A DNA stretch of 64,000 nt from Candidatus Roseilinea sp. (GTDB lineage Bacteria; Chloroflexota; Anaerolineae; J036; Brachytrichaceae). The translations under genes and the position numbers were made by a program. The stretch covers positions 43,630-107,629 of the forward strand of contig JANWYN010000068.1 of the NCBI GenBank assembly GCA_025055235.1. Reading direction: 5' to 3'. Shown here in pieces: positions 1 to 64,000 of the stretch. The notes beneath the pieces were generated by a model, which ran no database searches, was not told the DNA's origin, and saw only the letters and a list, made by a program, of their open reading frames with translations. Within the stretch, counting starts at the first letter, position 1, and each line of letters starts with the position of its first letter.

Positions 1-148
1 CTACCCGCCGCAGGCGTGCAGCCGGCGGCTATCGCACAGATTGCCCATCGCCTGCCTCCTTCAGCGCAGACCATTCCATGGCCGCGCTGCATGTCAACTC
101 GCCGGCTTCGTGGATGTGACGCCTTACGCGCGCCCTGCCAGCCTCCTC

Positions 149-1639
149 TCACCGCAGATCCTCTTCGACGCACTTCGCCGCCGCGATGCCTGACAGCGTG
201 ACCAGCGGCACGCCGCCGCCCGGATGCGCGCTGCCGCTGGCGAAGTAGAGCCGGCCGATTTCGCCATCTCGGTTGCCCGGCCGCATGAACGCTGCCATGC
301 GCGTGTTCGACGAGAAGCCGTAGATCGCGCCGCGGTGGCCGCCATAGGTCGCCTGCAAGTCCCACGGCGTCAGCCGGCGCTCCACCTGCACCAGCGACGT
401 CGCGTTCTCCAGCGGGCACACGCGTCCGATATTCGCCACCAGCAACCCCTTGATGTGCTGCGCGTAACGCTCGGCTTCTATCTGCCAGTCGTAGGCCTCG
501 CTTAGGTAAGGCGCGTTGATGAGCACGAACCAATTCTCGCAGCCCGGCGGCGCGTGATCGGGGTCGGTTTTGCTGGTAATGCACACATAGAGCGTGGGAT
601 CACGCGGCGCGATGCGACGGACGAAGATATCGTCGAACTCGCGCTGATAGTCCTGCGTGAAGAAGATGTTGTGATGCGCTAGCGGGTCATGCACGCCGCG
701 CACGCCCAGAAGAAGCACGAACCCGCTGCACGACGGCTCGAGCTTACCATTACCTGCGCGCGGACGGGTGCCATCTACAATCAACGTCTCGCGCGCCCAG
801 GTGTAATCCACGTTGCACACTACGGCATCGGCGTGGATGACCTCGCCGCTGGTCAGACGGACGCCACATGCCCTGCCGGACGCGATGCAGATCTCCTGCG
901 CCGGGCTGTTGTAGCGTATCTCCACTCCCAGCTCGGTCGCCAACCGCTCCCACGCCCGCGCGAGCTGAAAGATGCCGCCGCGTGGATACCATGCCCCCTG
1001 CGCCATTTCGACGTAAGCGATCACGTTCAGCGTGGCCGGCGCGCGGTAGGGCGATGAGCCGTTGTAGGTAGCGAAGCGGTCGAAGAGTTGCACGAGGTGC
1101 GGGTCTTTGAAGTGCGCGCTGATGGCCTGGTGCATCGTGCGCAACGCGTCAATCTTGAACACGTCGGCCAGCGGGAGCGAGGCCAGGTCGCGCAGGGTGG
1201 GTTTTTGCCGGTAGAGGAAGGGGCCGCTGACCACGTCGTAGAGGCGCTTGGCGTAGCGCATGAAGCGGCGATAACCGTCCACGTCACGCGGGCCGAAGGC
1301 GCGCCGGATGTTCTCGCACATGGTCGCCTCATCGGCCACGGCGTCAATCGTCGCGCCGTCGCGCCAAAAGTAGCGCGTGATTGGCTGCAGCGGGACGAGG
1401 TCGAGGTAGTCATCCAGGTCGCGACCGGCTTCGGCGAACAGCCCTTCGTACACGTGCCGCATGGTGATGACCGAGGGGCCGGTGTCCCAGCGGAATCCAT
1501 CGGCGCGCACCTCACCCATCTTGCCGCCGGGGCGATCGAGCTTTTCGACGACCGTGACCCGGTAGCCGCGCGATGCCAGCCGGATGGCTGCGCTCAGCCC
1601 GCCGATGCCGGCGCCGACGACGATGACGCGCGCGCTCAT
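149..1639 (-). CDS. FAD-dependent oxidoreductase of the phytoene desaturase family (CrtI/CrtD-like). The start is trimmed to the ATG giving MSARVIVVGAGIGGLS.
   Basis: N-terminal Rossmann GxGxxG motif (VVGAGIGGLSAA). Whole length resembles carotenoid desaturases. The ORF-track upstream extension is Arg/His-rich junk. The ATG overlaps the smc stop (ATGA). Confidence 0.8.
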   Translation of the reverse strand: MSARVIVVGAGIGGLSAAIRLASRGYRVTVVEKLDRPGGKMGEVRADGFRWDTGPSVITMRHVYEGLFAEAGRDLDDYLDLVPLQPITRYFWRDGATIDAVADEATMCENIRRAFGPRDVDGYRRFMRYAKRLYDVVSGPFLYRQKPTLRDLASLPLADVFKIDALRTMHQAISAHFKDPHLVQLFDRFATYNGSSPYRAPATLNVIAYVEMAQGAWYPRGGIFQLARAWERLATELGVEIRYNSPAQEICIASGRACGVRLTSGEVIHADAVVCNVDYTWARETLIVDGTRPRAGNGKLEPSCSGFVLLLGVRGVHDPLAHHNIFFTQDYQREFDDIFVRRIAPRDPTLYVCITSKTDPDHAPPGCENWFVLINAPYLSEAYDWQIEAERYAQHIKGLLVANIGRVCPLENATSLVQVERRLTPWDLQATYGGHRGAIYGFSSNTRMAAFMRPGNRDGEIGRLYFASGSAHPGGGVPLVTLSGIAAAKCVEEDLR

Positions 1640-4600
1640 CTGCGGTGGCCGTCGGCGAGCTTCACTTCGTCCAGCCGCAGGCTCAGCGCAGTGCTCGCGC
1701 CGTCCGCGCCCATGCTGATGCCGTAGATCGTCGTCGCTGCCTCCACCGTGCGCCGGTTGTGGGTGATGATGATGAACTGTGTGCTGTCGCTCAAGCTCTC
1801 CAGCATCGCGCGGAAGCGCCCGACGTTCGACTCGTCCAGCGCCGCATCCACCTCGTCCAGCACGCAGAACGGCGTCGGCTTCACCTGCAGGATGGCGAAC
1901 AAGAGCGCCGTCGCTGTGAGCGAGCGCTCGCCGCCGGAGAGCAGCGCTAGCGACTGCGGGCGCTTGCCGGGCGGCTGGGCGTGAATCTCCACGCCGCACT
2001 CGTCAATGTTGTCCGGGTTGATGAGCGAAAGCCGCGCCTGGCCACCGCCGAACAACACCTTAAACGTGCTCTGAAAGGCGGCGGCGATGGCGTCAAACGT
2101 TTGGCGGAAGGTGTCCTTCATCACGTCGTTCAGCTCGGCGATCACCTGGCGCAGCGCCGCCGAAGCCTTCTCCAAGTCGTCGCATTGCTCGGTGATGAAG
2201 CGGTGTCGCTCGCTCAGTGCCTCGAACTCGGCTTGCGCCTCGTAGTTGATCGCGCCCAGGCGTTTGATCTGCCCGCGCAACTGGGCGATGCGCTCTTCGA
2301 CGCCGGCGGGCAGCGCTTCGACGAGGGGCAGTGCCTCCAGGAGTGGAGATCGGAGATTGGGGATTAGAGATTGGTCTTCAGACGCCGCACTCGCATTCGC
2401 GGAGCCGTCACCGGCTTTCTCGATTCTCAATTCGTCATTCTCAATTTCAACCAGGGCGCGCTGGCGCAAGTTCTCCAGCTCATCGTTGTGCCGCGCCAGC
2501 TCCAACGTGATGGCGTTCAGGTGAGATTCGCGCTCGCGTAGCACTCGCTCGGCTTCGCGCCGGCGCTCGTCCAGCTCGCCGAGCTGCGCCTCGACGGCAG
2601 CAATCTCGTTTTGCAGCGGCGCGATCTCCGCGTCGGCTTCGCGCCAGGCAGCCTCCGCCTGAGCGGCAGCGTCCGCCATCTGTTGCAGCGTCGCCTGAGC
2701 TGCCTGCAGTTGCGCCGTCCATTCGGCCAGGCGCTGTGCGCGCAGTTCGCGCTGCGCCAACGCGTTGGCGTGCGCTGCGGCGCGCTCACGGCTGAGCGCC
2801 TCGGCATTCTGCATCGCGCCCAGCGCAGCCGAGAGCATCGCCTGCGCGGCGGTGAGCGGCTCCAGCCAACCGCTCTGGAGCTGCTCGCTCAAGCGGGCGT
2901 CGAGTTCGCGCAGCGCCTGCTGCGCTTGCGCGTGTGCTTCCTCGCGCTGGGCCAACGCGTCGCCGGCTTCCGCGAGTTGCCGGCCGAGCGACTCGATCTC
3001 TTCGGTCAGGCGCTCCATATCGCCGGCCAGCGCAGCCAGAGATTCTTCGAGCAGGTTGATCTTGCGCTGCGCAGCCTCGACGCGGTTGCGCCGGTTAGCG
3101 CTTTCGCGGTTGAAGATGTCGCGCGCTTGGGTCGCCTGTTCTAGCACATGTCGCGCGACCTCGAACTCGCGCTGCGCCGCATCGCGGTGCTGCCGGGCGC
3201 GTTCGAGGTTGGCCAGCACGGTTTCGTAATCCGGCGCTTCCACAAGATCGGTCTCTGCGCCCAGGATGATGGGGGAGCGCGCGCCTGCCGGCAGTGACAA
3301 CGCGCCGGTAGCGTGCGCCACTTCGCCGTCGCGCGTCACGCACAAGCAGCCATCGGGCAACTGTGCCGCCAACGCGCGCGCGGCGTCCAGGTCGCGCGCG
3401 ATGAACTTGCGCCCGGCGATGATGAGCATGGCCGGCTTCAGCCATTCAGGCGCGCTAATTGCGTCGAGCAGTGGGCGGGCGTGGTGCGCCCAGGCGTGCT
3501 CGTTTAGGATGCGGTCATTCGCCTCGCGCTCGTCGTCGAAGGCGCGCAGGGCATGCGTCATCACCACGGCGATTCGTCCGGATGCCTGCTCGGTGAGCCA
3601 GGCGCGCAGGCGCGTGAGGCCGGCCTCGCTTGCCTCCGGCGCGCTGGGGGCGATGACGACGGCGTTGAGCAACTCGCCCAGCGCCGCTTCGACGGCCTTC
3701 TGGTCGTCGGGGGCGATCTGGATGAAGGACGACAGCACGCCGCGCACGCTGGGCAGCTCAGCCCGCGCTGCTGCGGCCGCGAGCTCGTCCGCGCTGCGGG
3801 CGGCCAGCGCGCGCATGTCGGCGAAGAGCGTCATGCGCGAAGTCAAACGCTCCTCTGCCTCCGCCGCAGCCAAAGCAGATTGCGCCTGCTCCAACGATGC
3901 GCGCGCCGATTCGAGCGTTTGCACCGCCGACTCATACTGCGCTTCGAACAGGTTTATCTGCGACGCCTCGCGTTCCATCGCTGCGTTCATCTCGTTCAGC
4001 GTCGCCAGCTCAGCCTCACGCTGCGCGCCGAGGTCGGCTGCTCGCCTGGACATAGCATCGAGCTGCTGCCGTAACGCGTCTTGACGAGCGCGCAGGCCGG
4101 CGATGTGGTTGCGCGCTGCCAGCACGGCGTCGCCGGCCTCGGCCAGGCGCTGCTGAGCTTCGGCGCGCTGTTGCTCCAGCGTTGTGCGCTCGTTGCGTCG
4201 CTCGGACGCGGCCAGCTCCGCCGATTCGACTTCGCGCTGGCGCTCGAGATAGGCGGCCTGCGCCAGCGCAAAAGCAACCTGAGCTTCGTTGGCACGCGCG
4301 GCGAGCGCCTCGATCGCCGCAGCGGATTCGTCCAGCTCGCGTTGCGCATCTGCCACTTGTCGTTCCATCGCCGCGACCCGCTCACGCATGACGGCCAGAT
4401 CGCGCGATGCGGCTTCAGCGGCCTGGCGCGCGGCGTCGCGGCGAGGTTGTGCCTCGGCCAGGCGCGCCTGCAGCGACCGGCGCGCTTCGCGCAGCGCCCC
4501 GCCGCGTTCGTCCAGCGCATTGACTGTTTCCAGCGCCTCGGCGACGGCTTGCTGGGCGTCGCGTTGCGCAGCGGCAGCCGCTTCGATGGCGGATTGGACG

Positions 4601-5307
4601 CGCCGGTAGTGGTAGCCCAGCCACACGCGCGTGAGCTGGTTCAGCTCGTCGGCCAACAGACGATACTGGCGCGCGCGCTCGGCCTGTCGTTCGAGCTGCT
4701 TCAGGCGCGGCGTGATTTCGTTGAGGATGTCGCGGGCGCGTTCCAGATTGTGGTTGGTCTCTTCCAACTTGCGCAGGGCGTCTTCGCGCCGATCGCGATA
4801 GCCGGCGATGCCGGCGGCTTCTTCGAACAACGCGCGGCGCTCCTCCGGCTTTTGCGCCAGCGCCTCGTCCACCAAGCCCTGGCCGATCACCGTGTAGGTG
4901 CGTTCAGCCAGGCCGCTATGAGCAAGCAGGTCGGTCACATCGCGCAGGCGCACGCGGTTGCCGTTCAGCACGTATTCGTTGGCGCCGTCGCGGTAGGCGC
5001 GCCGGCCGATCTCGATCTCGCTGAACTCGATGGGGAAGAAGCCGTCGCTGTTGTCGAAGGTGAGGATGACTTCGGCCATGCTGGCGCGCGGCCGGCGAGC
5101 GCTGCCGGAGAAGATCATGTCGTCGGTCTTCTTGCCGCGCAGCAAGGAGAACTGCTGCTCGCCGAGCGCCCAGCGGATGCCGTCGGCGATGTTGCTCTTG
5201 CCGCTGCCGTTGGGCCCGATGATGCAGGTGATGCCTTCGCCGAACTCGAAGCGCGTCTTGCTGGCGAAGGTTTTGTAGCCGTTGAGCGTGAGTGTCTTCA
5301 GGCGCAT
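1636..5307 (-). CDS. smc: Chromosome segregation protein SMC.
   Basis: Walker A GPNGSGKSN, long coiled coils, signature LSGGERSLTA and Walker B VLDEVDAALD at the C-terminus. The probable start is MRLKTLTLNGYKTF (M8 of the track ORF). Confidence 0.9.
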   Translation of the reverse strand: MRLKTLTLNGYKTFASKTRFEFGEGITCIIGPNGSGKSNIADGIRWALGEQQFSLLRGKKTDDMIFSGSARRPRASMAEVILTFDNSDGFFPIEFSEIEIGRRAYRDGANEYVLNGNRVRLRDVTDLLAHSGLAERTYTVIGQGLVDEALAQKPEERRALFEEAAGIAGYRDRREDALRKLEETNHNLERARDILNEITPRLKQLERQAERARQYRLLADELNQLTRVWLGYHYRRVQSAIEAAAAAQRDAQQAVAEALETVNALDERGGALREARRSLQARLAEAQPRRDAARQAAEAASRDLAVMRERVAAMERQVADAQRELDESAAAIEALAARANEAQVAFALAQAAYLERQREVESAELAASERRNERTTLEQQRAEAQQRLAEAGDAVLAARNHIAGLRARQDALRQQLDAMSRRAADLGAQREAELATLNEMNAAMEREASQINLFEAQYESAVQTLESARASLEQAQSALAAAEAEERLTSRMTLFADMRALAARSADELAAAAARAELPSVRGVLSSFIQIAPDDQKAVEAALGELLNAVVIAPSAPEASEAGLTRLRAWLTEQASGRIAVVMTHALRAFDDEREANDRILNEHAWAHHARPLLDAISAPEWLKPAMLIIAGRKFIARDLDAARALAAQLPDGCLCVTRDGEVAHATGALSLPAGARSPIILGAETDLVEAPDYETVLANLERARQHRDAAQREFEVARHVLEQATQARDIFNRESANRRNRVEAAQRKINLLEESLAALAGDMERLTEEIESLGRQLAEAGDALAQREEAHAQAQQALRELDARLSEQLQSGWLEPLTAAQAMLSAALGAMQNAEALSRERAAAHANALAQRELRAQRLAEWTAQLQAAQATLQQMADAAAQAEAAWREADAEIAPLQNEIAAVEAQLGELDERRREAERVLRERESHLNAITLELARHNDELENLRQRALVEIENDELRIEKAGDGSANASAASEDQSLIPNLRSPLLEALPLVEALPAGVEERIAQLRGQIKRLGAINYEAQAEFEALSERHRFITEQCDDLEKASAALRQVIAELNDVMKDTFRQTFDAIAAAFQSTFKVLFGGGQARLSLINPDNIDECGVEIHAQPPGKRPQSLALLSGGERSLTATALLFAILQVKPTPFCVLDEVDAALDESNVGRFRAMLESLSDSTQFIIITHNRRTVEAATTIYGISMGADGASTALSLRLDEVKLADGHRR
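2341..2378. repeat. Heptamer tandem repeat (GGAGATT-like, about 5 units) inside the smc coding region.
   Basis: Reads ggagatc ggagatt ggggatt agagatt. It encodes a low-complexity insert (…SEDQSLIPNLRSPLLEALPLVEALPAG…) in the SMC coiled coil. Confidence 0.6.
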
Positions 5308-5392
5308 CGCGGGGTTGATTCTAACCACACCTGGTCGAGCTGGTCTTGAAACTTTCGAGAGGGCAAGGAGTCAAGAATTTAGGAAGTCTGCA

Positions 5393-5430
5393 ATCTTGAC
5401 AGAACCAGGGGAGATAGCGATACTATATCG
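5393..5430 (+). promoter_or_regulatory. Putative sigma70-type promoter (TTGACA … TACTAT) upstream of the NYN-domain gene.
   Basis: TTGACA at 5393 with a TA-rich -10-like hexamer 17-19 nt downstream. A perfect 9-bp hairpin (gaagccgcc-gcaa-ggcggcttc, 5468-5489) lies in the 5' UTR. Confidence 0.3.
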
Positions 5431-5503
5431 CAGATCCCCCGGTAGTAGCTTTCGCGAACCCGGTGCGAAGCCGCCGCAAGGCGGCTTCTGTGCTATTTAT
5501 GCC

Positions 5504-6124
5504 ATGCTCGCCAGTGTTTACATTGACGGCTTCAATCTTTACTACGGCGCAGTCAGAGGCACGCCCTTCAAGTGGTTAAACGTTGCGCGCATGTGTCAGT
5601 TGTTACTGCCTGATGACCAGATTGTGAACATCAAGTATTTCACAGCGATGGTCAATCCACGTCCGCGAGACCCCGATCAACGTGTGCGGCAGGAGACCTA
5701 TCTGCGAGCGTTGCGGACTATTCCAAATCTAGAGATCATCCTGGGCACTTTCCTTACCCATGAAGTCACAATGCCCCTTGCAGACAATAGCGGTCGGTAT
5801 GCTCGAGTGGTCAAGACCGAAGAAAAGGGTTCTGATGTGAACATAGCCACGCATCTGCTCATGGATGGTTTCAAAAACCGCTATGAGTTAGCAGTAATCG
5901 TATCCAACGACTCCGATTTGCTTGTACCGATTCAAACCGTTATTCACGAGCTGAAGAAGCCGGTGGGCATACTCGTTCCCGCTCAACAGGGTCATCCAAG
6001 CGTCATGCTAGCGCGTCATGCAACGTTCGTGAAGCATATTCGCCAGGGTGTTCTAGCTAATAGCCAGTTTCCTCCTGTAATGACTGATGCACTTGGGACA
6101 TTTGTAAAACCAGCAAGCTGGTAA
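5504..6124 (+). CDS. NYN-domain (LabA-like, PIN-related) protein.
   Basis: MLASVYIDGFNLYYG … EKGSDVNIATHLLMDG … AVIVSNDSDL is a typical NYN/LabA signature. GC is visibly lower than the flanks. Confidence 0.7.
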   Translation: MLASVYIDGFNLYYGAVRGTPFKWLNVARMCQLLLPDDQIVNIKYFTAMVNPRPRDPDQRVRQETYLRALRTIPNLEIILGTFLTHEVTMPLADNSGRYARVVKTEEKGSDVNIATHLLMDGFKNRYELAVIVSNDSDLLVPIQTVIHELKKPVGILVPAQQGHPSVMLARHATFVKHIRQGVLANSQFPPVMTDALGTFVKPASW

Positions 6125-6134
6125 CGGTGTGGTG

Positions 6135-6932
6135 TCACTGCGTCGCTGCCATTTCGTGCGCCCGAATCACCTGCAGCCACATCTCGGCGTGCATCTCCAA
6201 GCCGAGGTCCGAGAAGTGACAGCCGTCGTAGCGATACTCCGGCCCAAGCCGGTCGGTGTCCGGGCCGAGGAAGATGCCCAGTCGCGAATCGGCCAGGCCG
6301 ATCTGCGCTGCGCGAATGGTCTCGTTGGGCGGATACTGGCCGCAGCGCGTCGCGATGGCGACAAACGCCGGCGCATCCACGCCCAGCGCGCGAATTGCCT
6401 CCAGCATGGCCAGGAAGCGCTGCCGGTAGTCCTCCGCGGACGTGCCCAGCACGGCGTCGCTTTCGCCCTGGTGCCACAGCAAGTGGGTGAAGGTGAGCCG
6501 GGCCCGACGGGCTTCGCGCACGTTGCGCAGCAGCTCTTTGTGCAGAGCGCCGCCCGGCGCCCACTGGGCAATCTCCGTCGCACCGATCGAAGCCGGCACG
6601 AACACTACGCGGTCGTAGAGCTTCGCGGCGATGATCTTGTCGCCCAGGCGCGTCCATACGCTGCCGCCGCTGCCGTTCGCGCCGGGCAAGGGGTCGCGGG
6701 CGCGCTCGTAGCGGCCGCGGAAGAAGTTGAACACCTGCGGGCCGGCGACGCGCCGGCTCTCGCCCCAATTGCCGGCGTTCGACTGGCCGAACACGAGCGC
6801 GACCATGACGCGCGGGCGCGCCGCTGGAGGGGTCGGCGTGAGTGATTGGGCATGCGCTGAGGGATGAACCGTCGCGGCGATCAGCGTCGCCAGCGCTGCT
6901 GCTAATCGCAAGAGGAACTGCCGTCGGCTCAT
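6135..6932 (-). CDS. SGNH-type carbohydrate esterase (DUF303 / sialate O-acetylesterase-like) with a Tat signal peptide.
   Basis: Signal MSRRQFLLRLAAALATLIAATVHPSAHA carries a twin-arginine motif. LVFGQSNAGNWG is the GQSN block of the SGNH/DUF303 family. Confidence 0.7.
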   Translation of the reverse strand: MSRRQFLLRLAAALATLIAATVHPSAHAQSLTPTPPAARPRVMVALVFGQSNAGNWGESRRVAGPQVFNFFRGRYERARDPLPGANGSGGSVWTRLGDKIIAAKLYDRVVFVPASIGATEIAQWAPGGALHKELLRNVREARRARLTFTHLLWHQGESDAVLGTSAEDYRQRFLAMLEAIRALGVDAPAFVAIATRCGQYPPNETIRAAQIGLADSRLGIFLGPDTDRLGPEYRYDGCHFSDLGLEMHAEMWLQVIRAHEMAATQ

Positions 6933-7180
6933 CGGGGGATGACGTTGGTGAGGATGATGACAAGCGCCAGACCGGCCAGCGCCGCTGCAGCTACGACGAG
7001 CGCGCGCGATAACCAAACGGCCTGCCCATGGTGCCGGTGCATCGCCGCGCCGCGCTGCAATTCGGCCGTGTTCGCCGAAGGCACACCGGCTACGTTGCTG
7101 AGCCACCACGCCCGTGCGCAATAGGCATACTGGCCGATTTCGCTGGCCCGGATCACGCGTTGCTGGTGGAGGTCGGACAT
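6929..7180 (-). CDS. Hypothetical small tail-anchored membrane protein (83 aa).
   Basis: ATG start, C-terminal hydrophobic helix (LVVAAAALAGLALVIILT). Its stop overlaps the downstream esterase ATG (ATGA). There is no clear RBS. Confidence 0.3.
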   Translation of the reverse strand: MSDLHQQRVIRASEIGQYAYCARAWWLSNVAGVPSANTAELQRGAAMHRHHGQAVWLSRALVVAAAALAGLALVIILTNVIPR

Positions 7181-7200
7181 GAGAAGGCGGAAGGCAGAGA

Positions 7201-7291
7201 TCAGAGGTCAGAAGTCAGAATTCAGAATCCAGAGTCCAGAACTCAAAACTCACGGCTCACGGCTCACGGCTCACAGCTCACAGCTCACCCC
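7201..7291. repeat. Heptanucleotide tandem-repeat tract, about 13 units (TCAGARN x7 grading into TCACRGC x6).
   Basis: Reads tcagagg tcagaag tcagaat tcagaat ccagagt ccagaac tcaaaac tcacggc x3 tcacagc x2 tcacccc. It abuts the stop codon of the 7285 regulator. Confidence 0.85.
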
Positions 7292-8616
7292 ACCAGCTTA
7301 TAGCCGCGACCGCGCAGCGTGATCAGGTAGCGCGGCTCTTCGGCGTTCGGTTCGAGCTTGCTGCGCAGCCGGCTGACCAGCTTCTCGATTCGCGCGTCGT
7401 CCACCGCATCGAGATAGGTTTCGCCCCACACGTTCGTGACGATAGTGTATTTGTCTACGATCTTGTTCAGCCGGCCGTAGAGCAGCAACAACAGCTTGTA
7501 CTCCAGCTCAGTCAGCGGCTCGATCTTGCGGCCGTCAACGTACACCTCGCCGGCGTCCACGTCTACCGTCACGCCGCGTTGCAGATCCTCGCGCGCCAGG
7601 CCCTGCCGGTGGACGAACGCGCGCCAGATTTCGCCGACGAGTGGCTCATCTTCCCGGTTGTCCCTGCCAAGCAAGCATTTAGCACGCAGCGCATCAAGCG
7701 CCTCCGGCTCGGCGGGCATGCCGTGCACGTGGCCGATCAGCGCGGTTTGCTCGGCCTCGCTCAGTTGCGACCATAGCTTGGCGCATTCGGCGCGGATCGG
7801 AGGCTGGTCATCCAACGCTTGACGCACGAGCGCGAGCGCGCTCTCCCGCGCGCTGTCCGGCACGCCGCCTGCGATGCGACGCCACACCTCGGTCGTCGTC
7901 TCCAGCAGGCCGGCATGCCCGCCGGCCTGTTGCACGATGAAGGCGATGTCGGCTTCGGCGGCCGGTGCGCCGGCAACGAACTCGCGTGCGAGGGCAGTGG
8001 CGTCGCTGTGGCTCAAAAAGCCGATCCAGCGTTCGCGTGTGTCGAACAACTCGATGAACTCGCTCGCATCGGCACTCTGGCTGATTTGCGCCAGCGGTCG
8101 CTCGGTTGCCGTCACATAGACCAGCGCGTTCTTGAAGCGATCCTTCATGGCGCGCAGGTTGAGGAAGACGCGACCGGTCAGCTTCTCGAACGGATCGTCG
8201 AACTCGTCGAAAAGGATAACCAGAGCGCGGCCGGATTCTTCGCACACCAGCCGCAGGGCATTGTCGAACGCCAGCGGGCTGCGGATTGGCGCGGCCGGCT
8301 GCACGACCTGGTGGTATGACTCATCGAGTTGCTCGGCCAGCGCATCTTGCACGCCCGAGCGCCGCAGCGCAGCGATGATGCTGCGCAGCGTGATCTCGTG
8401 CAGCGCCTGCTCGCTGAGCTCGGGCATCAGGTTGCAGTCCACGTAGGCGAACAGCCACGCGTCGCCCTCATCGCCGAACAATTCCGTCTGGACGGCCGGC
8501 GTGCAGACCTCGCGCAGCAGCGCCGATTTGCCCGTATTGCTCAGGCCAACGATGGAAGTGCAGTTGCCCTGCCGGACGGCGTTCAGGATGAAACGGGCGT
8601 CGTGTTCACGGATCAT
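7285..8616 (-). CDS. Transcriptional regulator: N-terminal AAA/P-loop ATPase domain fused to a C-terminal OmpR/PhoB-type winged helix.
   Basis: Walker A GLSNTGKS, Walker-B-like VILFDEFDD, and a C-terminal trans_reg_C signature (…YLITLRGRGYKLV). Start trimmed to MIREH. Confidence 0.7.
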   Translation of the reverse strand: MIREHDARFILNAVRQGNCTSIVGLSNTGKSALLREVCTPAVQTELFGDEGDAWLFAYVDCNLMPELSEQALHEITLRSIIAALRRSGVQDALAEQLDESYHQVVQPAAPIRSPLAFDNALRLVCEESGRALVILFDEFDDPFEKLTGRVFLNLRAMKDRFKNALVYVTATERPLAQISQSADASEFIELFDTRERWIGFLSHSDATALAREFVAGAPAAEADIAFIVQQAGGHAGLLETTTEVWRRIAGGVPDSARESALALVRQALDDQPPIRAECAKLWSQLSEAEQTALIGHVHGMPAEPEALDALRAKCLLGRDNREDEPLVGEIWRAFVHRQGLAREDLQRGVTVDVDAGEVYVDGRKIEPLTELEYKLLLLLYGRLNKIVDKYTIVTNVWGETYLDAVDDARIEKLVSRLRSKLEPNAEEPRYLITLRGRGYKLVG

Positions 8617-8694
8617 AGGGCAATCGAGTTGCTGCGATGTGTGCGCGGGTACATTCGCCAACAGGGGCAGACGCACTTTTGACCCTATACGCGA

Positions 8695-9738
8695 ATGCGC
8701 CCCATGCGCGTGTCCATAAGCGCTCAGTATAATCGCGCCGGCATGCCGGTCTGGCTTTCAGCCATCATCATTGCGATCCCCACTTATTGGTATGCGCGCC
8801 TGGTGCGCGGCATTGATCGCTTCGAGCGGGAGCCTGTTAAATACTTGATCGTCGCATTCTTGTGGGGCGCGATCCCGGCGGCGTTCATCGCGCTCGTCTT
8901 GCAACTCATCTTCTCGCTGCCTGTGACCGGCGTGTGGGGTGAAGAAGCGTCTCGGGCAATCACTGCGATTGTCTTCGCGCCGTTGACGGAGGAATTGGCC
9001 AAGGGCCTCGCCGTCGCCGCGGTTTACCTTTGGCGCCGGCGCGAATTCGACGGCTGGGTGGACGGCATCGTATATGGCTCAACGGTGGGCTTCGGCTTCG
9101 CCTACGTCGAGAACATCATCTATTTGGCCGACACGGGCTCGCTGGAGGAATGGATCCAACTGTTCATCGTGCGCGTGATCGTATTCGGCTTCATGCACGG
9201 CTTCTACACTTCGCTCATCGGCATCGGCTTCGGCTTTGCGCGCCACGCGCCATCGCGGTCGCGTGCGCTCTGGTTCATCGCGCTCGGTTGGGGCGCAGCG
9301 ATCGTCACGCATGCAATCCACAATGTATCCGTGACACTGGTTGAGGCGAGCGGCGGTTCGACGCTCTTGGTCGCTGCGCTCAACTATGGGCTTTTGATTG
9401 CGCTGATGCTTGGGCTGCGCCGGTTGAGCCTGCTCCGCGACCGCCAGATGTTCCGGACGTATCTCGCCGACGAGTCGCCGGAGGTCATCACCCCAGAAGC
9501 CTATGCCGCTCTTGTCGGTGTCCGGGCGCAGGCAGGATCGCGCGGCGCGGCGCAACTCAACGGATCGTTCTATCACCTGGCGGGTGAATTGGCGCAGCGC
9601 AAGCGACAGCTCATCGAGTATGGTGAAGGGTCAGGCGAAGAGATTGATCGCCTGCGCGATCAGCTCCGTTCGATCAGCTATCCGCAACCTCGAGCAACGT
9701 CCACACCACGCTCACTGAATGCTGCCGATCGCAACTAG
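8695..9738 (+). CDS. PrsW-family intramembrane metalloprotease.
   Basis: Multi-TM protein with PrsW signature blocks PLTEELAKG, FGFMHGFYT and HAIHN. Its 3' end overlaps the convergent rskA-like gene by 27 bp. Confidence 0.8.
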   Translation: MRPMRVSISAQYNRAGMPVWLSAIIIAIPTYWYARLVRGIDRFEREPVKYLIVAFLWGAIPAAFIALVLQLIFSLPVTGVWGEEASRAITAIVFAPLTEELAKGLAVAAVYLWRRREFDGWVDGIVYGSTVGFGFAYVENIIYLADTGSLEEWIQLFIVRVIVFGFMHGFYTSLIGIGFGFARHAPSRSRALWFIALGWGAAIVTHAIHNVSVTLVEASGGSTLLVAALNYGLLIALMLGLRRLSLLRDRQMFRTYLADESPEVITPEAYAALVGVRAQAGSRGAAQLNGSFYHLAGELAQRKRQLIEYGEGSGEEIDRLRDQLRSISYPQPRATSTPRSLNAADRN

Positions 9739-10488
9739 AGCGGATAGGGTGGGCATCTCGCTGCCGCCGGCCGGTTCGATGGTCACGCCGGCCTGGTCGA
9801 ACGCGCCGATGCGATCGGCTGCGCGCACGATCAGCTTGCCTGCGCCGTTGGCATCCACGCTGAATGTGCCCGCCGCAACTGGTTGCCCGCTGCGCAACAG
9901 CCAGAATTGATAGGTCTGGTTCGGCGCAAGCGGCGTCAGCCCGCTGACGGTTAGCAGACCGGTCGCTTCGTCCGGCGCGGCGAGGAAGGTGATCCGCGCG
10001 GCCGTCGGCGCGTTGTCGGCGATGGGCAGCGAGACGACGCGCAAGCCAGGAGACTGTAGGAGCGCCAGCTCCTGTTGCGCCTGAGTTAGCTGGCGCTGCA
10101 GCGATGCTGCCCACACGCCGAGGCCGATGGCGATCAAGATCGAGGCCGCTGCCAGCGCTGCTGTGATCGGAAAGAGCATCCGCGTCAAGCGTTCCCACAC
10201 GCTAACCTCCCGGGCTGGCGCACCTCGCGCGGCCAGATCGGCGTCTACTTTGGCCATCAGCCGGCGCTTGATATATGGCGGCGGCTCGACCTCACCAGCG
10301 CTTGCATTGAGCTGATCCACCGCCGTGCGCATCTCGTCGAGCAAGGCGCGCGCGCGGGCGTCGGTTGCCAGCCGGTGCTCCACCCTGGCGCGGTCATCGG
10401 CATCCAGCGCGTTCAGCGCATACAGGGCGATCAGATCTTCGACCGGATCGGCGTTCGGTCTGGTCACATTCTCGCTTGTATCACTCAT
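9712..10488 (-). CDS. Anti-sigma-K factor RskA-type (N-terminal anti-sigma domain, single TM, C-terminal RskA domain).
   Basis: N-terminal LIALYALNALDADDRARVEHRL, TM LFPITAALAAASILIAIGLGVWAA, C-terminal RskA-like ITFLAAPDEATG…TIEPAGG. Immediately downstream of an ECF sigma gene. Confidence 0.75.
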   Translation of the reverse strand: MSDTSENVTRPNADPVEDLIALYALNALDADDRARVEHRLATDARARALLDEMRTAVDQLNASAGEVEPPPYIKRRLMAKVDADLAARGAPAREVSVWERLTRMLFPITAALAAASILIAIGLGVWAASLQRQLTQAQQELALLQSPGLRVVSLPIADNAPTAARITFLAAPDEATGLLTVSGLTPLAPNQTYQFWLLRSGQPVAAGTFSVDANGAGKLIVRAADRIGAFDQAGVTIEPAGGSEMPTLSALVAIGSIQ

Positions 10489-10501
10489 ACTGCCTCACGC
10501 C

Positions 10502-11101
10502 TCACACATTCAAGCCGGCCAGCAGCGCCTTGAGTTTGATCAACCCTAATCGGGCGCGCGTGTGGATGGTGCCCAGCGGCTCGTTCAGTTTTTGTGCGAT
10601 CTCCTGGCGCGTGTAGCCTCCAAAGTATGCCATCTCGATGACGGAACGCTGCGCCTCCGGCAATCCGGCCAGCGCTGCCTGAACCTGCTCGCTCTGCACT
10701 CTGGTCCAAACCTGATCCTGCGTGTCGGCGCTGGGATCAGGGAGCAATTGCGCTTCACGTTCCGGAGCATCTAGTTCAACGGCTGCGCCGCGGCCACGCC
10801 GCCGGCGCAATTCGTCCACTGCACAGTGGTGCACGATCGCCAGCACCCACGCGGATAGGCTGGCGCGGTTAGGGTCGTACGACTTGGCTGCCCGCCACAC
10901 TCGCCAGAACGCTTCCTGGACCACGTCCTCGGCTGCGGCACGGTCGCCCACCAGCCGTATCGCCAGGCCGAAGGCTTTCGCGGCGTAGCGATCGTAGAGC
11001 CGCTCGAAGGCGTCGCGATCGCTGTGTGCGATGCGCGCTGCAAGTTCGGCGTCGCTGATCTCGCCGGACGAGCTCCTGTGCTTGGTTGATTCATCAAGCA
11101 T
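10502..11101 (-). CDS. ECF (sigma-70 family group 4) RNA polymerase sigma factor, SigK-like.
   Basis: Region 2 EDVVQEAFWRVWRAAKSYDPNRASLSAWVLAIVHHCAVDELRRRR. Region 4 EAQRSVIEMAYFGGYTRQEIAQKLNEPLGTIHTRARLGLIKLK. Start trimmed to MLDEST (ATG at 11101). Confidence 0.85.
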   Translation of the reverse strand: MLDESTKHRSSSGEISDAELAARIAHSDRDAFERLYDRYAAKAFGLAIRLVGDRAAAEDVVQEAFWRVWRAAKSYDPNRASLSAWVLAIVHHCAVDELRRRRGRGAAVELDAPEREAQLLPDPSADTQDQVWTRVQSEQVQAALAGLPEAQRSVIEMAYFGGYTRQEIAQKLNEPLGTIHTRARLGLIKLKALLAGLNV

Positions 11102-11311
11102 ATTGATTATTGCGCGTTGCCGGCAAGCTGCTGCGTTCGCTGCCAAATTTGCCGACACCAGTAGATACGTCGTTCAGCCGGCATCGCATTTCCAAAGGAA
11201 CTTCCATTCCGGCGTGCCCAGTGCTCGTGCACTGTGCGGCGTCTGTGCTTGTCATATACGATGTCCGTCCTATTCGATCTTCACCCGAATATGCGTGTTG
11301 AAAGAGCAGGA

Positions 11312-12520
11312 TCAGCCCTGCCTGACCAACGCTCGAATCACACGGCCAATTGTTGGTTTGCGGCGGACGGGTGTCCCGCCTAACACTACGCTTGTCAATC
11401 GCCGGCGTAGGTCGTCGCGCCGGTTCGCCATAGCCACCAGCATATTGAGCGCGACTGGACGTGCGCACCATGCGCGCACCCATATGCAGAACTCGAACAA
11501 CGCCTGGAAGCGCTCGCGCAGCGCTCGGTCATAGGCGGTGTGTCGTTGCAATGTGAAGTCGCCGCGCTCGAGCATGAGGTAGGTGTGGTCGGCGGCGATA
11601 CGCCCCGATTCCAGCGCATAGTCAATACCTTCGCCGGTAAGTGGGTTGACCAGTCCGGCCGCTTCGCCTACCAGCAGGATGCGCTCGCCGAAGGTCGGCG
11701 ACGTCAGGAAGTCCTCGCGCAGCGGATAGCCCCGCACAGGGCCGGCCTGCTTTGCGCCCGCCAGCAACCGCTGCATCGCCGGTGACCGGCGAAACAACTC
11801 GAAGAAGCCCAACGCGGATGCTCTGCGATCGTGTTTGAAGTATCCGACGCCGATGTTGGCGGCATCCGAAGCGATGGGAAACACCCAGCCGTAACCCGGC
11901 AGCGGCGCACCGTCGAAGCGCAGCGTCCAGGCGTCCGTCAGCCCGCGAATGTGCTCGAAGTAGGCGCGTGCAGCGACGATGACCTTGGGCTGAGCGCGCA
12001 AGATGCCGGCGCGCACGAGTAGCCCGGTGTTCGCGCCGGTAGCGATCACTGCTAAGCGCGACCGAAAAGAAACGCGGCGTCCATCCCGTTCGCCGGCAAT
12101 CTCAACATATGCTGCGCTGTCCAGCCCTTCGACGCGAACGGCATCCACGTGCACGCGCGGCTCGAAACGCGCGCCGCTCTGCACGGCACGTTGACGGATG
12201 CGATTGTCCAGGATCAGGCGCGGGACGACCAGAGCGTAGTCGGGCATGCCGTTGTGCAGAACCACGTCGTCGCCGGTGGCATGGCCGTTCGGCGCGAACA
12301 CCTCGAAGCGCCGGATGATGTAGCCGGCACGCCGCAGGTCCTCGACCAGCCCCATGTCTTGCAGCACGCTCACCGCCCGCGGCGTCAACCCGTCGCCGCA
12401 GGTTTTGTCGCGTGGGAAGTCGGCTTTATCCACCAGCAACACGTCCACGCCGCGCTGTGCCAGGTAATGTGCCGTCGCCGAACCGCCCGGCCCGGCGCCG
12501 ATGATCGCTACGTCATGCAT
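11312..12520 (-). CDS. Geranylgeranyl reductase family FAD-dependent oxidoreductase.
   Basis: MHDVAIIGAGPGGSATAHYLAQRGVDVLLVDK Rossmann motif plus CGDGL and downstream GDAAG blocks typical of ChlP/BchP/menaquinone-reductase-like enzymes. Start trimmed to ATG at 12520. Confidence 0.8.
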   Translation of the reverse strand: MHDVAIIGAGPGGSATAHYLAQRGVDVLLVDKADFPRDKTCGDGLTPRAVSVLQDMGLVEDLRRAGYIIRRFEVFAPNGHATGDDVVLHNGMPDYALVVPRLILDNRIRQRAVQSGARFEPRVHVDAVRVEGLDSAAYVEIAGERDGRRVSFRSRLAVIATGANTGLLVRAGILRAQPKVIVAARAYFEHIRGLTDAWTLRFDGAPLPGYGWVFPIASDAANIGVGYFKHDRRASALGFFELFRRSPAMQRLLAGAKQAGPVRGYPLREDFLTSPTFGERILLVGEAAGLVNPLTGEGIDYALESGRIAADHTYLMLERGDFTLQRHTAYDRALRERFQALFEFCIWVRAWCARPVALNMLVAMANRRDDLRRRLTSVVLGGTPVRRKPTIGRVIRALVRQG

Positions 12521-12549
12521 GCTGCTGATTGAACCACGAAGTTGTTGGA

Positions 12550-12597
12550 ACGTCTTGCGTCCTTCGTCTTGCATCTTGTGTCTGCGTCTTACGTCTT
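12550..12597. repeat. Heptamer tandem repeat RCGTCTT (about 7 units) in a divergent intergenic region.
   Basis: Reads acgtctt gcgtcct tcgtctt gcatctt gtgtct gcgtctt acgtctt. It shares the string GCGTCTTACGTC with the array at 21286-21348. Confidence 0.8.
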
Positions 12598-12644
12598 GCG
12601 CATGACGCACTTTTGGCATTATCATCTGAGCTGCGGTGAGATAG

Positions 12645-13417
12645 ATGGCTTTCACGGTCAGCGACTTCAACGATCTGGTGCAGTTGTTGAACGCCCACCC
12701 AGAGTGGCGCGGCGAGCTGCGCCGCCTCGTGCTTAGTATGACATTCTTGAACTACCTAGGGTCGTTCATGAACTTGCCGAGGCGCAGAAGCGCACCGAGG
12801 TGCGGGTGGAAGAGCTTGCCGAGGCGCAGAAGCGCACCGAGGCGCGGGTGGACGAGCTGGCGCGCCGGATGGATGAGTTGGCGAAGCAAATGAGCGAGCT
12901 GGCCGCCGCGCAAGCAGAGATGCTTCGCGAGCAGCGGCTGATGCGCCAACAATTGGGCAGCCTCTCTAAGGACATGGCCGGCGTGAAAGGCATCGTCCTG
13001 GAACTTCGGTATCGCACCCGTGCGCACGCCTACTTCGGCACGCGCTACCGCAACCTGCGCGTAATCGAGCCATCTAACTTGGACAAGGTCGAGCAAGCGT
13101 ATGAGGCCGGCCAGTTCACCGAATGCGAATGGCGCAATCTGAATAAGATTGATGTGTTGATGCGTGGCACGACCGGCGTCGGCCCCAGCAAACGAGAAGA
13201 ACTGCTGGCGCTCGAAGTGTTGTGGATCATTGATGCCAGTGACATCGAACGCGCCAACGAGCGCGCTGATATTCTTCGCCGGCTTGGATACCCCGTGCAA
13301 GCCGCTGTGGGAGGGCACGATATTCTCGAAAGCGCCAAGAACCGTGCAAAGGAGCTGAACGTCCTTGTCGCGCTCGATGGAACCTTGGACAAGGACGAGG
13401 GTGAGGCATCGAACTGA
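12645..13417 (+). CDS. Hypothetical coiled-coil protein. There is an apparent +1/-1 frameshift between an N-terminal segment (12645-~12770, MAFTVSDFNDLVQLLNAHPEWRGELRRLVLS…) and the main frame (12800-13417).
   Basis: Two ORFs in different frames abut at a 42-bp x2 tandem repeat (LAEAQKRTEVRVEE / LAEAQKRTEARVDE). The downstream frame has no ATG, only a GTG inside the repeat. The C-terminal part (…LEVLWIIDASDIERANERADILRRLGYP…) is globular. Confidence 0.4.
12773..12856 (+). repeat. 42-bp direct tandem repeat (2 near-identical units) encoding a coiled-coil heptad segment.
   Basis: cttgccgaggcgcagaagcgcaccgagg(t/c)gcgggtgga(a/c)gag occurs twice in tandem. Confidence 0.85.
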
Positions 13418-14301
13418 TGATCATCCTCGACGGCGCGATGGGCACGGAGCTGACCCGGCGCGGCGTGGATACGACGCTGCCACTGTGGTCGGCCATCGCG
13501 CTCGACGCCGCGCCGGACGTCGTCGTGCAAATTCACCGCGATTACCTCGACGCCGGTGCACAGGTCATCACCACGAACACCTTCCGCACTAACGTGCGCG
13601 CACTGGCTAAAGCCGGTATCGCCCATCGCGCACGCGAGCTGACCTTTCGGGCGGTCGAGCTGGCGCGACAAGCTGTGGCTCAATGGCGACAGGGACAAGG
13701 GGACAGGGAGACAAGGGGACGAGGAGACCTGCCCCCTGTCCGAGTCGCCGGTAGCGTCGCCCCGGTTGAGGATTGCTACTCGCCGGAGCTTGTCCCCAGC
13801 GATGCCGAGTTAGCCGAGGAGCACGCCATCCTCGCGCGCAACCTGGCCGATGCCGGCGTAGATCTGATGCTGGTCGAGACGCAGAATACGATTCGTGAGG
13901 CCGTCGCCGCGGCGCGTGCTGCCCACGCCACCGGCAAACCGTTGTGGGTGAGCTTCACGCTGGACGATGAGAATCGGCTGCTGAGCGGCGAGTCGCTGCA
14001 CGACGCCGTTCGCGCCGTGCTGCCGTTCGAGCCACAGGCCGTCCTGGTCAACTGCATCCCGGTCAAACAAGTTGCCTCGGCACTGAAGCTGCTGCGCAGC
14101 GCGGCGCCGCCTCACGTCGCCATCGGCGCATATGGCAACGCCGGCCATGTGGACGAGGTGGTCGGCTGGACGTTGACGAACGCAGTTTTGCCGGAAGCGT
14201 ATGCCGAAGCAACGCGCGAATGGCGCGCCCTGGGCGCGACGATCATCGGCGGCTGTTGCGGCACCACGCCGGAGCACATTCGTGCCATCGCTGCCTGCTG
14301 A
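13417..14301 (+). CDS. mmuM: Homocysteine S-methyltransferase (MmuM/YbgG family).
   Basis: MIILDGAMGTEL…ITTNTF…LVNCIPV…IIGGCCGTTPEHIRAI are classic S-methyl_trans (PF02574) blocks. It contains an in-frame low-complexity insert (QGQGDRETRGRGDLPP) encoded by GGGGACA heptamer repeats. Confidence 0.8.
   Translation: MIILDGAMGTELTRRGVDTTLPLWSAIALDAAPDVVVQIHRDYLDAGAQVITTNTFRTNVRALAKAGIAHRARELTFRAVELARQAVAQWRQGQGDRETRGRGDLPPVRVAGSVAPVEDCYSPELVPSDAELAEEHAILARNLADAGVDLMLVETQNTIREAVAAARAAHATGKPLWVSFTLDDENRLLSGESLHDAVRAVLPFEPQAVLVNCIPVKQVASALKLLRSAAPPHVAIGAYGNAGHVDEVVGWTLTNAVLPEAYAEATREWRALGATIIGGCCGTTPEHIRAIAAC
13686..13745. repeat. Heptamer tandem repeat GGGGACA (about 5 units) followed by an inverted copy (ccccctgtcc), inside mmuM.
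   Basis: Reads gcgacag ggacaag gggacag ggagaca aggggac gaggaga cctgccccctgtcc. The same GGGGACAG/CTGTCCCC unit recurs at 57095-57182. Confidence 0.75.
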
Positions 14302-14339
14302 AGAAACCGGGCTTCTCGAAGCAGCCTGGTTTGCATCCC

Positions 14340-15926
14340 CTACGCAACAGGGGTCGCGGGATAGCCGGCGCGCCTACGCGCCTCGTCCTGGATGACCTTC
14401 ATCGCTGCGAGCGCGACGTGTTCCTGCCACGGCCGCGCGGCCATCTGAACGCCCACCGGCAAGCCGGCGCTGCCAATGTCCACCCGGCGCGCGGCCATGT
14501 CCACGATGTCCGGCGAAAGCGGCCTCGCGATCGCTTCTTCGCGCCGCACACGCGTCACCGGAACGACGCCCGCAGGGTAGCCCAGCAGGTTGTAGACGAT
14601 GCAGTATGCGCCGCCGGTGATCAGCTCCCGGCTAGCGCCATGCGGCCAAGCAGGCGAGAAGCAGGCCGGGCTCAGCACAAGGTCCAACGGCCCGCCGTCG
14701 GCGCGATCCATCGCTGCCGCGAAGGTGCGACGATATGCCTCAGCTTCGCTTGCAAGGCGCGGTATGTCCTCGGCTGTGAAGCCAATGTTGTCGAGCTGCC
14801 GGGTGAAGTTTGCCTGGCGCATCGCGGCGAGAATCCGCCGGATGCGCCGCACCATTTGTGGCGAGCGCTGCGCTAGCCAATACAACAACGCGAGCTGCGG
14901 CTCGGGCTTATCGTGTGCCAGGGCGGCACGAAAGACCGGCGCGCCGTTGGCGGTGAGCAGGCGTACATAGAGGGCTTCGGCCTGGCGCAGGTCGGGCGGT
15001 TCCCATTCGGTAACACACGCGCCGGCAGCGCGCAGCATATCCGCTGCTTCGCGCACGGCGCGGGCGACGGCGGGCGAGGGGCGCATCAGCCCATCATGCG
15101 TAAAGACCCCAACGCGCAGCTTCGAGACATCCACCGCTGCGGGGTCGCCCAGTGGTTGTGGCGATGGCAGGCGTGGGTGAGACAAAGCGCCGATCAGCCG
15201 CAGTGCCAAAGCGAGGTCGGCCACGTCGCGCGCCATCGGCCCGACGACGCATGTGATCGGCCCGAACTCGAACGCCAGGTCAGAGAATCGGCTGTAGTCG
15301 TGCGTGCGCAGCGACGTGGGTTTGAGGCTGGTGATGCCACAGAAGTGAGCCGGCAGGCGCAGGCTGCCGCCGATGTCCGTGCCCAGGCCGAGGGGCGAAC
15401 CGCTGGCGGCGATGATCGCGGCCTCGCCACCGCTGCTACCGCCCGGCGTGCGCGTCGCGTCCCAGGGGTTGTTCGTCCGCCCGTAGAGCGCGTTGCTGCT
15501 CTCGTTGTAGATCAGCGCCTGCGGCACATTGGTCTTGCCGAGCACGATCGCGCCGCACTCGATCAGGCGTTGGACGTAGCGGTCGTTGGCTTGCGGAATG
15601 TCGCTGCGCCGCGAGGGCATGCCGAATGTGCTCGGCGTACCCACAAGGTCGAGGCACTCCTTGATGGTGATCGGTACGCCGTGTAGGGGTGGTAAAGGCT
15701 CGCCGCGTGCGCGCCGGGCGTCGGCTTCGTTCGCCTCGCGCAGCGCCTGGTCGAACCGCCGGACGACGACGGCGTTGATCTTAGAGTTGACCTCCTCGAT
15801 GCGAGCGATGTGCGCCTGGGTGACCTCGACGGAAGAGACCTCGCCGCGCGCGATCAATTTCGCCAGTTGGACGGCAGAGAGACGAATGAGCGTGCTCGCC
15901 GGTGCGTGCGCCATGCCGGCAATCAT
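14340..15926 (-). CDS. Amidase (amidase-signature family).
   Basis: GGSSGGEAAIIAASGSPLGLGTDIGGSLRLPA AS-signature. Start placed at ATG 15926, which is preceded by GGAGG (MIAGMAHAP…). Confidence 0.8.
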   Translation of the reverse strand: MIAGMAHAPASTLIRLSAVQLAKLIARGEVSSVEVTQAHIARIEEVNSKINAVVVRRFDQALREANEADARRARGEPLPPLHGVPITIKECLDLVGTPSTFGMPSRRSDIPQANDRYVQRLIECGAIVLGKTNVPQALIYNESSNALYGRTNNPWDATRTPGGSSGGEAAIIAASGSPLGLGTDIGGSLRLPAHFCGITSLKPTSLRTHDYSRFSDLAFEFGPITCVVGPMARDVADLALALRLIGALSHPRLPSPQPLGDPAAVDVSKLRVGVFTHDGLMRPSPAVARAVREAADMLRAAGACVTEWEPPDLRQAEALYVRLLTANGAPVFRAALAHDKPEPQLALLYWLAQRSPQMVRRIRRILAAMRQANFTRQLDNIGFTAEDIPRLASEAEAYRRTFAAAMDRADGGPLDLVLSPACFSPAWPHGASRELITGGAYCIVYNLLGYPAGVVPVTRVRREEAIARPLSPDIVDMAARRVDIGSAGLPVGVQMAARPWQEHVALAAMKVIQDEARRRAGYPATPVA

Positions 15927-16000
15927 GAATGCACCTCCGAGCACGCGCAAGCGCGATGTGCGAGTGCGCAGCAACTCGTCGCTTCATACAAAAACGGCCT

Positions 16001-16040
16001 TGAGCCGTAGCGAGGCTCAAGGCCGCCTATGCCGAGCACG
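16001..16040 (-). terminator. Rho-independent terminator-like hairpin on the minus strand after the small ORF 16049-16237.
   Basis: On the minus strand: cggccttgagcc-tcgctac-ggctcaaggccg followed by TTTTTG. Confidence 0.4.
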
Positions 16041-16048
16041 CCGGAGGC

Positions 16049-16237
16049 TCAAATCGCAAGTAGCAGATGCGCTACGATCAGCACGGCTGCCACCAGCAAC
16101 GCGCCGACCAACCCGACGGCCAAATTGCTCAGCCCGGCTCGGCACTCCTCCGTGATCGGCAATCGCTCCTCGGCGTCGGCGCGATAGCTCGTCAGCGCGT
16201 AGCGCTGCGTATCGGAACCGGTTGTGGAATTGAGCAT
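16049..16237 (-). CDS. Hypothetical small membrane protein (62 aa) with a C-terminal TM helix.
   Basis: ORF with a hydrophobic C-terminus (LAVGLVGALLVAAVLIVAHLLLAI), followed by a terminator-like hairpin. No homology recognised. Confidence 0.3.
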   Translation of the reverse strand: MLNSTTGSDTQRYALTSYRADAEERLPITEECRAGLSNLAVGLVGALLVAAVLIVAHLLLAI

Positions 16238-16479
16238 ATCCCCTCCTGTCGCATCCGAACGATCTTCATCATCCCCCGATTCTCGCGGTTTCGACCCGAT
16301 AGTCGCACGTCAGCCCAAAATCATCACGCCTGAAGTCGAGGTTTTCCGCTCTTAAGTAAAAATAGCTCCGCTAACTTAGACCCGTTGGAACGCCGGCGAA
16401 GCCGGTGCTGAGAATCCGGCCTTGCGTATACTTCGCCGGTGCGACACATACAAATCCTGACGATAAGGAAGCATCACTC

Positions 16480-17277
16480 ATGGGACTACTCACCGGCAAG
16501 ACCGCGCTGATCTTCGGCGTCGCCAACGACCACAGCATCGCCTGGGGCATCGCGAAGGCCTTCCACCGCGAGGGCGCGACGCTCGGCTTCAGCTATGCGG
16601 GGGAGAAACTCGAACGGCGCGTGCGCCCGCTGGCTGAATCCCTCGGCTCCGATTGGATCGAGCCGTGCGACGTGAGCAAGGACGAGGAGATCGCAACGGT
16701 GATGGAGAAGGCCAAAGCGCGCTTCGGCGCGATTGACATCTTGGTGCACTCGATCGCCTTTGCCAATCGCGAGGACCTGACCGGCCCCTACCTCAACGTC
16801 ACCCGCCAAGGTTTCATGACCGCCATGGACATCAGCGTGTATTCGTTCACCGCGCTGGCCCGCGCCGCCGCGCCGTTGATGCGGCCAAACGGTGCGCTGC
16901 TCACGATGACCTATATCGGCTCGCAGCGCGCCGTGCCGCACTACAACGTGATGGGCGTGGCCAAGGCCGCGCTGGAGGCGAGCGTCCGCTATCTGGCCGC
17001 CGATCTCGGCGCCGATGAGCGGCGCATCCGCGTCAACGCCATCTCCGCCGGGCCGATTCGCACGCTGGCCGTCGCCGGCATCGCCGGTTCGCGTGCGCTC
17101 ATCAACGAGTTCAGCAAGGTCAGCCTGCTGCGCCGCAACATCACCATCGAGGACGTGGGCAACGCGGCTGCCTACCTGTGTTCCGACCTTGCTGCCGGCG
17201 TCACCGGCGAGGTGCACTACGTGGATGCTGGCTTCAACGTCGGCTTCCCGCTAGGCGGCGACGACGCCGGCGGATGA
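16480..17277 (+). CDS. fabI: Enoyl-[acyl-carrier-protein] reductase (NADH), FabI.
   Basis: [27 protein letters not shown]…, catalytic Y…K region ([24 protein letters not shown]), [20 protein letters not shown] upstream of ATG 16480. Confidence 0.85.
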
Positions 17278-17392
17278 AGCCTCGCCCGCTGTCCTCGCGC
17301 CCGTTTGCCTCAACGCGCGCCGTCGGTACAATTCCAGAGGTTACGCTCGCAATAATTCATACGACATCCTTCGAAACAGGAGAGCATCGGTG

Positions 17393-18337
17393 ATGAAAAC
17401 CAAACTGCACGTGCGCGCGTTGTCGGCCCTAGTGCTGGCTTCATTAGCCCTGACGGGCTGCGGCGGAGGCGGTCCCTTCCGGTTGGTCTTCCCTCGCATC
17501 TTCGTAGAAGTAGATAAGGAGGGCTTCCCCACTGTCGCCGGCATCAATCCCGGCATGTTGCGCTTCTTCGGCGTGGATCCCAATCAATTCAAGCTCGATC
17601 CGGCGACCGTGAGCAAGCTGACCGACTCCAACCTGCAACACGTCGAGTTGCTCTTCCGAAACGACGGCCTGTATTGGTGGGCGAACGGCAAGGCGCTTGT
17701 CCCGCTCACCTGGGACGACGCCTCGTTTGACAACACAAAGGACCTGGTCACCCGCTTCGTCAAGTTGGACGAAGCCACCAGCGGCGTATTGAATAACGTG
17801 CTCCTGCCGGCGGCACGCAGCATGGAGCAAAACGTCATCATTCGCTTCCCGATCAAGGACGGCCAGGCCGAGATTCCGCTGCGCGAGATGGGCGGGCCGC
17901 TGCCCGAGCCGGGCGCGGCAGTAGATCCTTCCCTCATCGGCGGCTTGCGCCTGACGTTCGACGACGCCGGCATCCCCTCCATCGCCGGCGTGTCGTTCAG
18001 CGAGATCGAGAAGCTGGCCGGCGCCGACCTCAGCTCCGCCAAGCTGCCGCCCGACACGGTTCAACAGATGAAGGACGCCGGCATCCAGCACGTCACCATT
18101 CGCACCACGCCCGAGGGCATCAAGGTCTGGTCGAACGACAAACCGTTGCCGACTCTGCGCTGGAGTGAGGAGACGCTGACCAACACTGCCGATACGCTGG
18201 CCAGCCTGGAGCTGATCGAGCCGGCGCTGGGCACCGTGATCAAGCAGTTCCTGCCCTATCTGAACCGCGCCGACGTGGATCTCGTCCTCAAGTTCCCGAC
18301 CGGCGGCGCTGCGCCGATCCCCGAGCCGGCGCGATAG
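17393..18337 (+). CDS. Lipoprotein of unknown function with an internal tandem domain duplication.
   Basis: Signal peptide plus lipobox LALTGC. Two homologous halves (…QHVELLFRNDGLYWWANGKALVPLTWDDASF… / …QHVTIRTTPEGIKVWSNDKPLPTLRWSEETL…). RBS AGGAGA upstream. Confidence 0.6.
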   Translation: MKTKLHVRALSALVLASLALTGCGGGGPFRLVFPRIFVEVDKEGFPTVAGINPGMLRFFGVDPNQFKLDPATVSKLTDSNLQHVELLFRNDGLYWWANGKALVPLTWDDASFDNTKDLVTRFVKLDEATSGVLNNVLLPAARSMEQNVIIRFPIKDGQAEIPLREMGGPLPEPGAAVDPSLIGGLRLTFDDAGIPSIAGVSFSEIEKLAGADLSSAKLPPDTVQQMKDAGIQHVTIRTTPEGIKVWSNDKPLPTLRWSEETLTNTADTLASLELIEPALGTVIKQFLPYLNRADVDLVLKFPTGGAAPIPEPAR

Positions 18338-18363
18338 CAGCTCGATGAGCTCTGAATTTGGGA

Positions 18364-18396
18364 AGCCCCCAGCGATGACTGGGGGCTTTGTGTTTA
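18364..18396 (+). terminator. Rho-independent terminator (possibly bidirectional) between the lipoprotein gene and the convergent oxidoreductase gene.
   Basis: agcccccag-cgatgac-tgggggct followed by ttgtgttta. Confidence 0.5.
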
Positions 18397-19497
18397 CGGG
18401 TCCAGTGTGCCCTCGCGCAAATCAGCCGGAAGTGGGGTGGGGCGCTCGCACGTGCTTTCGAGTAGGATGTGCCGGCCCTCCGCCGAGGCCTCGTGGATGG
18501 CGTGCATGATGTCGAGCACGTGATAGGTCAACTCGCCGCTGGCGCGGTGCGCGCGCCCGGACTGCAGGGCATAGGCCATGTCGGCCACGCCCAGGCCGCG
18601 CGATTGCTGGCTGTAGGGGTGCGTGAGTGGCACGTCCGTCCACTCCTTCTCGCCGGCCCTTGCAACGCGCACCGGCCCGCCGAACGTGTTCGGGTCGGGC
18701 ACCTGCAGCGACCCCTCGCTGCCGTAGATCTCGATGCAGGGCATCGAGTGTTTCCACACGTCGAAGCTGGTGACGAGCGTGCCGATTGCGCCGGATGCGA
18801 AGTCGAGCACGCCGGCGACGTGCGTCGGCACGCGCACGGTGATCTTTTGCCCATACTTCGGCTGGCTGGTGATCGTACGCTCGGGGAAGGTAACGCGCGC
18901 CGAACCGGTGACGCGCTGCACCGGTCCGATCAGCGTCACCAGCGCAGTCAGGTAATATGGCCCCATGTCGAACATCGGGCCGCCGCCGGGCTGGTAGTAG
19001 AACTCCGGGTCGGGATGCCAGCTCTCGTGGCCGTGACACAGCATGAACGCCGCCGCCGCGATTGGCTGGCCGATGGCGCCGTCGTCAATCAGCTTGCGGC
19101 AGGTCTGGATGCCCGCGCCCATGAACGTGTCCGGCGCGCCGCCGACGCGTAAACCTCTCGCTTCGGCGAGGGCGAGCATGCGCCGGGCCTCTTCGCGGCT
19201 GAGCGCCAGCGGCTTCTCGTTGTACACGCTCTTGCCGGCTTCTAGCGCGGCGATGCCGATCTCGCCGTGCGCCTTGGGGATGGTCAGGTTGATGATGATC
19301 TGCACATCGGGATGTGCCAAGAGCGCCTCGACGCCGAAGGCGCGCGTGCCGAACTCGCGCGCGCGGGCTTCGGCGCGCGCCATGTCGAGGTCGGCGCAGC
19401 CGACGAGGTTGAGGATTTCGAGCGACTTGCAGGCGCGGAAGTACACTGGGCTAATGTTGCCGCAGCCGATGATGCCAACGTTGACTTGGGTGGTCAT
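18394..19497 (-). CDS. Gfo/Idh/MocA-family NAD(P)-dependent oxidoreductase.
   Basis: N-terminal Rossmann [24 protein letters not shown] motif, overall family architecture. Confidence 0.85.
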
Positions 19498-19543
19498 AGG
19501 GATTCGCGTCGTGATTGAGGTTGTGTGCGGCAGCCATTATCCA

Positions 19544-20404
19544 TCATGGGCCTAGGTTTGCTGTGGGCAGCACGGTCATCGCCGCCGCTGCCGCCAACGT
19601 GAGCGCGCTGACCGCTGCCTCGGCTGCAATGCTGATGCGAAAGCGGCGGGCGGCGTCGTATGCAGATTGCGCCCGCGCGCGCCACGCGCGAAGCTGTGGG
19701 CTGATGACGAACTGGTGAAATGCGCCGAAGCCGATCAGCACGGCGAAGAGGCCGGTCTTGACCAGCAGCGCGCGGCCGTAGTCGGTGTTGAGCAGCGCCT
19801 CGAAGCTGCCGACGAAGCTGGCGCTCTGCATGATGCCGGTCAAACCGACCACCAGCACCGACAGGATGGCCAGCGGCGAGAACTTCTCGATCGTCGCGCC
19901 GAGGTCGCTCAACAACTGGCTCTGGCGCAGCGCGACCGGCACGAGCACGATCGCGAAGTAAGCGACGCCGCCCAACCACACTGCGGCGAACGTGAAGTGA
20001 ATCCAATCGGCGAGCACCGGCAACACCCATTCCGGCCGCGACGCGCTGCGGCTCGACAGGCTTTGCGTAAGGATCAACGCAGCGCTCGCAGCGACCAAGA
20101 TGCGCGGTTCGTCGCGCTCGTTGCGCAGCACGAGCGCCATCCCACCCAACAACGCCAATTGCACTGCAAACAGGACGGCATCCCTCGTCGCTTCGGCGCC
20201 ATCGAGGAGGCGCACGACGAACTCTAAAGCGAACGCGACGGCGGCGAGCAGCATAGCCCACCGCATCAGACGAACGCGCGCCGGCGCTGCTTCCGCGCGC
20301 AGCGCTGCTGTTGCCTTCGTGCGCATCACCAACGGCGCAAAGGCGACCGCGCCGGCCAGCAGGACGAGGGCAGCGAAGACGAACCAACGCACCAGCAGGC
20401 TCAT
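19544..20404 (-). CDS. CopD-like polytopic membrane protein (putative copper resistance/export).
   Basis: About 8 predicted TM helices. Resembles the CopD family. The overlapping alternative frame 19494-20423 is Arg-rich and rejected. Confidence 0.5.
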
Positions 20405-21249
20405 TTGTGCGCCACCACCCCAAACGCCTCCGGCCTAGGCGTGACCTGCTGAAAGCCGGCGCGCTTCAGGCGCTCGACGACGCCGCGCGCCGTACGGCTT
20501 CCGGAGGCGCTGTCCAGATCACCGATGTAATGAAACAGCCGGCCGCCCGGCTTGAGCACGCGGAACAATTCCGCATAGAAGTCGGCGGAATACAGCTCGC
20601 CGGCCAGCGCGAAGGCAGGCGGATCGTGAATGACGCGCGAGAAGTGCGCGTCGGCGAAGCGCCGCACCTCGTCGTAGCTGTCGCCGATGATGCGCGTGAT
20701 CTTCGGCTCGTCGAACAGCGGCTGCGACCATGGGTTGAGCTGCGCGATCTCCTGCGCCGCCGGGTCGAGTTCGATGGTGATTACTTCGTCGGCAATTTTG
20801 GCCGCCTCGATGGCGGTGTAGCCTAAGCCGGTGCACGTATCCAGCACGCGCCCGCGCGTCAGCGACGCGGCTTTGATCTTCGCCAGCGTGTCGCGATACG
20901 GATCGGTGTCCTTGATGCGGTGCATCGGCAGGCCGGAGATCAGCATCGTTGGCGCGAGCGGCGTCGGATACAGGCTGTAGGTGCGTCCGGTCGCTTGGGA
21001 GTAAGTTTGAATTTTCTCCGCGCCGTCGCCGATGCGATAGCAGCCACTCTCCGATGCCGCGATCTGCTCAATGATGGGCCAGGCGATCCGCCGTCCGTCG
21101 GGCAGGGTAATGCCGCCAGCGTCCAGCGTCACGTCGCAGTGCGAACGATTGAGGTCGAGCGAGGTACGCGCTATGGATTGACCGGCGCGTCGGGCTTCGA
21201 GCAGCGGCCGGGCCTGATAGTGCGAAAGCACGATGAAACCGAGTGGCAT
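20401..21249 (-). CDS. Class I SAM-dependent methyltransferase with a DPP-type motif (IHDPPAF); putative RNA/nucleic-acid methyltransferase.
   Basis: Motif [16 protein letters not shown], motif [10 protein letters not shown]. Stop overlaps the CopD-like start (ATGA). Confidence 0.6.
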
Positions 21250-21285
21250 CGGGGCGGAGTGTATCGCAGCGCGACATGCGCTTTA

Positions 21286-21348
21286 CGCTTCACGTCTTGC
21301 GTCTTACGTCCTGCGTCGTGCGTCGTGCGTCGCGCGTCCTGCGTTTTT
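21286..21348. repeat. Heptamer tandem repeat RCGTCNT (about 9 units) in a divergent intergenic region.
   Basis: Reads acgcttc acgtctt gcgtctt acgtcct gcgtcgt gcgtcgt gcgtcgc gcgtcct gcgtttt. Same family as 12550-12597. Confidence 0.8.
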
Positions 21349-21378
21349 GCAACTTCTGCGATACTTTGCCTGCGACAT

Positions 21379-22374
21379 ATGGCCAACACAACATTCCTCG
21401 TCACCGGCGCGCTGGGCTGCATCGGCGCGTGGACGGTGCGCAATTTGGTGCAGGTGGGTGTGCGCGTCGTGGTGTTCGACCTGGGCAGCGACCTGCGCCG
21501 TTTGAAGCTGATCATGACCGATGACGAACTCGCGCGCGTGACGTTCGTGCGCGGGGACATCACCGACTTCTCGCAAGTCGAGAAAGCAATGAATGAGTAC
21601 GACATCACGCACGTCATCCACCTGGCCGGCCTGCAGGTGCCGTTCTGCCGCGCCAACCCGGTGCTCGGCGCGCAGGTCAACGTGGTCGGTACGGTCAACG
21701 TGTTCGAGGCAGCGCGGCGGCGCGAAGGGCGCACGCAGCGCATCGTCTATGCCAGCAGCGCGGCGGTCTACGACGTGGACGACGCCAAGCCAGGCGAGCC
21801 GGTGCCGCACGACGCCGCCGGCCATCCGGCTACGCTCTACGGCGTCTACAAGCTGGCCAACGAGGGCACGGCGCGCGTGTACTGGAAGGAGAACAAGCTG
21901 CCCTCGATCGGCCTGCGGCCGTACGTCGTATTTGGGCCGGGGCGCGACCAGGGCTTGACCTCTGCGCCGACCAAAGCGATGTTCGCTGCGGCGGTGGGCC
22001 GGCCGTATCACATCCCGTATGGCGGTCGCGCCGATTACGAGTACGCCGACGACACGGCCAAGACGTTCATCGCCTGTGCGACGATCCCGTTCGAGGGCGC
22101 AGCGGTCTATAACACGCCGGGCATCGTGCTGAGCATGCGGGAGGTCGTGGCGGCGATCGAGCAGGCGGCGCCGGAGCTGCGTGGTCGGATCACCTTCGAC
22201 GACAAGCCGCTGCCCTTCCCCGAGGAGATGGATGGATCGCCGCTGGAGCGGTTGCTCGCGCCGGTGGGCGGCGTGCCGCGCAAGCCGTTCGCCGAGGCAG
22301 TGGCAGAGACGATTGCCATCTTCAAACAGGCGGTAGCCGATGGGCGGATGGCGAGTGATGAGATGTTGAGGTAG
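21379..22374 (+). CDS. NAD-dependent epimerase/dehydratase family protein.
   Basis: FLVTGALGCIGAWTVRNL Rossmann motif, catalytic YGVYK. The ORF-track upstream extension is rejected. Confidence 0.8.
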   Translation: MANTTFLVTGALGCIGAWTVRNLVQVGVRVVVFDLGSDLRRLKLIMTDDELARVTFVRGDITDFSQVEKAMNEYDITHVIHLAGLQVPFCRANPVLGAQVNVVGTVNVFEAARRREGRTQRIVYASSAAVYDVDDAKPGEPVPHDAAGHPATLYGVYKLANEGTARVYWKENKLPSIGLRPYVVFGPGRDQGLTSAPTKAMFAAAVGRPYHIPYGGRADYEYADDTAKTFIACATIPFEGAAVYNTPGIVLSMREVVAAIEQAAPELRGRITFDDKPLPFPEEMDGSPLERLLAPVGGVPRKPFAEAVAETIAIFKQAVADGRMASDEMLR

Positions 22375-22395
22375 TCGGAGCAATTCCCCGAACTG

Positions 22396-22580
22396 TCAGC
22401 GGCTGTACTGCTCCGACGAGAGGATAACGTCAGCATGTGTGCGTCCAGAGAGTGCATACTCGCGCGCCAATTTCAGGTAATCGCCGGCGTTGCAGGACAA
22501 AATCGCCATGCCGCGGGATGTTGCGTAAGCGAGCTGTGATGTGTCGTCTGCGCCTAATGCCAATTGCGTAGCCAACCTGG
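22396..22580 (-). pseudogene. Truncated, degenerate remnant of a DUF5615 (PIN-like toxin) family gene.
   Basis: The minus-strand frame reads …LGADDTSQLAYATSRGMAILSCNAGDYLKLAREYALSGRTHADVILSSEQYSR*. This matches the conserved core of DUF5615 (…ASDEEILAYA..R.LVT.D.DFG.L…) as remembered from that family. There is no ATG, the N- and C-terminal parts are missing, and the acidic residues are substituted. Confidence 0.4.
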
Positions 22581-22607
22581 GCTAATTCGCCTTCAAACGA
22601 CATGTGC

Positions 22608-22678
22608 ATGTCATTCCCGCGAAAGCGGGAATCCAGCCACGCATAGCCTCTGGATGCCCGCGTTCGCGGGCATGACAT
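22608..22678. repeat. Nested palindromic element: two about 29-bp arms, each containing its own hairpin, in inverted orientation around a 13-bp spacer (MITE/REP-like or bidirectional terminator).
   Basis: Left arm atgtcattcccgcgaaagcgggaatccag, spacer ccacgcatagcct, right arm ctggatgcccgcgttcgcgggcatgacat. The arms are reverse complements apart from compensating changes that preserve each internal hairpin. Confidence 0.6.
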
Positions 22679-22827
22679 ACCTGCGGTTCTATAAGTTGGC
22701 AGCGCACACGGGTACAGAACGGCGTCCGGGGCACGGAACGACGTCCCGTGCCCTACCGTGCGATGGTTTGCCCCTATCCGCGAATGCACCCACGCACCCA
22801 GCCACACGCGCAGTAGCGTAGAATTGA

Positions 22828-24222
<1,395 letters not shown>

Positions 24223-24238
24223 TGAGCGCACGCCGGTC

Positions 24239-24721
24239 ATGGCTAAACTGATCCAGACGCCCGCCGAAGCGTTCGGCTTGCTGCAGCAGTACCGGCGCAT
24301 CGCAATGGTTGGGCTGAGCGGTAACCCCTTCCGCCCCAGCCACTTCGCTGCCGTGTATATGCTGGCCGAGGGCTACGAGATCATCCCGGTCAACCCGCGC
24401 GAGCGCGAGATTCTAGGGCGCAGGTGCTATCCCTCGCTGACCGAAGCAGCACAGGACCATGCTATCGAGATCGTGGACATCTTCCGCAACCCGAAGGATG
24501 TGCCGCCCATCGTCGAAGAGGCGATCGCCATCGGCGCGAAAGTGGTGTGGATGCAGCTCGGCGTCGTTAACGAGGCGGCGGCGCAGCGCGCGATCGAAGC
24601 CGGCCTGGACGTGGTGATGGATCGCTGCGTCAAGCTGGAGCACGCGCGCTTCTGCGGCGGCCAGAACCTGATCGGCCTGAACACCGGCGTGATCAGCGCA
24701 AAACGGCTGCGGCCGAGGTGA
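24239..24721 (+). CDS. CoA-binding domain protein (YccU/YneT family).
   Basis: IAMVGLSGNPFRPSHFAAVYMLAEGYEIIPVNP…IVDIFRNP…VWMQLG is a CoA_binding_2 fold signature. Confidence 0.7.
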   Translation: MAKLIQTPAEAFGLLQQYRRIAMVGLSGNPFRPSHFAAVYMLAEGYEIIPVNPREREILGRRCYPSLTEAAQDHAIEIVDIFRNPKDVPPIVEEAIAIGAKVVWMQLGVVNEAAAQRAIEAGLDVVMDRCVKLEHARFCGGQNLIGLNTGVISAKRLRPR

Positions 24722-24860
24722 CCGGCACACGCAATTCTGCCCGGCGACTCAAAGTCACGAGCAACGCAGGGTCCGCTGTCGCGGGATTAGGTCGTCCAGC
24801 CGATGAGGGGCGACTCCGCGCTGTGGAGCTCACGCTTGTTAGCCTGCGCTCCACTTGGGG

Positions 24861-25247
24861 TTATCTTCTTGGCTCAATATGAGCATACAGCCAATCCGTC
24901 AATCCTTCACGTTTCATCTCGCCCGATGCAATTCGGAGTATCACTCTTTCTTGTTCGTCCACCGTCGCGCGAATTTCATATCCATTCAACACAAGAAACG
25001 TTTCCATTGCAGCATGCGCTGTTCGCTTGTTGCCGTCTACAAATGGATGATTCTGAATGAGGGAAAAGGCCAGTGTTGCTGCTTTCTCAACAATCGTTGG
25101 ATAAAGCTCTTCTCCATCGAAAGTCATGCGTGGCTGTGCCACTGCCGACTCTAATGCGCCCAAATCGCGAATGCCTGCTATGCCGCCTGATTGTTGCATC
25201 ACACGTTTATAGATCTCCAACACCTCACGTAAGGTCAGATAGCGCAT
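24861..25247 (-). CDS. doc: Doc toxin (Fic/DOC family, death-on-curing).
   Basis: Fic motif HPFVDGNKRTAHAAM. About 125 aa. The 5' end overlaps the upstream small antitoxin gene (TAATG). Confidence 0.8.
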   Translation of the reverse strand: MRYLTLREVLEIYKRVMQQSGGIAGIRDLGALESAVAQPRMTFDGEELYPTIVEKAATLAFSLIQNHPFVDGNKRTAHAAMETFLVLNGYEIRATVDEQERVILRIASGEMKREGLTDWLYAHIEPRR

Positions 25248-25444
25248 TATGCTAACCGCCGATAGAGTTCAGCATTCTTTCGCAACACATACTCCAATGC
25301 CTTTCGAAACTCTTCTTCGGGACGAGCAAGCAATTCTTCAATGCTAACGCGCACTAACTCTTCGGGGGCTACTTGAAAATGTATGGCCATCTCTTGCAAC
25401 TTCTGCAAATGGTCATCAGACAAGGCGATGGTAATGGTGCTCAT
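25247..25444 (-). CDS. Phd-type antitoxin (RHH-like) partner of Doc.
   Basis: 65-aa protein immediately upstream of, and overlapping, doc. N-terminal beta-strand-like TITIALSDDHLQKL. Confidence 0.6.
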   Translation of the reverse strand: MSTITIALSDDHLQKLQEMAIHFQVAPEELVRVSIEELLARPEEEFRKALEYVLRKNAELYRRLA

Positions 25445-25607
25445 CTCGTTTCAACTCCTGTTTGCCGCAGGGCCTTGGCGCTCGGGACGCAGGCTAATCT
25501 ATGTTAGCCCCGCCGATGCTCTTCTACGGCAACCTCATTGAATTTTGCAGGATAGGTTCTTAGCTATGCCTATCATTTAGGCCGAAGTGCCTGTCCGCCA
25601 TTCGCAT

Positions 25608-27854
25608 CTACGCGCCGGCCGGTGAATGCGCCTCTTCGGATGCGTGTGCTTCGGGTGGCTCCGGCGTCGTTTCGCCCGTGCCGTTCAATGGCGGCGCCGG
25701 TGCTTCGGCCGATGCGCCGCTCCGCGCGGTGAACGCCGCGATCAGCTCGCGCCAGCGCTCGTCGAGGCCGTCGTCGGTGACGCCGTAGAACACCACGACT
25801 TTGCCGCTGGCGTCGCGGATCGCCAGGTCGGAGCGCATCTTGCCGGCGCGCATCTCTCGTGTGAGCACCGCGCGGTCGCCTTGCCACTCGATCTCCTCCG
25901 GCCCGCTCGGATGATCCGCGAACTGGGTGATGGCATAGTGCCACAGGTCGCGCGCGCTCTTCATCGTCACATTGCGGATGACCGAGTTGTTGCGCAGGTC
26001 GCGCACGGTGAAATAGACCACGCCGTTGCGCTCCTCCATTGAGAGCACTTGCACGCCGGTCTTCGGCGTGCCGGGAAGGGCGGATGCGCCGTTCTCCACC
26101 GGCAGCGGCTGCGCTGCAATCGTCACGGGCGCCGGCTCGGTTGGCTTCGGCTTATCTTGGCGCTCGCGCGGCGGTTGCGGCTGCGGTTTGGCAGACGGTT
26201 GACTCTGCTGCGGCAGGCGCTGTTTCGGCTGCTGTGGCTGCTGTTGTGGTTGCGGCTGAGGTTTGCGTTGTTCAGGTTGGCGTCGCTCCGGCTGCGGTTG
26301 CGGCGGTCGCTGTGGGCGACGTTCGGGTTGCTGCGGCTGAGCAAGCGGGCGTTGCTCCTGGGGTTGCGGCTTTTCATAGCCGCGCCGGGCAATCGCCACG
26401 ATCTCGTCGCGCGTCGCCGGCCGGCTCTCCGCACCCGAGCGCACGAAGAAGCGATCGCCGTCCAGCACGTAGGGCGCATCTTCGCCGCACGGCACTTGGA
26501 TTTGCAGCACGTCGGCGCCGTCCAGCGTGCGCACCTGTACCGGCGCCAGGAGCCGCGGGGCGATGCGCTTCTCCATCTCGAGCGACAACTTGTGCACTAC
26601 ATCGTGCGCATCGGATATGCCAGAGGCTTTCTTGTTGGGCTTGGCATCGCAGCCGATGAAGATGTTGCCGCCTTCGCCGTTGGCCATGGCGCAGATGTCG
26701 CGCAGCACCGCCTCGAACCGGTCGCCGCGCTTGGGCAACGACGCGTGAAAGGCAGCCGTCGCGCTCGGGCCGCGCTCGCGCGCTTTCACCAACTCATCCT
26801 CGGGCAGATCCAGCACATCGAAGACCGGCCGCACACGACCGAAGTCTTGGCTGAGGAAGACGTTGCGCAGTGCCTCGAAGCTCACCTCGTCGAGCTGGAT
26901 CTCCGTGGCGCGTTCGCCCACGCCCAGCCGCTTGGCGTTCTCCTTGGAGACGGTCAGCCGGTGGGCGTCGCTACCCTGAATGGCGAACATGCGGCGCGGA
27001 TATTCCGGCTTGATGCCGGTGAACAGGTGCGCGCTCGAATAGCGCCCCCGGTCGAGGTCGGTGAACTCGATGGCGTGCAGGTGAGGGTCTTGCGTGAAGG
27101 CGATGCGCGTTTGGCCGCCCAGGTTGAGCCCGCGCATGGCGACGCCGTTGGATGAATTGGCGTGCGCCGCGATGGCGATGCCGCCGGCTTCGTCAATCGC
27201 CTCGTAGGCCTGCAAGACGTCGCTGGTGGCGCCGGCTTCGGTCAGGCCCTTGTCCAGCGCATGGCCCGGCACGCGCAGATCCATCAGCACGCGCTCGATG
27301 TCGCGCAGCGGCTTATCCGGCGCGAAGATGCCCAGGATGTGGAATCCAAACGTCGCCGTGAATTCGAACCCCGGCAGCACCAGGATCTTCTTCAGCAGGC
27401 GGCGATACTCGTTCAAGCGGGCCAGCTCGTCCGGGCGGATGCGGTCGAGCTTCTCGAGATATTCGAGGTGCTCGATCTCGTTCATCATGTTGCGGTAGCC
27501 GTTCACCGTGTTGTGATCGGTGAAAGCGATGATGCTGAGGCCGCGCCGCTCGGCTTGCTTCAGGATGTCGAGATAGGTCCTGCCCGGCTCCTCGTAATCG
27601 TGCGAAGCCGGCGTGTGGATGTGCAAGTCAACGCGCTTCCACGAGCCATCGGATGGCGACGCAGGCGACTGGGGTTTTGCCTCGGATGCGCTTCCGGCGG
27701 CCTTGCTCGTGCGGTTGTTCCGGCGCGATGATGAACTTCGCGTGGCTTGAGCTTTGGACTTCTTCTCGGATTTGGTATTCGTCGTTCTCGTCGTCTTGTC
27801 GTGCTGCGATTCTTCCGACACTACGGCAGTGGCTTCTTTCTTCTTTCTAGCCAT
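25608..27854 (-). CDS. Multidomain protein: basic K/S/T-rich N-terminal tail, PHP phosphoesterase domain, AlbA_2 (Schlafen-like putative DNA-binding) domain, PQ-rich linker and a C-terminal domain of unknown function.
   Basis: PHP motifs VDLHIHTPASHDY, IAFTDHNTV, GSDAH. AlbA_2-like block LPKRGDRFEAVLRDICAMANGEGGNIFIGCD. Linker PQPQEQRPLAQPQQPERRPQRPPQPQPE…. Start trimmed to ATG at 27854. Confidence 0.7.
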   Translation of the reverse strand: MARKKKEATAVVSEESQHDKTTRTTNTKSEKKSKAQATRSSSSRRNNRTSKAAGSASEAKPQSPASPSDGSWKRVDLHIHTPASHDYEEPGRTYLDILKQAERRGLSIIAFTDHNTVNGYRNMMNEIEHLEYLEKLDRIRPDELARLNEYRRLLKKILVLPGFEFTATFGFHILGIFAPDKPLRDIERVLMDLRVPGHALDKGLTEAGATSDVLQAYEAIDEAGGIAIAAHANSSNGVAMRGLNLGGQTRIAFTQDPHLHAIEFTDLDRGRYSSAHLFTGIKPEYPRRMFAIQGSDAHRLTVSKENAKRLGVGERATEIQLDEVSFEALRNVFLSQDFGRVRPVFDVLDLPEDELVKARERGPSATAAFHASLPKRGDRFEAVLRDICAMANGEGGNIFIGCDAKPNKKASGISDAHDVVHKLSLEMEKRIAPRLLAPVQVRTLDGADVLQIQVPCGEDAPYVLDGDRFFVRSGAESRPATRDEIVAIARRGYEKPQPQEQRPLAQPQQPERRPQRPPQPQPERRQPEQRKPQPQPQQQPQQPKQRLPQQSQPSAKPQPQPPRERQDKPKPTEPAPVTIAAQPLPVENGASALPGTPKTGVQVLSMEERNGVVYFTVRDLRNNSVIRNVTMKSARDLWHYAITQFADHPSGPEEIEWQGDRAVLTREMRAGKMRSDLAIRDASGKVVVFYGVTDDGLDERWRELIAAFTARSGASAEAPAPPLNGTGETTPEPPEAHASEEAHSPAGA

Positions 27855-28223
27855 ACAAAGCAATTACAAATATGCAACTCAAAATACAGGCGCCGACACA
27901 ATTCAGAGGGAACACAGCCCAAAATCAAATTCGCCGGTGAGCCTGAAATCCTCGACCACATTCGACCTCAGCGAGATGAGCGATGGCTGAGCGAGCGAAT
28001 ATGGTTCTTCACCCGCATTATACATATCGCCTGTATCCTATTCACCAAACGAAACGGGTGCACTTACCAAAGTAGGGCACGGGTAGGCGTGACCCTTGTG
28101 GTCATCCGCAACATACCCGAACGGACGGCCGTGCAGGGCTGCCTTGCAAGAGAGTGCACCCTTCACCGGACGAAGCGGCTGGACGCTGGCGGGTCGTCCG
28201 GGGTGCGAAGCACAGGAGGACAC

Positions 28224-29660
28224 ATGCGCACTAAGATCGTCTGCACCATCGGGCCGGCGAGCGAGGACGAAGCGGTCTTGCGCGGCATGATCCGCGCCGG
28301 CATGCACGTGGCGCGGTTGAACTTCTCGCATGGCAGCCGGGCCGACCATGAGCGGCGTATTGCCCTGGTGCGCCGGGTGGCTACCGAGGAGCGCGCCAGC
28401 GTCGCTCTGATGGGCGACCTGCAGGGCCCGAAGTTTCGCATCGGCCGGCTGACCGGCCAGGGCATCGAGCTGAGACGCGACCAACAGGTCATCCTCAGCG
28501 ACCATCCCAACGGCGCGGCCATCCCCCTGCCGCATCCCGATCTACTGGCCGCCATCCAGGTGGGGCAGCGCGTGCTGATTGACGATGGCGCGATGGCACT
28601 ACTCGTCACGCATCGCGTTGACGAGACCACCATCGCGTGTAGCGTGCTCAACGGCGGGCTGCTCACATCGAATAAGGGCGTGAGCGTGCCCGGCCTGAAG
28701 ATCGCCACGTCGGCGCTCACGCCCAAAGACCGCGACGATGTGCAGTTTGCCATCGCGCAGCGCATAGACGCGCTGGCGATGTCGTTCGTGCGCAGCGCCG
28801 AAGACGTGCGCGAGCTGCGCCGGCTCATCCACGACTCGGGCGGCGATCAGCTCATCGTCGCCAAAATCGAAAAGCCCGAAGCGCTGGACGACCTGCCGAA
28901 CATCGTGCGCGCGAGCGACGCCGTCATGGTGGCGCGCGGCGACTTGGGCGTGGAAGCGGCGCCGGAGGAAGTGCCGTTCTACCAGAAGCGCATCATCCTG
29001 ACCTGCCTGCGCGCCGGAAAGCCGGTCATCACCGCTACGCAAATGTTGCAGAGCATGATCACCTCGCCGCAGCCGACGCGCGCCGAGGCCAGCGATGTGG
29101 CCAACGCCGTGCTGGACGGCACCGACGCGGTGATGCTGAGCGGCGAGACGGCGGTGGGCGAATTTCCCGTGCAAGCCGTAGAAGCGATGGCACGCATCGC
29201 CGCGCGCGCCGAAGCGAGCATCATCTACCGGCCGGGTGCGCTGCTCGCAGAAGTGCGCGACGCGCTGGCCGACGACGACACCACCGACCACAAGACCGAC
29301 GCCATCACCACTGCCGCCGTGCGCATCGCCGAGACGATCGGTGCGAAGGCCATCGTGTGCGCGTCGGCATCCGGGTTCACGGCGCGCATGATCGCACGGC
29401 ATCGCCCTGCCGTGCCGATCGTGTGCCTGACGCCACACGAACGCACCAAGCGCTACAGCGCGTTCATGTGGGGCGTGCAAGCGGTGATCGCGGAGACGCG
29501 CAAAACGGATGCCGACACGCTGTTCGAGGCGGCATGCGACGCAGCGCAATGGCTGGGCTGTGCACAACCCGGCGATACGATCGTCGTGACTGCCGGCTTG
29601 CCGCTGGGCAGCGGATCGGGGCACACCAACGTCATCCGGCTGATGGAAGTACGGGCGTAG
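28224..29660 (+). CDS. pyk: Pyruvate kinase.
   Basis: MRTKIVCTIGPAS…, MVARGDLGVE and the rest are PK blocks. RBS AGGAGGA precedes ATG 28224. The long in-frame upstream extension in the ORF track is rejected. Confidence 0.9.
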   Translation: MRTKIVCTIGPASEDEAVLRGMIRAGMHVARLNFSHGSRADHERRIALVRRVATEERASVALMGDLQGPKFRIGRLTGQGIELRRDQQVILSDHPNGAAIPLPHPDLLAAIQVGQRVLIDDGAMALLVTHRVDETTIACSVLNGGLLTSNKGVSVPGLKIATSALTPKDRDDVQFAIAQRIDALAMSFVRSAEDVRELRRLIHDSGGDQLIVAKIEKPEALDDLPNIVRASDAVMVARGDLGVEAAPEEVPFYQKRIILTCLRAGKPVITATQMLQSMITSPQPTRAEASDVANAVLDGTDAVMLSGETAVGEFPVQAVEAMARIAARAEASIIYRPGALLAEVRDALADDDTTDHKTDAITTAAVRIAETIGAKAIVCASASGFTARMIARHRPAVPIVCLTPHERTKRYSAFMWGVQAVIAETRKTDADTLFEAACDAAQWLGCAQPGDTIVVTAGLPLGSGSGHTNVIRLMEVRA

Positions 29661-29825
29661 GGTGCATTCTTGTAGGGGCCGTTGCGCGGCGATTGGAAAT
29701 CGCGCGCTACCCAGCGCGAAGTCGCCCTTCAGCAACCGGCGATCCCATCTGCGGAGACGGACTTTGCCCGGCGTTGTCCACGACTCTGAGTCGCTGGGCA
29801 GAATCGCATAGGCGCCTCCGCTACA

Positions 29826-31061
29826 ATGGCGCGGCTCGTCATGCGCACCACTGCTTCGCTGTTCATCCTCGGATGCTATGCCTTCGTCAGCCTCGGCGCG
29901 AGCGCGGCGCTGATCGGTCCGGCGCTGCCTACACTGGCGGCCAAGGCCAACACCGGCCTCGACCGTACCGGCCTGGTCTTCGTCTCGATGTCGCTGGGCT
30001 ACCTCACGTCGGCGCCGATCATCAACACGCTGGGCGCGCGCATGGGCACGCGCAACATGCTCACCGTCAGCCCGTTGGTGGTCATCGGCAGCATGGCGCT
30101 GCTGGCGCTCGGCGCGCACCTGAACGTCTTCTTCATTGCGACGTATCTGCTCGGCCTGGGCCAGTCGGGCACGCAGGTGGCCTACAACGCCATGTTCGGC
30201 ATGCAACAAGGGCGCGAGCGCGCGTCGGCAGTGCTCAACCGGCTTAACGCGTTCTTCGGCATCGGCGCGCTCATCGGGCCGCTGTTGGTCTCGGCGAGCT
30301 ACGTCCTCATCAACGAGGCGACGCTGGCGTTTTGGATTGCTGCGGCGATGGCGCTGCCGCTCACGCTGGGCGCGCTGTGGGCGCGCGACGGGCTGCGCCA
30401 GCCGCCGGCAGCGCGCTCGGCAGCGCCGGAAGGTAGCGCAGCGCGCCGCCTGTTGGCCTCGCCGGTCGCATGGGGGCTGTGTGTGGTGATGGGGCTCTAC
30501 GTCGGCTGCGAAGTTGCGTTCAGCGGCTGGGCGACCGAATTCACCAGCCGCACGACGGGCATGAGCACGGCGCAAGCCGCGATCGTGGTGAGCATCTTCT
30601 GGGCGGCGTTGGCGCTCAGCCGCTACTTTACGAACGTGATCGTCAGCCGCGTGCCGTCCGTCACGTTGGTCAGCTTGCTCTTCGGATTGGCCATCGCTGG
30701 GCTGGGTGTGATGCTGCTGGCCGGGCAGGTGAGCGCTGCGGCATGGCTGGGGGCGTTTGCAGTGGGCGCCGGCTTCGGCCCGATCTACCCTACGCTCATC
30801 GCCGTCGGCATCCAGCGTTTCCCATTCGCCGCGCGGATGATTGCCAGCGTGCTGACCAGCACAGGCTCGATCGGCGCGCTCTTCCTGCCGGCGCTGACGG
30901 GCTTCGCGATGAGCGCGCCGGCGCTCGGCGCAGCCGGCGCATGGGTGATGCTGGCTGGGCTGCTGGCGCTCGTCATCGGTCTGTGGCAGCTTACGCGCCG
31001 CGCCCTAGCGCGCGAGGATACGGCGCTGGAGCAGACGATGCGCCTTACCCGCCCCTGTTAG
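29826..31061 (+). CDS. MFS transporter.
   Basis: 12 predicted TM helices, two-half MFS organisation. Confidence 0.7.
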   Translation: MARLVMRTTASLFILGCYAFVSLGASAALIGPALPTLAAKANTGLDRTGLVFVSMSLGYLTSAPIINTLGARMGTRNMLTVSPLVVIGSMALLALGAHLNVFFIATYLLGLGQSGTQVAYNAMFGMQQGRERASAVLNRLNAFFGIGALIGPLLVSASYVLINEATLAFWIAAAMALPLTLGALWARDGLRQPPAARSAAPEGSAARRLLASPVAWGLCVVMGLYVGCEVAFSGWATEFTSRTTGMSTAQAAIVVSIFWAALALSRYFTNVIVSRVPSVTLVSLLFGLAIAGLGVMLLAGQVSAAAWLGAFAVGAGFGPIYPTLIAVGIQRFPFAARMIASVLTSTGSIGALFLPALTGFAMSAPALGAAGAWVMLAGLLALVIGLWQLTRRALAREDTALEQTMRLTRPC

Positions 31062-31134
31062 AATCCGCGCGCAAATTCGTGCTCGTTGGAGTGCGCGCAG
31101 CGGTGTGTCTCTCGCTCGCGCTTGTGGAGATGAC

Positions 31135-32244
31135 ATGGCGATTACCGAGAAGGAAGTGATGTCCGCGCTCTCGCGCGTGATCGAACCCGAGTTGCATCGA
31201 GACCTGGTCTCGTTGAACATGATCAAGGATCTGCAGATCCGCGGGAACGACGTCTCATTCAAGATCGAGCTGACGACGCCGGCCTGTCCCCTAAAGGACG
31301 TGATGGATAAGGCGGCGCGCGCCGAGCTGAACAAGATTCCCGGTATCGGCAAGATCGAGATTGGCTGGACCAGCAACGTAGCCGCCAACGCCCGCATGCG
31401 CAGCGCGCTCAACGTGCCGATCAAGAACATCATCGCCGTGGCCAGCGGCAAGGGCGGCGTGGGCAAGACCACGATCGCCGTGAACTTGGCGATTGCGCTC
31501 GGCCAGACCGGCGCGAAGGTCGGCTTGCTTGACAACGATGTATACGGCCCGAACGTGCCGCTGATGGTCGGCCTGCCGACGGCCGAGCTGCTGCCGGACG
31601 GGCGCGCCATGCCCAGCGTGGCCCAGCAAAACGGCAAGCTCATCCCGGAGGAGAAGTTCGGGATCAAGATCTTCAGCATCGGCTTCATCTATCCTGCCGA
31701 GTCGCCGCTGGTGTGGCGCGGGCCGATGCTGCACAGCGCCATCCGGCAGTTCTTGCAGGACGTCGCATGGGGCGACCTGGATTACCTGATCGTGGACATG
31801 CCGCCTGGCACGGGCGATGCGCAGCTTTCGCTGGCGCAGACGGTGCAAGGCGTGATGGGCATCATCGTCACGACGCCGCAACTGGTCTCGATGGGCGACG
31901 CGCTCAAGGGCCTGGCGACGTTCGAGCAGCTCAAAGTTCCCATCATCGGCGTGATCGAGAACATGGGACCGTATACCGACCCGGCTACGGGCAAAAAGGT
32001 CGCCTTGTTCGGCGAGGGCGGCGGCGAGCGACTGGCGGCCATGAAGAAGGTGCCCTTCCTGGGCAGCGTGCCGCTCGACCCGGCCATCCGCATCGGCGGC
32101 GACAGCGGCCGGCCGATCGTCGCAGCCTATCCCGATAGCGAAGCGGCCAAGCGGCTCACCGAGATCGCCAAGCTGGTCGCGGCACGCGTCAGCGTGCTGA
32201 ACTTCCAGCAGAACAACGTCATCCCGATCTCGATCATCGGGTGA
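31135..32244 (+). CDS. apbC: Fe-S cluster carrier ATPase Mrp/ApbC/NBP35 family with an N-terminal DUF59/MIP18 domain.
   Basis: N-terminal DUF59 (VIEPELHRDLVSLNMIKDL), deviant Walker A IAVASGKGGVGKTT, CxxC-containing C-terminal region. Confidence 0.85.
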   Translation: MAITEKEVMSALSRVIEPELHRDLVSLNMIKDLQIRGNDVSFKIELTTPACPLKDVMDKAARAELNKIPGIGKIEIGWTSNVAANARMRSALNVPIKNIIAVASGKGGVGKTTIAVNLAIALGQTGAKVGLLDNDVYGPNVPLMVGLPTAELLPDGRAMPSVAQQNGKLIPEEKFGIKIFSIGFIYPAESPLVWRGPMLHSAIRQFLQDVAWGDLDYLIVDMPPGTGDAQLSLAQTVQGVMGIIVTTPQLVSMGDALKGLATFEQLKVPIIGVIENMGPYTDPATGKKVALFGEGGGERLAAMKKVPFLGSVPLDPAIRIGGDSGRPIVAAYPDSEAAKRLTEIAKLVAARVSVLNFQQNNVIPISIIG

Positions 32245-32314
32245 AACATCCGACCGGCTGGCGCGTGGGCATCAATCCACGCGCCGCTGGCGTCTCGAGC
32301 AGATCGGTATTTAA

Positions 32315-33568
32315 ATGTCCAGCATGGAGGCCACGGTCAAAGAGCCCTCGATGTTCGACCTGCCGGAGTGGACGGGCATTTATCCTCCGGAGGAGAAACC
32401 GCCCGAACCGAAGCCGCGCCTGGTCGGCGTGCGCTTCCAGCGGGTCGGCAAGGTCTATCACTACAGCGCCGAGGGCCTCGACGACTTGAAGGTCGGCGAC
32501 TGGGTGATCGTGGACACCGCCCGCGGCAAGCAGATGGGGCAGGTGGCTACGCTCAAGCCGCCCAAGGACAAAGGCGGCCCCTACAAGCGCATCGAACGCC
32601 GCGCTACCGGCCGCGATATGGCCATGCGCCATTACTACGAGAGCAAAGAACTCGAAGCGCTGATCGCCTGCCGCGCCGAGAGCGCCGCGCTTAACTTGCC
32701 GATCAAAATCGTGCGCGCCGAATATAGCTTTGACGGGCAGACGCTGACCTTCCTGTATTCGTCCGATCAGGAGGAGCGCGTCGAGGTGGGTGCGCTGCGC
32801 GAGGCCATGAGCCGGCTCTACCGCGCGCGTATCGAGACCCGCCAGATCAGCCCGCGCGAGGTGGCCAAGATCCTGGGCGGCATGGGCGCATGCGGCATCG
32901 AAGAGCGCTGCTGCTCGCGCTTCCTCACCGAGTTCAGCCCGATCTCGATCAAGCACGCCAAGGAGCAAAACCTCAGCCTGAACCCGCACGACATCACCGG
33001 CATGTGCGGCCGGCTGCGCTGCTGCCTGATCTACGAATACGAGCAATACGTCGAGGCGCGCCGCCACCTGCCCAAGCTCAAGTCTATGATCGGCACGCCG
33101 CTGGGGCCGGGCAAGGTGGTCGAGATCCTGCACTTGCGCGACTCGGTGCGTGTGAAGATCGGTGAAGGGCCGGAGGCGCGCGAGGTCGAGTTCCATCGCG
33201 AGCAACTCATCCCACTGGAGGAATGGAAGCGCTTGCAGGAGAAGGCCGCCAGCGGGACGTGCGACCGTCACGAGAACGGCGAATGCGCGTGTGGCAAGGG
33301 CAAGCCGCACGAACCAAGTGCTTCGCCGCAAGCCCAGCCGACCGAGCTGCCGCCAGCGGCCAGGGCGTTCATCGAAGCGAACGAAGCACAGCAGGAAGAA
33401 GAGGAACGCCCGCAGCCGCCCCGCGCGAAGAAGAAGGATCGCCGGCAGCGCGGCGAGCGCCGCCCGACCGACATCGGACGCCACCAGCCGCGTGCCGCAG
33501 ACGCCGGCGGCGAAGGCGACGCACAGCGAAAACGCCGGCCGCTGCTTCGGCGCAAGCCGGGCAAATAG
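32315..33568 (+). CDS. PSP1-domain protein (RicT/YaaT-like) with a Cys-rich, basic C-terminal tail.
   Basis: PSP1 C-terminal domain region (…TLTFLYSSDQEERVEVGALREAMSRLYRARIETRQI…, CGRLRCCLIYEYEQY). Basic tail KKKDRRQRGERR. Confidence 0.75.
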   Translation: MSSMEATVKEPSMFDLPEWTGIYPPEEKPPEPKPRLVGVRFQRVGKVYHYSAEGLDDLKVGDWVIVDTARGKQMGQVATLKPPKDKGGPYKRIERRATGRDMAMRHYYESKELEALIACRAESAALNLPIKIVRAEYSFDGQTLTFLYSSDQEERVEVGALREAMSRLYRARIETRQISPREVAKILGGMGACGIEERCCSRFLTEFSPISIKHAKEQNLSLNPHDITGMCGRLRCCLIYEYEQYVEARRHLPKLKSMIGTPLGPGKVVEILHLRDSVRVKIGEGPEAREVEFHREQLIPLEEWKRLQEKAASGTCDRHENGECACGKGKPHEPSASPQAQPTELPPAARAFIEANEAQQEEEERPQPPRAKKKDRRQRGERRPTDIGRHQPRAADAGGEGDAQRKRRPLLRRKPGK

Positions 33569-33610
33569 TCTCCCCACATTCTCATCATCCTCTGCATCTC
33601 GACTCAGTGC

Positions 33611-34297
33611 GTGAACATCCTCGTCATCGTCGCTCATCCAGACGACCCTGAGTTCTTCGCCGGCGGCACGATTGCCCGCTGGTGTCACGAAGGCCACGAC
33701 GTGCGCTACGTCGTCGTCACCGGCGGCGACAAGGGCAGCGACCGGCCCGACATGACGCCGGCCCGGCTGGTCGCCATCCGCCGCGACGAGCAACGCAACG
33801 CCGCTGCCCTCCTGGGCGTGCGCGACGTGACTTTCCTCAGCCACGTGGACGGCGAGCTGCTGAACACGCCAGACGTCCAGCGCGATCTGGTGCGCGAGAT
33901 CCGGCGGGCGCGCCCGGACGTCGTCGTCACGACCGACCCGCAGACCCTGCACTACGGTGCAACGCGCGTCAACCACAACGACCATCGCGCAGTCGGCCTG
34001 GCCGTGTGCGACGCGATCTTTCCTGCATCCGGCAACCGGATGTACTTCCCCGAACTGCTGGCCGACGGCTTCGAACCCCACTCCCCGAAGGAGATCTACT
34101 TCGCCGGCCCGGCCCAGCCGAACACGTTGGTGGACATCACAGACTTCATCCAGGCCAAGATCGAGGCGATCTGCATGCATGCTTCACAGGTGAAAGCGCC
34201 GGAGGAGCTCGAGCAGCGCATCCGGCAAGGGCTCTGGCGCATGACCGCCGATGGCCGCGTCTTCTTCGCGGAAGCGTTCCGGCGCATCTTGCTATAA
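33611..34297 (+). CDS. PIG-L/LmbE-family N-acetylglucosaminyl deacetylase.
   Basis: ILVIVAHPDDPEFFAGGT with the HPDD zinc-binding motif, GTG start. Confidence 0.75.
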   Translation: MNILVIVAHPDDPEFFAGGTIARWCHEGHDVRYVVVTGGDKGSDRPDMTPARLVAIRRDEQRNAAALLGVRDVTFLSHVDGELLNTPDVQRDLVREIRRARPDVVVTTDPQTLHYGATRVNHNDHRAVGLAVCDAIFPASGNRMYFPELLADGFEPHSPKEIYFAGPAQPNTLVDITDFIQAKIEAICMHASQVKAPEELEQRIRQGLWRMTADGRVFFAEAFRRILL

Positions 34298-34600
34298 ACT
34301 TCGGGGGATGCGCCGCTTGTGCTGCAGGTGAGCCGGTTGGCGTTGCCGGCAGCCGGTGGCGCCCGCGTCGGAGCGGATCACGCGCAGACCGCCGTGCTAG
34401 AATGCGCGGCTGCGTTATCCCGGAGTCGAAACCGGAGTGTTGAATTTGACAACATGAACCGATCGGCTGCTGCCGCGCGCCAAGGCTAGCACGTCCACTC
34501 CACTGCACCCAAGCCGATCGCGTTCCGCCAGCATATAGCTTGCGCCGCATCCGGCGCTCACAAGTTCATAGAGGGTAACGCTTTGGTACGAGGCGCAGAC

Positions 34601-37555
34601 ATGAAAGGGCCTTCTATGCATCGAGAATCCGATTCGAACGCCTCTGGTGGTTCGGATCCCGGTTTATCGGGCTTTACAGAAACGCCGGTTATTGACCGCA
34701 TTCCCAGGCTAGCCAACAGAAGAAAGCGCAAGCCGCCGCGCCCGACGCGGGAGACCCCGCGCACCCAGTTCCTGCTTCCGACGACGCGTTCGGGTTGGCT
34801 CAAAGCGGGTGGCGTCGCGTTGGGTGGCGTCTTGGCTGTCGGCGCTGCGTTAGTCGGCCTGAGCCTGATCAGCGCCAATAGCTGCAGCGAATTCACCACC
34901 GAGCGAACGACGGTCGCCGTCGAAGGGTTCCAGATCCGGGTGATGCCGAGCGACCTGGCCGGCAGCTTCGGCGTCAAGCTGGGCGTCCTATCGCTGGCCG
35001 ACTTCACCCCCGCGTCTCGCAACGCCGAGCTACAAGCCGCAGCTGCCAGCTTGCCGGCCGGTTTGACGCTCGTGAGCGATCCGGTCGCGGTCAAGACCTG
35101 CAGCGTGGATCCCAAGCTGGCAACGCTGCGCATGAGCATACCGCCCGGCGTGGAAGCGGGCGCGAGCCTGGATTTATACGGCTGGGACGACAAGGCGCGG
35201 GAGTGGACATGGCTGGGTGGGGAGGTGGACGCGGCATCCCGGGAGGTCGTCGCGCGTGTGAGCCGCGTGCCCTCACTGGTGGCGCTGATGAAAGTTGCGC
35301 CCATCCCCCCCTCGCTCAGCGTCGAGTCGCCTCCGGTGACCGGCGACCCGGCGGCGATTGTCAAGTCCATTCCGTCTAGGGCATACGCAGTTCATGCCAC
35401 CGGCCTCTACCTGGGCGATGCCGGCAGCATCGTCGGCGATCCGGGCAAGTTGCTGCGGCCGGCCGGCGCGCCCATCAAGACCATCCCGGTCGTGCGCAAT
35501 TGGGGGGCGAAAGGCGAAGTCAACCGCACGCTGCTGCGCACGATGCTGGCCAGCGAAGCGAGCCGCGCCGCGCACGTAGACGCCTTGCTCGGCCTCGTCG
35601 TGGCCGGTGGCTTCGAAGGCGTGCAGATAGACTATCGCGGCGTAGAGGAGGCGCAGCGCGATGCCTTCGCGCAATTCGTCGAGCTGCTCAGCGCGCGTCT
35701 GGCAGAGCGCGGCAAGACCCTCAGCGTCGCCGTTCCGGCGCCGTCGCTCACCGGCGCGACCGGCGACGCCGCGGGTGCGGCCGGCGTGTTCGACTCGCCG
35801 GGCTATGACCTGCATCGAATCGGCCGGGCCGCCGCGTCGGTTCAGCTCGACTTGAGCACTAACCCAGAGGCATGGTGCACCAGCCAGTTGGACCCACTGA
35901 TCGAGTGGGTGGTCGGTCGCGTCAATCGTCACAAGTTGCAGGTGATCGTCCCGACCCTGAGTGTTCAAAAGGATGCCAATGGGCGCGTCAGGCTGATCGG
36001 CCTGGAGGAGTCGCTGGCTGCGTTGGGCGGGCTGCAGACCGTGGCGCCGGCCGTCGCACCTGGGGCGAATGTCAGGCTGTGGTGGAGCGGCAACGTCGAA
36101 CCATCCGACGTGCGCTACGATGCGACCGGCCAGTTCTACTCGTATAGCTACGTGGACGAGCGCGGCATCCAGCAGACCGTGTGGCTGAATACCGCCGCGA
36201 GCCTGAAGCGTACGCTAGAGCGCCTGAGCCGGCACAACATCCGCGGCGTCACGCTGCGCGGGCTGGCGCACCCCGGCAGCGATGAGGGCGTCATGCAGGT
36301 CGTGGATGGTTTCGCGCGCGGTGACCTGGCGTCGGTGCAGGCGCCGGAGCCGGTGATCAAGGTGGCATTCGGCGCCGGCACGCCGTTCAGCTTACCCCTC
36401 GGCCAAAGTCCGGATGCGATGATCGTGCAAGCGCCCGGCGGCGAGGGCGAATACGAGATCGTTTCTGTCTTTCAAAGCGCGCGGACGGTGACGTTGGATC
36501 CGTCGCGTGTGGCGGTATCAAAAGATGCGCCGACCGCCGAGGGCGGCGCAAACACGATGGCCGTCGCGTCGGTGGCTGCTGATCAAACGGCCCCAGGCGT
36601 CGCGCCGACTCTGCCCGGCGTGAACGCCGAGCAGTTCGAACTCGGCGGGCACGTCAACGACCTGGTTCACGCTGCGCAGATGAAGACCGCCGGCATGACG
36701 TGGGCGCGCACGGAGGTGCGCGGCGAAGTGCTGCCCGAAGCGTTCATCGCCGAAGCCAAAGCCAAAGGGTTGAAAGTGCTCGTCACGGCTGTTGGCGACC
36801 GCAGCCGCATTATGGACATCGCCTATCGCGATCAGTGGGCGCAACATCTCGGCAAGATCGCCGCCGCCGGCGCGGATGCGATCGAGGTGTGGAGCGAGCC
36901 GAATTACCAGGCGGAATGGCCGGCCGGCCAGATCAACGGTGCATCCTACGCGGATCTGCTGAAGCGCGCCTACTTCGCCATCAAGCAGGCCAACCCGAAT
37001 ACACTGGTGATCAGCGCCGGCCTAGCGCAGACATCCGGCGTGTATTCCGGCGGCTGCGCCGAGGATGGATGCGATGAGCTGGCTTTCCTGAGCCAGATGG
37101 CCGCCGAGCGCGCCCAGGACTACATGGATTGCGTAGGCATTCACTACACGTCCGGCTTCGAGCCGCCCAGCGCCGTGGGCGCGCTGCATTACTCGCAGTA
37201 CTACGAGCCGTTGCGCAACGCATACTACGGCGCGTTCAACGGCGCCAAGCCAGTATGCTTCACAGCGTTGGGCTACGTGACGGCGGAGGGCTTCCCTTCG
37301 GGCATGCCGGCAAAGTATGCGTTCGCCGCCGGCACGACATTGGCCAATCACGTGGCATGGCTGGCCGAAGCGGCTAGGCTCTCCAAAGCAAGCGGCAAGG
37401 TGCGTTTGATGATCGTGTGGAACGTGGACGCTACAACGTGGACGATGGACGATCCTTCTCGGAATGTTGAAGGTGATCCTCAGGCAGGCTACGCCATGAT
37501 TCGACCCGATGGCACATGCCCGGCTTGCGAATCCTTGCGCAGCGTCATGAAATGA
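34601..37555 (+). CDS. Large membrane-anchored extracytoplasmic protein with a GH18-like (probably non-catalytic) TIM-barrel domain and a C-terminal GH5-like (clan GH-A) glycosidase domain.
   Basis: N-terminal basic cytoplasmic segment plus a single TM (VALGGVLAVGAALVGLSLI). GH18-like block GFEGVQIDYRGVEE (DxxDxDxE with the catalytic E replaced by R). C-terminal IEVWSEPNYQAEW … TALGY (acid/base NEP and nucleophile region) homologous to the next two genes. Confidence 0.6.
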   Translation: MKGPSMHRESDSNASGGSDPGLSGFTETPVIDRIPRLANRRKRKPPRPTRETPRTQFLLPTTRSGWLKAGGVALGGVLAVGAALVGLSLISANSCSEFTTERTTVAVEGFQIRVMPSDLAGSFGVKLGVLSLADFTPASRNAELQAAAASLPAGLTLVSDPVAVKTCSVDPKLATLRMSIPPGVEAGASLDLYGWDDKAREWTWLGGEVDAASREVVARVSRVPSLVALMKVAPIPPSLSVESPPVTGDPAAIVKSIPSRAYAVHATGLYLGDAGSIVGDPGKLLRPAGAPIKTIPVVRNWGAKGEVNRTLLRTMLASEASRAAHVDALLGLVVAGGFEGVQIDYRGVEEAQRDAFAQFVELLSARLAERGKTLSVAVPAPSLTGATGDAAGAAGVFDSPGYDLHRIGRAAASVQLDLSTNPEAWCTSQLDPLIEWVVGRVNRHKLQVIVPTLSVQKDANGRVRLIGLEESLAALGGLQTVAPAVAPGANVRLWWSGNVEPSDVRYDATGQFYSYSYVDERGIQQTVWLNTAASLKRTLERLSRHNIRGVTLRGLAHPGSDEGVMQVVDGFARGDLASVQAPEPVIKVAFGAGTPFSLPLGQSPDAMIVQAPGGEGEYEIVSVFQSARTVTLDPSRVAVSKDAPTAEGGANTMAVASVAADQTAPGVAPTLPGVNAEQFELGGHVNDLVHAAQMKTAGMTWARTEVRGEVLPEAFIAEAKAKGLKVLVTAVGDRSRIMDIAYRDQWAQHLGKIAAAGADAIEVWSEPNYQAEWPAGQINGASYADLLKRAYFAIKQANPNTLVISAGLAQTSGVYSGGCAEDGCDELAFLSQMAAERAQDYMDCVGIHYTSGFEPPSAVGALHYSQYYEPLRNAYYGAFNGAKPVCFTALGYVTAEGFPSGMPAKYAFAAGTTLANHVAWLAEAARLSKASGKVRLMIVWNVDATTWTMDDPSRNVEGDPQAGYAMIRPDGTCPACESLRSVMK

Positions 37556-39033
37556 GCCGATACACCTTCAACCCCAAGCTCGATCCCAGTCGAGAGCGAA
37601 ATCGTCGTTTGCTGATCGGTGCCGTTGCTCTGGGCGCAGTTGCATTGGTGGCCCTGGCGCTCCTCGGCTTCGGCATCTGCGTGCTGACGGGCGGGTGCGC
37701 GGTCGGCGATACAGGCGCAGCCGAAGAACCGACGCCGTTCGTGCCTGAAGTGACCATCTTCGCGCCGCTTCCAACGCCGCACCAGAATCCCGCCGCGCCG
37801 CCGGCACCGGGCGAAGGCGCAGGCAATGCGCCGGCCGGCACCGCAACAGCGCCCCAGCCGGTCGCTACTATGGACCCGCGAGGGAAGATCGAGGGCATTG
37901 ACGACTTCGTGTGCCCCAATCCGCGTCCTGCACCGGCCAAGTTCGGCTATGGCATTCAGAGCAACTGGCCCGTGGGCGACATCGGCCTGTTCAACTCCAT
38001 CATGGCCGAGCAACTGAAGATGGACTGGACGAAGGCGCAGATTCGCTGGGTGGACTTCGAACCCAACGGGCGCGGGCAATACGAGCTATACAAGTGGCAG
38101 TTGCTCGACGCCTTCACCGCCGATGCCAACAAGAAGGGGTTGAACATCCTGTTCGGTGTGCTCGACGCACCGGCATGGTCGCGACCGCAAAACGCCAATC
38201 CTGCCCGGCCAGACCTGCTCGGCCCGCCCGACAACTACGATGACGCGCGCGTCTTCATCGAGAAGCTGCTCGCCCGCTACAAGGGCTGCGTGCAGGCCAT
38301 CGAGGTGTGGAACGAGATGAACCTCGACCGCGAGTGGACGGTCGCCTCGCGCCAGATCAAGGCCAGCGACTACGTCGCTTTCCTAGACGCCGTCGTGCCT
38401 ACGATTCGGGCGATTGACCCGAACATCATCGTGTTGATGGGCGCCCTTTCGCCGACCGGCGCGAACATCACCCAGGACGGCGTGATGCAGGTGGTGGACG
38501 ACCTGACCTACATGGATCAGTTCGTCGCCGCCGGCGGCCCCAGCCGCGTGGACTGCATCGGTGTGCACTTGAACGGCTACAACATGCCGCCGGACAAGGA
38601 GTGGAACGAGGGCTACAACGATCCGACGGCTACCTTCCGCGGCCCGTTCGATTCACCGCACCCGTCTTGGTCGTTCAAGAGCACGATGCGGCTGTACTAC
38701 GAGAAGACGCAAAAGCCGCTGTGCGTGACCGAGTTCGGCTGGGCTTCGATGGAGAACCTGAAGCGCTCGGACGGGTCGCCCGTGCAGGGCGCGCCGCCCG
38801 GCTTCGGCTTCGCGCTCGACAATACCGAGCAGGAGCAGGCCGACTGGATCGTGCAGGCCTTCCAGATCATGCGCGACAGCGGCTACGTCAAATTCGCCAT
38901 CGTCTTCAACTTGGACTACATCCAGAAGGTAGGCGGCGAACCGGATCAGGAGAACGTCGCGCCGTACAGCATCACGCGCCGCGACGGGTCGCCGCGCCCG
39001 GCCTTCGAAGCGCTGAAGACCATGCCGCGCTAG
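37552..39033 (+). CDS. Membrane-anchored GH5-like (clan GH-A) glycoside hydrolase, paralog 2.
   Basis: N-terminal TM (LLIGAVALGAVALVALALLGF), Pro/Ala-rich linker, IEVWNEMNLDREW and CVTEFGW catalytic blocks. The ATG overlaps the upstream stop (ATGA). Confidence 0.65.
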   Translation: MSRYTFNPKLDPSRERNRRLLIGAVALGAVALVALALLGFGICVLTGGCAVGDTGAAEEPTPFVPEVTIFAPLPTPHQNPAAPPAPGEGAGNAPAGTATAPQPVATMDPRGKIEGIDDFVCPNPRPAPAKFGYGIQSNWPVGDIGLFNSIMAEQLKMDWTKAQIRWVDFEPNGRGQYELYKWQLLDAFTADANKKGLNILFGVLDAPAWSRPQNANPARPDLLGPPDNYDDARVFIEKLLARYKGCVQAIEVWNEMNLDREWTVASRQIKASDYVAFLDAVVPTIRAIDPNIIVLMGALSPTGANITQDGVMQVVDDLTYMDQFVAAGGPSRVDCIGVHLNGYNMPPDKEWNEGYNDPTATFRGPFDSPHPSWSFKSTMRLYYEKTQKPLCVTEFGWASMENLKRSDGSPVQGAPPGFGFALDNTEQEQADWIVQAFQIMRDSGYVKFAIVFNLDYIQKVGGEPDQENVAPYSITRRDGSPRPAFEALKTMPR

Positions 39034-39064
39034 CGCAGGCGCTCGACCTTCATCCCGGCCAACA

Positions 39065-40228
39065 ATGAGACGAGCACGCTGGGCTGCCTGGTCGGCAGCC
39101 GCGCTGCTGGCAGCAGCATGCGCATCCCCCACGACCACGCAGTTGCATTCAACTGATCACGCTCAGCCGGCCGCGCCGCAGTTTCCCGCCGCGCGCCGCG
39201 TCGAGTCGCCCGGCTATGGCTTCGAAGCCTACTTGTGGTGGAAGCCGGAGATCGCCACGCGCGACCTGGGGCTGATTCGCGAGGCCGGCTTCAAGTGGGT
39301 GAAGCAAACCTTCGCCTGGCGCGACATCGAGATCGAGAAGGGCAAATACGACTGGAGCCGCGCCGACGACGTGGTGTTCTTGACGACCGAGGTCTTCACA
39401 CGCAACTTGATCGTGCGGCTGGATCGCGAGCCGTACTGGGATCGCTACGACTATCCGCTCGACCAAGGCATCGCCGCCGGCCCGCCGCGCAACTTGCGGC
39501 ACTTCTTCGACTTCTGCGGCGTGATCGCGGCGCGCTACAAAGGCAAGGTCGCGGCGTATCAGGTGTGGAACGAGCCGAACCTGGCGCGCGAGTGGGCCGG
39601 CATGCCGCCCGACCCGAAGGCCTACGTCGAGATGCTGAAGGGCTGCTATGTCGCGATCAAGCAGGCCGACCCCGATGCGCTGGTCATCAGCGCCGGCCTG
39701 GCGCCGACCGGCAACGGCCCGCCGCAGGCCATGCCGCACGAGCAATTTCTCATCGCGATGTACGAGGCCGGCGCCGCGCCCTACTTCGACCTGCTGGGTG
39801 TGCATGCGCCGGGCTTCCGTGCTGCGCCGGAGACGCCGCCCGGCATGGCTGTCAGCATCCCTGAACTGGGCGGGCAGCGCTTCTTCGCCTTCCGCCACGT
39901 CGAGGACTTGCGCGCGATTATGGAGCGCTTCGGCGATGGCGCCAAGCAGGTGGCCGTGCTCGAGTTCGGCTGGACTACCGATCCGGTCAACACCGGCTAC
40001 GCCTGGTTTGCCATAGACGAGCAGTTGAAGGCGGACTACATGGTGCGCGCCTTCCGGTGGGCCAAGCACAACTGGCAGCCGTGGATCGGCCCGATGATCG
40101 CCCTCTCCATCCCGCAGTTCGACTGGACGCCGCAGAACGAGCAGTATTGGTGGGCCGTCGTGGATCCGGTCTATCCCGAGACGCGGGCGCGCCCGGCCTA
40201 CGAGGCGCTGAAGGCGATGGAGAAGTGA
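39065..40228 (+). CDS. GH5-like (clan GH-A) glycoside hydrolase lipoprotein, paralog 3.
   Basis: Signal peptide with lipobox LLAAAC. YQVWNEPNLAREW and AVLEFGW catalytic blocks. Confidence 0.65.
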   Translation: MRRARWAAWSAAALLAAACASPTTTQLHSTDHAQPAAPQFPAARRVESPGYGFEAYLWWKPEIATRDLGLIREAGFKWVKQTFAWRDIEIEKGKYDWSRADDVVFLTTEVFTRNLIVRLDREPYWDRYDYPLDQGIAAGPPRNLRHFFDFCGVIAARYKGKVAAYQVWNEPNLAREWAGMPPDPKAYVEMLKGCYVAIKQADPDALVISAGLAPTGNGPPQAMPHEQFLIAMYEAGAAPYFDLLGVHAPGFRAAPETPPGMAVSIPELGGQRFFAFRHVEDLRAIMERFGDGAKQVAVLEFGWTTDPVNTGYAWFAIDEQLKADYMVRAFRWAKHNWQPWIGPMIALSIPQFDWTPQNEQYWWAVVDPVYPETRARPAYEALKAMEK

Positions 40229-41454
40229 TATGCTATGCGCGCGTGTTCGAAGCGCTCGACGGTGCACCATTGCGCGATACGCTCACCCTCGCCGGACGCG
40301 ACATCCCGCGCTTCACCGGCGAGTTCTGGACGGCGCGCCAGCGCCAAGCCTGCGCACTGCATGAAATCTCCTACCGCGCGTGCTTCAAGCCGCAACTGCC
40401 GCGCTACTTCATCGAACGGCTGACCCGCCCTTCGGCTGAACTCAGGTCGAGGCCCGGCGACGTGGTGTATGACCCGTTCAGCGGGCGCGGCACGACGGCA
40501 ATCGAGGCGGCGCTGTTGGGCCGGCGCGTCATCGCTAACGACGTCAACCCGCTCAGCGCCATCCTGACCGCACCGCGCCTGCGCCTGCCGGAGCGCGCAG
40601 CGATCGCCGAGCGGTTGTCGCGCATTCCGCCGTCGCTGCGGCGCGCCGAGATAGACCTCTCGATGTTCTTTCACCCCGACACCGAGCGCGAGATCGTCGG
40701 CCTGCGCGAATATCTCGCCGCGCGCCGGCAGGCTGGTGAAGAAGACGACGTGGATGCTTGGATTCGCATGGTCGCGACCAACCGGCTGACCGGCCACTCG
40801 CGCGGCTTCTTCTCGGTCTATACCCTGCCGCCCAACCAAGCGACCAGTCCAGAGCGCCAGCGCCGGATCAACGCTCGATTGAATCAACGGCCCGAATACC
40901 GCGACACGCGGGCCATCATCCTGCGCAAGACGGCCAGCCTGATGCGCGGCCTGACCGAAGCGCAGCGGGCGAACCTGCGCGCAGCAGGCGAATCGGCCCT
41001 GCTGCTTACCTGCGACGCGCGGTGCACATGCGCCATCCCCGACGCCAGTGTCCAGCTCACGGTCACTTCGCCACCGTTCTTAGATGTGGTGCAGTATGCC
41101 GAAGACAACTGGTTGCGCTGCTGGTTCAACGGCATCGCCGCCGATGAGGTGGCGCAGCGCGTCACCCTCGCGCGCACGCTCGAAGCGTGGGAAGCGGTGA
41201 TGCGCGCGGTCTTCGTCGAGCTGTACCGGGTCACGCGGCCGGGCGGCTGGGTAGCCTTCGAGGTGGGCGAGGTGCGCGGGGGGCGGGTGTGTCTGGATGA
41301 GCACGTTGCGCCGTTGGGCGAGGCGGCCGGCTTCGCGTGTGTGGCGATCCTCATCAACCGGCAGCGCTTCACCAAGACGGCTAATATCTGGGGCATCGCC
41401 AACAACGCCCGCGGCACGAACACCAATCGCATCGTGGTTTTTCGCAAGGAGTGA
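40225..41454 (+). CDS. DNA methyltransferase (amino-MTase, N4-C or N6-A; PF01555-like) with motif I FSGRGTT and motif IV SPPF.
   Basis: DPFSGRGTTAIEAALLGRRVIANDVNP and VTSPPFLDVV. There is no in-frame ATG before motif I, so the start is inferred as GTG 40225 overlapping the upstream stop (GTGA), alternatively GTG 40243. Confidence 0.65.
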   Translation: MICYARVFEALDGAPLRDTLTLAGRDIPRFTGEFWTARQRQACALHEISYRACFKPQLPRYFIERLTRPSAELRSRPGDVVYDPFSGRGTTAIEAALLGRRVIANDVNPLSAILTAPRLRLPERAAIAERLSRIPPSLRRAEIDLSMFFHPDTEREIVGLREYLAARRQAGEEDDVDAWIRMVATNRLTGHSRGFFSVYTLPPNQATSPERQRRINARLNQRPEYRDTRAIILRKTASLMRGLTEAQRANLRAAGESALLLTCDARCTCAIPDASVQLTVTSPPFLDVVQYAEDNWLRCWFNGIAADEVAQRVTLARTLEAWEAVMRAVFVELYRVTRPGGWVAFEVGEVRGGRVCLDEHVAPLGEAAGFACVAILINRQRFTKTANIWGIANNARGTNTNRIVVFRKE

Positions 41455-41456
41455 GC

Positions 41457-42008
41457 ATGCCGGCGCTTACCGAATTCGTCCGTGTGCCGATTGATGCTGC
41501 AATGCGCGCACACGCCCGGCGCGAGGGTGCCGCGCGCCGGATTCAGCGCACACGCGCCTCGCCGATAGATGCTTACATCGGCGTGCTAGGCGAGCTGGTG
41601 TGGGCGAAGTTGCGCTACGGCAACTTTAGCCGGCTTGGTGTGCCGGGCGCCAAAGGGCAGGTGGACGATGTGAGCCCAGACGCCCAAATCGAGGTCAAGA
41701 CGTCCAAAACTAAGGTGCACGAACGCGCGCATCTGATGGTGCGCGAAGATTATGCACGCGCCCGGCAGCCCACAGCCTACGTATTGGTGCTGATCCCGGA
41801 AGAACAGGCCGACGGCGAGGAGGAAGCCGCATTCGTATGTGGCTGGGCAACGCATGAAGAAGTGCTGCACGGGCATCTGCAAGAGCGTCTCTCGCGTAAA
41901 ACCGGCGCGGCGCAAGGCTATCGCTGCTATGAAATCGCCGTGCGCGACTTGCATCCGGTCGAGGAACTACTCTCTACGCTGCAACGTGGGGCCGAAGCTC
42001 ACGAGTAA
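41457..42008 (+). CDS. Small PD-(D/E)xK-fold nuclease, putative restriction endonuclease partner of the upstream methyltransferase.
   Basis: E…VDDVSPDAQIEVKTSK fits E-PD-(D/E)xK. RBS AAGGAG 5 nt upstream of ATG. Tightly linked to the MTase (stop/RBS overlap). Confidence 0.5.
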   Translation: MPALTEFVRVPIDAAMRAHARREGAARRIQRTRASPIDAYIGVLGELVWAKLRYGNFSRLGVPGAKGQVDDVSPDAQIEVKTSKTKVHERAHLMVREDYARARQPTAYVLVLIPEEQADGEEEAAFVCGWATHEEVLHGHLQERLSRKTGAAQGYRCYEIAVRDLHPVEELLSTLQRGAEAHE

Positions 42009-43564
42009 GCAGGTTTGGGCTCGAACAGGCGCATCTGAACAGGTGAGCCAAATTGCTCTACAACGTGATCAGGAATGGACAGGCGCTCCAGCAAACGCGG
42101 TTCCACTTTTATCGCGCCATCGCCATATGACTTACCAACTCTCGCTAGGTTGGCAATGGTGTCCGGATGATTAAGTATCTTCCACATGCAGTCCACGAAT
42201 GCTGCGTCGTGACTTCTAGGATACACGCATAGAAAACCTGTTAAAGGAACAACGCCCGCAGTATTTCGAATGAACCGGCAACTACGCCGTCCCAAGTAAG
42301 CGAACAAAAACGGCGGCGGAATTCGAACTTCCATTCGATACCAGGGTTTGCGTTGTGAAATCAGTGGTCGCACTGGCAGTCCCATCTTTTCGCCTTCTTG
42401 CAGATACCTTCTCAGCGGCCCAGGGAACAATTCGAGAGGATCGCCATTGAGCGACAACAACCATGTCGGTCTGCCTCTGCGTTCTAGCGACTCAAGCAGT
42501 TGGTGAGTGATTTCTTCTTCAGCAACATCTCTTGTCCGTCCGATGGCTCTTACGAAGCACTCACGGGGAAGACCCAATCGCTCAATTCGCTCAAGCGTCA
42601 TGAAGAAGAAATCGTTCGCTCCCGTTGCGACGCCACGCATGACTTGAGCGAAGTCGCCGAGCACGTATTTGTGGGTGAATGTAGGCGAAGGTTCACGCGA
42701 CAAACCAGTCATGACACCCTCGTGCACATCGCGGCAGATGGCTAATAAGCCTGTCGTGTCCAACTCCCTAAAGCCAGACCTCACCCAACCGTTGAGCGCG
42801 TCCGGCGCTGGGTGATAGCACTTTGCCCAGCAGAACTTGTCTACAGGCGGAGCATTGCGTATGAACAGGACGAGCGGGTTTGTGTCAACACCAGGGAAAG
42901 GCGAGGCTTCAGGTGCGAACGTAAGCACGGCATCGAGGGCAAAGTTGTTTGTGATCCAAGTCCATAGGTCGAGGGCGAATTTGCCTTCGCAAGTATCTGC
43001 AGGCACAATGAAGGCTAATCGGCCATCTTCCTCAAGCAGCGCCAGCGCTTGGATCAAAAAATACACATGCAGCCCTGCGCGTCCGTCTAGCGACTTGCCG
43101 ATAATTTGTGTGCTCAGCCGGCGTAGCTGCACTTTCTTCTCCACAGGAAGACGGTGATGGCGAACGTAAGGTGGGTTAGCGACGATGGCTGGGAGCTTCG
43201 TTCGTGGCGGTTGAAGGACGAAATCGCCGATCGTCACTTGAGCGAGATCAGCCTCATTGAGGCCGAACGCCGCTGACTGCGCGAGAGCCAGTGGGTCAAT
43301 CTCCATGCCGGCCAGCCGGACAGGCAATCCCTTCTCTCTGGCGATCACCTTTGCTGCATGAAAGAACGCCCCCGCGCCAACGGCTGGATCGAATAAAAGT
43401 CCGCCTCTCTCGGCCAACGCGTATTCGACCATCGGCTCGGCGATCCACCTAGGCGTCCAGAACTGTCCGCGTTCTCTCAGCAGCTCCCTGGCTTCCCATG
43501 CCGACTGGATCTTGTAAGCGTCAAACCTTTGCATTGGCGAGGTCGCGTAGCATTTGCAGAGCAT
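41999..43564 (-). CDS. N6-adenine DNA methyltransferase (gamma-class, NPPY motif).
   Basis: FWTPRWIAEPMVEYA, motif I FDPAVGAGAFF, motif IV IVANPPYV. Lower GC than the surroundings. Confidence 0.75.
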   Translation of the reverse strand: MLCKCYATSPMQRFDAYKIQSAWEARELLRERGQFWTPRWIAEPMVEYALAERGGLLFDPAVGAGAFFHAAKVIAREKGLPVRLAGMEIDPLALAQSAAFGLNEADLAQVTIGDFVLQPPRTKLPAIVANPPYVRHHRLPVEKKVQLRRLSTQIIGKSLDGRAGLHVYFLIQALALLEEDGRLAFIVPADTCEGKFALDLWTWITNNFALDAVLTFAPEASPFPGVDTNPLVLFIRNAPPVDKFCWAKCYHPAPDALNGWVRSGFRELDTTGLLAICRDVHEGVMTGLSREPSPTFTHKYVLGDFAQVMRGVATGANDFFFMTLERIERLGLPRECFVRAIGRTRDVAEEEITHQLLESLERRGRPTWLLSLNGDPLELFPGPLRRYLQEGEKMGLPVRPLISQRKPWYRMEVRIPPPFLFAYLGRRSCRFIRNTAGVVPLTGFLCVYPRSHDAAFVDCMWKILNHPDTIANLARVGKSYGDGAIKVEPRLLERLSIPDHVVEQFGSPVQMRLFEPKPAYS

Positions 43565-44474
43565 CTTCACTCAGATCCATCTTGCCGCCTTCGAAGTGCA
43601 CATAGGGCAGGATGTGACCGTTTTTATCCTCGATGAACCTGGCTCTGAGTTCCGGCTCTTGCGTTGTACTCCCTAAAGTATAGGCGTGCTGATAGTAGAT
43701 CTTGTAGATGACTTTCTCTGAGGTTACGCCGCTTGGTGCTTGGAATGTGTGCTTTTGCGGTGAGATGAATCCTTGGTCAATAAGTTCTTGCGCCCTGTCG
43801 AGAGAGATGCCGAATGCTATGTCGTAGAAGACGTGCCAGATATGCACGGGAGTGTCATGTGCATCTTGCCATTCTTGCAGAGGCCTGCGGTCTTCCTCCT
43901 TCAAGATCAGTGTGGGCACAACAGCGCCTTTCTTCAGCCCGGGCTTGCCGCCGAGCCGCTTTTGAGGCCGGAGTGCCGAGCCGTAATCAGGCATGCGCTT
44001 GCCCTTCCAGAGGCTATTTTCGCACTCTACTGCGAGCGTAGCCATCCCCAGCAATTCCTTTATCGCCTCATTGTTCTCTGGAGTGAAAGGTAGCTCGCTC
44101 ACGCCCCCGATTGTCTGTATGAGATCATCTACTACGCTTTGCACTGACTTTGCGAAAATCAACAAGTCGGGACGTTTGTTTCTGCCAAGTCCTGCCTTTT
44201 CGAGCCGCTCGAAGTAGAGTTCAAGTGCTTTCGCATCTTCAGGCGCAACACCACTTGGGCCGTAAGGAATCCCGAAGAATTCGCCTGTGTCATTGACGGC
44301 TTGGATGATGCGCCTTTCACTCCACACGCCCTGCGACCAGCGCATCAAGAAATCGCTCCCACGCAACCGGCGAGGATTGAGCAAGAAATCAAGCCATTCG
44401 AGAGCGCCACATTCTTGAAGCTCAAGCGCGATGTCCTCGGCGCCGACGCTCAAAAGCCGATTGAATAGGTGCAT
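43521..44474 (-). CDS. Putative Type II restriction endonuclease partner of the NPPY methyltransferase.
   Basis: 317-aa protein directly upstream of and overlapping the MTase gene. It has a PD…E-x-E…K-like stretch (KRPDLLIFAKS…LAVECENSLWKGK) and low GC. No family recognised. Confidence 0.45.
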   Translation of the reverse strand: MHLFNRLLSVGAEDIALELQECGALEWLDFLLNPRRLRGSDFLMRWSQGVWSERRIIQAVNDTGEFFGIPYGPSGVAPEDAKALELYFERLEKAGLGRNKRPDLLIFAKSVQSVVDDLIQTIGGVSELPFTPENNEAIKELLGMATLAVECENSLWKGKRMPDYGSALRPQKRLGGKPGLKKGAVVPTLILKEEDRRPLQEWQDAHDTPVHIWHVFYDIAFGISLDRAQELIDQGFISPQKHTFQAPSGVTSEKVIYKIYYQHAYTLGSTTQEPELRARFIEDKNGHILPYVHFEGGKMDLSEDALQMLRDLANAKV

Positions 44475-44504
44475 CTGCCAGTCAGGCTTTCCCAGGCCAA
44501 TCTG

Positions 44505-45059
44505 CTATAACTTCCTAATCTTCTCATCCAACTCAGCCATGCGGCCTTCGATGCTGTCTTTAAAGCGGGCGAGCGCTTCGGAGAACGCATCGGTCGCCTC
44601 CAGCAGCTCATTCGCCATCTGGCTGGGTGACTTGAGGTTGAGCGGGTTAGCCGGGTCGGGCAGTGGCGCGAAGCCGGTGAACGCGCCGCTCGCGTCGCGC
44701 GTGACCAAGCGCACGCCGACGATCGCATCGCGGTTGATCGGCCCGTAGATGTGTGGAAAGCGCGGCGCTTCGGCGACGGGCGCAGTGTCGCTGACGGCTG
44801 CTTCCGGCGGAAGCAGATCGTCGGTCGTCAAGGGCGCCGGCGCTTCCCAGCGCACCTCGCTGGTCAAGCGCGTCTCGTCAATCTCGAGGACGACGAATTC
44901 GCCCGGCCGGTCCTTGTAGCGCGCGTTGGCGACATGCAGCAGAAGCGCGTCGCCTTGCGTCGCATGGATGAAGCCTTCGCTCGCCAAGCTATCGGCGCGG
45001 TAAGGCTGGTCAGCCGGCGCGGCCTCCCAATTGGCGCGGAGCGTAAGGTGCAGAATCAT
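44505..45059 (-). CDS. DUF952-domain protein with a C-terminal coiled-coil extension.
   Basis: MILHLTLRANWEAA…GFIHAT…VVLEID…PHIYGPI resembles DUF952. Stop/start ATGA overlap with tatC. Confidence 0.6.
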   Translation of the reverse strand: MILHLTLRANWEAAPADQPYRADSLASEGFIHATQGDALLLHVANARYKDRPGEFVVLEIDETRLTSEVRWEAPAPLTTDDLLPPEAAVSDTAPVAEAPRFPHIYGPINRDAIVGVRLVTRDASGAFTGFAPLPDPANPLNLKSPSQMANELLEATDAFSEALARFKDSIEGRMAELDEKIRKL

Positions 45060-45847
45060 GCGGAGTCCTTCAGCTTCTCTTCGGGGTCGAGCATGGCCGG
45101 CACGGTAGCGTTGCGACGGGCGATATAGGCCATTACGATGCTAAAGCCGTAGAGCAGCAGCAGCGGCACCATGACGATGCTCATGTTGACCGGGTCGGGC
45201 GTCGGCGTGATCAGCGCAGCCAGCACGGCGACGATCACAACCGCCCAGCGCCACTGCTTCTTGAGCACATTGGCGTTGATCACGTTAGCCTTGGCCAGGA
45301 TGAAGATGATCAGCGGCATCTCGAACGCCACGCCCATCCAGAACATCACGCCGGCGACGAAGGGGATGTAGTCGTCCGGCGTCAGCGCCACGTTGAAGAC
45401 GCTGGGGAAGATGCCCGTGAGGAAGCCCACCGCCGCCGGCAGCATGACGAAAAACGCGAACGTCGCGCCCAAGATGAATAATCCGAACCCAAACGGCAGG
45501 CCGATCAGGATCCAGCGTTTCTCGTGCGGCAACAGGCCGGGGAAGATGAAGGCCAGGATCTGATACAGGATGAACGGCAACGCCAAGATCGCACCGGCGG
45601 TTACCGATACGGTAAAGACGTTGGTGAGCGGCGAGGTCGGGCTGGTGACCAGAAGTTGCTTCGCCGGGCCGTAGGGCGCGAGCAGGACTTTCAAAATTTG
45701 TTCCGAGAACGCCAGGCCGATCGCTGTGCCGATGGCCAGCGCGATCACGGACTTGAGCAGCCGATCGCGCAGTTCGCGCACGTGCTCGAGGAGGGTCATA
45801 CCCTCTTCTTCCTGCAGCTCACCCATCGGTTGAACGTTTTGCGCCAT
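45056..45847 (-). CDS. tatC: Twin-arginine translocase subunit TatC.
   Basis: MTLLEHVRELRDRLLKS… followed by six TM helices typical of TatC. Confidence 0.85.
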   Translation of the reverse strand: MAQNVQPMGELQEEEGMTLLEHVRELRDRLLKSVIALAIGTAIGLAFSEQILKVLLAPYGPAKQLLVTSPTSPLTNVFTVSVTAGAILALPFILYQILAFIFPGLLPHEKRWILIGLPFGFGLFILGATFAFFVMLPAAVGFLTGIFPSVFNVALTPDDYIPFVAGVMFWMGVAFEMPLIIFILAKANVINANVLKKQWRWAVVIVAVLAALITPTPDPVNMSIVMVPLLLLYGFSIVMAYIARRNATVPAMLDPEEKLKDSA

Positions 45848-45877
45848 ACGCTCACCTCAGGCGGTAGTTATACACGA

Positions 45878-46492
45878 TCAACCGCGCCACGGGTTGTCGT
45901 CGTCCAGCCGGTCGGTGCGAATCGTCGTGCCGACCGAGGCCCAGGGGTTGTCGTCCGGCAGTTCGACCGGGATGTGATTCTCCGGAGCAATCGGGCGCGG
46001 CAGCGCGATGCGCGCGCCGTTCGAGGTGATGGTTGGCGGTGCGATCGTTGCTGCGCCCGCGTCGGACACACCCGTGGTGGTTTGTGGCGCAGCACTCGCC
46101 GGTGCAGGCGGTGGGGCGGACGTATTCGCCGGCGCAGACGTGCCGTTCAAACTGTTCGTCGCTGCAGGCGTGCCCGGCGGCGGGTTTAGGCTGACGGCTT
46201 TGCTGATGTCGTCGGCGTATGGCTGCAGGATGGCGCGAATGTCGGCTGCTTCGCGGATGGCCTGCACCTCGCGGCGAATCTCGCGCGTCACTTCGTCGAG
46301 ATCCTGAGCGATGGGCTGCAGTTCGCCTTTGAACTCCTGAGTGAAGGCGACATACGTCTCGCGCAGGCGGCGCAGGGCCGTGCCCAGGCCGCGCGTGAAT
46401 TCCGGCAACCGCTCCGGCCCGAACACGAGGAGGATCAGGATCAAGATGAACAGCACCTCCAGCGGGCCGATGCCGAGAATCGTTCCGTTCAT
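45878..46492 (-). CDS. Twin-arginine translocase TatA/TatB-family protein with a long Pro/Ala/Thr-rich C-terminal tail.
   Basis: N-terminal TM plus amphipathic helix (GIGPLEVLFILILILLVFGPERLPEFTRGLG). Confidence 0.65.
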   Translation of the reverse strand: MNGTILGIGPLEVLFILILILLVFGPERLPEFTRGLGTALRRLRETYVAFTQEFKGELQPIAQDLDEVTREIRREVQAIREAADIRAILQPYADDISKAVSLNPPPGTPAATNSLNGTSAPANTSAPPPAPASAAPQTTTGVSDAGAATIAPPTITSNGARIALPRPIAPENHIPVELPDDNPWASVGTTIRTDRLDDDNPWRG

Positions 46493-46881
46493 AGGTTTGC
46501 TGCGGCGCCCAGCACGCCGTTCACGAATCGCGAGCTCGTCTCGCTGCCAAACTCCTTCGCTACATTCACGGCTTCGTTGATCGCCACCTTCAGCGGCACA
46601 TCGCCGCGTCGCATCTCATAGAGCGCGATGCGCAGGATGTTGCGGTCAATGGCGGAGAGGTGTTCGGCCGGAAATTCGGGCGCCAGCGCGCTGATCGTCT
46701 GGTCGAGGGATGCCATTTCGCGCATCACCCCGTTCACCAGCTCAATCGCGTATGCGCGCACCGATGCCGGTCGCTCCACCTCCGCGAGGTGGCGATTCAA
46801 CACCTCGTCAGCGGAATGGTGCGCCGTGTCAACTTCGTAGAGCACCTGCAAGGCGAGCACGCGCGCCTCATGCCGTGACAT
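46489..46881 (-). CDS. nusB: Transcription antitermination factor NusB.
   Basis: MSRHEARVLALQVLYEVD…RNILRIALYEM…KVAINEAVNVAKEFG. Start trimmed to ATG 46881. Confidence 0.85.
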   Translation of the reverse strand: MSRHEARVLALQVLYEVDTAHHSADEVLNRHLAEVERPASVRAYAIELVNGVMREMASLDQTISALAPEFPAEHLSAIDRNILRIALYEMRRGDVPLKVAINEAVNVAKEFGSETSSRFVNGVLGAAANL

Positions 46882-47182
46882 CCTCGAAATATACGTCCAC
46901 CGACGATACGCGTAGCCCGATGATCTCCTGAACTGCCTGTTGCACTTCCGACTGGATCGCCCGGCCAAGCTCGACCAGCGAGACGTCCTGCGCTGCAGTG
47001 AGATGCAGCTTCACGCGCACCTCGTCGCCGTTCACGGCGACCTCCACACCCTTGTAACTGTCGCGAGGGCGGAGCGTTCGCGTGTGATCCACCAGCCCGC
47101 GCACGCTCGGCATGGCGAGCACCGTGTTGCGCACGATGGTGCGCACCACGTCGGGCGAGATCGTCACTGAAGATTGCGCCAT
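46868..47182 (-). CDS. Asp23/Gls24-family (alkaline shock protein 23-like) protein.
   Basis: Asp23 family profile and the classic asp23-nusB gene order. Confidence 0.8.
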   Translation of the reverse strand: MAQSSVTISPDVVRTIVRNTVLAMPSVRGLVDHTRTLRPRDSYKGVEVAVNGDEVRVKLHLTAAQDVSLVELGRAIQSEVQQAVQEIIGLRVSSVDVYFEDVTA

Positions 47183-47186
47183 CGCG

Positions 47187-47936
47187 TCACTGCATGACCA
47201 GGCCGCCGTCCACGCTCAACACTGCGCCGGTGATGAAAGCGGCCTCGTCGCTTGCAAGGAATGATACCGCATAGGCCACCTCTTCGGGTGCGCCAAACCG
47301 GCCGAGCGGCGTGGCCTTGAGGATGGCTTGCTTTTGTTCCTCGCTGAGCACGTCGGTGAGCGCGGTGGGGATGAAGCCCGGCGCAACCGCGTTCACGGTG
47401 ATGTTGCGCGAGCCAAGTTCTTTGGCCAGCGACTTGGTAAAGCCGATCACGCCGGCCTTGGCTGCCGCGTAGTTGGTCTGCCCGCCCTGGCCGGCCAAGC
47501 CGACCACCGAGCTGATGTTGATGATGCGCCCGCTGCGCGCGCGGATCATCGGCCGGACGGCCGCCTTGCAACAATTGAACACGCTCTTCAAATCGGCGTT
47601 GATCACGGTGTCCCAGTCGTCTTCGCTCATGGTCATGAGCAGCGTGTCGCGGGTCGTGCCGGCGTTGTTCACCAGGATGTCGAGCTTGCCGAAGGCATCC
47701 AGCGCGGCCTTCACCAGCGCGGTTGCCTCATCCAGCTTGCTCACGTCGGCCTTGAAGGCGATGGCTGTGCCGCCGGCCTCGGTGATCGTTTTGACCACGT
47801 CGTGCGCAGCGGCTTCGCTGGCCTTGTAGTTCACGACCACCGACGCGCCGCGCCGGGCGAGTTCGATGGCGATGGCGCGCCCGATGCCGCGCGACGCGCC
47901 GGTGACGATGGCGGATTTACCTTGCAGTTGTCCCAT
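47187..47936 (-). CDS. fabG: 3-oxoacyl-[ACP] reductase FabG.
   Basis: GKSAIVTGASRGIGRAIA, NNAG, YAAAKAG, C-terminal SDEAAFITGAVLSVDGGLVM. Confidence 0.85.
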   Translation of the reverse strand: MGQLQGKSAIVTGASRGIGRAIAIELARRGASVVVNYKASEAAAHDVVKTITEAGGTAIAFKADVSKLDEATALVKAALDAFGKLDILVNNAGTTRDTLLMTMSEDDWDTVINADLKSVFNCCKAAVRPMIRARSGRIINISSVVGLAGQGGQTNYAAAKAGVIGFTKSLAKELGSRNITVNAVAPGFIPTALTDVLSEEQKQAILKATPLGRFGAPEEVAYAVSFLASDEAAFITGAVLSVDGGLVMQ

Positions 47937-47972
47937 GTGTGCTTCTCAATCGGCGCGCTCTCGCGCCGGTCG

Positions 47973-48875
47973 CTATCCAATTGCGCGCGTCTCGACGCCC
48001 TCGACGATGCGCCGGATCAGCCCACACAACACGTCCTTCGGACCTAACTCAACGAAGTGCGTCACGCCCTGAGCGTGCATGAATCGCACGCTCTCCACCC
48101 AACGCACAGGCGAGGTGAGCTGCGCAGCCAGTTCGGCGCGGATGTCGTCGGGATGGCTGATCGGTCGCGCCGAGGTGTTGGCCACGACCGGTACGGCCGC
48201 CGGCGCAATCGGCGTCGCCTCGACGATGCGCGCGAAGTCGTCTGCGATATCGGCCATCAGCGGCGAGTGCGAGGCGATGCTGACGTTGAGCGGCACGACG
48301 CGCTTGGCGCCTTTGGCTTTGGCGATGGCGGAAGCAGTCGCCACGGCCTCCTTGCCGCCCGAGATGACGATCTGGCCCGGCGAGTTGTCGTTCGCGACGA
48401 CGACGCCCGGCGTGTGTTGTTGCGAGGCTGCCTCACACGCATCGCGCAGCGCGTCGGCATCCAGGCCGATGACTGCAGCCATGCTGCCCGGCGCGCGCTC
48501 GCCGGCTTCCTTCATCAGCCGGCCGCGCTCGCGCGCCAGTCTCACGCCGTCCTCGAACGCTAGCGCGCCGGCCGCGCACAACGCGCTCAGCTCGCCCAGG
48601 CTGTGGCCGGCGACGAACGCCGGCGCTTCGATCTCGCCGGACAGCCGCACCATCTCGTACATCGCAACGCTATGGGTGAAGATGGCCGGCTGGGTGTTGA
48701 TCGTGTCGCTCAATTCGGCTTCTGGCCCGTACCAGCATCGCTGCGAGAGCGGGAAGCCCAGCGCGGCGTCGGCGCGCGCGAAGATGCCTTTGACGATCGG
48801 CCGGTGCTGCGCTTGCTCCAGCCCCATGCCGACGAATTGCGATCCCTGGCCGGGGAAGACGTATGCGGTCGTCAC
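47973..48875 (-). CDS. fabD: Malonyl-CoA:ACP transacylase FabD.
   Basis: VFPGQGSQFVGMG and the active-site GHSLGE. Confidence 0.85.
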   Translation of the reverse strand: MTTAYVFPGQGSQFVGMGLEQAQHRPIVKGIFARADAALGFPLSQRCWYGPEAELSDTINTQPAIFTHSVAMYEMVRLSGEIEAPAFVAGHSLGELSALCAAGALAFEDGVRLARERGRLMKEAGERAPGSMAAVIGLDADALRDACEAASQQHTPGVVVANDNSPGQIVISGGKEAVATASAIAKAKGAKRVVPLNVSIASHSPLMADIADDFARIVEATPIAPAAVPVVANTSARPISHPDDIRAELAAQLTSPVRWVESVRFMHAQGVTHFVELGPKDVLCGLIRRIVEGVETRAIG

Positions 48876-48905
48876 GCGTTCGACGAGGAATGCGCCGGAG
48901 TCAGG

Positions 48906-49109
48906 TTACTTCTTGTCGTCCTTCCCGTCGTCGCCGATGCGGACGACCATGCGGCCCTTGTAGTAGCCGCAGGACGGACACACGATGTGCGGTGGCTTCA
49001 TCTCGCCGCAGTTGTCGCAGGCGACCAGTTGCACTGGCGTGAGATGGTCATGCGCGCGGCGCCGGTGCGTCCGACCCCATGAAAGTTTTCGCTTCGGTAG
49101 TGGACCCAT
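48906..49109 (-). CDS. rpmF: 50S ribosomal protein L32.
   Basis: PLPKRKLSWGRTHRRRAHDHL plus the CxxC…CxxC zinc ribbon. AGGAG RBS upstream of ATG 49109. Confidence 0.8.
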   Translation of the reverse strand: MGPLPKRKLSWGRTHRRRAHDHLTPVQLVACDNCGEMKPPHIVCPSCGYYKGRMVVRIGDDGKDDKK

Positions 49110-49272
49110 GTCTCGAAAAGCTCCTTTCACTCAGGCGGCGCGCCGGATCATGCCTGCAGCAACCGCCTGCTCATTGTTACAAAAGCGCGTCATTCTAACG
49201 CAAGTCGTCCCGGTTGCCACAGCGACTGACCTGCAACGTGCTCGAGCGAGCCGCCGCAGCGCCGGGCAGCGC

Positions 49273-50226
49273 TTACCCAAGCGGCCCGAGGAAGATCGGC
49301 CCGTCGGGGTTGGGGGTGGGGCGGCCGCCGGCCGGCTCGATGGTGATCCCGATTTTGTCGAAGGCCGAGAAAGGCTCGTCGCTCTTCACGATCAGCCGGC
49401 CGGTGCCGTCGGGCGCGGTGTTGAAGATCTCCGACGGCAAGCGCAGATCGCCCTTGATCAGCCACACCTGATAGGTTTGGTCGGGCGAAAGCGGCGGCAA
49501 GTTGTGCGCCGTGATGAGCGCCGTTTCAGCATCGGGCGCGTAGAACACAGAGAGCGCACCCTGTTTGAAATCGTCCTTGAAGGCGGGGATCTTGGCTACG
49601 CGCACATCGCGCTGCGAGAGCACGCCCAGCTCGCTTTCTGCAATGGCCAGCGCTTCCTGCACGCGCGCGACTTCGGCTTGCGCGGCTGCCAATTCGGCGC
49701 GCGCCTGACCGGCGTCGGTCTGCGCAGCCGCAATCTGTTGTTCGGCCTGCGCCAGCCGGCTTTGGGCGTCGCTCAGTTCTCGTTCGAGTTGCGCGGTGCG
49801 CTCGCGCGCGAGGGCCAGTTGCGCGTTTACATCTTGCAGTTGCGCTTGGAGCTGGGCGTTGTAGGCGCGCTGTTGGACAAGCTGCGACTGGGTGTTCAAC
49901 AAACCCACGCCGAGCACGAGGGCGAGGGATGCGAAGGCAAGTGCCGCGCCACCGAAGAGGTAACGCAGCCAGTCGGATCGGCCGGACGCCTTCGGCTTTG
50001 GCGATTCGGCCGGCTGAGGCGGGATGCGCGCCATGACCTTCTGCTTGAGCGCAGGCGAAGGCGCAACCGGCTCGACTGCGAGCATCATCGCCATCGCCGC
50101 GGCGCGTGCTTCGGCCACGCGTGCGCGTAGCTCCGGCGAGGCCGCGAGCTGTCGTTCGAACTCGGCGCGCTCTCGCTCGTCCAGCGCGCCGATCGCATAG
50201 AGCGCAATCTGTTCGTCCAGCGTCAT
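49273..50226 (-). CDS. Anti-sigma-K factor RskA-type, paralog 2.
   Basis: N-terminal MTLDEQIALYAIGALDERERAEFERQLAASPELR, a TM, Q/A-rich coiled coil, C-terminal RskA-like …GITIEPAGG…. Confidence 0.7.
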   Translation of the reverse strand: MTLDEQIALYAIGALDERERAEFERQLAASPELRARVAEARAAAMAMMLAVEPVAPSPALKQKVMARIPPQPAESPKPKASGRSDWLRYLFGGAALAFASLALVLGVGLLNTQSQLVQQRAYNAQLQAQLQDVNAQLALARERTAQLERELSDAQSRLAQAEQQIAAAQTDAGQARAELAAAQAEVARVQEALAIAESELGVLSQRDVRVAKIPAFKDDFKQGALSVFYAPDAETALITAHNLPPLSPDQTYQVWLIKGDLRLPSEIFNTAPDGTGRLIVKSDEPFSAFDKIGITIEPAGGRPTPNPDGPIFLGPLG

Positions 50227-50234
50227 GGCGACAC

Positions 50235-50801
50235 TCAGCTCAACTGCTGCTTGAGCAGCGACTTCAGGCGGTTCATTCCTTGCAACGCCCAACTGTGCAC
50301 GGTGCCGAGCGGTTCACCGAGCTGCTCGGCGATCTCCCGATGAGTCAATCCCCAGAAGAACGACAGCTCGATCACCTGGCGATGACGTTCCGGCAATTGT
50401 GATACCGCAGCGCGCACGCGGTCGGTCGCGATGTTGGCGAAGGCGTGTTCGAACACGTCGGTCTCGCGATCCTCGAAGTCCCAGTCTGCGTCGCTGTGCG
50501 CGTCCATCTCCACGTCTGGTTTGCGCTTACGCTGCGCGTCAATGGCCAAGCGATGCACGATGGTGAGCAGCCAAGCGCGAACGTTGCCGCCGGCGCCGGT
50601 GTCGAAGCGCGCTGCACGTTGCCACACGCGGCAGAACGCCTCTTGGACGATGTCCTCGGCAGCCGCACGATCCTGCATCATGCGCATGGCCAAGCCAAGC
50701 GCTTGAGCGGCGTAACGCTCGTAAAGAAGTTCGAACGCCCATCGCTCCCCTCGTGCGATGCGCGCAACGAGTTCCTGGTCGCTAGGATGCTGCTGTGCCA
50801 T
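50235..50801 (-). CDS. ECF sigma factor (SigK-like), paralog 2.
   Basis: EDIVQEAFCRVWQRAARFD…AWLLTIVHRLAIDAQRKRK and a region-4 HTH (IELSFFWGLTHREIAEQLGEPLGTVHSWALQGMNRLK). Confidence 0.85.
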   Translation of the reverse strand: MAQQHPSDQELVARIARGERWAFELLYERYAAQALGLAMRMMQDRAAAEDIVQEAFCRVWQRAARFDTGAGGNVRAWLLTIVHRLAIDAQRKRKPDVEMDAHSDADWDFEDRETDVFEHAFANIATDRVRAAVSQLPERHRQVIELSFFWGLTHREIAEQLGEPLGTVHSWALQGMNRLKSLLKQQLS

Positions 50802-51010
50802 CGGTATCCACGCTCGTGCGCCGGTACCGATTCAACCACATTATTCGATTTCGTTCAATCACAACAAGTTTGCGCCCCGACCACCTTCTTCGAGCGCCAC
50901 AACGCACATCGGCCGCCGGCTCGACGCACGGGCTCGATCGTCCATCGGGGCAGGTTCATCTTTGATATATAACGCGCCGGCCTGCAAGTTGCATTTCCCT
51001 GCGCTCCGGC

Positions 51011-51550
51011 TCAGGCGGGATTGTCCTCGCGCGCGGTAAGGGGCGCAGCGTTGGGGGAATCGTGGGTGGGCGCGCCGGCAGCCGGCGCCGGCGGCTGATC
51101 GCCGATTATGGGGCTGGGATGTTCCTCAACGATGGCGACCGGATTGGCCTCTGCCCCGGATGTGGTGGGTTTGCGAGTAGGCGGCGCTTCGCCTTGTGTG
51201 GTAGCCGAAGTGGCGGTTTGTGCAGCCGCGCCCATTTCGAACGGGTCCTCGCCCCACACCTCGGCGAACATCAGCGAGACGATGTCGCGGGCGAACATCA
51301 TCAAGTCGGCGCCGGCAGCACGCCCCTGCGCCGAGTTCAGCGCGTAGTTCAGCGCCGCCATATCGGCGAAATACACGTCATGAACAAGATAGTAGGGCGG
51401 CGCGCCGCGCGGCGCGCCCAGCGCGCGGGAGACCGACGTGCGCACCACGCCCGGCATGGCGGCGATCAGCGGCACGTGGCGATGCGCGAAATGGTCCTCG
51501 AAGGCCTGGGGGTCCGCCGGCTGGCGAAAGAAGATGATGAGCTTGACCAT
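51011..51550 (-). CDS. EthD/Dabb-like alpha-beta-barrel domain protein with a Pro/Ala-rich C-terminal tail.
   Basis: MVKLIIFFRQPADPQAFEDHFAHRHVPLIAAMPGVVRTSVSRAL…YYLVHDVYFADMAALNYAL. Confidence 0.6.
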   Translation of the reverse strand: MVKLIIFFRQPADPQAFEDHFAHRHVPLIAAMPGVVRTSVSRALGAPRGAPPYYLVHDVYFADMAALNYALNSAQGRAAGADLMMFARDIVSLMFAEVWGEDPFEMGAAAQTATSATTQGEAPPTRKPTTSGAEANPVAIVEEHPSPIIGDQPPAPAAGAPTHDSPNAAPLTAREDNPA

Positions 51551-51583
51551 GGCTGACGCCTAAGTGTAATCCCAAGCGCCGGC

Positions 51584-52414
51584 TCACTTCGTCTCCGGTT
51601 CGCGCGGTTGGCCGAACCTGGTCTGGCGCTCGATATGCAGCACGGTGCGCGGGTGCGCTTCTTTGACGGCCGCGTCGAGGTTGCGCATGCGCTCGGCTTC
51701 AGCCTCGCCCGGCTTGGGCGATTTCGGCGGGTCGCCGGGTATTTCAACGTGCGTGATCTCTGCCATCCGCACTGAGATGCCATACCGGCATACGTGCGAG
51801 GAAGCCTGAGTCGCGATGGGATCAGCGATCTCTGCGAGCTTCCCGGCCAGGTCTTTCTTCGCATGACGAGCGACCTGATAGAGCATGGCCGATCGCAGCG
51901 CTTCTTCAAGAATCGCCTCCGGCTCGACTGCGCCGTCCAGGTAGCGTTCGATGTCGCAGATGCTCCACCAGGCGACCCACGACAACCTCACTTTGGCGTT
52001 GTCGGATGTGGTGCATTCTTGTTGGATCGGCATGCGCCGGTCGCGCAGGTCTTTCAGCTCGATCCTGAAATTGTGCTCGCCGTTCTGGGATATTTCGGTT
52101 GGGCCAAGCACAATCCGCATACGCCGCTCTTGTTTCATGACCAGCGCGGCATACCTGTGCGGTACTTGCTGCTTGCGCACCGCGATGAAGCGAGAAAGGC
52201 TCAATAGCCCTAGAAAGATCAGTGACGCCACCACAATACAGAACGCGCCCAGGACAAGGCCGGCGAAACGGTCTTCTGCCGTCAAGGCGAGCACAAACGT
52301 CAGGCCCACAGCCGCGATGACCGGAATCAAACCCGCAACAACGACGACTTCGCGCGATCCGGGCTGTTCTAGGGAATCAAGCAAGCGACTCCGCGGCTGC
52401 TGTGGTTCGTTCAT
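51584..52414 (-). CDS. SPFH/Band-7 domain membrane protein.
   Basis: Two N-terminal TM helices followed by an SPFH-like region (…KVRLSWVAWWSICDIERYLDGAVEPEAILEEALRSAMLYQVARHAKKDLAGK…GISVRMAEITHVEIP). Confidence 0.6.
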   Translation of the reverse strand: MNEPQQPRSRLLDSLEQPGSREVVVVAGLIPVIAAVGLTFVLALTAEDRFAGLVLGAFCIVVASLIFLGLLSLSRFIAVRKQQVPHRYAALVMKQERRMRIVLGPTEISQNGEHNFRIELKDLRDRRMPIQQECTTSDNAKVRLSWVAWWSICDIERYLDGAVEPEAILEEALRSAMLYQVARHAKKDLAGKLAEIADPIATQASSHVCRYGISVRMAEITHVEIPGDPPKSPKPGEAEAERMRNLDAAVKEAHPRTVLHIERQTRFGQPREPETK

Positions 52415-52559
52415 CCTGCTAGTTCACACGACATTGCATCGGAGGGAGATCCGGCCCAACATCGCGCGCCCCGTTGCCTCCCCCATAGCACCTTCTTTCG
52501 CTCAGTCCACGTCGGTTGGACAGACCGCTTAGACAGCAGTTTATCTACGCGCAGCCATG

Positions 52560-52594
52560 TTGACAACCTTAAAAAATCTGGGTAGACTTGCCTC
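52560..52594 (+). promoter_or_regulatory. Putative sigma70 promoter for nusA (TTGACA-N17-TAGACT), followed by a leader hairpin with a T-rich tract (52626-52660).
   Basis: ttgacaaccttaaaaaatctgggtagact. Downstream agtggg-tcgaataag-cccact + ttcgcttttct lies about 20 nt before the nusA ATG. Confidence 0.35.
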
Positions 52595-52676
52595 ACTACA
52601 ACTTCACGCGACGCGGGACGGAAGTGGGTCGAATAAGCCCACTTTCGCTTTTCTAAGACGCATGAGGTAACGGGCC

Positions 52677-54539
52677 ATGAAAAGCGAATTTGCACTTGCT
52701 CTCAATCAGATTGGCGCCGAGCGCAGCCTGCCGCGCGAGATCATCACTAAGGTGATCGAAAGCGCGCTCGTGCAGTGCTATCGCAAATACGCCAACGTGA
52801 TGAACAGCCAGCACGTGGCCGCCGTGGTAGACATGGAGAGCGGCGATATGCGCGTCTTCGTCGAGAAGGAGGTCGTCGAGGACGTGATGGACGACCGCAC
52901 CGAAGTCTCGTTGCAGGACGCCCTGAAGCAGAAGCCGGACGCCGTCCTGGGCGATTGCATTATGGTAGACGTCACGCCGAAGGACTTCGGACGCATCGCC
53001 GCACAGAACGCCAAGCAGCTCATCGTGCAGAAGCTGCGCGAGGCCGAGCGCGACTTCCAATACAACCAGTTCGTCGAGCGCGAGGGCGAGATCGTGAGAG
53101 GCATGGTGCAAAGCGTGACTAACGCCGGCGTGGTGGTCAACCTGGGCCGCATCGAAGCCACCCTGCCGCGCAAAGAGCAGATCCCCGGCGAGAAGTACGA
53201 AGTCCAGCAGTATGTGCGCGCCTACGTCACCGAGGTCAAGCGCACCGGTCGCGGCCCGCAGGTGACGCTGTCGCGCACCCACAAGAACTTCCTGCGCCGG
53301 CTGCTGGAGATCGAAGTGCCCGAAATCGCCAACGGCCTGGTGGAGATCAAGTCCATCATCCGCGAGCCCGGCTCGCGCTCGAAGATCGCGGTGGCGGCGC
53401 TGCAGCCGAACGTAGATCCGGTGGGCGCGTGCGTCGGACAGCGTGGCACGCGCATCCAGAACATCATCAACGAGCTGCACGGCGAGAAGATAGATGTGAT
53501 CGAGTGGAGCGCCGACCCGACGGTATACATCGCCAAGGCGCTCGGCCCGGCGAAGGTGATGGCCGTCCATCCCATAGACAGCAAGAGCGCCTTGGTCATC
53601 GTGCCCACCGACCAGCTCTCGCTGGCGATCGGGCGCGAAGGCCAGAATGCGCGACTGGCCGCCCGGCTGACCGGATGGCGGATTGACATCAAGAGCAGCA
53701 GCGAGGCGCTCAGCGAGGCGCTCAACAAGATCTCCGAGGATCCCGACCTGCAGGCATGGGTAGGCGATGAAATCATGCAAGCCCTGCCGGCGCTGCGCGA
53801 ACTCCTCGTGCGCCAGCGCGCGCTGCCGACGGCGCTGACGCCGGAGGAATTCACGCTGGTCAAGCGCGTGGTGGATAGCGTCCACGCCTATGAAGTCGCG
53901 CGCCGGTCGAACGCCGATAAGGTCAAGCCCGTGGTGCGCGAGACGCAAGCCGAAGAGCGCCGGCAAGCACGCCAGGCAGCGCTCGCAGCCATCCCGCAGG
54001 CCGCTTACGCCATGCCGTTGGAGGAGCTGGGCCTGTCGCCCCGCGTCGCACAACACATCATCGCGGCCGGCATCGTCTCGGTCGGGCAATTGCTCGAGCA
54101 GAGCGTGCGCGGCGATGAGGGCTTCTTGGCCATTGAGGGCATCGGCCCGAAGGCGCTGAACGAGATCAAGCAGGCGCTCGACAAAGTGGTGGGCCAGTGG
54201 AAGGTGACGTCTGAGACGATGCCGGTTGCCGCCGGCGATGGCGGTAGCGCGCCGGCAGAAGCCAAACCGGCAACCGAAGCGGCTGCGCCCAAGGAGGAGG
54301 AGACGACCGAGCAAGCGCAGCAGTATTTCATCGAGGCCATGAGCGAGGGCGAGGACGAAGACGAGGAGGACGAAGACGTCAAAAGCGCCAAGCCGGCCAA
54401 GCCCAAGAAGAAAGACGCCAAAGGCAAGAAGCCGGCCAAAGATCGCCTACTCGTCTATGACGAAGAGCTGGGTCGCCTCGTGACGCAACACCCGCGCAAA
54501 CCGGGGCGCTATGATGACCTGGATGATCTCGACATCTGA
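52677..54539 (+). CDS. nusA: Transcription termination/antitermination factor NusA with an extended acidic and lysine-rich C-terminal tail.
   Basis: N-terminal NusA domain, S1 and tandem KH regions (…GPQVTLSRTHKNFLRRLLEIEVPEI…VGACVGQRGTRIQNI…), C-terminal HhH-like repeats then EDEDEEDEDVKSAKPAKPKKKDAKGKK. Confidence 0.9.
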   Translation: MKSEFALALNQIGAERSLPREIITKVIESALVQCYRKYANVMNSQHVAAVVDMESGDMRVFVEKEVVEDVMDDRTEVSLQDALKQKPDAVLGDCIMVDVTPKDFGRIAAQNAKQLIVQKLREAERDFQYNQFVEREGEIVRGMVQSVTNAGVVVNLGRIEATLPRKEQIPGEKYEVQQYVRAYVTEVKRTGRGPQVTLSRTHKNFLRRLLEIEVPEIANGLVEIKSIIREPGSRSKIAVAALQPNVDPVGACVGQRGTRIQNIINELHGEKIDVIEWSADPTVYIAKALGPAKVMAVHPIDSKSALVIVPTDQLSLAIGREGQNARLAARLTGWRIDIKSSSEALSEALNKISEDPDLQAWVGDEIMQALPALRELLVRQRALPTALTPEEFTLVKRVVDSVHAYEVARRSNADKVKPVVRETQAEERRQARQAALAAIPQAAYAMPLEELGLSPRVAQHIIAAGIVSVGQLLEQSVRGDEGFLAIEGIGPKALNEIKQALDKVVGQWKVTSETMPVAAGDGGSAPAEAKPATEAAAPKEEETTEQAQQYFIEAMSEGEDEDEEDEDVKSAKPAKPKKKDAKGKKPAKDRLLVYDEELGRLVTQHPRKPGRYDDLDDLDI

Positions 54540-54550
54540 ACCGGTCGAAG

Positions 54551-54847
54551 GTGAGCAGGACGAAGCGCAAGCGCTCGGGCGGCAAGCATGTGCCCATGCG
54601 CACCTGCATCGGCACACGCACGCAGCACCCGAAGCGGGATATGATTCGTTTGATCCGGACGGACGACGGTCACGTCGTGATTGACCTGACCGGCAAGCGT
54701 TCGGGCAGCCGCGGCGCGTATCTTTCGAAGAGCCGCGCCGCCGCTGAACAAGCGATCAAGCACAAGCGGCTGGAGGCCGCATTCGGCCAACCAGTCTTGA
54801 AGGAAGATGAGGAAGCCATCCTGGCGTTCTTCAGTCAGTTCGACTAA
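54551..54847 (+). CDS. ylxR: YlxR/DUF448-family protein (RnpM-like).
   Basis: VPMRTCIGTR…MIRLIRTDDGHVVIDLTGKRSGRGAYL is a DUF448 signature, at the usual position between nusA and infB. GTG start. Confidence 0.75.
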   Translation: MSRTKRKRSGGKHVPMRTCIGTRTQHPKRDMIRLIRTDDGHVVIDLTGKRSGSRGAYLSKSRAAAEQAIKHKRLEAAFGQPVLKEDEEAILAFFSQFD

Positions 54848-54905
54848 GGTCGCAATTTGTGACCAGTGAAGGTCGAACGCTGAGGCCTTTTCAGCAGACT
54901 TGAAG

Positions 54906-54939
54906 CAACGCAGGCTTCTCACGAGCCTGCGTTGTTATT
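54906..54939 (+). terminator. Terminator/attenuator-like hairpin in the ylxR-infB intergenic region.
   Basis: caacgcaggct-tctcacg-agcctgcgttg followed by TTATT. A second long-range inverted repeat (gaggcttgagccg … cggctgaagcctc) follows. Confidence 0.35.
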
Positions 54940-55063
54940 GCCGGCGCTCGGCGGTGCGCATGCGACGCCTGGAGTAGAGGCTTGAGCCGATCATCGGCGC
55001 GACGACCGGCTGAAGCCTCCACTCCAACGCACTGCGGAGCGCGGCGAAGAGAGGTGATCCATT

Positions 55064-57076
55064 ATGGCGGTAGAGACGAAAACTCCTACAAAGAATCCGG
55101 CGCCGGGCAACCGGAACAGCGGGCGCACCAGCGACCCGCGGCGTGACGCGCCTCGCTCCGGCGGGCCATCGCAGCCGAGGCCGCCGGCTAAGCCATCCGA
55201 GCCGAAGCCGGCCAAACCGGCCGAGCCGAAGGTGATCGAGTTGCCGGAGTCCATTTCGCTGCGCGACCTGGCAGCCAAGATCAACGTTAGCCCGATCAAC
55301 GTCATCCGCGAGTTGATGCAGAACGGCGTGATGGCAACCATCAACCAGCAGCTTGACTTCGACACGGCAGCCATCGTCGCAAGCGCGTTCGGCTGGGAGG
55401 CACGTCCGATCCCGGTCGTGGTCGAATCGCAGATCCCGGAAGAGATGGCGGTGACGCCCGACGGCAAGCCTGCGCCGGCCGGTAAGGTCATGACGCTCAA
55501 GCAGCGTTTGCTGGCCAAGGAGCAGGCCGAAAACGAGAGCGCGCTGAAGCCGCGCCCGCCCATCGTCACCGTGATGGGGCACGTGGATCACGGCAAGACG
55601 TCGCTGCTGGACGCCATTCGCAAGACCGACGTGGCCAGCGCAGAGGCCGGCGGCATCACCCAGCACATCGGCGCCTACATGGTGGAACATCAGGGCAAGA
55701 AGGTGACCTTCCTCGATACGCCGGGCCACGAGGCCTTCACGGCCATGCGCGCGCGCGGCGCGCAGGTGACCGACATCGCCGTGCTGGTGGTCGCGGCAGA
55801 CGACGGCGTGATGCCCCAAACGCGTGAGGCCATCGCCCACGCACGAGCGGCGCAGGTGCCGATCATCGTCGCCATCAACAAGATTGACAAGCCGAACGCC
55901 AACCCAGAACTGGTGAAGAAGGAATTGAGCGAGCTCGGCCTCGTGCCCGACGAGTGGGGTGGCAACACGCTGTTCATTCCGGTCTCGGCCAAGCAGCGCA
56001 AGGGCATCGAGGATTTGATCGAGGGCATCCTGCTGGTAGCGGAGTCGCTCGACACGATCAAAGCGAATCCCAACCGCAGGGCCGTCGGCACGATCATCGA
56101 AAGCCACCTGAGCAAGTCAAAGGGCCCGATGGCGACCGTGCTGGTGCAGAACGGCACGCTCAACGTCGGCGATGCGTTCGTGGCCGGCGGCGTGTATGGC
56201 CGCGTGCGCGCCATGTTCGACTTCCGCGGCCAAAGCGTGAAGAAGGCCGGGCCGTCGGTGCCGGTCAGCATCACCGGCCTGTCGGAGGTGCCGATCGCCG
56301 GCGACGTGTTCGAAGTCGTCGAAGACGAGCGCACGGCGCGCGCACTCGCGGCGCAGCACCAGGCTAAGCGCGAGCGCGAGGGCACCGTCCCACGTGTCAC
56401 CAGCCTGGAGCAGTACTTCGCCATGGCCAAGGCCAGCAAGGCCAAGAAGATGTTCTTCATCATCAAGGCCGACAACCAAGGCTCGCTGCAACCCATCGTC
56501 GAGCAGTTGCAGAAGCTCAACAACACCATCGGCGGCGAGAAGGGCGAAGAGATACGGCTCGAAGTGATCTATCAGGGCACCGGCGACGTCACCGAAAGCG
56601 ACGTCAACCTGGCGATCGCATCCGGCGCGGTGATCCTCGGCTATGAGGTGGAGGTGGACACCGCTGCGCGGCGCAAGGCCGAGAGCAATCACGTGGACAT
56701 CCGCCTGTATAACGTGATCTACAACCTGCTCGAGGACGTGGAGCTGGCCATGAAGGGCATGCTCGCGCCGAAGATCGTCGAGAAGGTGGTCGGCGCCGCC
56801 GAGGTGAAGCAAACCTTCAAGATTCCCAAGGTCGGCGTGATCGCCGGTGTGCGCGTGACGAACGGTGTGGCGATGCGCAACGCGACGGCGCGCGTGTTGC
56901 GCGGCGGCCAAGTGCTGCACACCGGGCCGGTCGCCTCGCTCAAGCGATTGACGGAGGACGTGAAGGAAGTGCGCCAGGGCTTCGAGTGCGGTATCGGTCT
57001 CGAGGGCTTCGAGGGCTTCAAGCCAGGCGATGTGATCGAGTTCATCGTGCAAGAAGAGCAGACGCAGACCAAGTAG
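55064..57076 (+). CDS. infB: Translation initiation factor IF-2.
   Basis: G-domain [28 protein letters not shown]. Full IF-2 domain order. Confidence 0.9.
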
Positions 57077-57094
57077 ACAGCGCAGGCATGGACC

Positions 57095-57182
57095 GGGGAT
57101 CAGGTGACGGGGACAGCATCCAGCTCATCTCAACCCTGACCCCTGACCCCCGATCCCTGACCCCTGTCTCCTGATCCCTGAC
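57095..57182. repeat. Heptamer repeat element: an inverted arm (ggggatcaggtgacggggacag) followed by about 7 tandem CCCTGAC units ending 1 nt before the rbfA ATG.
   Basis: Reads ccctgac ccctgac ccccgat ccctgac ccctgtc tcctgat ccctgac. The upstream arm is partly reverse-complementary (GTCAGGG/CCCTGAC, GGGGACAG/CTGTCCCC). Confidence 0.8.
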
Positions 57183-57183
57183 C

Positions 57184-57552
57184 ATGAGCAAGAAGTACGA
57201 GAAGCGCGTCAACGAACTCATCCGCATGCATCTGGCCGAGTTGTTGGAACGTGAGTTGAACGACCCGCGCGTGAACGGCGCGCAGGTGACGATCACCGAT
57301 GTGGAGGTCACGCCCGACGTGCGCCACGCGAAGGTGTTCTACAGCCTGATCGGCGACGAAGCGCAAAAGGCCGAGGTCGCGCGTGGGTTGGAGAGCGCCG
57401 CCGGCTGGCTCAGCCGCGAGCTGGGCAAGCGCCTGCGCACGCGCCACACGCCGCAGTTAACGTTTGAATTCGACGAGTCGTTCGAGCGCGGCGACCGCCT
57501 GTCGCGGCTGCTGGACGAGTTGAGGGGCGACGAGGAGATACGAGCGTCTTAA
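57184..57552 (+). CDS. rbfA: Ribosome-binding factor A.
   Basis: RVNELIRMHLAELLEREL.DPR…VTITDVEVTPDVRHAKVFYS is the RbfA KH-like domain signature. Confidence 0.85.
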   Translation: MSKKYEKRVNELIRMHLAELLERELNDPRVNGAQVTITDVEVTPDVRHAKVFYSLIGDEAQKAEVARGLESAAGWLSRELGKRLRTRHTPQLTFEFDESFERGDRLSRLLDELRGDEEIRAS

Positions 57553-58526
57553 TGTTGACCGACCCTCGCACCTGGGCAGACGCCGAAGGCTATCTGCGCC
57601 GCGCTCAGTCTATCCTGGCAGTTACCCATGTTTCACCCGACGGCGATGCCATCGGTAGCTTGCTGGGGTTCACGCACGCCATGCGCGGCCTCGGCAAGCT
57701 GGTCACGCCGGCTTGCCAGGATCAGGCACATCCGCGATTCGACTACCTCAAGGGCGTGCGCGACATCCGCCAGTCCGGCGAGGGCGAGTTCGACTTGATC
57801 GTTTCGCTCGATTCGAGTGACCTGGCCCGCCTCGGGTCGGTCTTCATCCCGGCACAGCACAGTCACCTGCCGATCGTGGTGTTCGATCACCACATCACCA
57901 ACCTGAACTTCGGCGCGGTGAACGTGGTCGAGCCGGGCGCATCTTCGACGGCCGAGATCGTCTACACGCTGCTCCGGCGGATGGACGTGACGATCACTCC
58001 TGACATCGCCAACGCGCTGCTAACCGGCGTGATCACCGACACGCTGGCCTTCCGCACGTCGAGCACCACGCCCGATACGCTGGCCGTGGCGATGGACCTG
58101 ATGCGCTGCGGGGGCAACCTGCAAGAAGTCACGCGACAAGCGCTGGTGATGCGTTCGTTCGATTCGCTGCGTTTGTTGGGCGCCGGCCTGATGAACGCGC
58201 GGGTCGAGGGCCGGCTGGCCTACGCTACGCTGCCGCGCAAGCTGCGCAAGGAGCTGGACGTGAAGGAGGAACGCGGCGACGCCGGCCTGGTGGGCATGCT
58301 GATCACGGCCTACGAGGTGGATGTGGCTGCGGTGTTCGTGGAGCTGCAGAACGGCGAAATCGAAGTCGGCCTTCGCGCGCAGCCGGGCTTCGACGTGTCG
58401 CAGGTGGCACTCGAGCTGGGCGGAGGCGGTCACCCTGCCGCTGCCGGCTGCACGCTGCCCGGCCCGATGCGCGACGCAGTCAACCGCGTGCTGCCGCGCC
58501 TAAAGCAGGTGATTCGCGAAGCGTAG
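57552..58526 (+). CDS. nrnA: DHH/DHHA1 phosphoesterase NrnA (bifunctional oligoribonuclease / pAp phosphatase-like).
   Basis: DHH motifs HVSPDGDAIGS and DHH (VVFDHHIT). DHHA1 C-terminal GGGH (ELGGGGHPAAAG). Confidence 0.8.
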   Translation: MLTDPRTWADAEGYLRRAQSILAVTHVSPDGDAIGSLLGFTHAMRGLGKLVTPACQDQAHPRFDYLKGVRDIRQSGEGEFDLIVSLDSSDLARLGSVFIPAQHSHLPIVVFDHHITNLNFGAVNVVEPGASSTAEIVYTLLRRMDVTITPDIANALLTGVITDTLAFRTSSTTPDTLAVAMDLMRCGGNLQEVTRQALVMRSFDSLRLLGAGLMNARVEGRLAYATLPRKLRKELDVKEERGDAGLVGMLITAYEVDVAAVFVELQNGEIEVGLRAQPGFDVSQVALELGGGGHPAAAGCTLPGPMRDAVNRVLPRLKQVIREA

Positions 58527-58553
58527 CTGCCGGCTCGCGCACGGAGCGCTCCT

Positions 58554-59555
58554 ATGCTCGCGCTGCTTGCCCAGATCGCCCCACAACGCAGCACACAATA
58601 CAGCGCGCTCGCCAGCGCACTAGCGCCGCACGAGCTGCAACTGAGCGTCCTCCGTGAGCGAATCGCTTCGCTCAGCGCAGTGGAACTGGGCGGGCAGCCC
58701 TATCTGAAATGCGAGCTGTCTGCTCCGCCGACCGATGCGGATCTTGGCGAGCTGGGTATGTTCGCGACGATGAGTGCGTTCTTCGAGTATGCCGAACGCC
58801 TGGGCGAGCGCGATGGGCCGTGGCTGCGGCCCATCGAGACGCGCTTCCGGCCGGCCTTCCCGCCGGAATTGGCCGCCGCCCGGCGCTACAAGGGCAAGAC
58901 CAACGAGTTGTTCACGCATTTCATGTGCAACGTGGCGCGCTTCAGCAGCGCATTCGCCGGTTTGCCGTGGCGCGCGTTGCGCGTGTTCGACCCGCTGGCC
59001 GGCGGCGGGACGACGCTCTTCACGGCGCTCGTCCTCGGCGCAGAAGCGGCGGGGGTGGAGAGGTGCAGAGAAGACGTTGAATCTACGGTGGCCTTCTTGG
59101 CGCAATACGCCCGCGAGCAAGGCATCGCGCATACAGTGAAAGAAGAACGATTGAAGCAATTCGGCCGGCGCTGGCGATTCACGTTCGCAGCGGAAGGATT
59201 GCCGGCGCAGTGCGTGCTGGCGCGCGGCGAGACGGCGCACGCGGCGGCATTGATGGACGGCGTCAAACGTCCGCACTTGATCGTCGCCGATTTGCCCTAC
59301 GGCATCCGGCATCGCGGGGAGCTGGCCGAGCTGTTGGAAGCGGGGCTGCCGGTGTGGTCGGCGATGCTCCTCGAAGGCGGCGCGCTGGTGTTCGCCTGGG
59401 AGTCGGCCCGTTTCCCGCGCGCGGAGATGATCGGGCTAGTCGAGTCGTGCAGCGGACTGCACGTGTTGAACGAGCCGCCGTATGACCGGCTGGCGCATCG
59501 CGTAGACCGCGTCATCAAGCAACGCGATGTGATCGTGGCGCGGAAGGCGCCGTAG
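58554..59555 (+). CDS. Putative SAM-dependent (RNA) methyltransferase with a DPPY-like motif DLPYG.
   Basis: Motif I VFDPLAGGGTTLFTALVLG, motif IV LIVADLPYGIRH. An N-terminal non-catalytic domain. Confidence 0.5.
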   Translation: MLALLAQIAPQRSTQYSALASALAPHELQLSVLRERIASLSAVELGGQPYLKCELSAPPTDADLGELGMFATMSAFFEYAERLGERDGPWLRPIETRFRPAFPPELAAARRYKGKTNELFTHFMCNVARFSSAFAGLPWRALRVFDPLAGGGTTLFTALVLGAEAAGVERCREDVESTVAFLAQYAREQGIAHTVKEERLKQFGRRWRFTFAAEGLPAQCVLARGETAHAAALMDGVKRPHLIVADLPYGIRHRGELAELLEAGLPVWSAMLLEGGALVFAWESARFPRAEMIGLVESCSGLHVLNEPPYDRLAHRVDRVIKQRDVIVARKAP

Positions 59556-59566
59556 TTAGGTGCGCG

Positions 59567-60604
59567 ATGGACGGCCTGTTGATCGTTGACAAGCCGCGCG
59601 GGATGGCGTCGCACGATGTGGTGGCGCGCGCGCGCCGGCTGTTGCGCGAGAAGCGCATCGGCCACGCCGGCACGCTCGACCCGCTGGCGACCGGCGTGCT
59701 GGTGCTGTGCATCGGCCAGGCCACCCGCCTGAGCGAATACTTGCTTGGCGAAGACAAGGCCTATGCCGGCGTGATCCGGCTGGGCCAGCGCACGACGACC
59801 GACGACGCCGAGGGCGAGGTGATCGCAACGCGCCCCGTGCCGCCGCTGACCGAGGAGACGCTGAGGCAGCTCGAAGCGCGCTTCACCGGCACAATCGCGC
59901 AAACGCCGCCGCAGTTCTCTGCCATTCAAAAGGGCGGCCAGCGCGCCTATGCCCTGGCTCGTCAAGGCCGGCCGGTCGAGCTGGCGCCGCGGCAGGTGAC
60001 GGTGTATGAGCTGCGGCTCGCGCTGCCCGGCAGCGATGATTCAAGATTGATGACTGATGATTTCCCACCCCCCACTCCCGATTCCCCAATCATTCAATCA
60101 TCAATCATCCAATCATCAATCATTCACCATCAATCATCGGGAGCCGGGAGTGGGGAGTCGGTAGTCGGCCATCTGTGCCTCTTCGTCCGCTGCTCCGCCG
60201 GCACCTACGTTCGCGCTCTGGCGCGCGACATCGGCGAGGCGCTCGGTTGTGGCGGCCATCTGGTTGCGCTGCGCCGCATGCAGGCCGGCCGCTTCACGCT
60301 GGCCGATGCCGTCACGCTCGATCAGGTCGAAGCCGCAGTGCGCGAGGGCAAAGCTGCATCGTTGTTGCTGCCGATGGACCGCGCGGTGGCCGATTGGCCC
60401 GCAGTGCATTTGAGCGACGCCGACGCGCGGCGGTTGAAGATGGGACAAGCGATTGCGTTGCCACAGCCGGTCGCTCTCCCAAGCGCAGCTCGCGGGGTGC
60501 GCGTGTATGATTCTCGCCGTACGTTCATTGCCATCGCGCACTGGGATGGAACGAAACTCAAACCGGCGAAGGTCTTCGATGCAGCTCCTCCACTCGTTCG
60601 ATGA
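59567..60604 (+). CDS. truB: tRNA pseudouridine(55) synthase TruB carrying an about 45-aa low-complexity insertion.
   Basis: LLIVDKPRGMASHDVVARARRLL…GHAGTLDPLATGVLVLCIG and the catalytic Asp motif. Insertion SDDSRLMTDDFPPPTPDSPIIQSSIIQSSIIHHQSSGAGSGESVVG between the conserved blocks VYELRLALPG and HLCLFVRCSAGTYVRALARDIG. Confidence 0.85.
   Translation: MDGLLIVDKPRGMASHDVVARARRLLREKRIGHAGTLDPLATGVLVLCIGQATRLSEYLLGEDKAYAGVIRLGQRTTTDDAEGEVIATRPVPPLTEETLRQLEARFTGTIAQTPPQFSAIQKGGQRAYALARQGRPVELAPRQVTVYELRLALPGSDDSRLMTDDFPPPTPDSPIIQSSIIQSSIIHHQSSGAGSGESVVGHLCLFVRCSAGTYVRALARDIGEALGCGGHLVALRRMQAGRFTLADAVTLDQVEAAVREGKAASLLLPMDRAVADWPAVHLSDADARRLKMGQAIALPQPVALPSAARGVRVYDSRRTFIAIAHWDGTKLKPAKVFDAAPPLVR
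60069..60165. repeat. Heptamer repeat element inside truB: an inverted arm (cccactcccgattcccc), about 7 units of CAATCAT, then about 4 units of CGGGAGT (complement of the arm).
   Basis: Reads aatcatt caatcat caatcat ccaatcat caatcat tcaccat caatcat cgggagc cgggagt ggggagt cggtagt. The whole insert is about 135 bp (in frame). Confidence 0.8.
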
Positions 60605-61331
60605 AGTCACCGATCCCGTTCCATCCACCTGCACGATCGGCGCGTTCGACGGCGTGCACCTTGGCCACCAGCAGTTGATTCGCGCCATGGTTGGCGACGC
60701 GCGCGCGCGGAGCGTGCGGTCGGCTGTGGTCACGTTCTTTCCTCATCCGCGCGTGGTGTTGGGCCGAGCGCCGGATCGCTATCTCACCTTGCCCGACGAC
60801 AAGGCCGAACAGATCGCCGCGCTGGGCGTGGACGTGCTGGTGACGTTGGAATTCACGTTGCAGATGGCGCAACTGACGGCGCTGGAGTTCGTCCAGAACA
60901 TGGTCGCTGCGCTCGCGCCGGTCAGCTTGTGGATCGGCCCGGATTTCGCGCTGGGCCGCGGGCGCCAGGGGAATGCGGCCTACCTTGCCGAGTTGGGTCG
61001 CCAGTTCGGTTTTACCGTGAACGTGTTGCCGGAGCTGAGCATGGGTGCGAATGTCATCTCCAGCACGCGCATCCGCGATGCGCTGTCGCGCGGCGACGTG
61101 AGCGACGCCAACTTGTGCCTGGGGCGTCCGTTCCGAGTGCGGGGCAGCTACGACGGCGACCGCACACTCTGCGTGGATGAGCGGCAATGGCTGCCCGCGC
61201 CGGGCACCTATCCGGTGCTGATCGAGGAACGCATCAACCAGGCAACCCTAACGACCGAGCGGCCGTGCAGCATCGCGCTCGAACATCCGCTCAAAGACGG
61301 CTGGCGTCTGGTAAAAGTGGAATTCGTGTAG
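60579..61331 (+). CDS. ribF: FAD synthetase (FMN adenylyltransferase) RibF-like with a short, degenerate C-terminal riboflavin-kinase region.
   Basis: N-terminal nucleotidyltransferase motifs (CTIGAFDGVHLGHQQLI, VVTFFPHPR). The C-terminal about 75 aa lack the canonical GFPTAN(L) riboflavin-kinase motif. The 5' end overlaps truB by 26 nt. Confidence 0.7.
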   Translation: MQLLHSFDEVTDPVPSTCTIGAFDGVHLGHQQLIRAMVGDARARSVRSAVVTFFPHPRVVLGRAPDRYLTLPDDKAEQIAALGVDVLVTLEFTLQMAQLTALEFVQNMVAALAPVSLWIGPDFALGRGRQGNAAYLAELGRQFGFTVNVLPELSMGANVISSTRIRDALSRGDVSDANLCLGRPFRVRGSYDGDRTLCVDERQWLPAPGTYPVLIEERINQATLTTERPCSIALEHPLKDGWRLVKVEFV

Positions 61332-62534
61332 ATGCTCGTCCGGCACCTTTCGCTCACCAACTTCCGGCTATATGCGCGGCTGGAACTCGACCTGCCGCGC
61401 GGGCTGGTGATCGTGCAAGGCGACAACGCGCAGGGCAAGACCTCGCTGCTCGAAGCGATCTACTTCCTCGCCACGGCACACTCCCCGCACACTCACGCCG
61501 ACCGGCAGGTGATTCGCTGGGGTGCAGAGGAAGAAGGCCCATACCCCTATGCCGTGCTGAAGGCCAACATCGAGCGCAGCGACGGCCTGCACCTGATCGA
61601 GATGGCCTTGCAGCGCGGCGAGTCGAACCGGCTGCGCAAGGAGATCCGCATTGATCGCGTTGCTCGGCGCGGCATAGACCTGGTCGGCCAGCTTAACGTG
61701 GTGCTCTTCCTGCCGGGCGACGTAGAGTTAGTAGCCGGCGCGCCTGCGCTGCGCCGCGATTTTCTCGACGCGGCGCTATCGCAGGTGGACGCCGACTATG
61801 TGCGCGCGCTCGACCGGTATACGCGCGCGCTCGCCCAGCGCAACGCGCTGCTCAAGCAAGCTCAGGAGCGCGTGCTCGACCCCGATGAGCTGGCGATCTG
61901 GGACGACCAGCTCGTGCCGGCAGGCGTAGAGATTGCCCTGCGCCGTCGCCGGGCGGTGGCCGAGCTGGCGCGGCTGGCGATGCCGATCCACCGCGAGCTG
62001 TCCAACGGCCTGGAGTATTTGCAGATCACCTACCAGCCGAACTTCGACCCCGCCCGGCCGGGCACACTCGATGCGCCGTATCAGGTGAGCATAGATGACT
62101 CGCAGCCGCCGGCCGGCGTGGACCGGCGCGACTTGCAGGCGGCATTCCGCCGGGCGCTGGATGAGCGCCGGCGCGAGGAGATCGCGCGCGGCATGACGCT
62201 GGTCGGCCCGCACCGCGATGAGGTGCGCTTCATCGCCAACGGCATGGATCTAGGCGACTTCGGCTCGCGCGGGCAACAGCGCACGGCAGTGCTGGCGCTC
62301 AAGCTGGCGCAGGTCGCATGGATGCGTGAGCGCACGCGCGAGGAACCGGTGTTGCTGCTGGACGAGGTGCTGGCCGAACTCGACCCGCACCGCCGCCGCT
62401 GCCTATTACAGCGGATTGGCAGCGCGCATCAGACCATCGTCACCACGACGGATCTGCAGCGCTTCGACCAAGACTTCGTGCGCAGCGCGGCTGTGCTGCA
62501 AGTATGCGCCGGCGTCGTCTCGGCCATGATCTGA
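61332..62534 (+). CDS. recF: DNA replication and repair protein RecF.
   Basis: Walker A GDNAQGKTSLLEAI, ABC signature SRGQQRT, Walker B VLLLDEV. The ATG follows the ribF TAG stop immediately, in the same frame. Confidence 0.85.
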   Translation: MLVRHLSLTNFRLYARLELDLPRGLVIVQGDNAQGKTSLLEAIYFLATAHSPHTHADRQVIRWGAEEEGPYPYAVLKANIERSDGLHLIEMALQRGESNRLRKEIRIDRVARRGIDLVGQLNVVLFLPGDVELVAGAPALRRDFLDAALSQVDADYVRALDRYTRALAQRNALLKQAQERVLDPDELAIWDDQLVPAGVEIALRRRRAVAELARLAMPIHRELSNGLEYLQITYQPNFDPARPGTLDAPYQVSIDDSQPPAGVDRRDLQAAFRRALDERRREEIARGMTLVGPHRDEVRFIANGMDLGDFGSRGQQRTAVLALKLAQVAWMRERTREEPVLLLDEVLAELDPHRRRCLLQRIGSAHQTIVTTTDLQRFDQDFVRSAAVLQVCAGVVSAMI

Positions 62535-62613
62535 ACGGGGCGCGGCCACCGATGCTGCAGCGCGCGTCTTGATGCAAAAACAGCTCATCGCGCGGCGGGA
62601 TGAGTCTGCGCGC

Positions 62614-62637
62614 AACAAACTGTGAAGCCGGCCTTTG
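62614..62637 (+). terminator. Terminator-like hairpin downstream of recF.
   Basis: gaagccggc-ctttgtg-ccggcttc. No strong T-tract. Confidence 0.35.
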
Positions 62638-62724
62638 TGCCGGCTTCGCTGCTGGGTTGGCCGCGACTTCATTCGCCGGCTGGACTTGCCCTCCCACTTC
62701 TTTGTGCAAGTATCGAAACCTTCA

Positions 62725-62753
62725 TTGACAAACATTGAACGCAGGATTACATT
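62725..62753 (+). promoter_or_regulatory. Putative sigma70 promoter (TTGACA-N17-TACATT) for the CarH-like regulator gene, giving a very short 5' UTR.
   Basis: ttgacaaacattgaacgcaggattacatt. The ATG lies 12 nt after the -10. Confidence 0.4.
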
Positions 62754-62765
62754 AAACGCTGCTTG

Positions 62766-64000
62766 ATGTTCGAGCAATACAGCGACGAGCCTGTTTACAA
62801 CGTTAAGGCCGTCTCGCACCAGACCGGCGTTGCTGCGGCAACGCTGCGCGCCTGGGAACGGCGCTATGGTGTGCCCTCGCCTCCGCGCACCGATAGCGGC
62901 TACCGGCTGTATTCCGCTCGTGACGTGGCCATCATCCGCTGGCTGAAGGCACAGATCGAAAACGGCATGAGCATCAGTCAGGCCGTGCACCTGCTGCGCT
63001 CGCTCGAATCGCAATCTGCCGATGGGCGGGTAGGCGAGCCGGCTGCCGAGCGGCGCCAGCCGGATGCGCCGGCTTCATATCAGCGCCTGCACGATGAAAT
63101 CATCGCCGGCGCTGTCGAGTTCGACGAAGCGCACATTGAGTATGCGTTGGCGGAGGCATTCTCGCTCTTCCCGGTGGAGGAGGTGTGCCTGAACCTGATC
63201 CAGCCGGCGCTGGTGACGTTGGGCGAGAAATGGCACATCGGCGAAATCAACATCAGCGTCGAACACTTCGCGACCAACATCATGCGCCGCAAGCTGCTAG
63301 CGCTGATGTCGGCGTCGCCACCGGTGAGCCGCGAAGAACGCATCGTCAGCGGATGCGCGCCGGGCGAGTATCACGAGCTGGGTATCTTGATGCTCTCACT
63401 CTTTTTGCGCCGTCGCGGCTACGGGGTGATCTACCTTGGGCAAAATATCGCCGCGGCGCGCTTCCAGGAGATGCTGTCGAAGACGCAGCCCAACCTGCTG
63501 CTGCTCTCGGCCAGCGGGCTGATCGCAGCGGCGAACTTGTTGGACGTCGTCGAGGAGCTCAGACATCACGCTGCTCAGTTGAGCGCGATGGTCGCCTTTG
63601 GTGGGCGGGTGTTCAATCGCGTGCCCGAGTTGCGGCAGCGCGTACCCGGGGTGTATGTCGGCGACGACGCTCAGGCCGCAATGCGCCGGATCACCGAGTT
63701 ACTGGCCGACAAAGCCGCTGAGACCGTGCCGCAGCAGGTAGACTATGCGCCTGTGGACGCCGAGACGCTGGATGCGCTGGCCGCTTTGCGGCGGCATCGC
63801 CCTGAGATCATCGCCGTCGCCACGCGCTTGATTCAGAATCATGCCGAGTACGAACCGGCGCACAAACAACTCCTGCAAGCGAACGAGAACCTGTTGCAGA
63901 TCGTGGAGTCGGCGTTGCGCTTCGGCGAACCGTCGGTTTTGCACGACCGGATGAATTGGCTGTGGGATGCGCTGCCTCCTGACGGCATCTCCAGCGCGCA
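62766..64000 (+). CDS. MerR-family transcriptional regulator with a C-terminal cobalamin-binding domain (CarH/LitR-like light-responsive regulator). The 3' end is truncated by the window.
   Basis: N-terminal MerR HTH (VYNVKAVSHQTGVAAATLRAWERRYG). B12-binding ExHxxG motif (PGEYHELGILMLSLFLRRRGYGVIYLG) after a 4-helix-bundle-like segment. The reading frame is open to position 64000. Confidence 0.75.
   Translation, partial: MFEQYSDEPVYNVKAVSHQTGVAAATLRAWERRYGVPSPPRTDSGYRLYSARDVAIIRWLKAQIENGMSISQAVHLLRSLESQSADGRVGEPAAERRQPDAPASYQRLHDEIIAGAVEFDEAHIEYALAEAFSLFPVEEVCLNLIQPALVTLGEKWHIGEINISVEHFATNIMRRKLLALMSASPPVSREERIVSGCAPGEYHELGILMLSLFLRRRGYGVIYLGQNIAAARFQEMLSKTQPNLLLLSASGLIAAANLLDVVEELRHHAAQLSAMVAFGGRVFNRVPELRQRVPGVYVGDDAQAAMRRITELLADKAAETVPQQVDYAPVDAETLDALAALRRHRPEIIAVATRLIQNHAEYEPAHKQLLQANENLLQIVESALRFGEPSVLHDRMNWLWDALPPDGISSA

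What the first reader, a model, noticed from the sequence alone, without database searches (positions are those of the whole stretch)
2341..60165. Family of heptanucleotide tandem-repeat elements scattered through intergenic and coding DNA
At least seven loci carry 4-13 tandem copies of a 7-bp unit: 2341-2378 GGAGATT; 7201-7291 TCAGARN/TCACRGC; 12550-12597 and 21286-21348 RCGTCTT; 13686-13745 GGGGACA; 57095-57182 CCCTGAC; 60069-60165 CAATCAT/CGGGAGT. Several tracts are flanked by an inverted copy of the same unit (13731-13745, 57095-57116, 60069-60085), so the element can fold as a long hairpin. Three elements sit inside conserved ORFs (smc, mmuM, truB) with total lengths that keep the frame. 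This resembles the STRR heptamer repeats of heterocystous cyanobacteria, but here in a high-GC genome. It suggests a small repeat element that expands or inserts and is tolerated in protein loops.
Basis: seen in the sequence. Interest (0 to 1): 0.7.

Follow-up and report, generated by a model that had tools for sequence, protein, structure and literature searches.

The report
Heptamer tandem repeats, Chloroflexota genome
This Roseilinea-related Chloroflexota genome carries many short arrays of 7-base tandem repeats, which gain and lose copies between relatives and are tolerated in gene spacers and in loops of three housekeeping proteins; this is a new host lineage for a known kind of bacterial repeat, not a new kind of element.

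Summary
Period 7 and its multiples 14 and 21 are the only periods with strong arrays in the window; shuffles give about 0 to 0.3. The density in this lineage is about 4.7 times that in 1.1 Mb of high-GC control loci.

- The mmuM element has period 8, not 7.
- The 7.2-kb array runs 7181-7288 as one register of about 15 units.
- smc carries a second array at 2417-2450.

The organism is a Chloroflexota MAG related to Ca. Roseilinea and Thermoflexales. In syntenic relatives the same spacers carry the same units in different copy numbers (about 15, 12 and 5 units). The smc array differs by exactly 21 nt, which is 3 units. The truB, mmuM and smc sites vary greatly in length across the lineage. The truB insert is a predicted disordered loop.

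I found no target-site duplication, no shared flanks and no dispersed conserved core, so transposition is not supported.

Best reading: long heptanucleotide simple-sequence repeats (STRR/LSSR type), resized by slippage, with local inverted duplication producing hairpins. Heptamer repeats are already described in cyanobacteria, Xanthomonas, Burkholderia, Geobacter and Beggiatoaceae, some of them high-GC. This is a new member of a known kind. Function is unproven.

The parts
2344..2374 (-). Heptamer array inside smc. The plus strand reads (GGAGATT)n and the sense strand (AATCTCC)n. It encodes ...SLIPNLRSPLL...
   Evidence: TRF. Sequence, translation. The window differs from ortholog L094 by exactly 21 nt (3 units) here.
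2417..2450 (-). Second heptamer array inside smc. The plus strand reads (TTCTCAA)n and the sense strand (TTGAGAA)n. It encodes ...EIENDELRIEK...
   Evidence: TRF (5.0 copies). Sequence. The smc site varies in length across the lineage.
7181..7288 (-). One continuous array of about 15 units. It fills the whole spacer from the TGA stop of the AAA_16/Trans_reg_C regulator gene (7285-8676) to the ATG of a conserved 83-aa gene (6929-7180). The sense strand reads (GCYGTGA)5 then (YTCTGAN)~10, with a single register NNNNTGA.
   Evidence: (score 56.5). Orthologous spacers in L093 (3+9 units) and L094 (1+4 units) carry the same units. No significant fold (z +1.6).
12551..12600 (+). (CGTCTTG)7.3 array, 30 nt upstream of the FAD-monooxygenase start codon (12520, minus strand), in a non-coding stretch.
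   Evidence: The ortholog L093 has a shorter version of about 3 units, and L094 has none. No significant fold on either strand.
13685..13749 (+). Period-8 hairpin element inside mmuM, not period 7. The left arm is (GACARGGR)~5 at 13692-13728 and the inverted arm is 13731-13745. It encodes ...QGQGDRETRGRGDLPPVR...
   Evidence: TRF periods 8 and 16. Fold z -3.4. The L093 ortholog has a longer period-8 hairpin, z -3.2. The loop varies in length in 35 homologs.
21293..21344 (+). (CGTCNTG)7.4 array in the divergent spacer between a methyltransferase-like gene (start 21249, minus strand) and an NAD-epimerase gene (start 21379, plus strand). It is bracketed by a conserved inverted repeat: GTATCGCAG at 21261-21269 and CTGCGATAC at 21356-21364.
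   Evidence: Ortholog L094 has 4 units between the same conserved flanks.
57095..57116 (+). G-rich inverted arm (GGGGATCAGGTGACGGGGACAG) of the hairpin between infB and rbfA.
   Evidence: Fold z -2.5, with the rbfA AUG paired at the base of the stem. Hairpins are also present in L081, L083 and L091, and L082 carries a repeat-rich fold that is not significant (z -0.7). L089 keeps only a degenerate remnant by eye (not folded), and the spacer is absent in L090 and L092.
57134..57183 (+). (CCCTGAC)7.1 array ending one base before the rbfA ATG (57184). It forms the C-rich arm of the hairpin. The antisense strand carries (GTCAGGG)n, with G3 tracts.
60034..60168 (+). Composite in-frame element inside truB, with four blocks: A' (GATGATT)4 at 60034-60062; B' (YCCCACY)3 at 60059-60086; A (CAATCAT)7 at 60087-60138, with a 15-nt super-unit; B (CGGGAGY)4.6 at 60137-60168. 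A' pairs with A and B' pairs with B, so the inverted repeats are interleaved. It encodes a loop of about 40 aa.
   Evidence: In the DNA alignment, B is ancestral coding sequence that L082 and L083 also carry, and A'B'A is extra with no target-site duplication. L081 has the same element minus 15 nt. AlphaFold gives pLDDT below 50 for residues 169-196.

Best explanation
These are long heptanucleotide simple-sequence repeats, with one octanucleotide case. They belong to the same general kind as cyanobacterial STRR and the 'LSSR' of Mrazek et al. 2007. The host is a Roseilinea/Thermoflexales-related Chloroflexota lineage.

What is shown: each array sits at a fixed chromosomal site that relatives share by descent. 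Between relatives it changes mainly by gain and loss of whole units.

What is inferred: the mechanism is strand slippage during replication or repair. Where an array lies next to its own inverted copy (rbfA leader, mmuM, truB), the inverted copy most likely arose locally by template switching or fold-back copying of the neighbouring sequence, followed by expansion. That produces hairpin-capable elements.

Arrays survive only where length change is harmless. These places are intercistronic and divergent spacers, which an array can fill completely from stop codon to start codon, and a few surface loops or coiled-coil segments of housekeeping proteins. In proteins only frame-preserving steps persist: 21 nt (3 units), or 15- and 24-nt super-units.

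A cis-function, such as an mRNA hairpin or an SD-less leader, is possible at some loci but is not needed to explain the data.
For: - Period specificity. Only periods 7, 14 and 21 give strong arrays in the window. In 268 kb of lineage loci, period 7 occurs at 6.3 per 100 kb, against 1.3 per 100 kb in 1.12 Mb of controls with GC at least 0.58. That is 4.7-fold, Poisson P about 3e-7. Period 8 is about 2.5-fold enriched. Periods 4, 5, 10 and 11 are not enriched.
- Same locus, different copy number. The spacer between the regulator and the 83-aa gene has 5+10 units in the window, 3+9 in L093 and 1+4 in L094, all of the same two unit types. The methyltransferase/epimerase spacer has about 7-9 units in the window against 4 in L094, between conserved flanks.
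- The smc array differs by exactly 21 nt, which is 3 units.
- The truB A array differs by one 15-nt super-unit between the window and L081.
- Local origin of the inverted arms. In truB the B block is ancestral coding sequence that L082 and L083 also have. B' is its inverted copy within the extra DNA. There is no target-site duplication.
- Permissive sites. The truB, mmuM and smc sites vary in length across many homologs. The truB insert is predicted to be disordered.
- Decay. L089 and L090 keep unstructured, non-repetitive remnants at the truB site. The infB-rbfA spacer is absent in L090 and L092.
- Turnover. L091 carries a different unit, (GCGCAAA)n with an inverted copy, at the same truB site.
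- Precedent. Heptamers are the most abundant long-SSR class in many bacteria, including high-GC ones, and slippage has been proposed as the cause (PMC4679880 introduction; PMC4692102).
Against: - Slippage was not observed directly. No population or read-level polymorphism was available.
- Slippage alone does not explain why 7 nt is favoured, or why repeats persist at the same sites in proteins that are only about 60% identical.
- Units recur at non-orthologous loci somewhat more than chance. Examples are CGTCNTG at three loci, TCAGAAR at the window 7.2-kb site and the L082 rbfA spacer, and CCTGAC at two loci. That is 7 of 136 pairs within 1 mismatch, against about 2% expected and 1 of 255 against control arrays. 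This hints at sequence-specific selection or a shared source.
- Spacer arrays end right at start codons that have no visible Shine-Dalgarno sequence, and they carry TGA in one register. This could reflect function.
- The lineage loci were retrieved through genes that carry inserts, so the density estimate has some ascertainment bias.
Confidence: 0.6

Rival explanations
1. The arrays are selected cis-acting RNA or DNA elements. Spacer arrays and hairpins would control expression of the downstream gene. Possible mechanisms are sequestering the start codon, acting as an SD-independent leader that a protein with a 7-nt footprint binds unit by unit (cold-shock-domain or S1-like OB folds), forming a ladder of TGA stops in all three frames for termination-reinitiation coupling, or forming a G-quadruplex or i-motif on the (GTCAGGG)n/(CCCTGAC)n tract. 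Slippage would then only tune the element.
For: - The arrays abut start codons, and no Shine-Dalgarno sequence is visible upstream of them: rbfA, the 83-aa gene and its orthologs, and the L091 truB.
- The rbfA AUG is paired at the base of the predicted hairpin.
- A hairpin is kept at the infB-rbfA spacer in the window, L081, L083 and L091 even though the sequences differ (z -2.2 to -4.1 for the three folded: window, L081, L083; the L091 rbfA hairpin was seen by eye only).
- Units recur at non-orthologous loci.
- Literature: TAACTGA repeats replace SD sequences in Beggiatoaceae, and CspB binds one protein per heptamer (PMC4679880). G-rich heptamers lie within 50 bp upstream of ORFs on the antisense strand and form G4 in vitro (PMC4692102).
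Against: - The unit sequences are too diverse for one binding protein or one structure. Most lack G tracts.
- Orientation is not uniform. L087 has a purine-rich (GGGAGTA)n before its ATG, and the window 12.5-kb array is purine-rich in the sense strand.
- The rbfA spacer is absent in L090 and L092 and degenerate in L089.
- Four of the window arrays have no significant fold.
- Covariation in the rbfA hairpin alignment is negligible: 1 compensatory pair and a covariation term of +0.06.
- Arrays that fill a short spacer must touch both the stop and the start codon, so that contact carries little information.
- Coding-region copies cannot have this function.
Confidence: 0.22
2. The elements are small non-autonomous mobile palindromic elements, like MITEs or Rickettsia palindromic elements (RPE). 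They would insert into spacers and, in frame, into genes.
For: - Three elements are palindromic and lie in frame inside conserved genes, as RPEs do (PMC10969869).
- Some units recur at non-orthologous loci.
- A different hairpin occupies the same truB site in L091.
Against: - There is no target-site duplication and there are no terminal inverted repeats at the truB junction.
- No two loci share flanks or a full-length consensus.
- The rbfA hairpin core GGGRATCAG occurs once in the window, against 0.79 expected by chance.
- Elements sit at orthologous sites and differ by whole repeat units, not by presence or absence of a fixed-length insert.
- Part of the truB element (block B) is ancestral coding sequence.
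Confidence: 0.08
3. The tracts are assembly artefacts or chance low-complexity sequence.
For: The window comes from a metagenome-assembled genome.
Against: - The arrays are at most about 110 bp.
- The same arrays occur at orthologous sites in independent assemblies: Logan SRR28863565 (L081), complete genome AP024676.1 (L082, L093) and ENA ERZ6863929 (L094).
- Shuffles give about 0 arrays.
- The in-ORF copies keep the reading frame.
Confidence: 0.01

Closest known systems
Long heptanucleotide simple-sequence repeats (LSSR, Mrazek et al. 2007), including the cyanobacterial STRR sequences (Mazel et al. 1990, from my own knowledge; summarised in PMC4679880 and PMC4692102)
   Same: - Head-to-tail 7-nt units in 4-15 copies.
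- Heptamers are the dominant non-triplet period.
- Several different units occur in one genome.
- Arrays lie mostly in spacers close to ORF ends.
- Copy number and sequence vary between close relatives while the locus is conserved.
- The function is unknown.
   Different: - The host is a Chloroflexota lineage. No paper in the searched library links heptamer repeats with Chloroflexota.
- The unit sequences differ from STRR1-3.
- A notable share lie in frame inside housekeeping genes.
- Several are paired with inverted arrays to form hairpins.
- One element has period 8.
G-rich GGGNATC / GGGGA(C/T)T heptamer repeats of Xanthomonas and Nostoc (Rehm et al. 2015, PMC4692102)
   Same: - Some hosts are high-GC genomes.
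- The rbfA array has its G-rich strand (GTCAGGG)n on the antisense strand within 50 bp upstream of the ORF, as that paper describes.
- Inverted copies give stem-loops that compete with G4 formation.
- The smc array contains GGGGATT and GGAGATT units.
   Different: - Most window units (CGTCTTG, CAATCAT, TTCTGAC, CTCACGG, TTCTCAA) have no G tracts.
- There is no preference for four units.
- G4 formation was not tested.
TAACTGA direct repeats of marine Beggiatoaceae, cyanobacteria and Bacteroidetes (MacGregor 2015, PMC4679880), and the MTYCTGA x5 and GGACCGG x4 heptamer elements of Geobacter metallireducens (PMC2700814)
   Same: - The arrays lie immediately upstream of start codons, where no SD sequence is visible.
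- Repeats overlap the upstream stop codon.
- They share a CTGA core (window YTCTGAC and CCCTGAC).
- Geobacter elements occur both between and within genes.
   Different: - The window has many unit types, not one dominant heptamer.
- Some window arrays reach higher copy numbers.
- The window has hairpin-type inverted arrays.
- No candidate binding protein was examined.
Rickettsia palindromic elements (RPE) and other in-frame MITEs (PMC10969869)
   Same: Palindromic DNA of about 60-135 bp lies in frame in unrelated housekeeping genes, at positions compatible with the protein fold.
   Different: - RPEs are dispersed copies of about 150 bp with family consensus sequences, and they encode conserved peptides.
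- Here there is no consensus beyond the unit and no target-site duplication.
- The sites are orthologous, and length changes in whole units.

Membership tests
Heptanucleotide long SSR (LSSR/STRR-type) | Tandem head-to-tail copies of a 7-nt unit, longer than chance allows | tested here: met
   TRF. Shuffles give 0-0.3 arrays against 3-5 observed at period 7.
Heptanucleotide long SSR (LSSR/STRR-type) | Period 7 dominates over other non-triplet periods in the genome | tested here: met
   In the lineage, period 7 occurs at 6.3 per 100 kb, periods 4, 5, 10 and 11 at 0-0.7, and period 8 at 2.6. Controls give 1.3. Only 268 kb was sampled, not whole genomes.
Heptanucleotide long SSR (LSSR/STRR-type) | Copy number varies between related genomes at a conserved locus | tested here: met
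   15, 12 and 5 units at one spacer; a 21-nt step in smc; a 15-nt step in truB.
Heptanucleotide long SSR (LSSR/STRR-type) | Copy number is polymorphic within a population through replication slippage | not testable with these tools
   This needs reads or isolates of one population.
Cyanobacterial STRR1-3 in the strict sense | Units CCCCAGT, TTGGTCA or CAACAGT in heterocystous cyanobacteria (from my own knowledge) | tested here: not met
   The units differ. The organism is Chloroflexota.
G4-forming GGGNATC-type repeats (Rehm 2015) | At least four consecutive units, each with a G3+ tract | tested here: inconclusive
   The feature is met only on the antisense strand of 57134-57183, where 6 of 7 units carry CCC. 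The other arrays do not meet it. G4 formation itself cannot be tested here.
TAACTGA repeats (MacGregor 2015) | Unit TAACTGA | tested here: not met
   No such unit is present. Only the CTGA core is shared.
TAACTGA repeats (MacGregor 2015) | Array lies directly upstream of a start codon and replaces the SD sequence | tested here: met
   True for rbfA (57134-57183, ATG at 57184) and for the 83-aa gene (array ends 2 nt before the ATG at 7180).
MITE / RPE | Target-site duplication and terminal inverted repeats at the insertion boundaries | tested here: not met
   The truB filled-site versus empty-site alignment shows none.
MITE / RPE | Multiple dispersed copies sharing a full-length consensus | tested here: not met
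   Similarity exists only at the unit level. The core GGGRATCAG occurs once in the window. Only 64 kb plus the fetched loci were searched.
MITE / RPE | In-frame residence in unrelated conserved genes | tested here: met
   smc, mmuM and truB.
REP/BIME | Conserved imperfect palindrome of about 35 bp in many copies, associated with a RAYT transposase | tested here: not met
   The inverted repeats in the window share no consensus. RAYT genes were not searched for.
Known structured RNA family (Rfam) | Match at the gathering score | tested here: not met
   0 matches in the window.

The most novel reading that the evidence does not exclude
The 7-nt period is functional and does not come from polymerase slippage. 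On this reading the arrays are register-specific platforms. Each unit would bind one single-stranded-RNA-binding OB-fold protein (cold-shock-domain or S1-like). Alternatively, the NNNNTGA ladders would place a stop codon in all three frames directly before an SD-less start codon, to control termination-reinitiation coupling between cistrons. A limited repertoire of units would then be maintained by selection across the lineage. The in-gene hairpins would be spill-over from the same generating process, or from a lineage-encoded repeat-generating activity.
Probability: 0.1. Interest if true: 0.7.

Novelty: new member of a known kind. Interest (0 to 1): 0.35.

Why it matters
Heptamer repeats have been known in bacteria for more than 30 years, yet neither their function nor the reason for the 7-nt period is established.

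This lineage offers clean natural experiments:
- The same spacer carries 5, 12 or 15 units in three relatives.
- There are frame-constrained steps of 21 and 15 nt inside essential genes.
- Hairpin-type arrays recur at one loop of TruB with different units.

These loci could be used to measure slippage rates and to test whether copy number tunes translation of the downstream gene.

There are also practical consequences:
- Gene callers extend ORFs into the arrays, producing spurious N-termini in several database TruB entries.
- The arrays create low-complexity inserts that can mislead alignments and phylogenies of marker genes in Chloroflexota MAGs.

Tried and rejected
- My single genome-contig scan, run with a truB alignment, picked universal motifs. 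It returned 80 unrelated bacteria instead of close relatives. I used these loci as controls.
- An exact look-up of the window TruB found nothing. Relatives were reached through the homolog ids instead.
- The metagenome scan with the lineage-specific 333-aa protein gave only 4 loci.
- RNAalifold on four infB-rbfA spacers gave no usable covariation, because the repeat register makes the alignment ambiguous.
- Rfam and tRNA scans found nothing.
- I looked for a dispersed conserved core (GGGRATCAG). It occurs at chance level.
- A purine/pyrimidine orientation rule for spacer arrays was considered and dropped. L087 and the 12.5-kb array are exceptions.
- A G-quadruplex explanation was rejected as a general one, because most units lack G tracts.
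- I did not test promoter overlap. The consensus scan is not calibrated for Chloroflexota.

Full report
**Observation**

Tandem Repeats Finder reports period-7 arrays at 2344-2374, 2417-2450, 7182-7288, 12551-12600, 21293-21344, 57134-57183, 60087-60138 and 60137-60168. I read each one in the sequence.

I then ran a self-shift scan over periods 2-24. In the strict version, only periods 7, 14, 21 and one 15 gave arrays. The counts were 3, 2, 1 and 1, against 0.0 in 20 dinucleotide shuffles. In the lenient version, periods 7, 14 and 21 gave 5, 8 and 10 arrays against about 0.3 expected. Other non-triplet periods stayed at background.

Three corrections apply:
- The mmuM element (13692-13728) has period 8 (TRF periods 8 and 16), and so does its ortholog.
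- The array at 7.2 kb is one continuous run of about 15 units, 7181-7288.

**Organism and gene context**

The window's TruB is 100% identical to a protein of an 'Anaerolineae bacterium' MAG. The closest named relatives are Ca. Roseilinea, Thermoflexales and Brachytrichaceae.

Pfam confirms the neighbouring genes: IF-2, RbfA, a DHH phosphoesterase, homocysteine S-methyltransferase, an FAD monooxygenase, an NAD epimerase, an AAA_16/Trans_reg_C regulator and a SASA esterase. SMC is evident from the translation.

The placement of each array is as follows:
- The 7181-7288 array fills the entire spacer from the regulator's TGA stop to the ATG of a conserved 83-aa gene at 6929-7180.
- The (CCCTGAC)7 array ends one base before the rbfA ATG.
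- The two (CGTCNTG)n arrays lie 30-35 nt upstream of start codons in non-coding stretches.
- Three elements lie in frame in smc, mmuM and truB.

**Structure**

Inverted copies are real at three loci. Fold z-scores against 200 shuffles are -2.5 for the infB-rbfA spacer, where the AUG is paired at the base of the stem, -3.4 for mmuM and -1.9 for truB.

The truB element is composite: (GATGATT)4, (YCCCACY)3, (CAATCAT)7, (CGGGAGY)4.6. The first block pairs with the third and the second with the fourth, so the inverted repeats are interleaved.

The arrays at 2.3, 7.2, 12.5 and 21.3 kb are direct repeats only and fold no better than shuffles. No Rfam family and no tRNA matches anywhere in the window.

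**Comparison with relatives**

I retrieved syntenic loci from independent assemblies:
- L081: Logan assembly, TruB 92% identical.
- L082 and L093: complete Ca. Roseilinea sp. genome AP024676.1.
- L083: Brachytrichaceae.
- L089-L092 and L094.

At orthologous sites the same units recur with different copy numbers:
- The spacer between the regulator and the 83-aa gene has (GCYGTGA)5 + (YTCTGAN)~10 in the window, 3+9 units in L093 and 1+4 in L094. The array reaches the start codon in all three.
- The methyltransferase/epimerase spacer has about 7-9 units in the window against 4 in L094, between conserved flanks that include the inverted repeat GTATCGCAG...CTGCGATAC.
- The smc (AATCTCC)n array differs from L094 by exactly 21 nt, which is three units.
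- The truB (CAATCAT)n block differs from L081 by one 15-nt (7+8) super-unit.

Protein alignments show that all three in-gene sites vary greatly in length and are low in complexity across the lineage. They are short in more distant Chloroflexota. The ranges are about 0-45 aa for truB, 0-30 aa for mmuM and 20-90 aa for smc. Some inserts are visibly translated heptamers, with a 7-aa period. Examples are NPEPRTQNPEPGTQ and SPISNLQSPIS.

AlphaFold2 on the TruB alignment gives pLDDT below 50 for residues 169-196, which is the insert. These lie between confident strands 142-152 and 202-209. Mean pLDDT is 85.

A more distant relative, L091, has a different heptamer hairpin at the same truB site: (GCGCAAA)n with an inverted copy, z -3.0. 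It also has two more G-rich/C-rich heptamer hairpins in operon spacers. L089 and L090 keep only unstructured remnants. The infB-rbfA spacer is missing altogether in L090 and L092.

**Enrichment**

In 268 kb of lineage loci, period-7 arrays occur at 6.3 per 100 kb. In 1.12 Mb of unrelated bacterial loci with GC at least 0.58, the rate is 1.3 per 100 kb. That is 4.7-fold, with Poisson P about 3e-7. Period 8 is about 2.5-fold enriched. Periods 4, 5, 10 and 11 are not enriched.

One caveat is that the lineage loci were reached through genes that carry inserts.

The controls themselves contain the same phenomenon sporadically:
- A nested palindrome of heptamer arrays directly after truB in a Streptomyces (L019).
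- A perfect (CCGCCTG)13 array in another Streptomyces (L073).
- Inverted heptamer arrays in an Opitutus MAG (L025).

**Mobile element or local repeat**

The alignment of filled and empty truB sites shows no target-site duplication. It also shows that the (CGGGAGY)n block is ancestral coding sequence that L082 and L083 share. The extra DNA contains the inverted copy of that block.

No two loci share flanks. The hairpin core GGGRATCAG occurs once in the window, against 0.79 expected.

Consensus units do recur at non-orthologous loci slightly more than chance. Seven of 136 pairs lie within one mismatch, against about 2% expected and 1 of 255 against control arrays. These pairs are not independent, and the similarity stops at the unit.

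**Interpretation**

The data fit long heptanucleotide SSRs that are inherited in place and resized in whole units. Slippage is the inferred mechanism. The inverted arms are best explained by local template-switch copying, also inferred. Arrays survive only in length-tolerant DNA. Inside genes only frame-preserving steps are seen.

This is the class described as STRR in cyanobacteria and as LSSR by Mrazek et al. 2007. In that class heptamers are the commonest long unit, and high-GC genomes such as Xanthomonas, Burkholderia and Actinobacteria are prominent (PMC4679880; PMC4692102). Geobacter metallireducens has heptamer elements both between and within genes (PMC2700814).

The rbfA array matches the placement reported by Rehm et al., with the G-rich strand antisense and within 50 bp upstream of an ORF. 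The spacer arrays match MacGregor's description of repeats that replace the SD sequence directly before start codons. That paper also notes that B. subtilis CspB binds one molecule per heptamer.

A functional role remains possible at some loci. Candidates are start-codon sequestration, an SD-less leader, and TGA in one register giving stops in all three frames. The evidence against a general function is the diversity of units, the inconsistent orientation (L087), the dispensability of the rbfA spacer and the absence of covariation.

Rickettsia palindromic elements are the closest analogue for palindromic in-frame inserts (PMC10969869). Their defining features, a dispersed consensus and insertion signatures, were tested here and not met.

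**Novelty and verdict**

No paper in the searched library links heptamer repeats with Chloroflexota or Roseilinea, so the host lineage appears to be new. The recurrent 'expansion segments' in TruB, SMC and MmuM are also new detail. The kind of element is known.

Verdict: a real feature and a new member of a known kind. Interest is moderate to low (0.35).

Noticed in passing
window 22608-22678, within the apparently non-coding stretch 22375-22860: A 71-nt nested palindrome: ATGTCATTCCCGCGAAAGCGGGAATCCAG ... CTGGATGCCCGCGTTCGCGGGCATGACAT. The arms are 29 nt long and 90% complementary, and each arm contains its own small hairpin. It is unrelated to the heptamer arrays and has no Rfam match. It could be a small RNA, a terminator complex or a different repeat element.
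   Followed up: partly
window 12773-12858: A 42-bp tandem duplication: 2.0 copies, 95% identical, TRF score 158. It lies at the start of ORF 12800-13417, which has no Pfam match and overlaps the mmuM start codon by one base.
   Followed up: no
L091 10503-10575, 9940-10048, 8881-8947: A relative whose TruB is 59% identical carries a different heptamer hairpin, (GCGCAAA)n with an inverted copy, at the same truB loop. A (CAATCNN)5 array abuts the real truB ATG. A near-perfect G-rich/C-rich heptamer hairpin lies 14 nt before the next gene.
   Followed up: yes
Proteins P0025, P0028, P0073, P0076 (alignment A1, columns 1-32): Several database TruB entries have N-terminal extensions that look like translated heptamer arrays, for example ...FNPKSAIENP... 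In L091 the gene caller extended the ORF into the upstream (CAATCNN)n array; the other three entries were not checked at the DNA level. This is an annotation artefact to expect in this lineage.
   Followed up: partly
window 7181-7288 (minus strand); L093 3325-3412; L094 4779-4818; window 57134-57183: On the sense strand the spacer arrays keep TGA at the same position of every unit (NNNNTGA). This puts stop codons in all three frames between the upstream stop and the next start. In L093 the last TGA overlaps the ATG (CTGATG). No Shine-Dalgarno sequence is visible.
   Followed up: partly
L019 10903-11051 (Streptomyces sp. HNM0575); L073 11064-11156 (Streptomyces sp.); L025 8491-8578 (Opitutus MAG): Unrelated control genomes carry heptamer arrays right next to truB. 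L019 has a nested palindrome, (CTGAGGG)n (ATGACAG)n / (CTGTCAT)n (CCGTCAG)n. L073 has a perfect (CCGCCTG)13 array. L025 has inverted (GATTTTC)n / (AAATCGA)n arrays. Heptamer-array hairpins are therefore not confined to this lineage.
   Followed up: partly
L082 8420-8505: In Ca. Roseilinea sp. AP024676.1 the infB-rbfA spacer carries (TCAGAAR)x10. This is the same unit family as the window's array at 7183-7245, which lies at a non-orthologous locus. The spacer is 187 nt long, against 107 nt in the window.
   Followed up: partly
L087 443-480: A perfect (CCTACTC)5.4 array. On the sense (minus) strand it reads (GGGAGTA)n and ends 4 nt before an ATG, so it forms a tandem run of Shine-Dalgarno-like motifs. 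Its orientation is opposite to the pyrimidine-rich leaders seen elsewhere.
   Followed up: no

Follow-up and report, generated by a model that had tools for sequence, protein, structure and literature searches.

Tandem arrays of heptanucleotides are known from several groups of bacteria. In heterocyst-forming cyanobacteria, STRR heptanucleotide arrays are found inside the RNase P RNA gene (title of Vioque 1997, cited in PMC2858038), and heptanucleotides of Calothrix are mentioned in PMC4692102. A survey of long SSRs in prokaryotes (Mrazek et al. 2007, as summarised in PMC4679880 and PMC4692102) found that a unit length of seven is over-represented, and the same two papers give slippage as a proposed origin of prokaryotic heptanucleotide SSRs. 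Examples include the GGGNATC G-quadruplex repeats of Xanthomonas and Nostoc, which in their inverted arrangements in Xanthomonas can form stem-loops (PMC4692102), and the TAACTGA repeats of Beggiatoaceae, with occasional in-ORF arrays at the protein periphery (PMC4679880). [quoted passage not shown] Other small repeats exist as dispersed elements. The RPEs of Rickettsia are dispersed copies of conserved sequence families, with 44 insertions in R. conorii (PMC10969869), and small dispersed repeats (SDR) are found in Nostoc (Elhai et al. 2008, cited in PMC3116915).

Previous discussion of heptamer arrays has mainly concerned cyanobacteria, Xanthomonas, and Beggiatoaceae, and mostly intergenic arrays. 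STRR arrays reportedly occur, on occasion, within a conserved functional gene (rnpB), at a hairpin on the periphery of its structure, a situation that we liken to the one described here. In 64,000 nucleotides of a Candidatus Roseilinea genome (the whole stretch that was analysed, called the window below), heptanucleotide arrays also pervade an Anaerolineae-class lineage of Chloroflexota, where they enter conserved housekeeping genes in frame. A literature search found no paper tying heptanucleotide repeats to Chloroflexota. As with cyanobacterial STRR, the arrays of the window are tandem repeats of 7 nt; one genome holds several unrelated units, and the arrays are concatenated and mostly intergenic. 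They differ from STRR in their phylum (Chloroflexota, G+C 0.64), in their inverted pairs, and apparently in their units (CAATCAT, GGGAGTC, CCCTGAC, CGTCTTG, and others). In truB the host gene codes for a protein, so that its arrays are read in three phases, and the need to keep the frame and avoid stops shapes them. Since this site of the protein is hypervariable in relatives, the truB insert is a well-documented case of a repeat class that is already known; what is new is the phylum and the coding location. It reveals no new mechanism and no new function of TruB.

The truB gene and its insert

The features of the gene are as follows.

59567..60604, plus strand: truB, tRNA pseudouridine-55 synthase, 345 aa (Pfam, PDB sequence matches, AF2 fold)
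59990..60022, plus strand: codons of beta-strand 142-152, the first strand of the insert-bearing hairpin (DSSP on AF2 model, pLDDT >90)
60032..60169, plus strand: low-complexity peptide of 46 aa, S156-G201, SDDSRLMTDD...GESVVG, 138 nt (ORF translation)
60035..60062, plus strand: array A', GATGATT CAAGATT GATGACT GATGATT, encoding DDSRLMTDD (inverted repeats I2, I7-I11)
60063..60086, plus strand: array B', TCCCACC CCCCACT CCCGATT CCC (inverted repeats I1/I3/I4/I6)
60087..60138, plus strand: array A, CAATCAT x7.1, encoding IIQSSIIQSSIIHHQSS (Tandem Repeats Finder, TRF)
60139..60173, plus strand: array B, GGGAGCC GGGAGTG GGGAGTC GGTAGTC GGCCATC (TRF; alignment with L006 and L002)
60167..60193, plus strand: codons of beta-strand 201-209, the second hairpin strand, which runs to the GTYVR active-site motif (DSSP, AF2)

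The product matches TruB_N (PF01509, 165.9 bits, cut-off 27.3), TruB_C_2 (PF16198, 63.1 bits, cut-off 29.3), and the PUA family TruB-C_2 (PF09157, 34 bits, cut-off 21) in Pfam, and 1sgv, 1r3f, and 1k8w in a PDB sequence search (E ~1e-54). Its AF2 model has a mean pLDDT of 88 with the core above 90, and the best Foldseek match of this model is 1k8w_A (E 1.7e-33, TM (target) 0.86). D38, H33, Y66, Y214, R216, and K9 are invariant columns in an alignment of 116 homologues including the window protein; the catalytic Asp in the GHxGTLDP motif and the active-site His, Tyr, and Arg are all present. From the alignment with the PDB sequences and general knowledge of the family, we take D38, H33, Y66, Y214, and R216 to be D48, H43, Y76, Y179, and R181 of E. 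coli. Judged from sequence and predicted structure, the ORF is a bona fide TruB with an intact core. It stands in the operon order infB-rbfA-(nrnA-like)-truB-ribF, with ORF lengths that match the syntenic loci L001-L006, where the genes are IF-2, RBFA, DHH/DHHA1, TruB, FAD_syn, and RecF-like. Note that truB, called essential in the original prediction, is conserved yet non-essential in E. coli according to the title of Gutgsell et al. 2000 (cited in PMC11214086).

The insert peptide lies between VYELRLALPG and HLCLFVRCSAGTYVRALARDIG, and on the Pfam map between TruB_N and TruB_C_2. It had been expected in a loop between the catalytic and PUA domains; the AF2 model instead puts the insertion site at a beta-hairpin tip inside the catalytic domain. 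The corresponding turn of E. coli TruB is a short surface turn of about 8 residues, in agreement with the short surface loop that had been supposed for other TruB proteins. Residues ~153-200 have a pLDDT of only 47-62, and the insert is predicted to be a disordered, floppy surface loop. Taking the distance from strand length alone, it would lie about nine strand residues (roughly 30 A) from GTYVR. The peptide may be a near-neutral loop with no required function of its own. LMTDDFPPPTPDSPIIQSSIIQSSIIHHQSSGAGSGESVVGHLCLFVR is an example of a predicted peptide from the insert region of truB.

The in-frame peptide had been put at about 45 aa, close to the 46 aa found, and its length is a multiple of 3 as stated. 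The position was right, and only the boundaries given for it (60037-60172, 136 nt) are off by a few bases. The insert consists of four adjoining heptamer arrays in the order A' B' A B, in which A' is an inverted copy of A and B' is an inverted copy of B. A' (x4) and B' (x3.4) each hold at least 3 head-to-tail copies of a 7-nt unit. On the minus strand A' matches (CAATCAT)3, and it is the inverted complement of array A; it had been overlooked in the description of the inverted arms, which are otherwise as described. The B'/B arms (I3) pair 60059-60086 with 60139-60166 over 28 nt at 79% complementarity. B' is an inverted copy of the ancestral loop start AATCGGGAGTGGGG (minus-strand match ATCGGGAGTGGGGGGTGGG), and a canonical G-quadruplex motif exists on its minus strand at 60064-60087. 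The complement of B' is a GGGNATC-like G-quadruplex motif, like the Xanthomonas and Nostoc repeats. Both repeat counts given earlier, about 7 for CAATCAT and about 4 for CGGGAGT, agree with TRF. For array A, TRF reports 7.1 copies at period 7 (80% matches, score 65), and it scores higher at period 15 (3.5 copies, 89% matches, score 81), being organised in an in-frame superunit of 7+8 = 15 nt. For the region of array B, TRF reports TCGGGAG x4.6 at 60137-60168 (score 43). G+C falls across the insert from ~0.70 to 0.47.

Part of this DNA is ancestral. In the short-loop orthologue L006 the loop codons are ATC GGG AGT GGA GAG TCG GCA GTC AGC, and in the same frame those of the window are GGG AGT GGG GAG TCG GTA GTC GGC. 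From 60146 onward, array B corresponds to this ancestral loop (GSGESVVGH), and 60139-60145 is one additional unit. Since the same codons persist in the short-loop orthologues L006 and L002, the alignment shows that array B is made of ancestral loop codons (GSGES-V) and is not inserted DNA, although the right-hand GSGESVVG had been counted as insert. The lineage-specific part is at about 60020-60145, a gain of ~38 codons.

Units of A, B, and B' contain no stop in any of the three phases, but in-frame TGAs would be present in an A' array of uniform units. The sole deviant in A' is unit 2 (CAAGATT, not GATGATT), which eliminates precisely the two TGAs that such an array would have in frame, and for this reason the insert is predicted to be read by ribosomes. 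The same observation bears on the reading that the segment is absent from the mature protein (as an intervening sequence, an intein, or a translational bypass), or is a phase-variation switch or an assembly artefact. A hairpin within a coding region is superficially like bypass elements, and the unit length of 7 nt is not divisible by 3; against this, besides the deviant A' unit, every insert seen in 117 homologues is in frame and stop-free, and we regard the reading as extremely improbable. An intein was rejected, 46 aa being far too short. An intron or bypass was rejected for an in-frame, stop-free insert in which no intron or other RNA family was found. A phase-variable locus was rejected as well: the array has 80% matches at period 7, its 15-nt period is in frame, and the 15-nt indel between two genomes keeps the frame. 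An assembly artefact was rejected since the insert is also present in an independent assembly, L001.

Heptamer arrays elsewhere in the window

Seven array loci were found in the window, four intergenic and three in frame in conserved genes. Those outside the truB gene are listed here.

2344..2450, minus strand: two heptamer arrays, in frame in the SMC gene (1636..5328) (TRF)
7182..7288, no strand: intergenic run of ~15 phased heptamers (NNNNTCA), in which the unit drifts along the array (TRF)
12551..12600, no strand: CGTCTTG array just upstream of a start codon (TRF)
13692..13728, plus strand: GGGACAAG-type array, in frame in the homocysteine S-methyltransferase gene (QGQGDRETRGRGD) (TRF)
21293..21344, no strand: CGTCGTG/CGTCTTG array upstream of a start codon, with the unit as at 12551 (TRF)
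57090..57183, plus strand: inverted arrays, GTCAGGG-type and CCCTGAC x7, filling the spacer upstream of rbfA (TRF)

The homocysteine S-methyltransferase array has an inverted partner just downstream (RNA fold z -2.5). The arrays in the spacer upstream of rbfA have the same RNA fold z (-2.5); the same array is found in L001, and a different unit in the spacer of L002. Heptamer arrays also exist in the relatives L001, L002, L009, and L012, and one unit, TCAGAAG, is shared between genomes at sites that are not homologous. Known SSRs are scarce in coding regions; here, in contrast, conserved genes hold three of the seven loci in frame, and a single position in one gene is a hot spot across the clade. 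The original prediction of a single repeat element has accordingly to be replaced by a lineage-wide hypervariable site in a genome peppered with heptamer arrays.

The truB arrays are beyond chance. A scan for arrays with a self-match of 23/28 found only periods 7, 14, and 15 in the window and nothing in 100 triplet shuffles, and 0.00-0.01 matches of the truB unit patterns are expected in shuffles. No period apart from 7 is enriched. A second copy of the truB units exists neither in the 64-kb window (up to 3 mismatches) nor in 91 loci. Nor was the insert peptide found in any other protein among 1.84 billion representatives (exhaustive HMMER; two spurious repetitive proteins), and a word-indexed protein search with the peptide gave no candidate, the parent protein itself also being missed. 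SDRs are defined by dispersed near-identical copies; those of Nostoc are said to be very small hairpin elements, often beside heptameric tandem repeats, nested, and sometimes inside conserved genes. The truB insert differs in that dispersed copies were not found in the window or the 91 loci.

A hypervariable site in related truB genes

Among 117 homologues the segment is 9-54 aa long with a mode of 10, and that of the window is the longest; it exceeds 12 aa in 54 of the 55 closest homologues. The alignment with close relatives contained no homologous non-repetitive segment of equal length, which agrees with the claim of a repeat-encoded insertion. A 92%-identical orthologue, L001 (Logan SRR28863565, an independent assembly), carries the same compound insert. 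The sole length difference between the two is one in-frame 15-nt (7+8) unit of array A, missing in L001, and between-strain variation in copy number of the truB array is known from this one comparison. Codon changes between them are 7 nonsynonymous and 5 synonymous in the insert and 17 and 34 in the rest of the gene; constraint on the insert appears to be relaxed. L006 and L002 have no insert.

A homologous A' arm is found in L001, L087, L004, L008, L003, and L005. In L087, a 61%-identical orthologue, it is 25/27 identical to that of the window, compared with 68.6% identity in the rest of the gene, and relatives closer than L087 show decayed A' arms. Near-perfect inverted heptamer hairpins exist at the same truB codons in L087 (a 16-bp stem, GACTGATGACTGATGA/TCATCAGTCATCAGTC), L088 ((GACGATG)3/(CATCGTC)2), and L090 (nested palindromes). 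Sister lineages have unrelated hairpin families at these codons, and the site at the hairpin tip is hypervariable across the whole clade. Further relatives were sought with a protein search of genome contigs, which returned mostly distant Proteobacteria and Actinobacteria and only L007 and L008 as close relatives. Metagenome scans gave 0 matches for the A'/B' junction (GATTGATGACTGATGAYTTCCCAC) and 0 for the A' arm (GATGATTCAAGAYTGATGACTGATGA), though L087, from a JGI sample, contains GATGATTCAAGAYTGATGACTGATGA and was missed.

The loop could be an adaptive feature of the protein, for example an acidic DDxRxxTDD patch that contacts a partner or tRNA and is maintained for that role. Sixteen expanded loops, some of them from a distant clade (~50% identity), have a DD...TDD-like motif, and both A' differences from L087 are synonymous. 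However, a stop-purged (GATGAYN)4 array read in this frame gives this very motif, the loop is hypervariable in length and sequence and modelled with low confidence, its ratio of nonsynonymous to synonymous changes is above that of the rest of the gene, and the nearest insert-free orthologues (75-76% identity) manage without it. We regard an adaptive role as highly improbable.

It is very unlikely, too, that the hairpin itself, as RNA or DNA (including the template-strand G-quadruplex), is functional and kept by selection as an mRNA processing or stability element or a pause site in the infB-rbfA-truB-ribF operon. The RNA has a minimum free energy of -50.7 kcal/mol (z -2.66) in the window and a z of -2.58 in L001, but there is no surplus of structure in L003, L004, and L005, whose inserts have z values of +0.6 to +0.9, and no insert at all in L002 and L006. 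The stems of L087, L088, and L090 are near-perfect despite deep divergence, whereas in the B'/B stem, compared between the window and L001 only, none of the changes is compensatory and, of the 6 changed pairs, 4 are broken, among them the only pair altered on both sides. Comparable hairpin arrays in the spacer upstream of rbfA, together with the minus-strand G-quadruplex motif, would fit such a function; no Rfam family matched the truB insert. Sub-threshold Rfam matches to eukaryotic miRNA hairpin models were rejected as generic hairpin matches.

Proposed origin of the insert

The insert probably consists of heptamer arrays that were generated locally by slippage and template switching, are translated, and are tolerated at the TruB hairpin tip. 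From the anatomy of the arrays, replication slippage would lengthen and shorten them, and intrastrand template switching at quasi-palindromes would produce the inverted copies. B' may have been copied from an L006-like arrangement (ATCGGGAGTGG); it mirrors this arrangement, and its origin would therefore predate the gain of the extra unit in B. New material would be added mainly in the apical loop of the existing A'/A hairpin, giving a nested or crossing architecture. Translation would then filter the products, such that only net 3n changes and stop-free units survive. This filter may account both for the 7+8 superperiod seen in A and for the single deviant unit in A'. In E. coli, quasi-palindrome correction through intrastrand template switching is an established mutational mechanism that inverts nearby sequence and perfects hairpin arms. 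It resembles what is seen in B' (inverted B) and in the perfect stems of L087, L088, and L090. Descriptions of it usually concern single mutations a few bases long, while the truB insert is a 100-nt compound.

Alternatively, truB may have received an in-frame insertion of a small palindromic mobile element (MITE, RPE, or SDR type), possibly repeatedly and nested, with this site as a preferred target. The palindromic, nested architecture fits, as does an in-frame, hairpin-forming insert at the protein surface, and in-frame palindromic insertions of ~150 bp are known in Rickettsia (PMC10969869). The truB insert and RPEs are alike in being ~100-150 nt, palindromic, in frame, and translated to a ~45-aa peptide that is compatible with the fold of an unrelated housekeeping protein. 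They differ in that the data examined contain only a single copy of the truB insert, which is made of heptamer arrays and incorporates host loop codons. Repeated insertion would also fit the unrelated hairpin families at the same codons in sister lineages, the TCAGAAG unit at non-homologous loci, and the A' arm almost unchanged in so divergent an orthologue as L087. On the other hand, alignment with empty-site orthologues gives no terminal inverted repeat with a target-site duplication (the boundaries being blurred by divergence), and the duplicated CGGGAGC/CGGGAGT units adjoin each other rather than flank the insert. Arm B is the host's own ancestral loop, with B' its inverted copy, and the length change from the nearest relative is an internal 15-nt slip. 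With the units found nowhere else in the window or the 91 loci, and the peptide in no other protein among the 1.84 billion representatives, a mobile element is quite unlikely.

The local origin by slippage and template switching does not explain everything equally well. The L087-like A' arm of the window, with decayed arms in closer relatives, is not predicted by pure neutral drift. Inverted-heptamer hairpins might instead be a self-renewing class of elements in filamentous Chloroflexota, for which the TruB tip would serve as a "nest" throughout the clade. Their arms would stay near-perfect by concerted evolution or re-templating, they would grow by nested addition inside their own apical loop, and they would repeatedly colonise, or persist at, specific codons that tolerate them. 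Such a class, which we think unlikely, would imply a dedicated generating activity rather than plain polymerase slippage.

The truB site offers a natural series over relatives, from a 10-aa turn to a 54-aa loop. In this series one can follow the reshaping of non-3n repeats by translation (stop purging and the 7+8 superperiod), the derivation of inverted copies from codons of the host itself, and the decay of inserts. Genome annotation should not treat such segments as introns, as contamination, or as frameshifts. Predicted N-termini are also inflated where a heptamer array lies upstream of the gene.

Position of the insert in TruB

The gene carrying the insert is as follows.

59567..60604, plus strand: truB, ORF of 345 aa

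In Pfam, its product scores above the curated thresholds for TruB_N, TruB_C_2 and the PUA domain of TruB. Among solved structures, TruB of M. tuberculosis, E. coli and T. maritima match it with E-values of 1e-55 to 1e-40. The databases already contain an identical protein, annotated as TruB and assigned to an 'Anaerolineae bacterium' MAG; MAGs of Ca. Roseilinea, Thermoflexales and Ca. Brachytrichaceae supply the closest named relatives. The solved homologues all align as two blocks (query residues about 2-151, then from about 203), between which there are ~52 residues in this protein and ~8 in E. coli TruB. The insert peptide, S156-G201, has 46 aa and is encoded by 60032..60169. The original prediction of an in-frame insert of about 45 aa at 60037-60172 holds for the peptide, which is matched verbatim, but not for the extent.

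In an AlphaFold2 model built with 116 homologues (pTM 0.85, mean pLDDT 88), beta-strands 142-152 and 201-209 are confident, pLDDT is 47-62 over residues about 153-200, and RNA-bound E. coli TruB (1k8w_A) superposes with a TM of 0.86. On these grounds the model places the insert at the tip of a beta-hairpin of the catalytic domain, between TruB_N and TruB_C_2, and not between the catalytic and PUA domains as had been expected. Between the insert and the active-site motif GTYVR lie the nine residues of the second strand, from which the distance of the hairpin tip to the catalytic centre is estimated as ~30 A. The homologue alignment shows no change in the catalytic residues. A repeat-built, tolerated loop at a place where other TruB proteins are short had been foreseen, and the E. 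coli spacing and low pLDDT agree with it; the description of TruB as essential is judged wrong.

Anatomy and history of the truB site

Read off in 7-nt steps, the repeat DNA is made of four abutting arrays, in the order A' B' A B.

60035-60062: array A', GATGATT CAAGATT GATGACT GATGATT
60063-60086: array B', TCCCACC CCCCACT CCCGATT CCC
60087-60138: array A, CAATCAT x7.1
60139-60173: array B, GGGAGCC GGGAGTG GGGAGTC GGTAGTC GGCCATC

Arrays A and B each have their inverted complement upstream, in A' and B' respectively, so that the pairings cross. Tandem Repeats Finder calls both A and B, and scores A at 81 for period 15 versus 65 for period 7; the units of A alternate between 7 and 8 nt, giving a 15-nt in-frame superunit. 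G+C is 0.47 in the insert versus ~0.70 in its surroundings. In the predicted RNA fold (-50.7 kcal/mol, z = -2.66), B' and B form a long stem that A'-B contacts extend, and array A is left as a loop of 53 nt. The CAATCAT and CGGGAGT-type arrays and the B'/B arms had been recognised before; instead of the single repeat element then envisaged, there are four arrays, including A', within a hypervariable site. The VYELRL-FVRCSAGTY segment has a length of 9-54 aa in 117 homologues, with a mode of 10 and the maximum in the window, and it exceeds 12 aa in 54 of the 55 closest homologues versus 29 of the 62 more distant ones.

A canonical G-quadruplex motif (GGGGAATCGGGAGTGGGGGGTGGG) is found at 60064-60087 on the minus strand, the truB template strand, and is one of only three such motifs within the 64-kb window. 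It is complementary to B' and belongs to the class of GGGNATC repeats that have been examined in Xanthomonas and Nostoc.

In a self-match scan of the window, arrays occur at periods 7, 14 and 15 only; none is found in 100 triplet shuffles. For the truB unit patterns, shuffles give 0.00-0.01 expected matches. The A' B' A B compound recurs in L001, an orthologue with 92% identity that comes from an independent Logan assembly (SRR28863565); its insert differs by 12 substitutions and lacks one 15-nt unit of A. The insert is therefore real and heritable. An assembly artefact is rejected, since the independent assembly has the same compound.

In two short-loop orthologues, L006 and L002 (Ca. Roseilinea AP024676.1), with 75-76% identity, the site reads ...GAA ATC GGG AGT GGA GAG TCG GCA GTC AGC CAC.... 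The window sequence GGG AGT GGG GAG TCG GTA GTC GGC CAT equals these loop codons in an identical frame. Because of this correspondence, array B from 60146 is the ancestral loop, to which a single 7-nt unit (60139-60145) has been added, and the lineage-specific gain is ~38 codons. B' includes CCCCACTCCCGAT, which reverse-complements to ATCGGGAGTGGGG, a form lacking the added unit. B' thus resembles an inverted copy that was taken from the host loop prior to the duplication in B.

Many relatives have homologues of A', encoding a motif of the type DDxRxxTDD. The complement directly follows A' in L087 (61% identity), forming a perfect 16-bp stem (GACTGATGACTGATGA ... TCATCAGTCATCAGTC), after which comes the common ...TCAC(C)ATCAATCATC... 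segment encoding HQSS. Since A' is joined to its complement there, an A'/A hairpin is the simplest ancestral state; in the window lineage, B' and the expanded A are located within its apical part. A' is identical at 25 of 27 positions between the window and L087, though the genes are 68.6% identical in nucleotides, and the arms are decayed in closer relatives. Pure neutral drift would not predict this; active hairpins may be homogenised. At the same site, L088 has (GACGATG)3/(CATCGTC)2, and L090 has a 19-bp outer palindrome around an inner one common to L091.

Translation, constraint and origin of the insert

In the homologue comparison all inserts are in frame and stop-free. In none of the three phases do units A, B and B' give a stop codon, whereas TGA is unavoidable in frame in a pure (GATGATT)n array; in the truB frame a pure A' would put TGA at 60041-60043 and 60044-60046. 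These six positions read TCA AGA, the site of the sole strongly deviant A' unit (CAAGATT versus GATGATT). The kept frame and the lack of stops give evidence that the insert is translated. A frame filter acting on slippage would be expected to leave the 7+8 period seen in A and the 15-nt indel that distinguishes L001. Intervening-sequence excision, bypass and phase variation are rejected, because the inserts are in frame and stop-free and the indel is 15 nt. Codon changes relative to L001 number 7 nonsynonymous and 5 synonymous in the insert, versus 17 and 34 elsewhere in the gene; the counts, though small, suggest relaxed constraint and leave an adaptive acidic loop possible but poorly supported. 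The same grade applies to a selected RNA or DNA structure: no compensatory stem changes separate the window from L001, of the six pairs that changed, four are broken, among them the sole pair changed on both sides, and excess folding is lost in the inserts of three relatives (L003, L004 and L005; z +0.6 to +0.9).

It is rather probable that slippage, template switching and a translational filter at a tolerant hairpin tip account for the insert. Replication slippage would create the heptanucleotide arrays and alter their length, and template switching would produce their inverted copies, both acting at a site that tolerates almost any peptide. Translation would filter the products, and the present 46-aa loop would be near-neutral. 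The main rival, a mobile palindromic element (RPE-, MITE- or SDR-like), would account for unrelated hairpin families at identical truB codons and for one heptamer unit recurring at unrelated loci of different genomes. It is nevertheless unlikely: no truB unit has a second copy in the window or 91 loci, the peptide is in no other protein among 1.84 billion representative proteins, one arm (B) is host sequence, and neither terminal repeats nor a target duplication are visible in the alignment with orthologues, where divergence blurs the boundaries of the insert.

The insert works as bacterial heptanucleotide repeats do. That class is already known; new for it are the phylum Chloroflexota, with which a literature search found no report linking such repeats, the protein-coding site and the hot-spot behaviour. 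[quoted passage not shown] Heptanucleotide repeats are described as the over-represented long SSR class in many bacteria, with polymerase slippage thought responsible (PMC4679880, PMC4692102). TAACTGA repeats are noted now and then inside ORFs, at the protein periphery (PMC4679880), and the GGGNATC repeats of Xanthomonas and Nostoc, a motif that the complement of B' shares, form G-quadruplexes and can be inverted pairs (PMC4692102). The Rickettsia palindromic elements (PMC10969869) provide the classic example of in-frame palindromic inserts, at ~45 aa. The truB insert is similar in outcome, but lacks the dispersed family copies that define RPE (window, 91 loci and representative proteins).

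Other heptamer arrays

The host genome is full of such arrays. Apart from truB, those of period 7 (or 8) in the window are the following.

2344-2374 and 2417-2450: GGAGATT-type and TTCTCAA-type arrays in the minus-strand SMC gene 1636..5328
7182-7288: intergenic array of ~15 phased units, its sequence drifting along the array
12551-12600 and 21293-21344: intergenic CGTCTTG/CGTCGTG arrays, one unit common to both, directly upstream of start codons
13692-13728, plus strand: GGGACAAG-type (7/8-nt) array in the homocysteine S-methyltransferase gene 13417..14301
57090-57183: GTCAGGG-type / CCCTGAC x7, an inverted pair that occupies the intergenic spacer before rbfA

The two placements within conserved genes come from a GC3-based gene map and Pfam. 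The SMC arrays are in frame within the coiled coil, with a short spacer between them (...VEIENDELRIEKAGDGSANASAASEDQSLIPNLRSPLLE...), and 2344-2450 has no excess RNA structure (z +1.0). The homocysteine S-methyltransferase array is in frame. Its product QGQGDRETRGRGD falls in a loop that has ~8 fewer residues in 5dml, a solved homologue, and the array forms a hairpin with CCCCCTGTCC downstream (13680-13765, z -2.5). The array upstream of rbfA also folds significantly (57077-57190, z -2.5). Such folding is not general, other window arrays having no inverted partner or significant fold.

The CCCTGAC array upstream of rbfA is found in L001 as well. The infB-rbfA spacer of L002 (1435-1505) has another unit, TCAGAAG/CAGAAAT x10, and TCAGAAG is the unit at the non-homologous window site 7182-7245, so array positions would be conserved while units turn over, or units would spread between loci. 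Chloroflexaceae and Oscillochloris loci have other heptamer units. In an Oscillochloris MAG (L012), ATTGTAG x4.6 at 2126-2157 and its complement CAATCTA x4.6 at 2273-2304 are ~115 nt apart, so inverted heptamer arrays occur in Chloroflexales too; a third array (ATTGCAG) is directly upstream of truB. In four database proteins from relatives (P0025, P0028, P0073 and P0076; alignment A1, columns 1-26), TruB has predicted N-terminal extensions, e.g., SSIVNHPIVNR, LNLQSPISILQSQI and HAIFNPKSAIEN, which resemble translated heptamer arrays ahead of the actual start and probably reflect mis-called start codons.

Between a DHH/DHHA1 (nrnA-like) gene and truB there is a 333-aa ORF (58554-59555, plus strand) with no Pfam match. 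L001, L006, L087, L088, L090 and L091 have this ORF, and L002, L003 and L004 do not; a faint N6_N4_Mtase match is all that the L091 orthologue shows. A 42-nt unit repeated twice with 95% identity (12773-12858, TRF score 158) is found near the start of a plus-strand ORF, where it would yield an in-frame 14-aa duplication.
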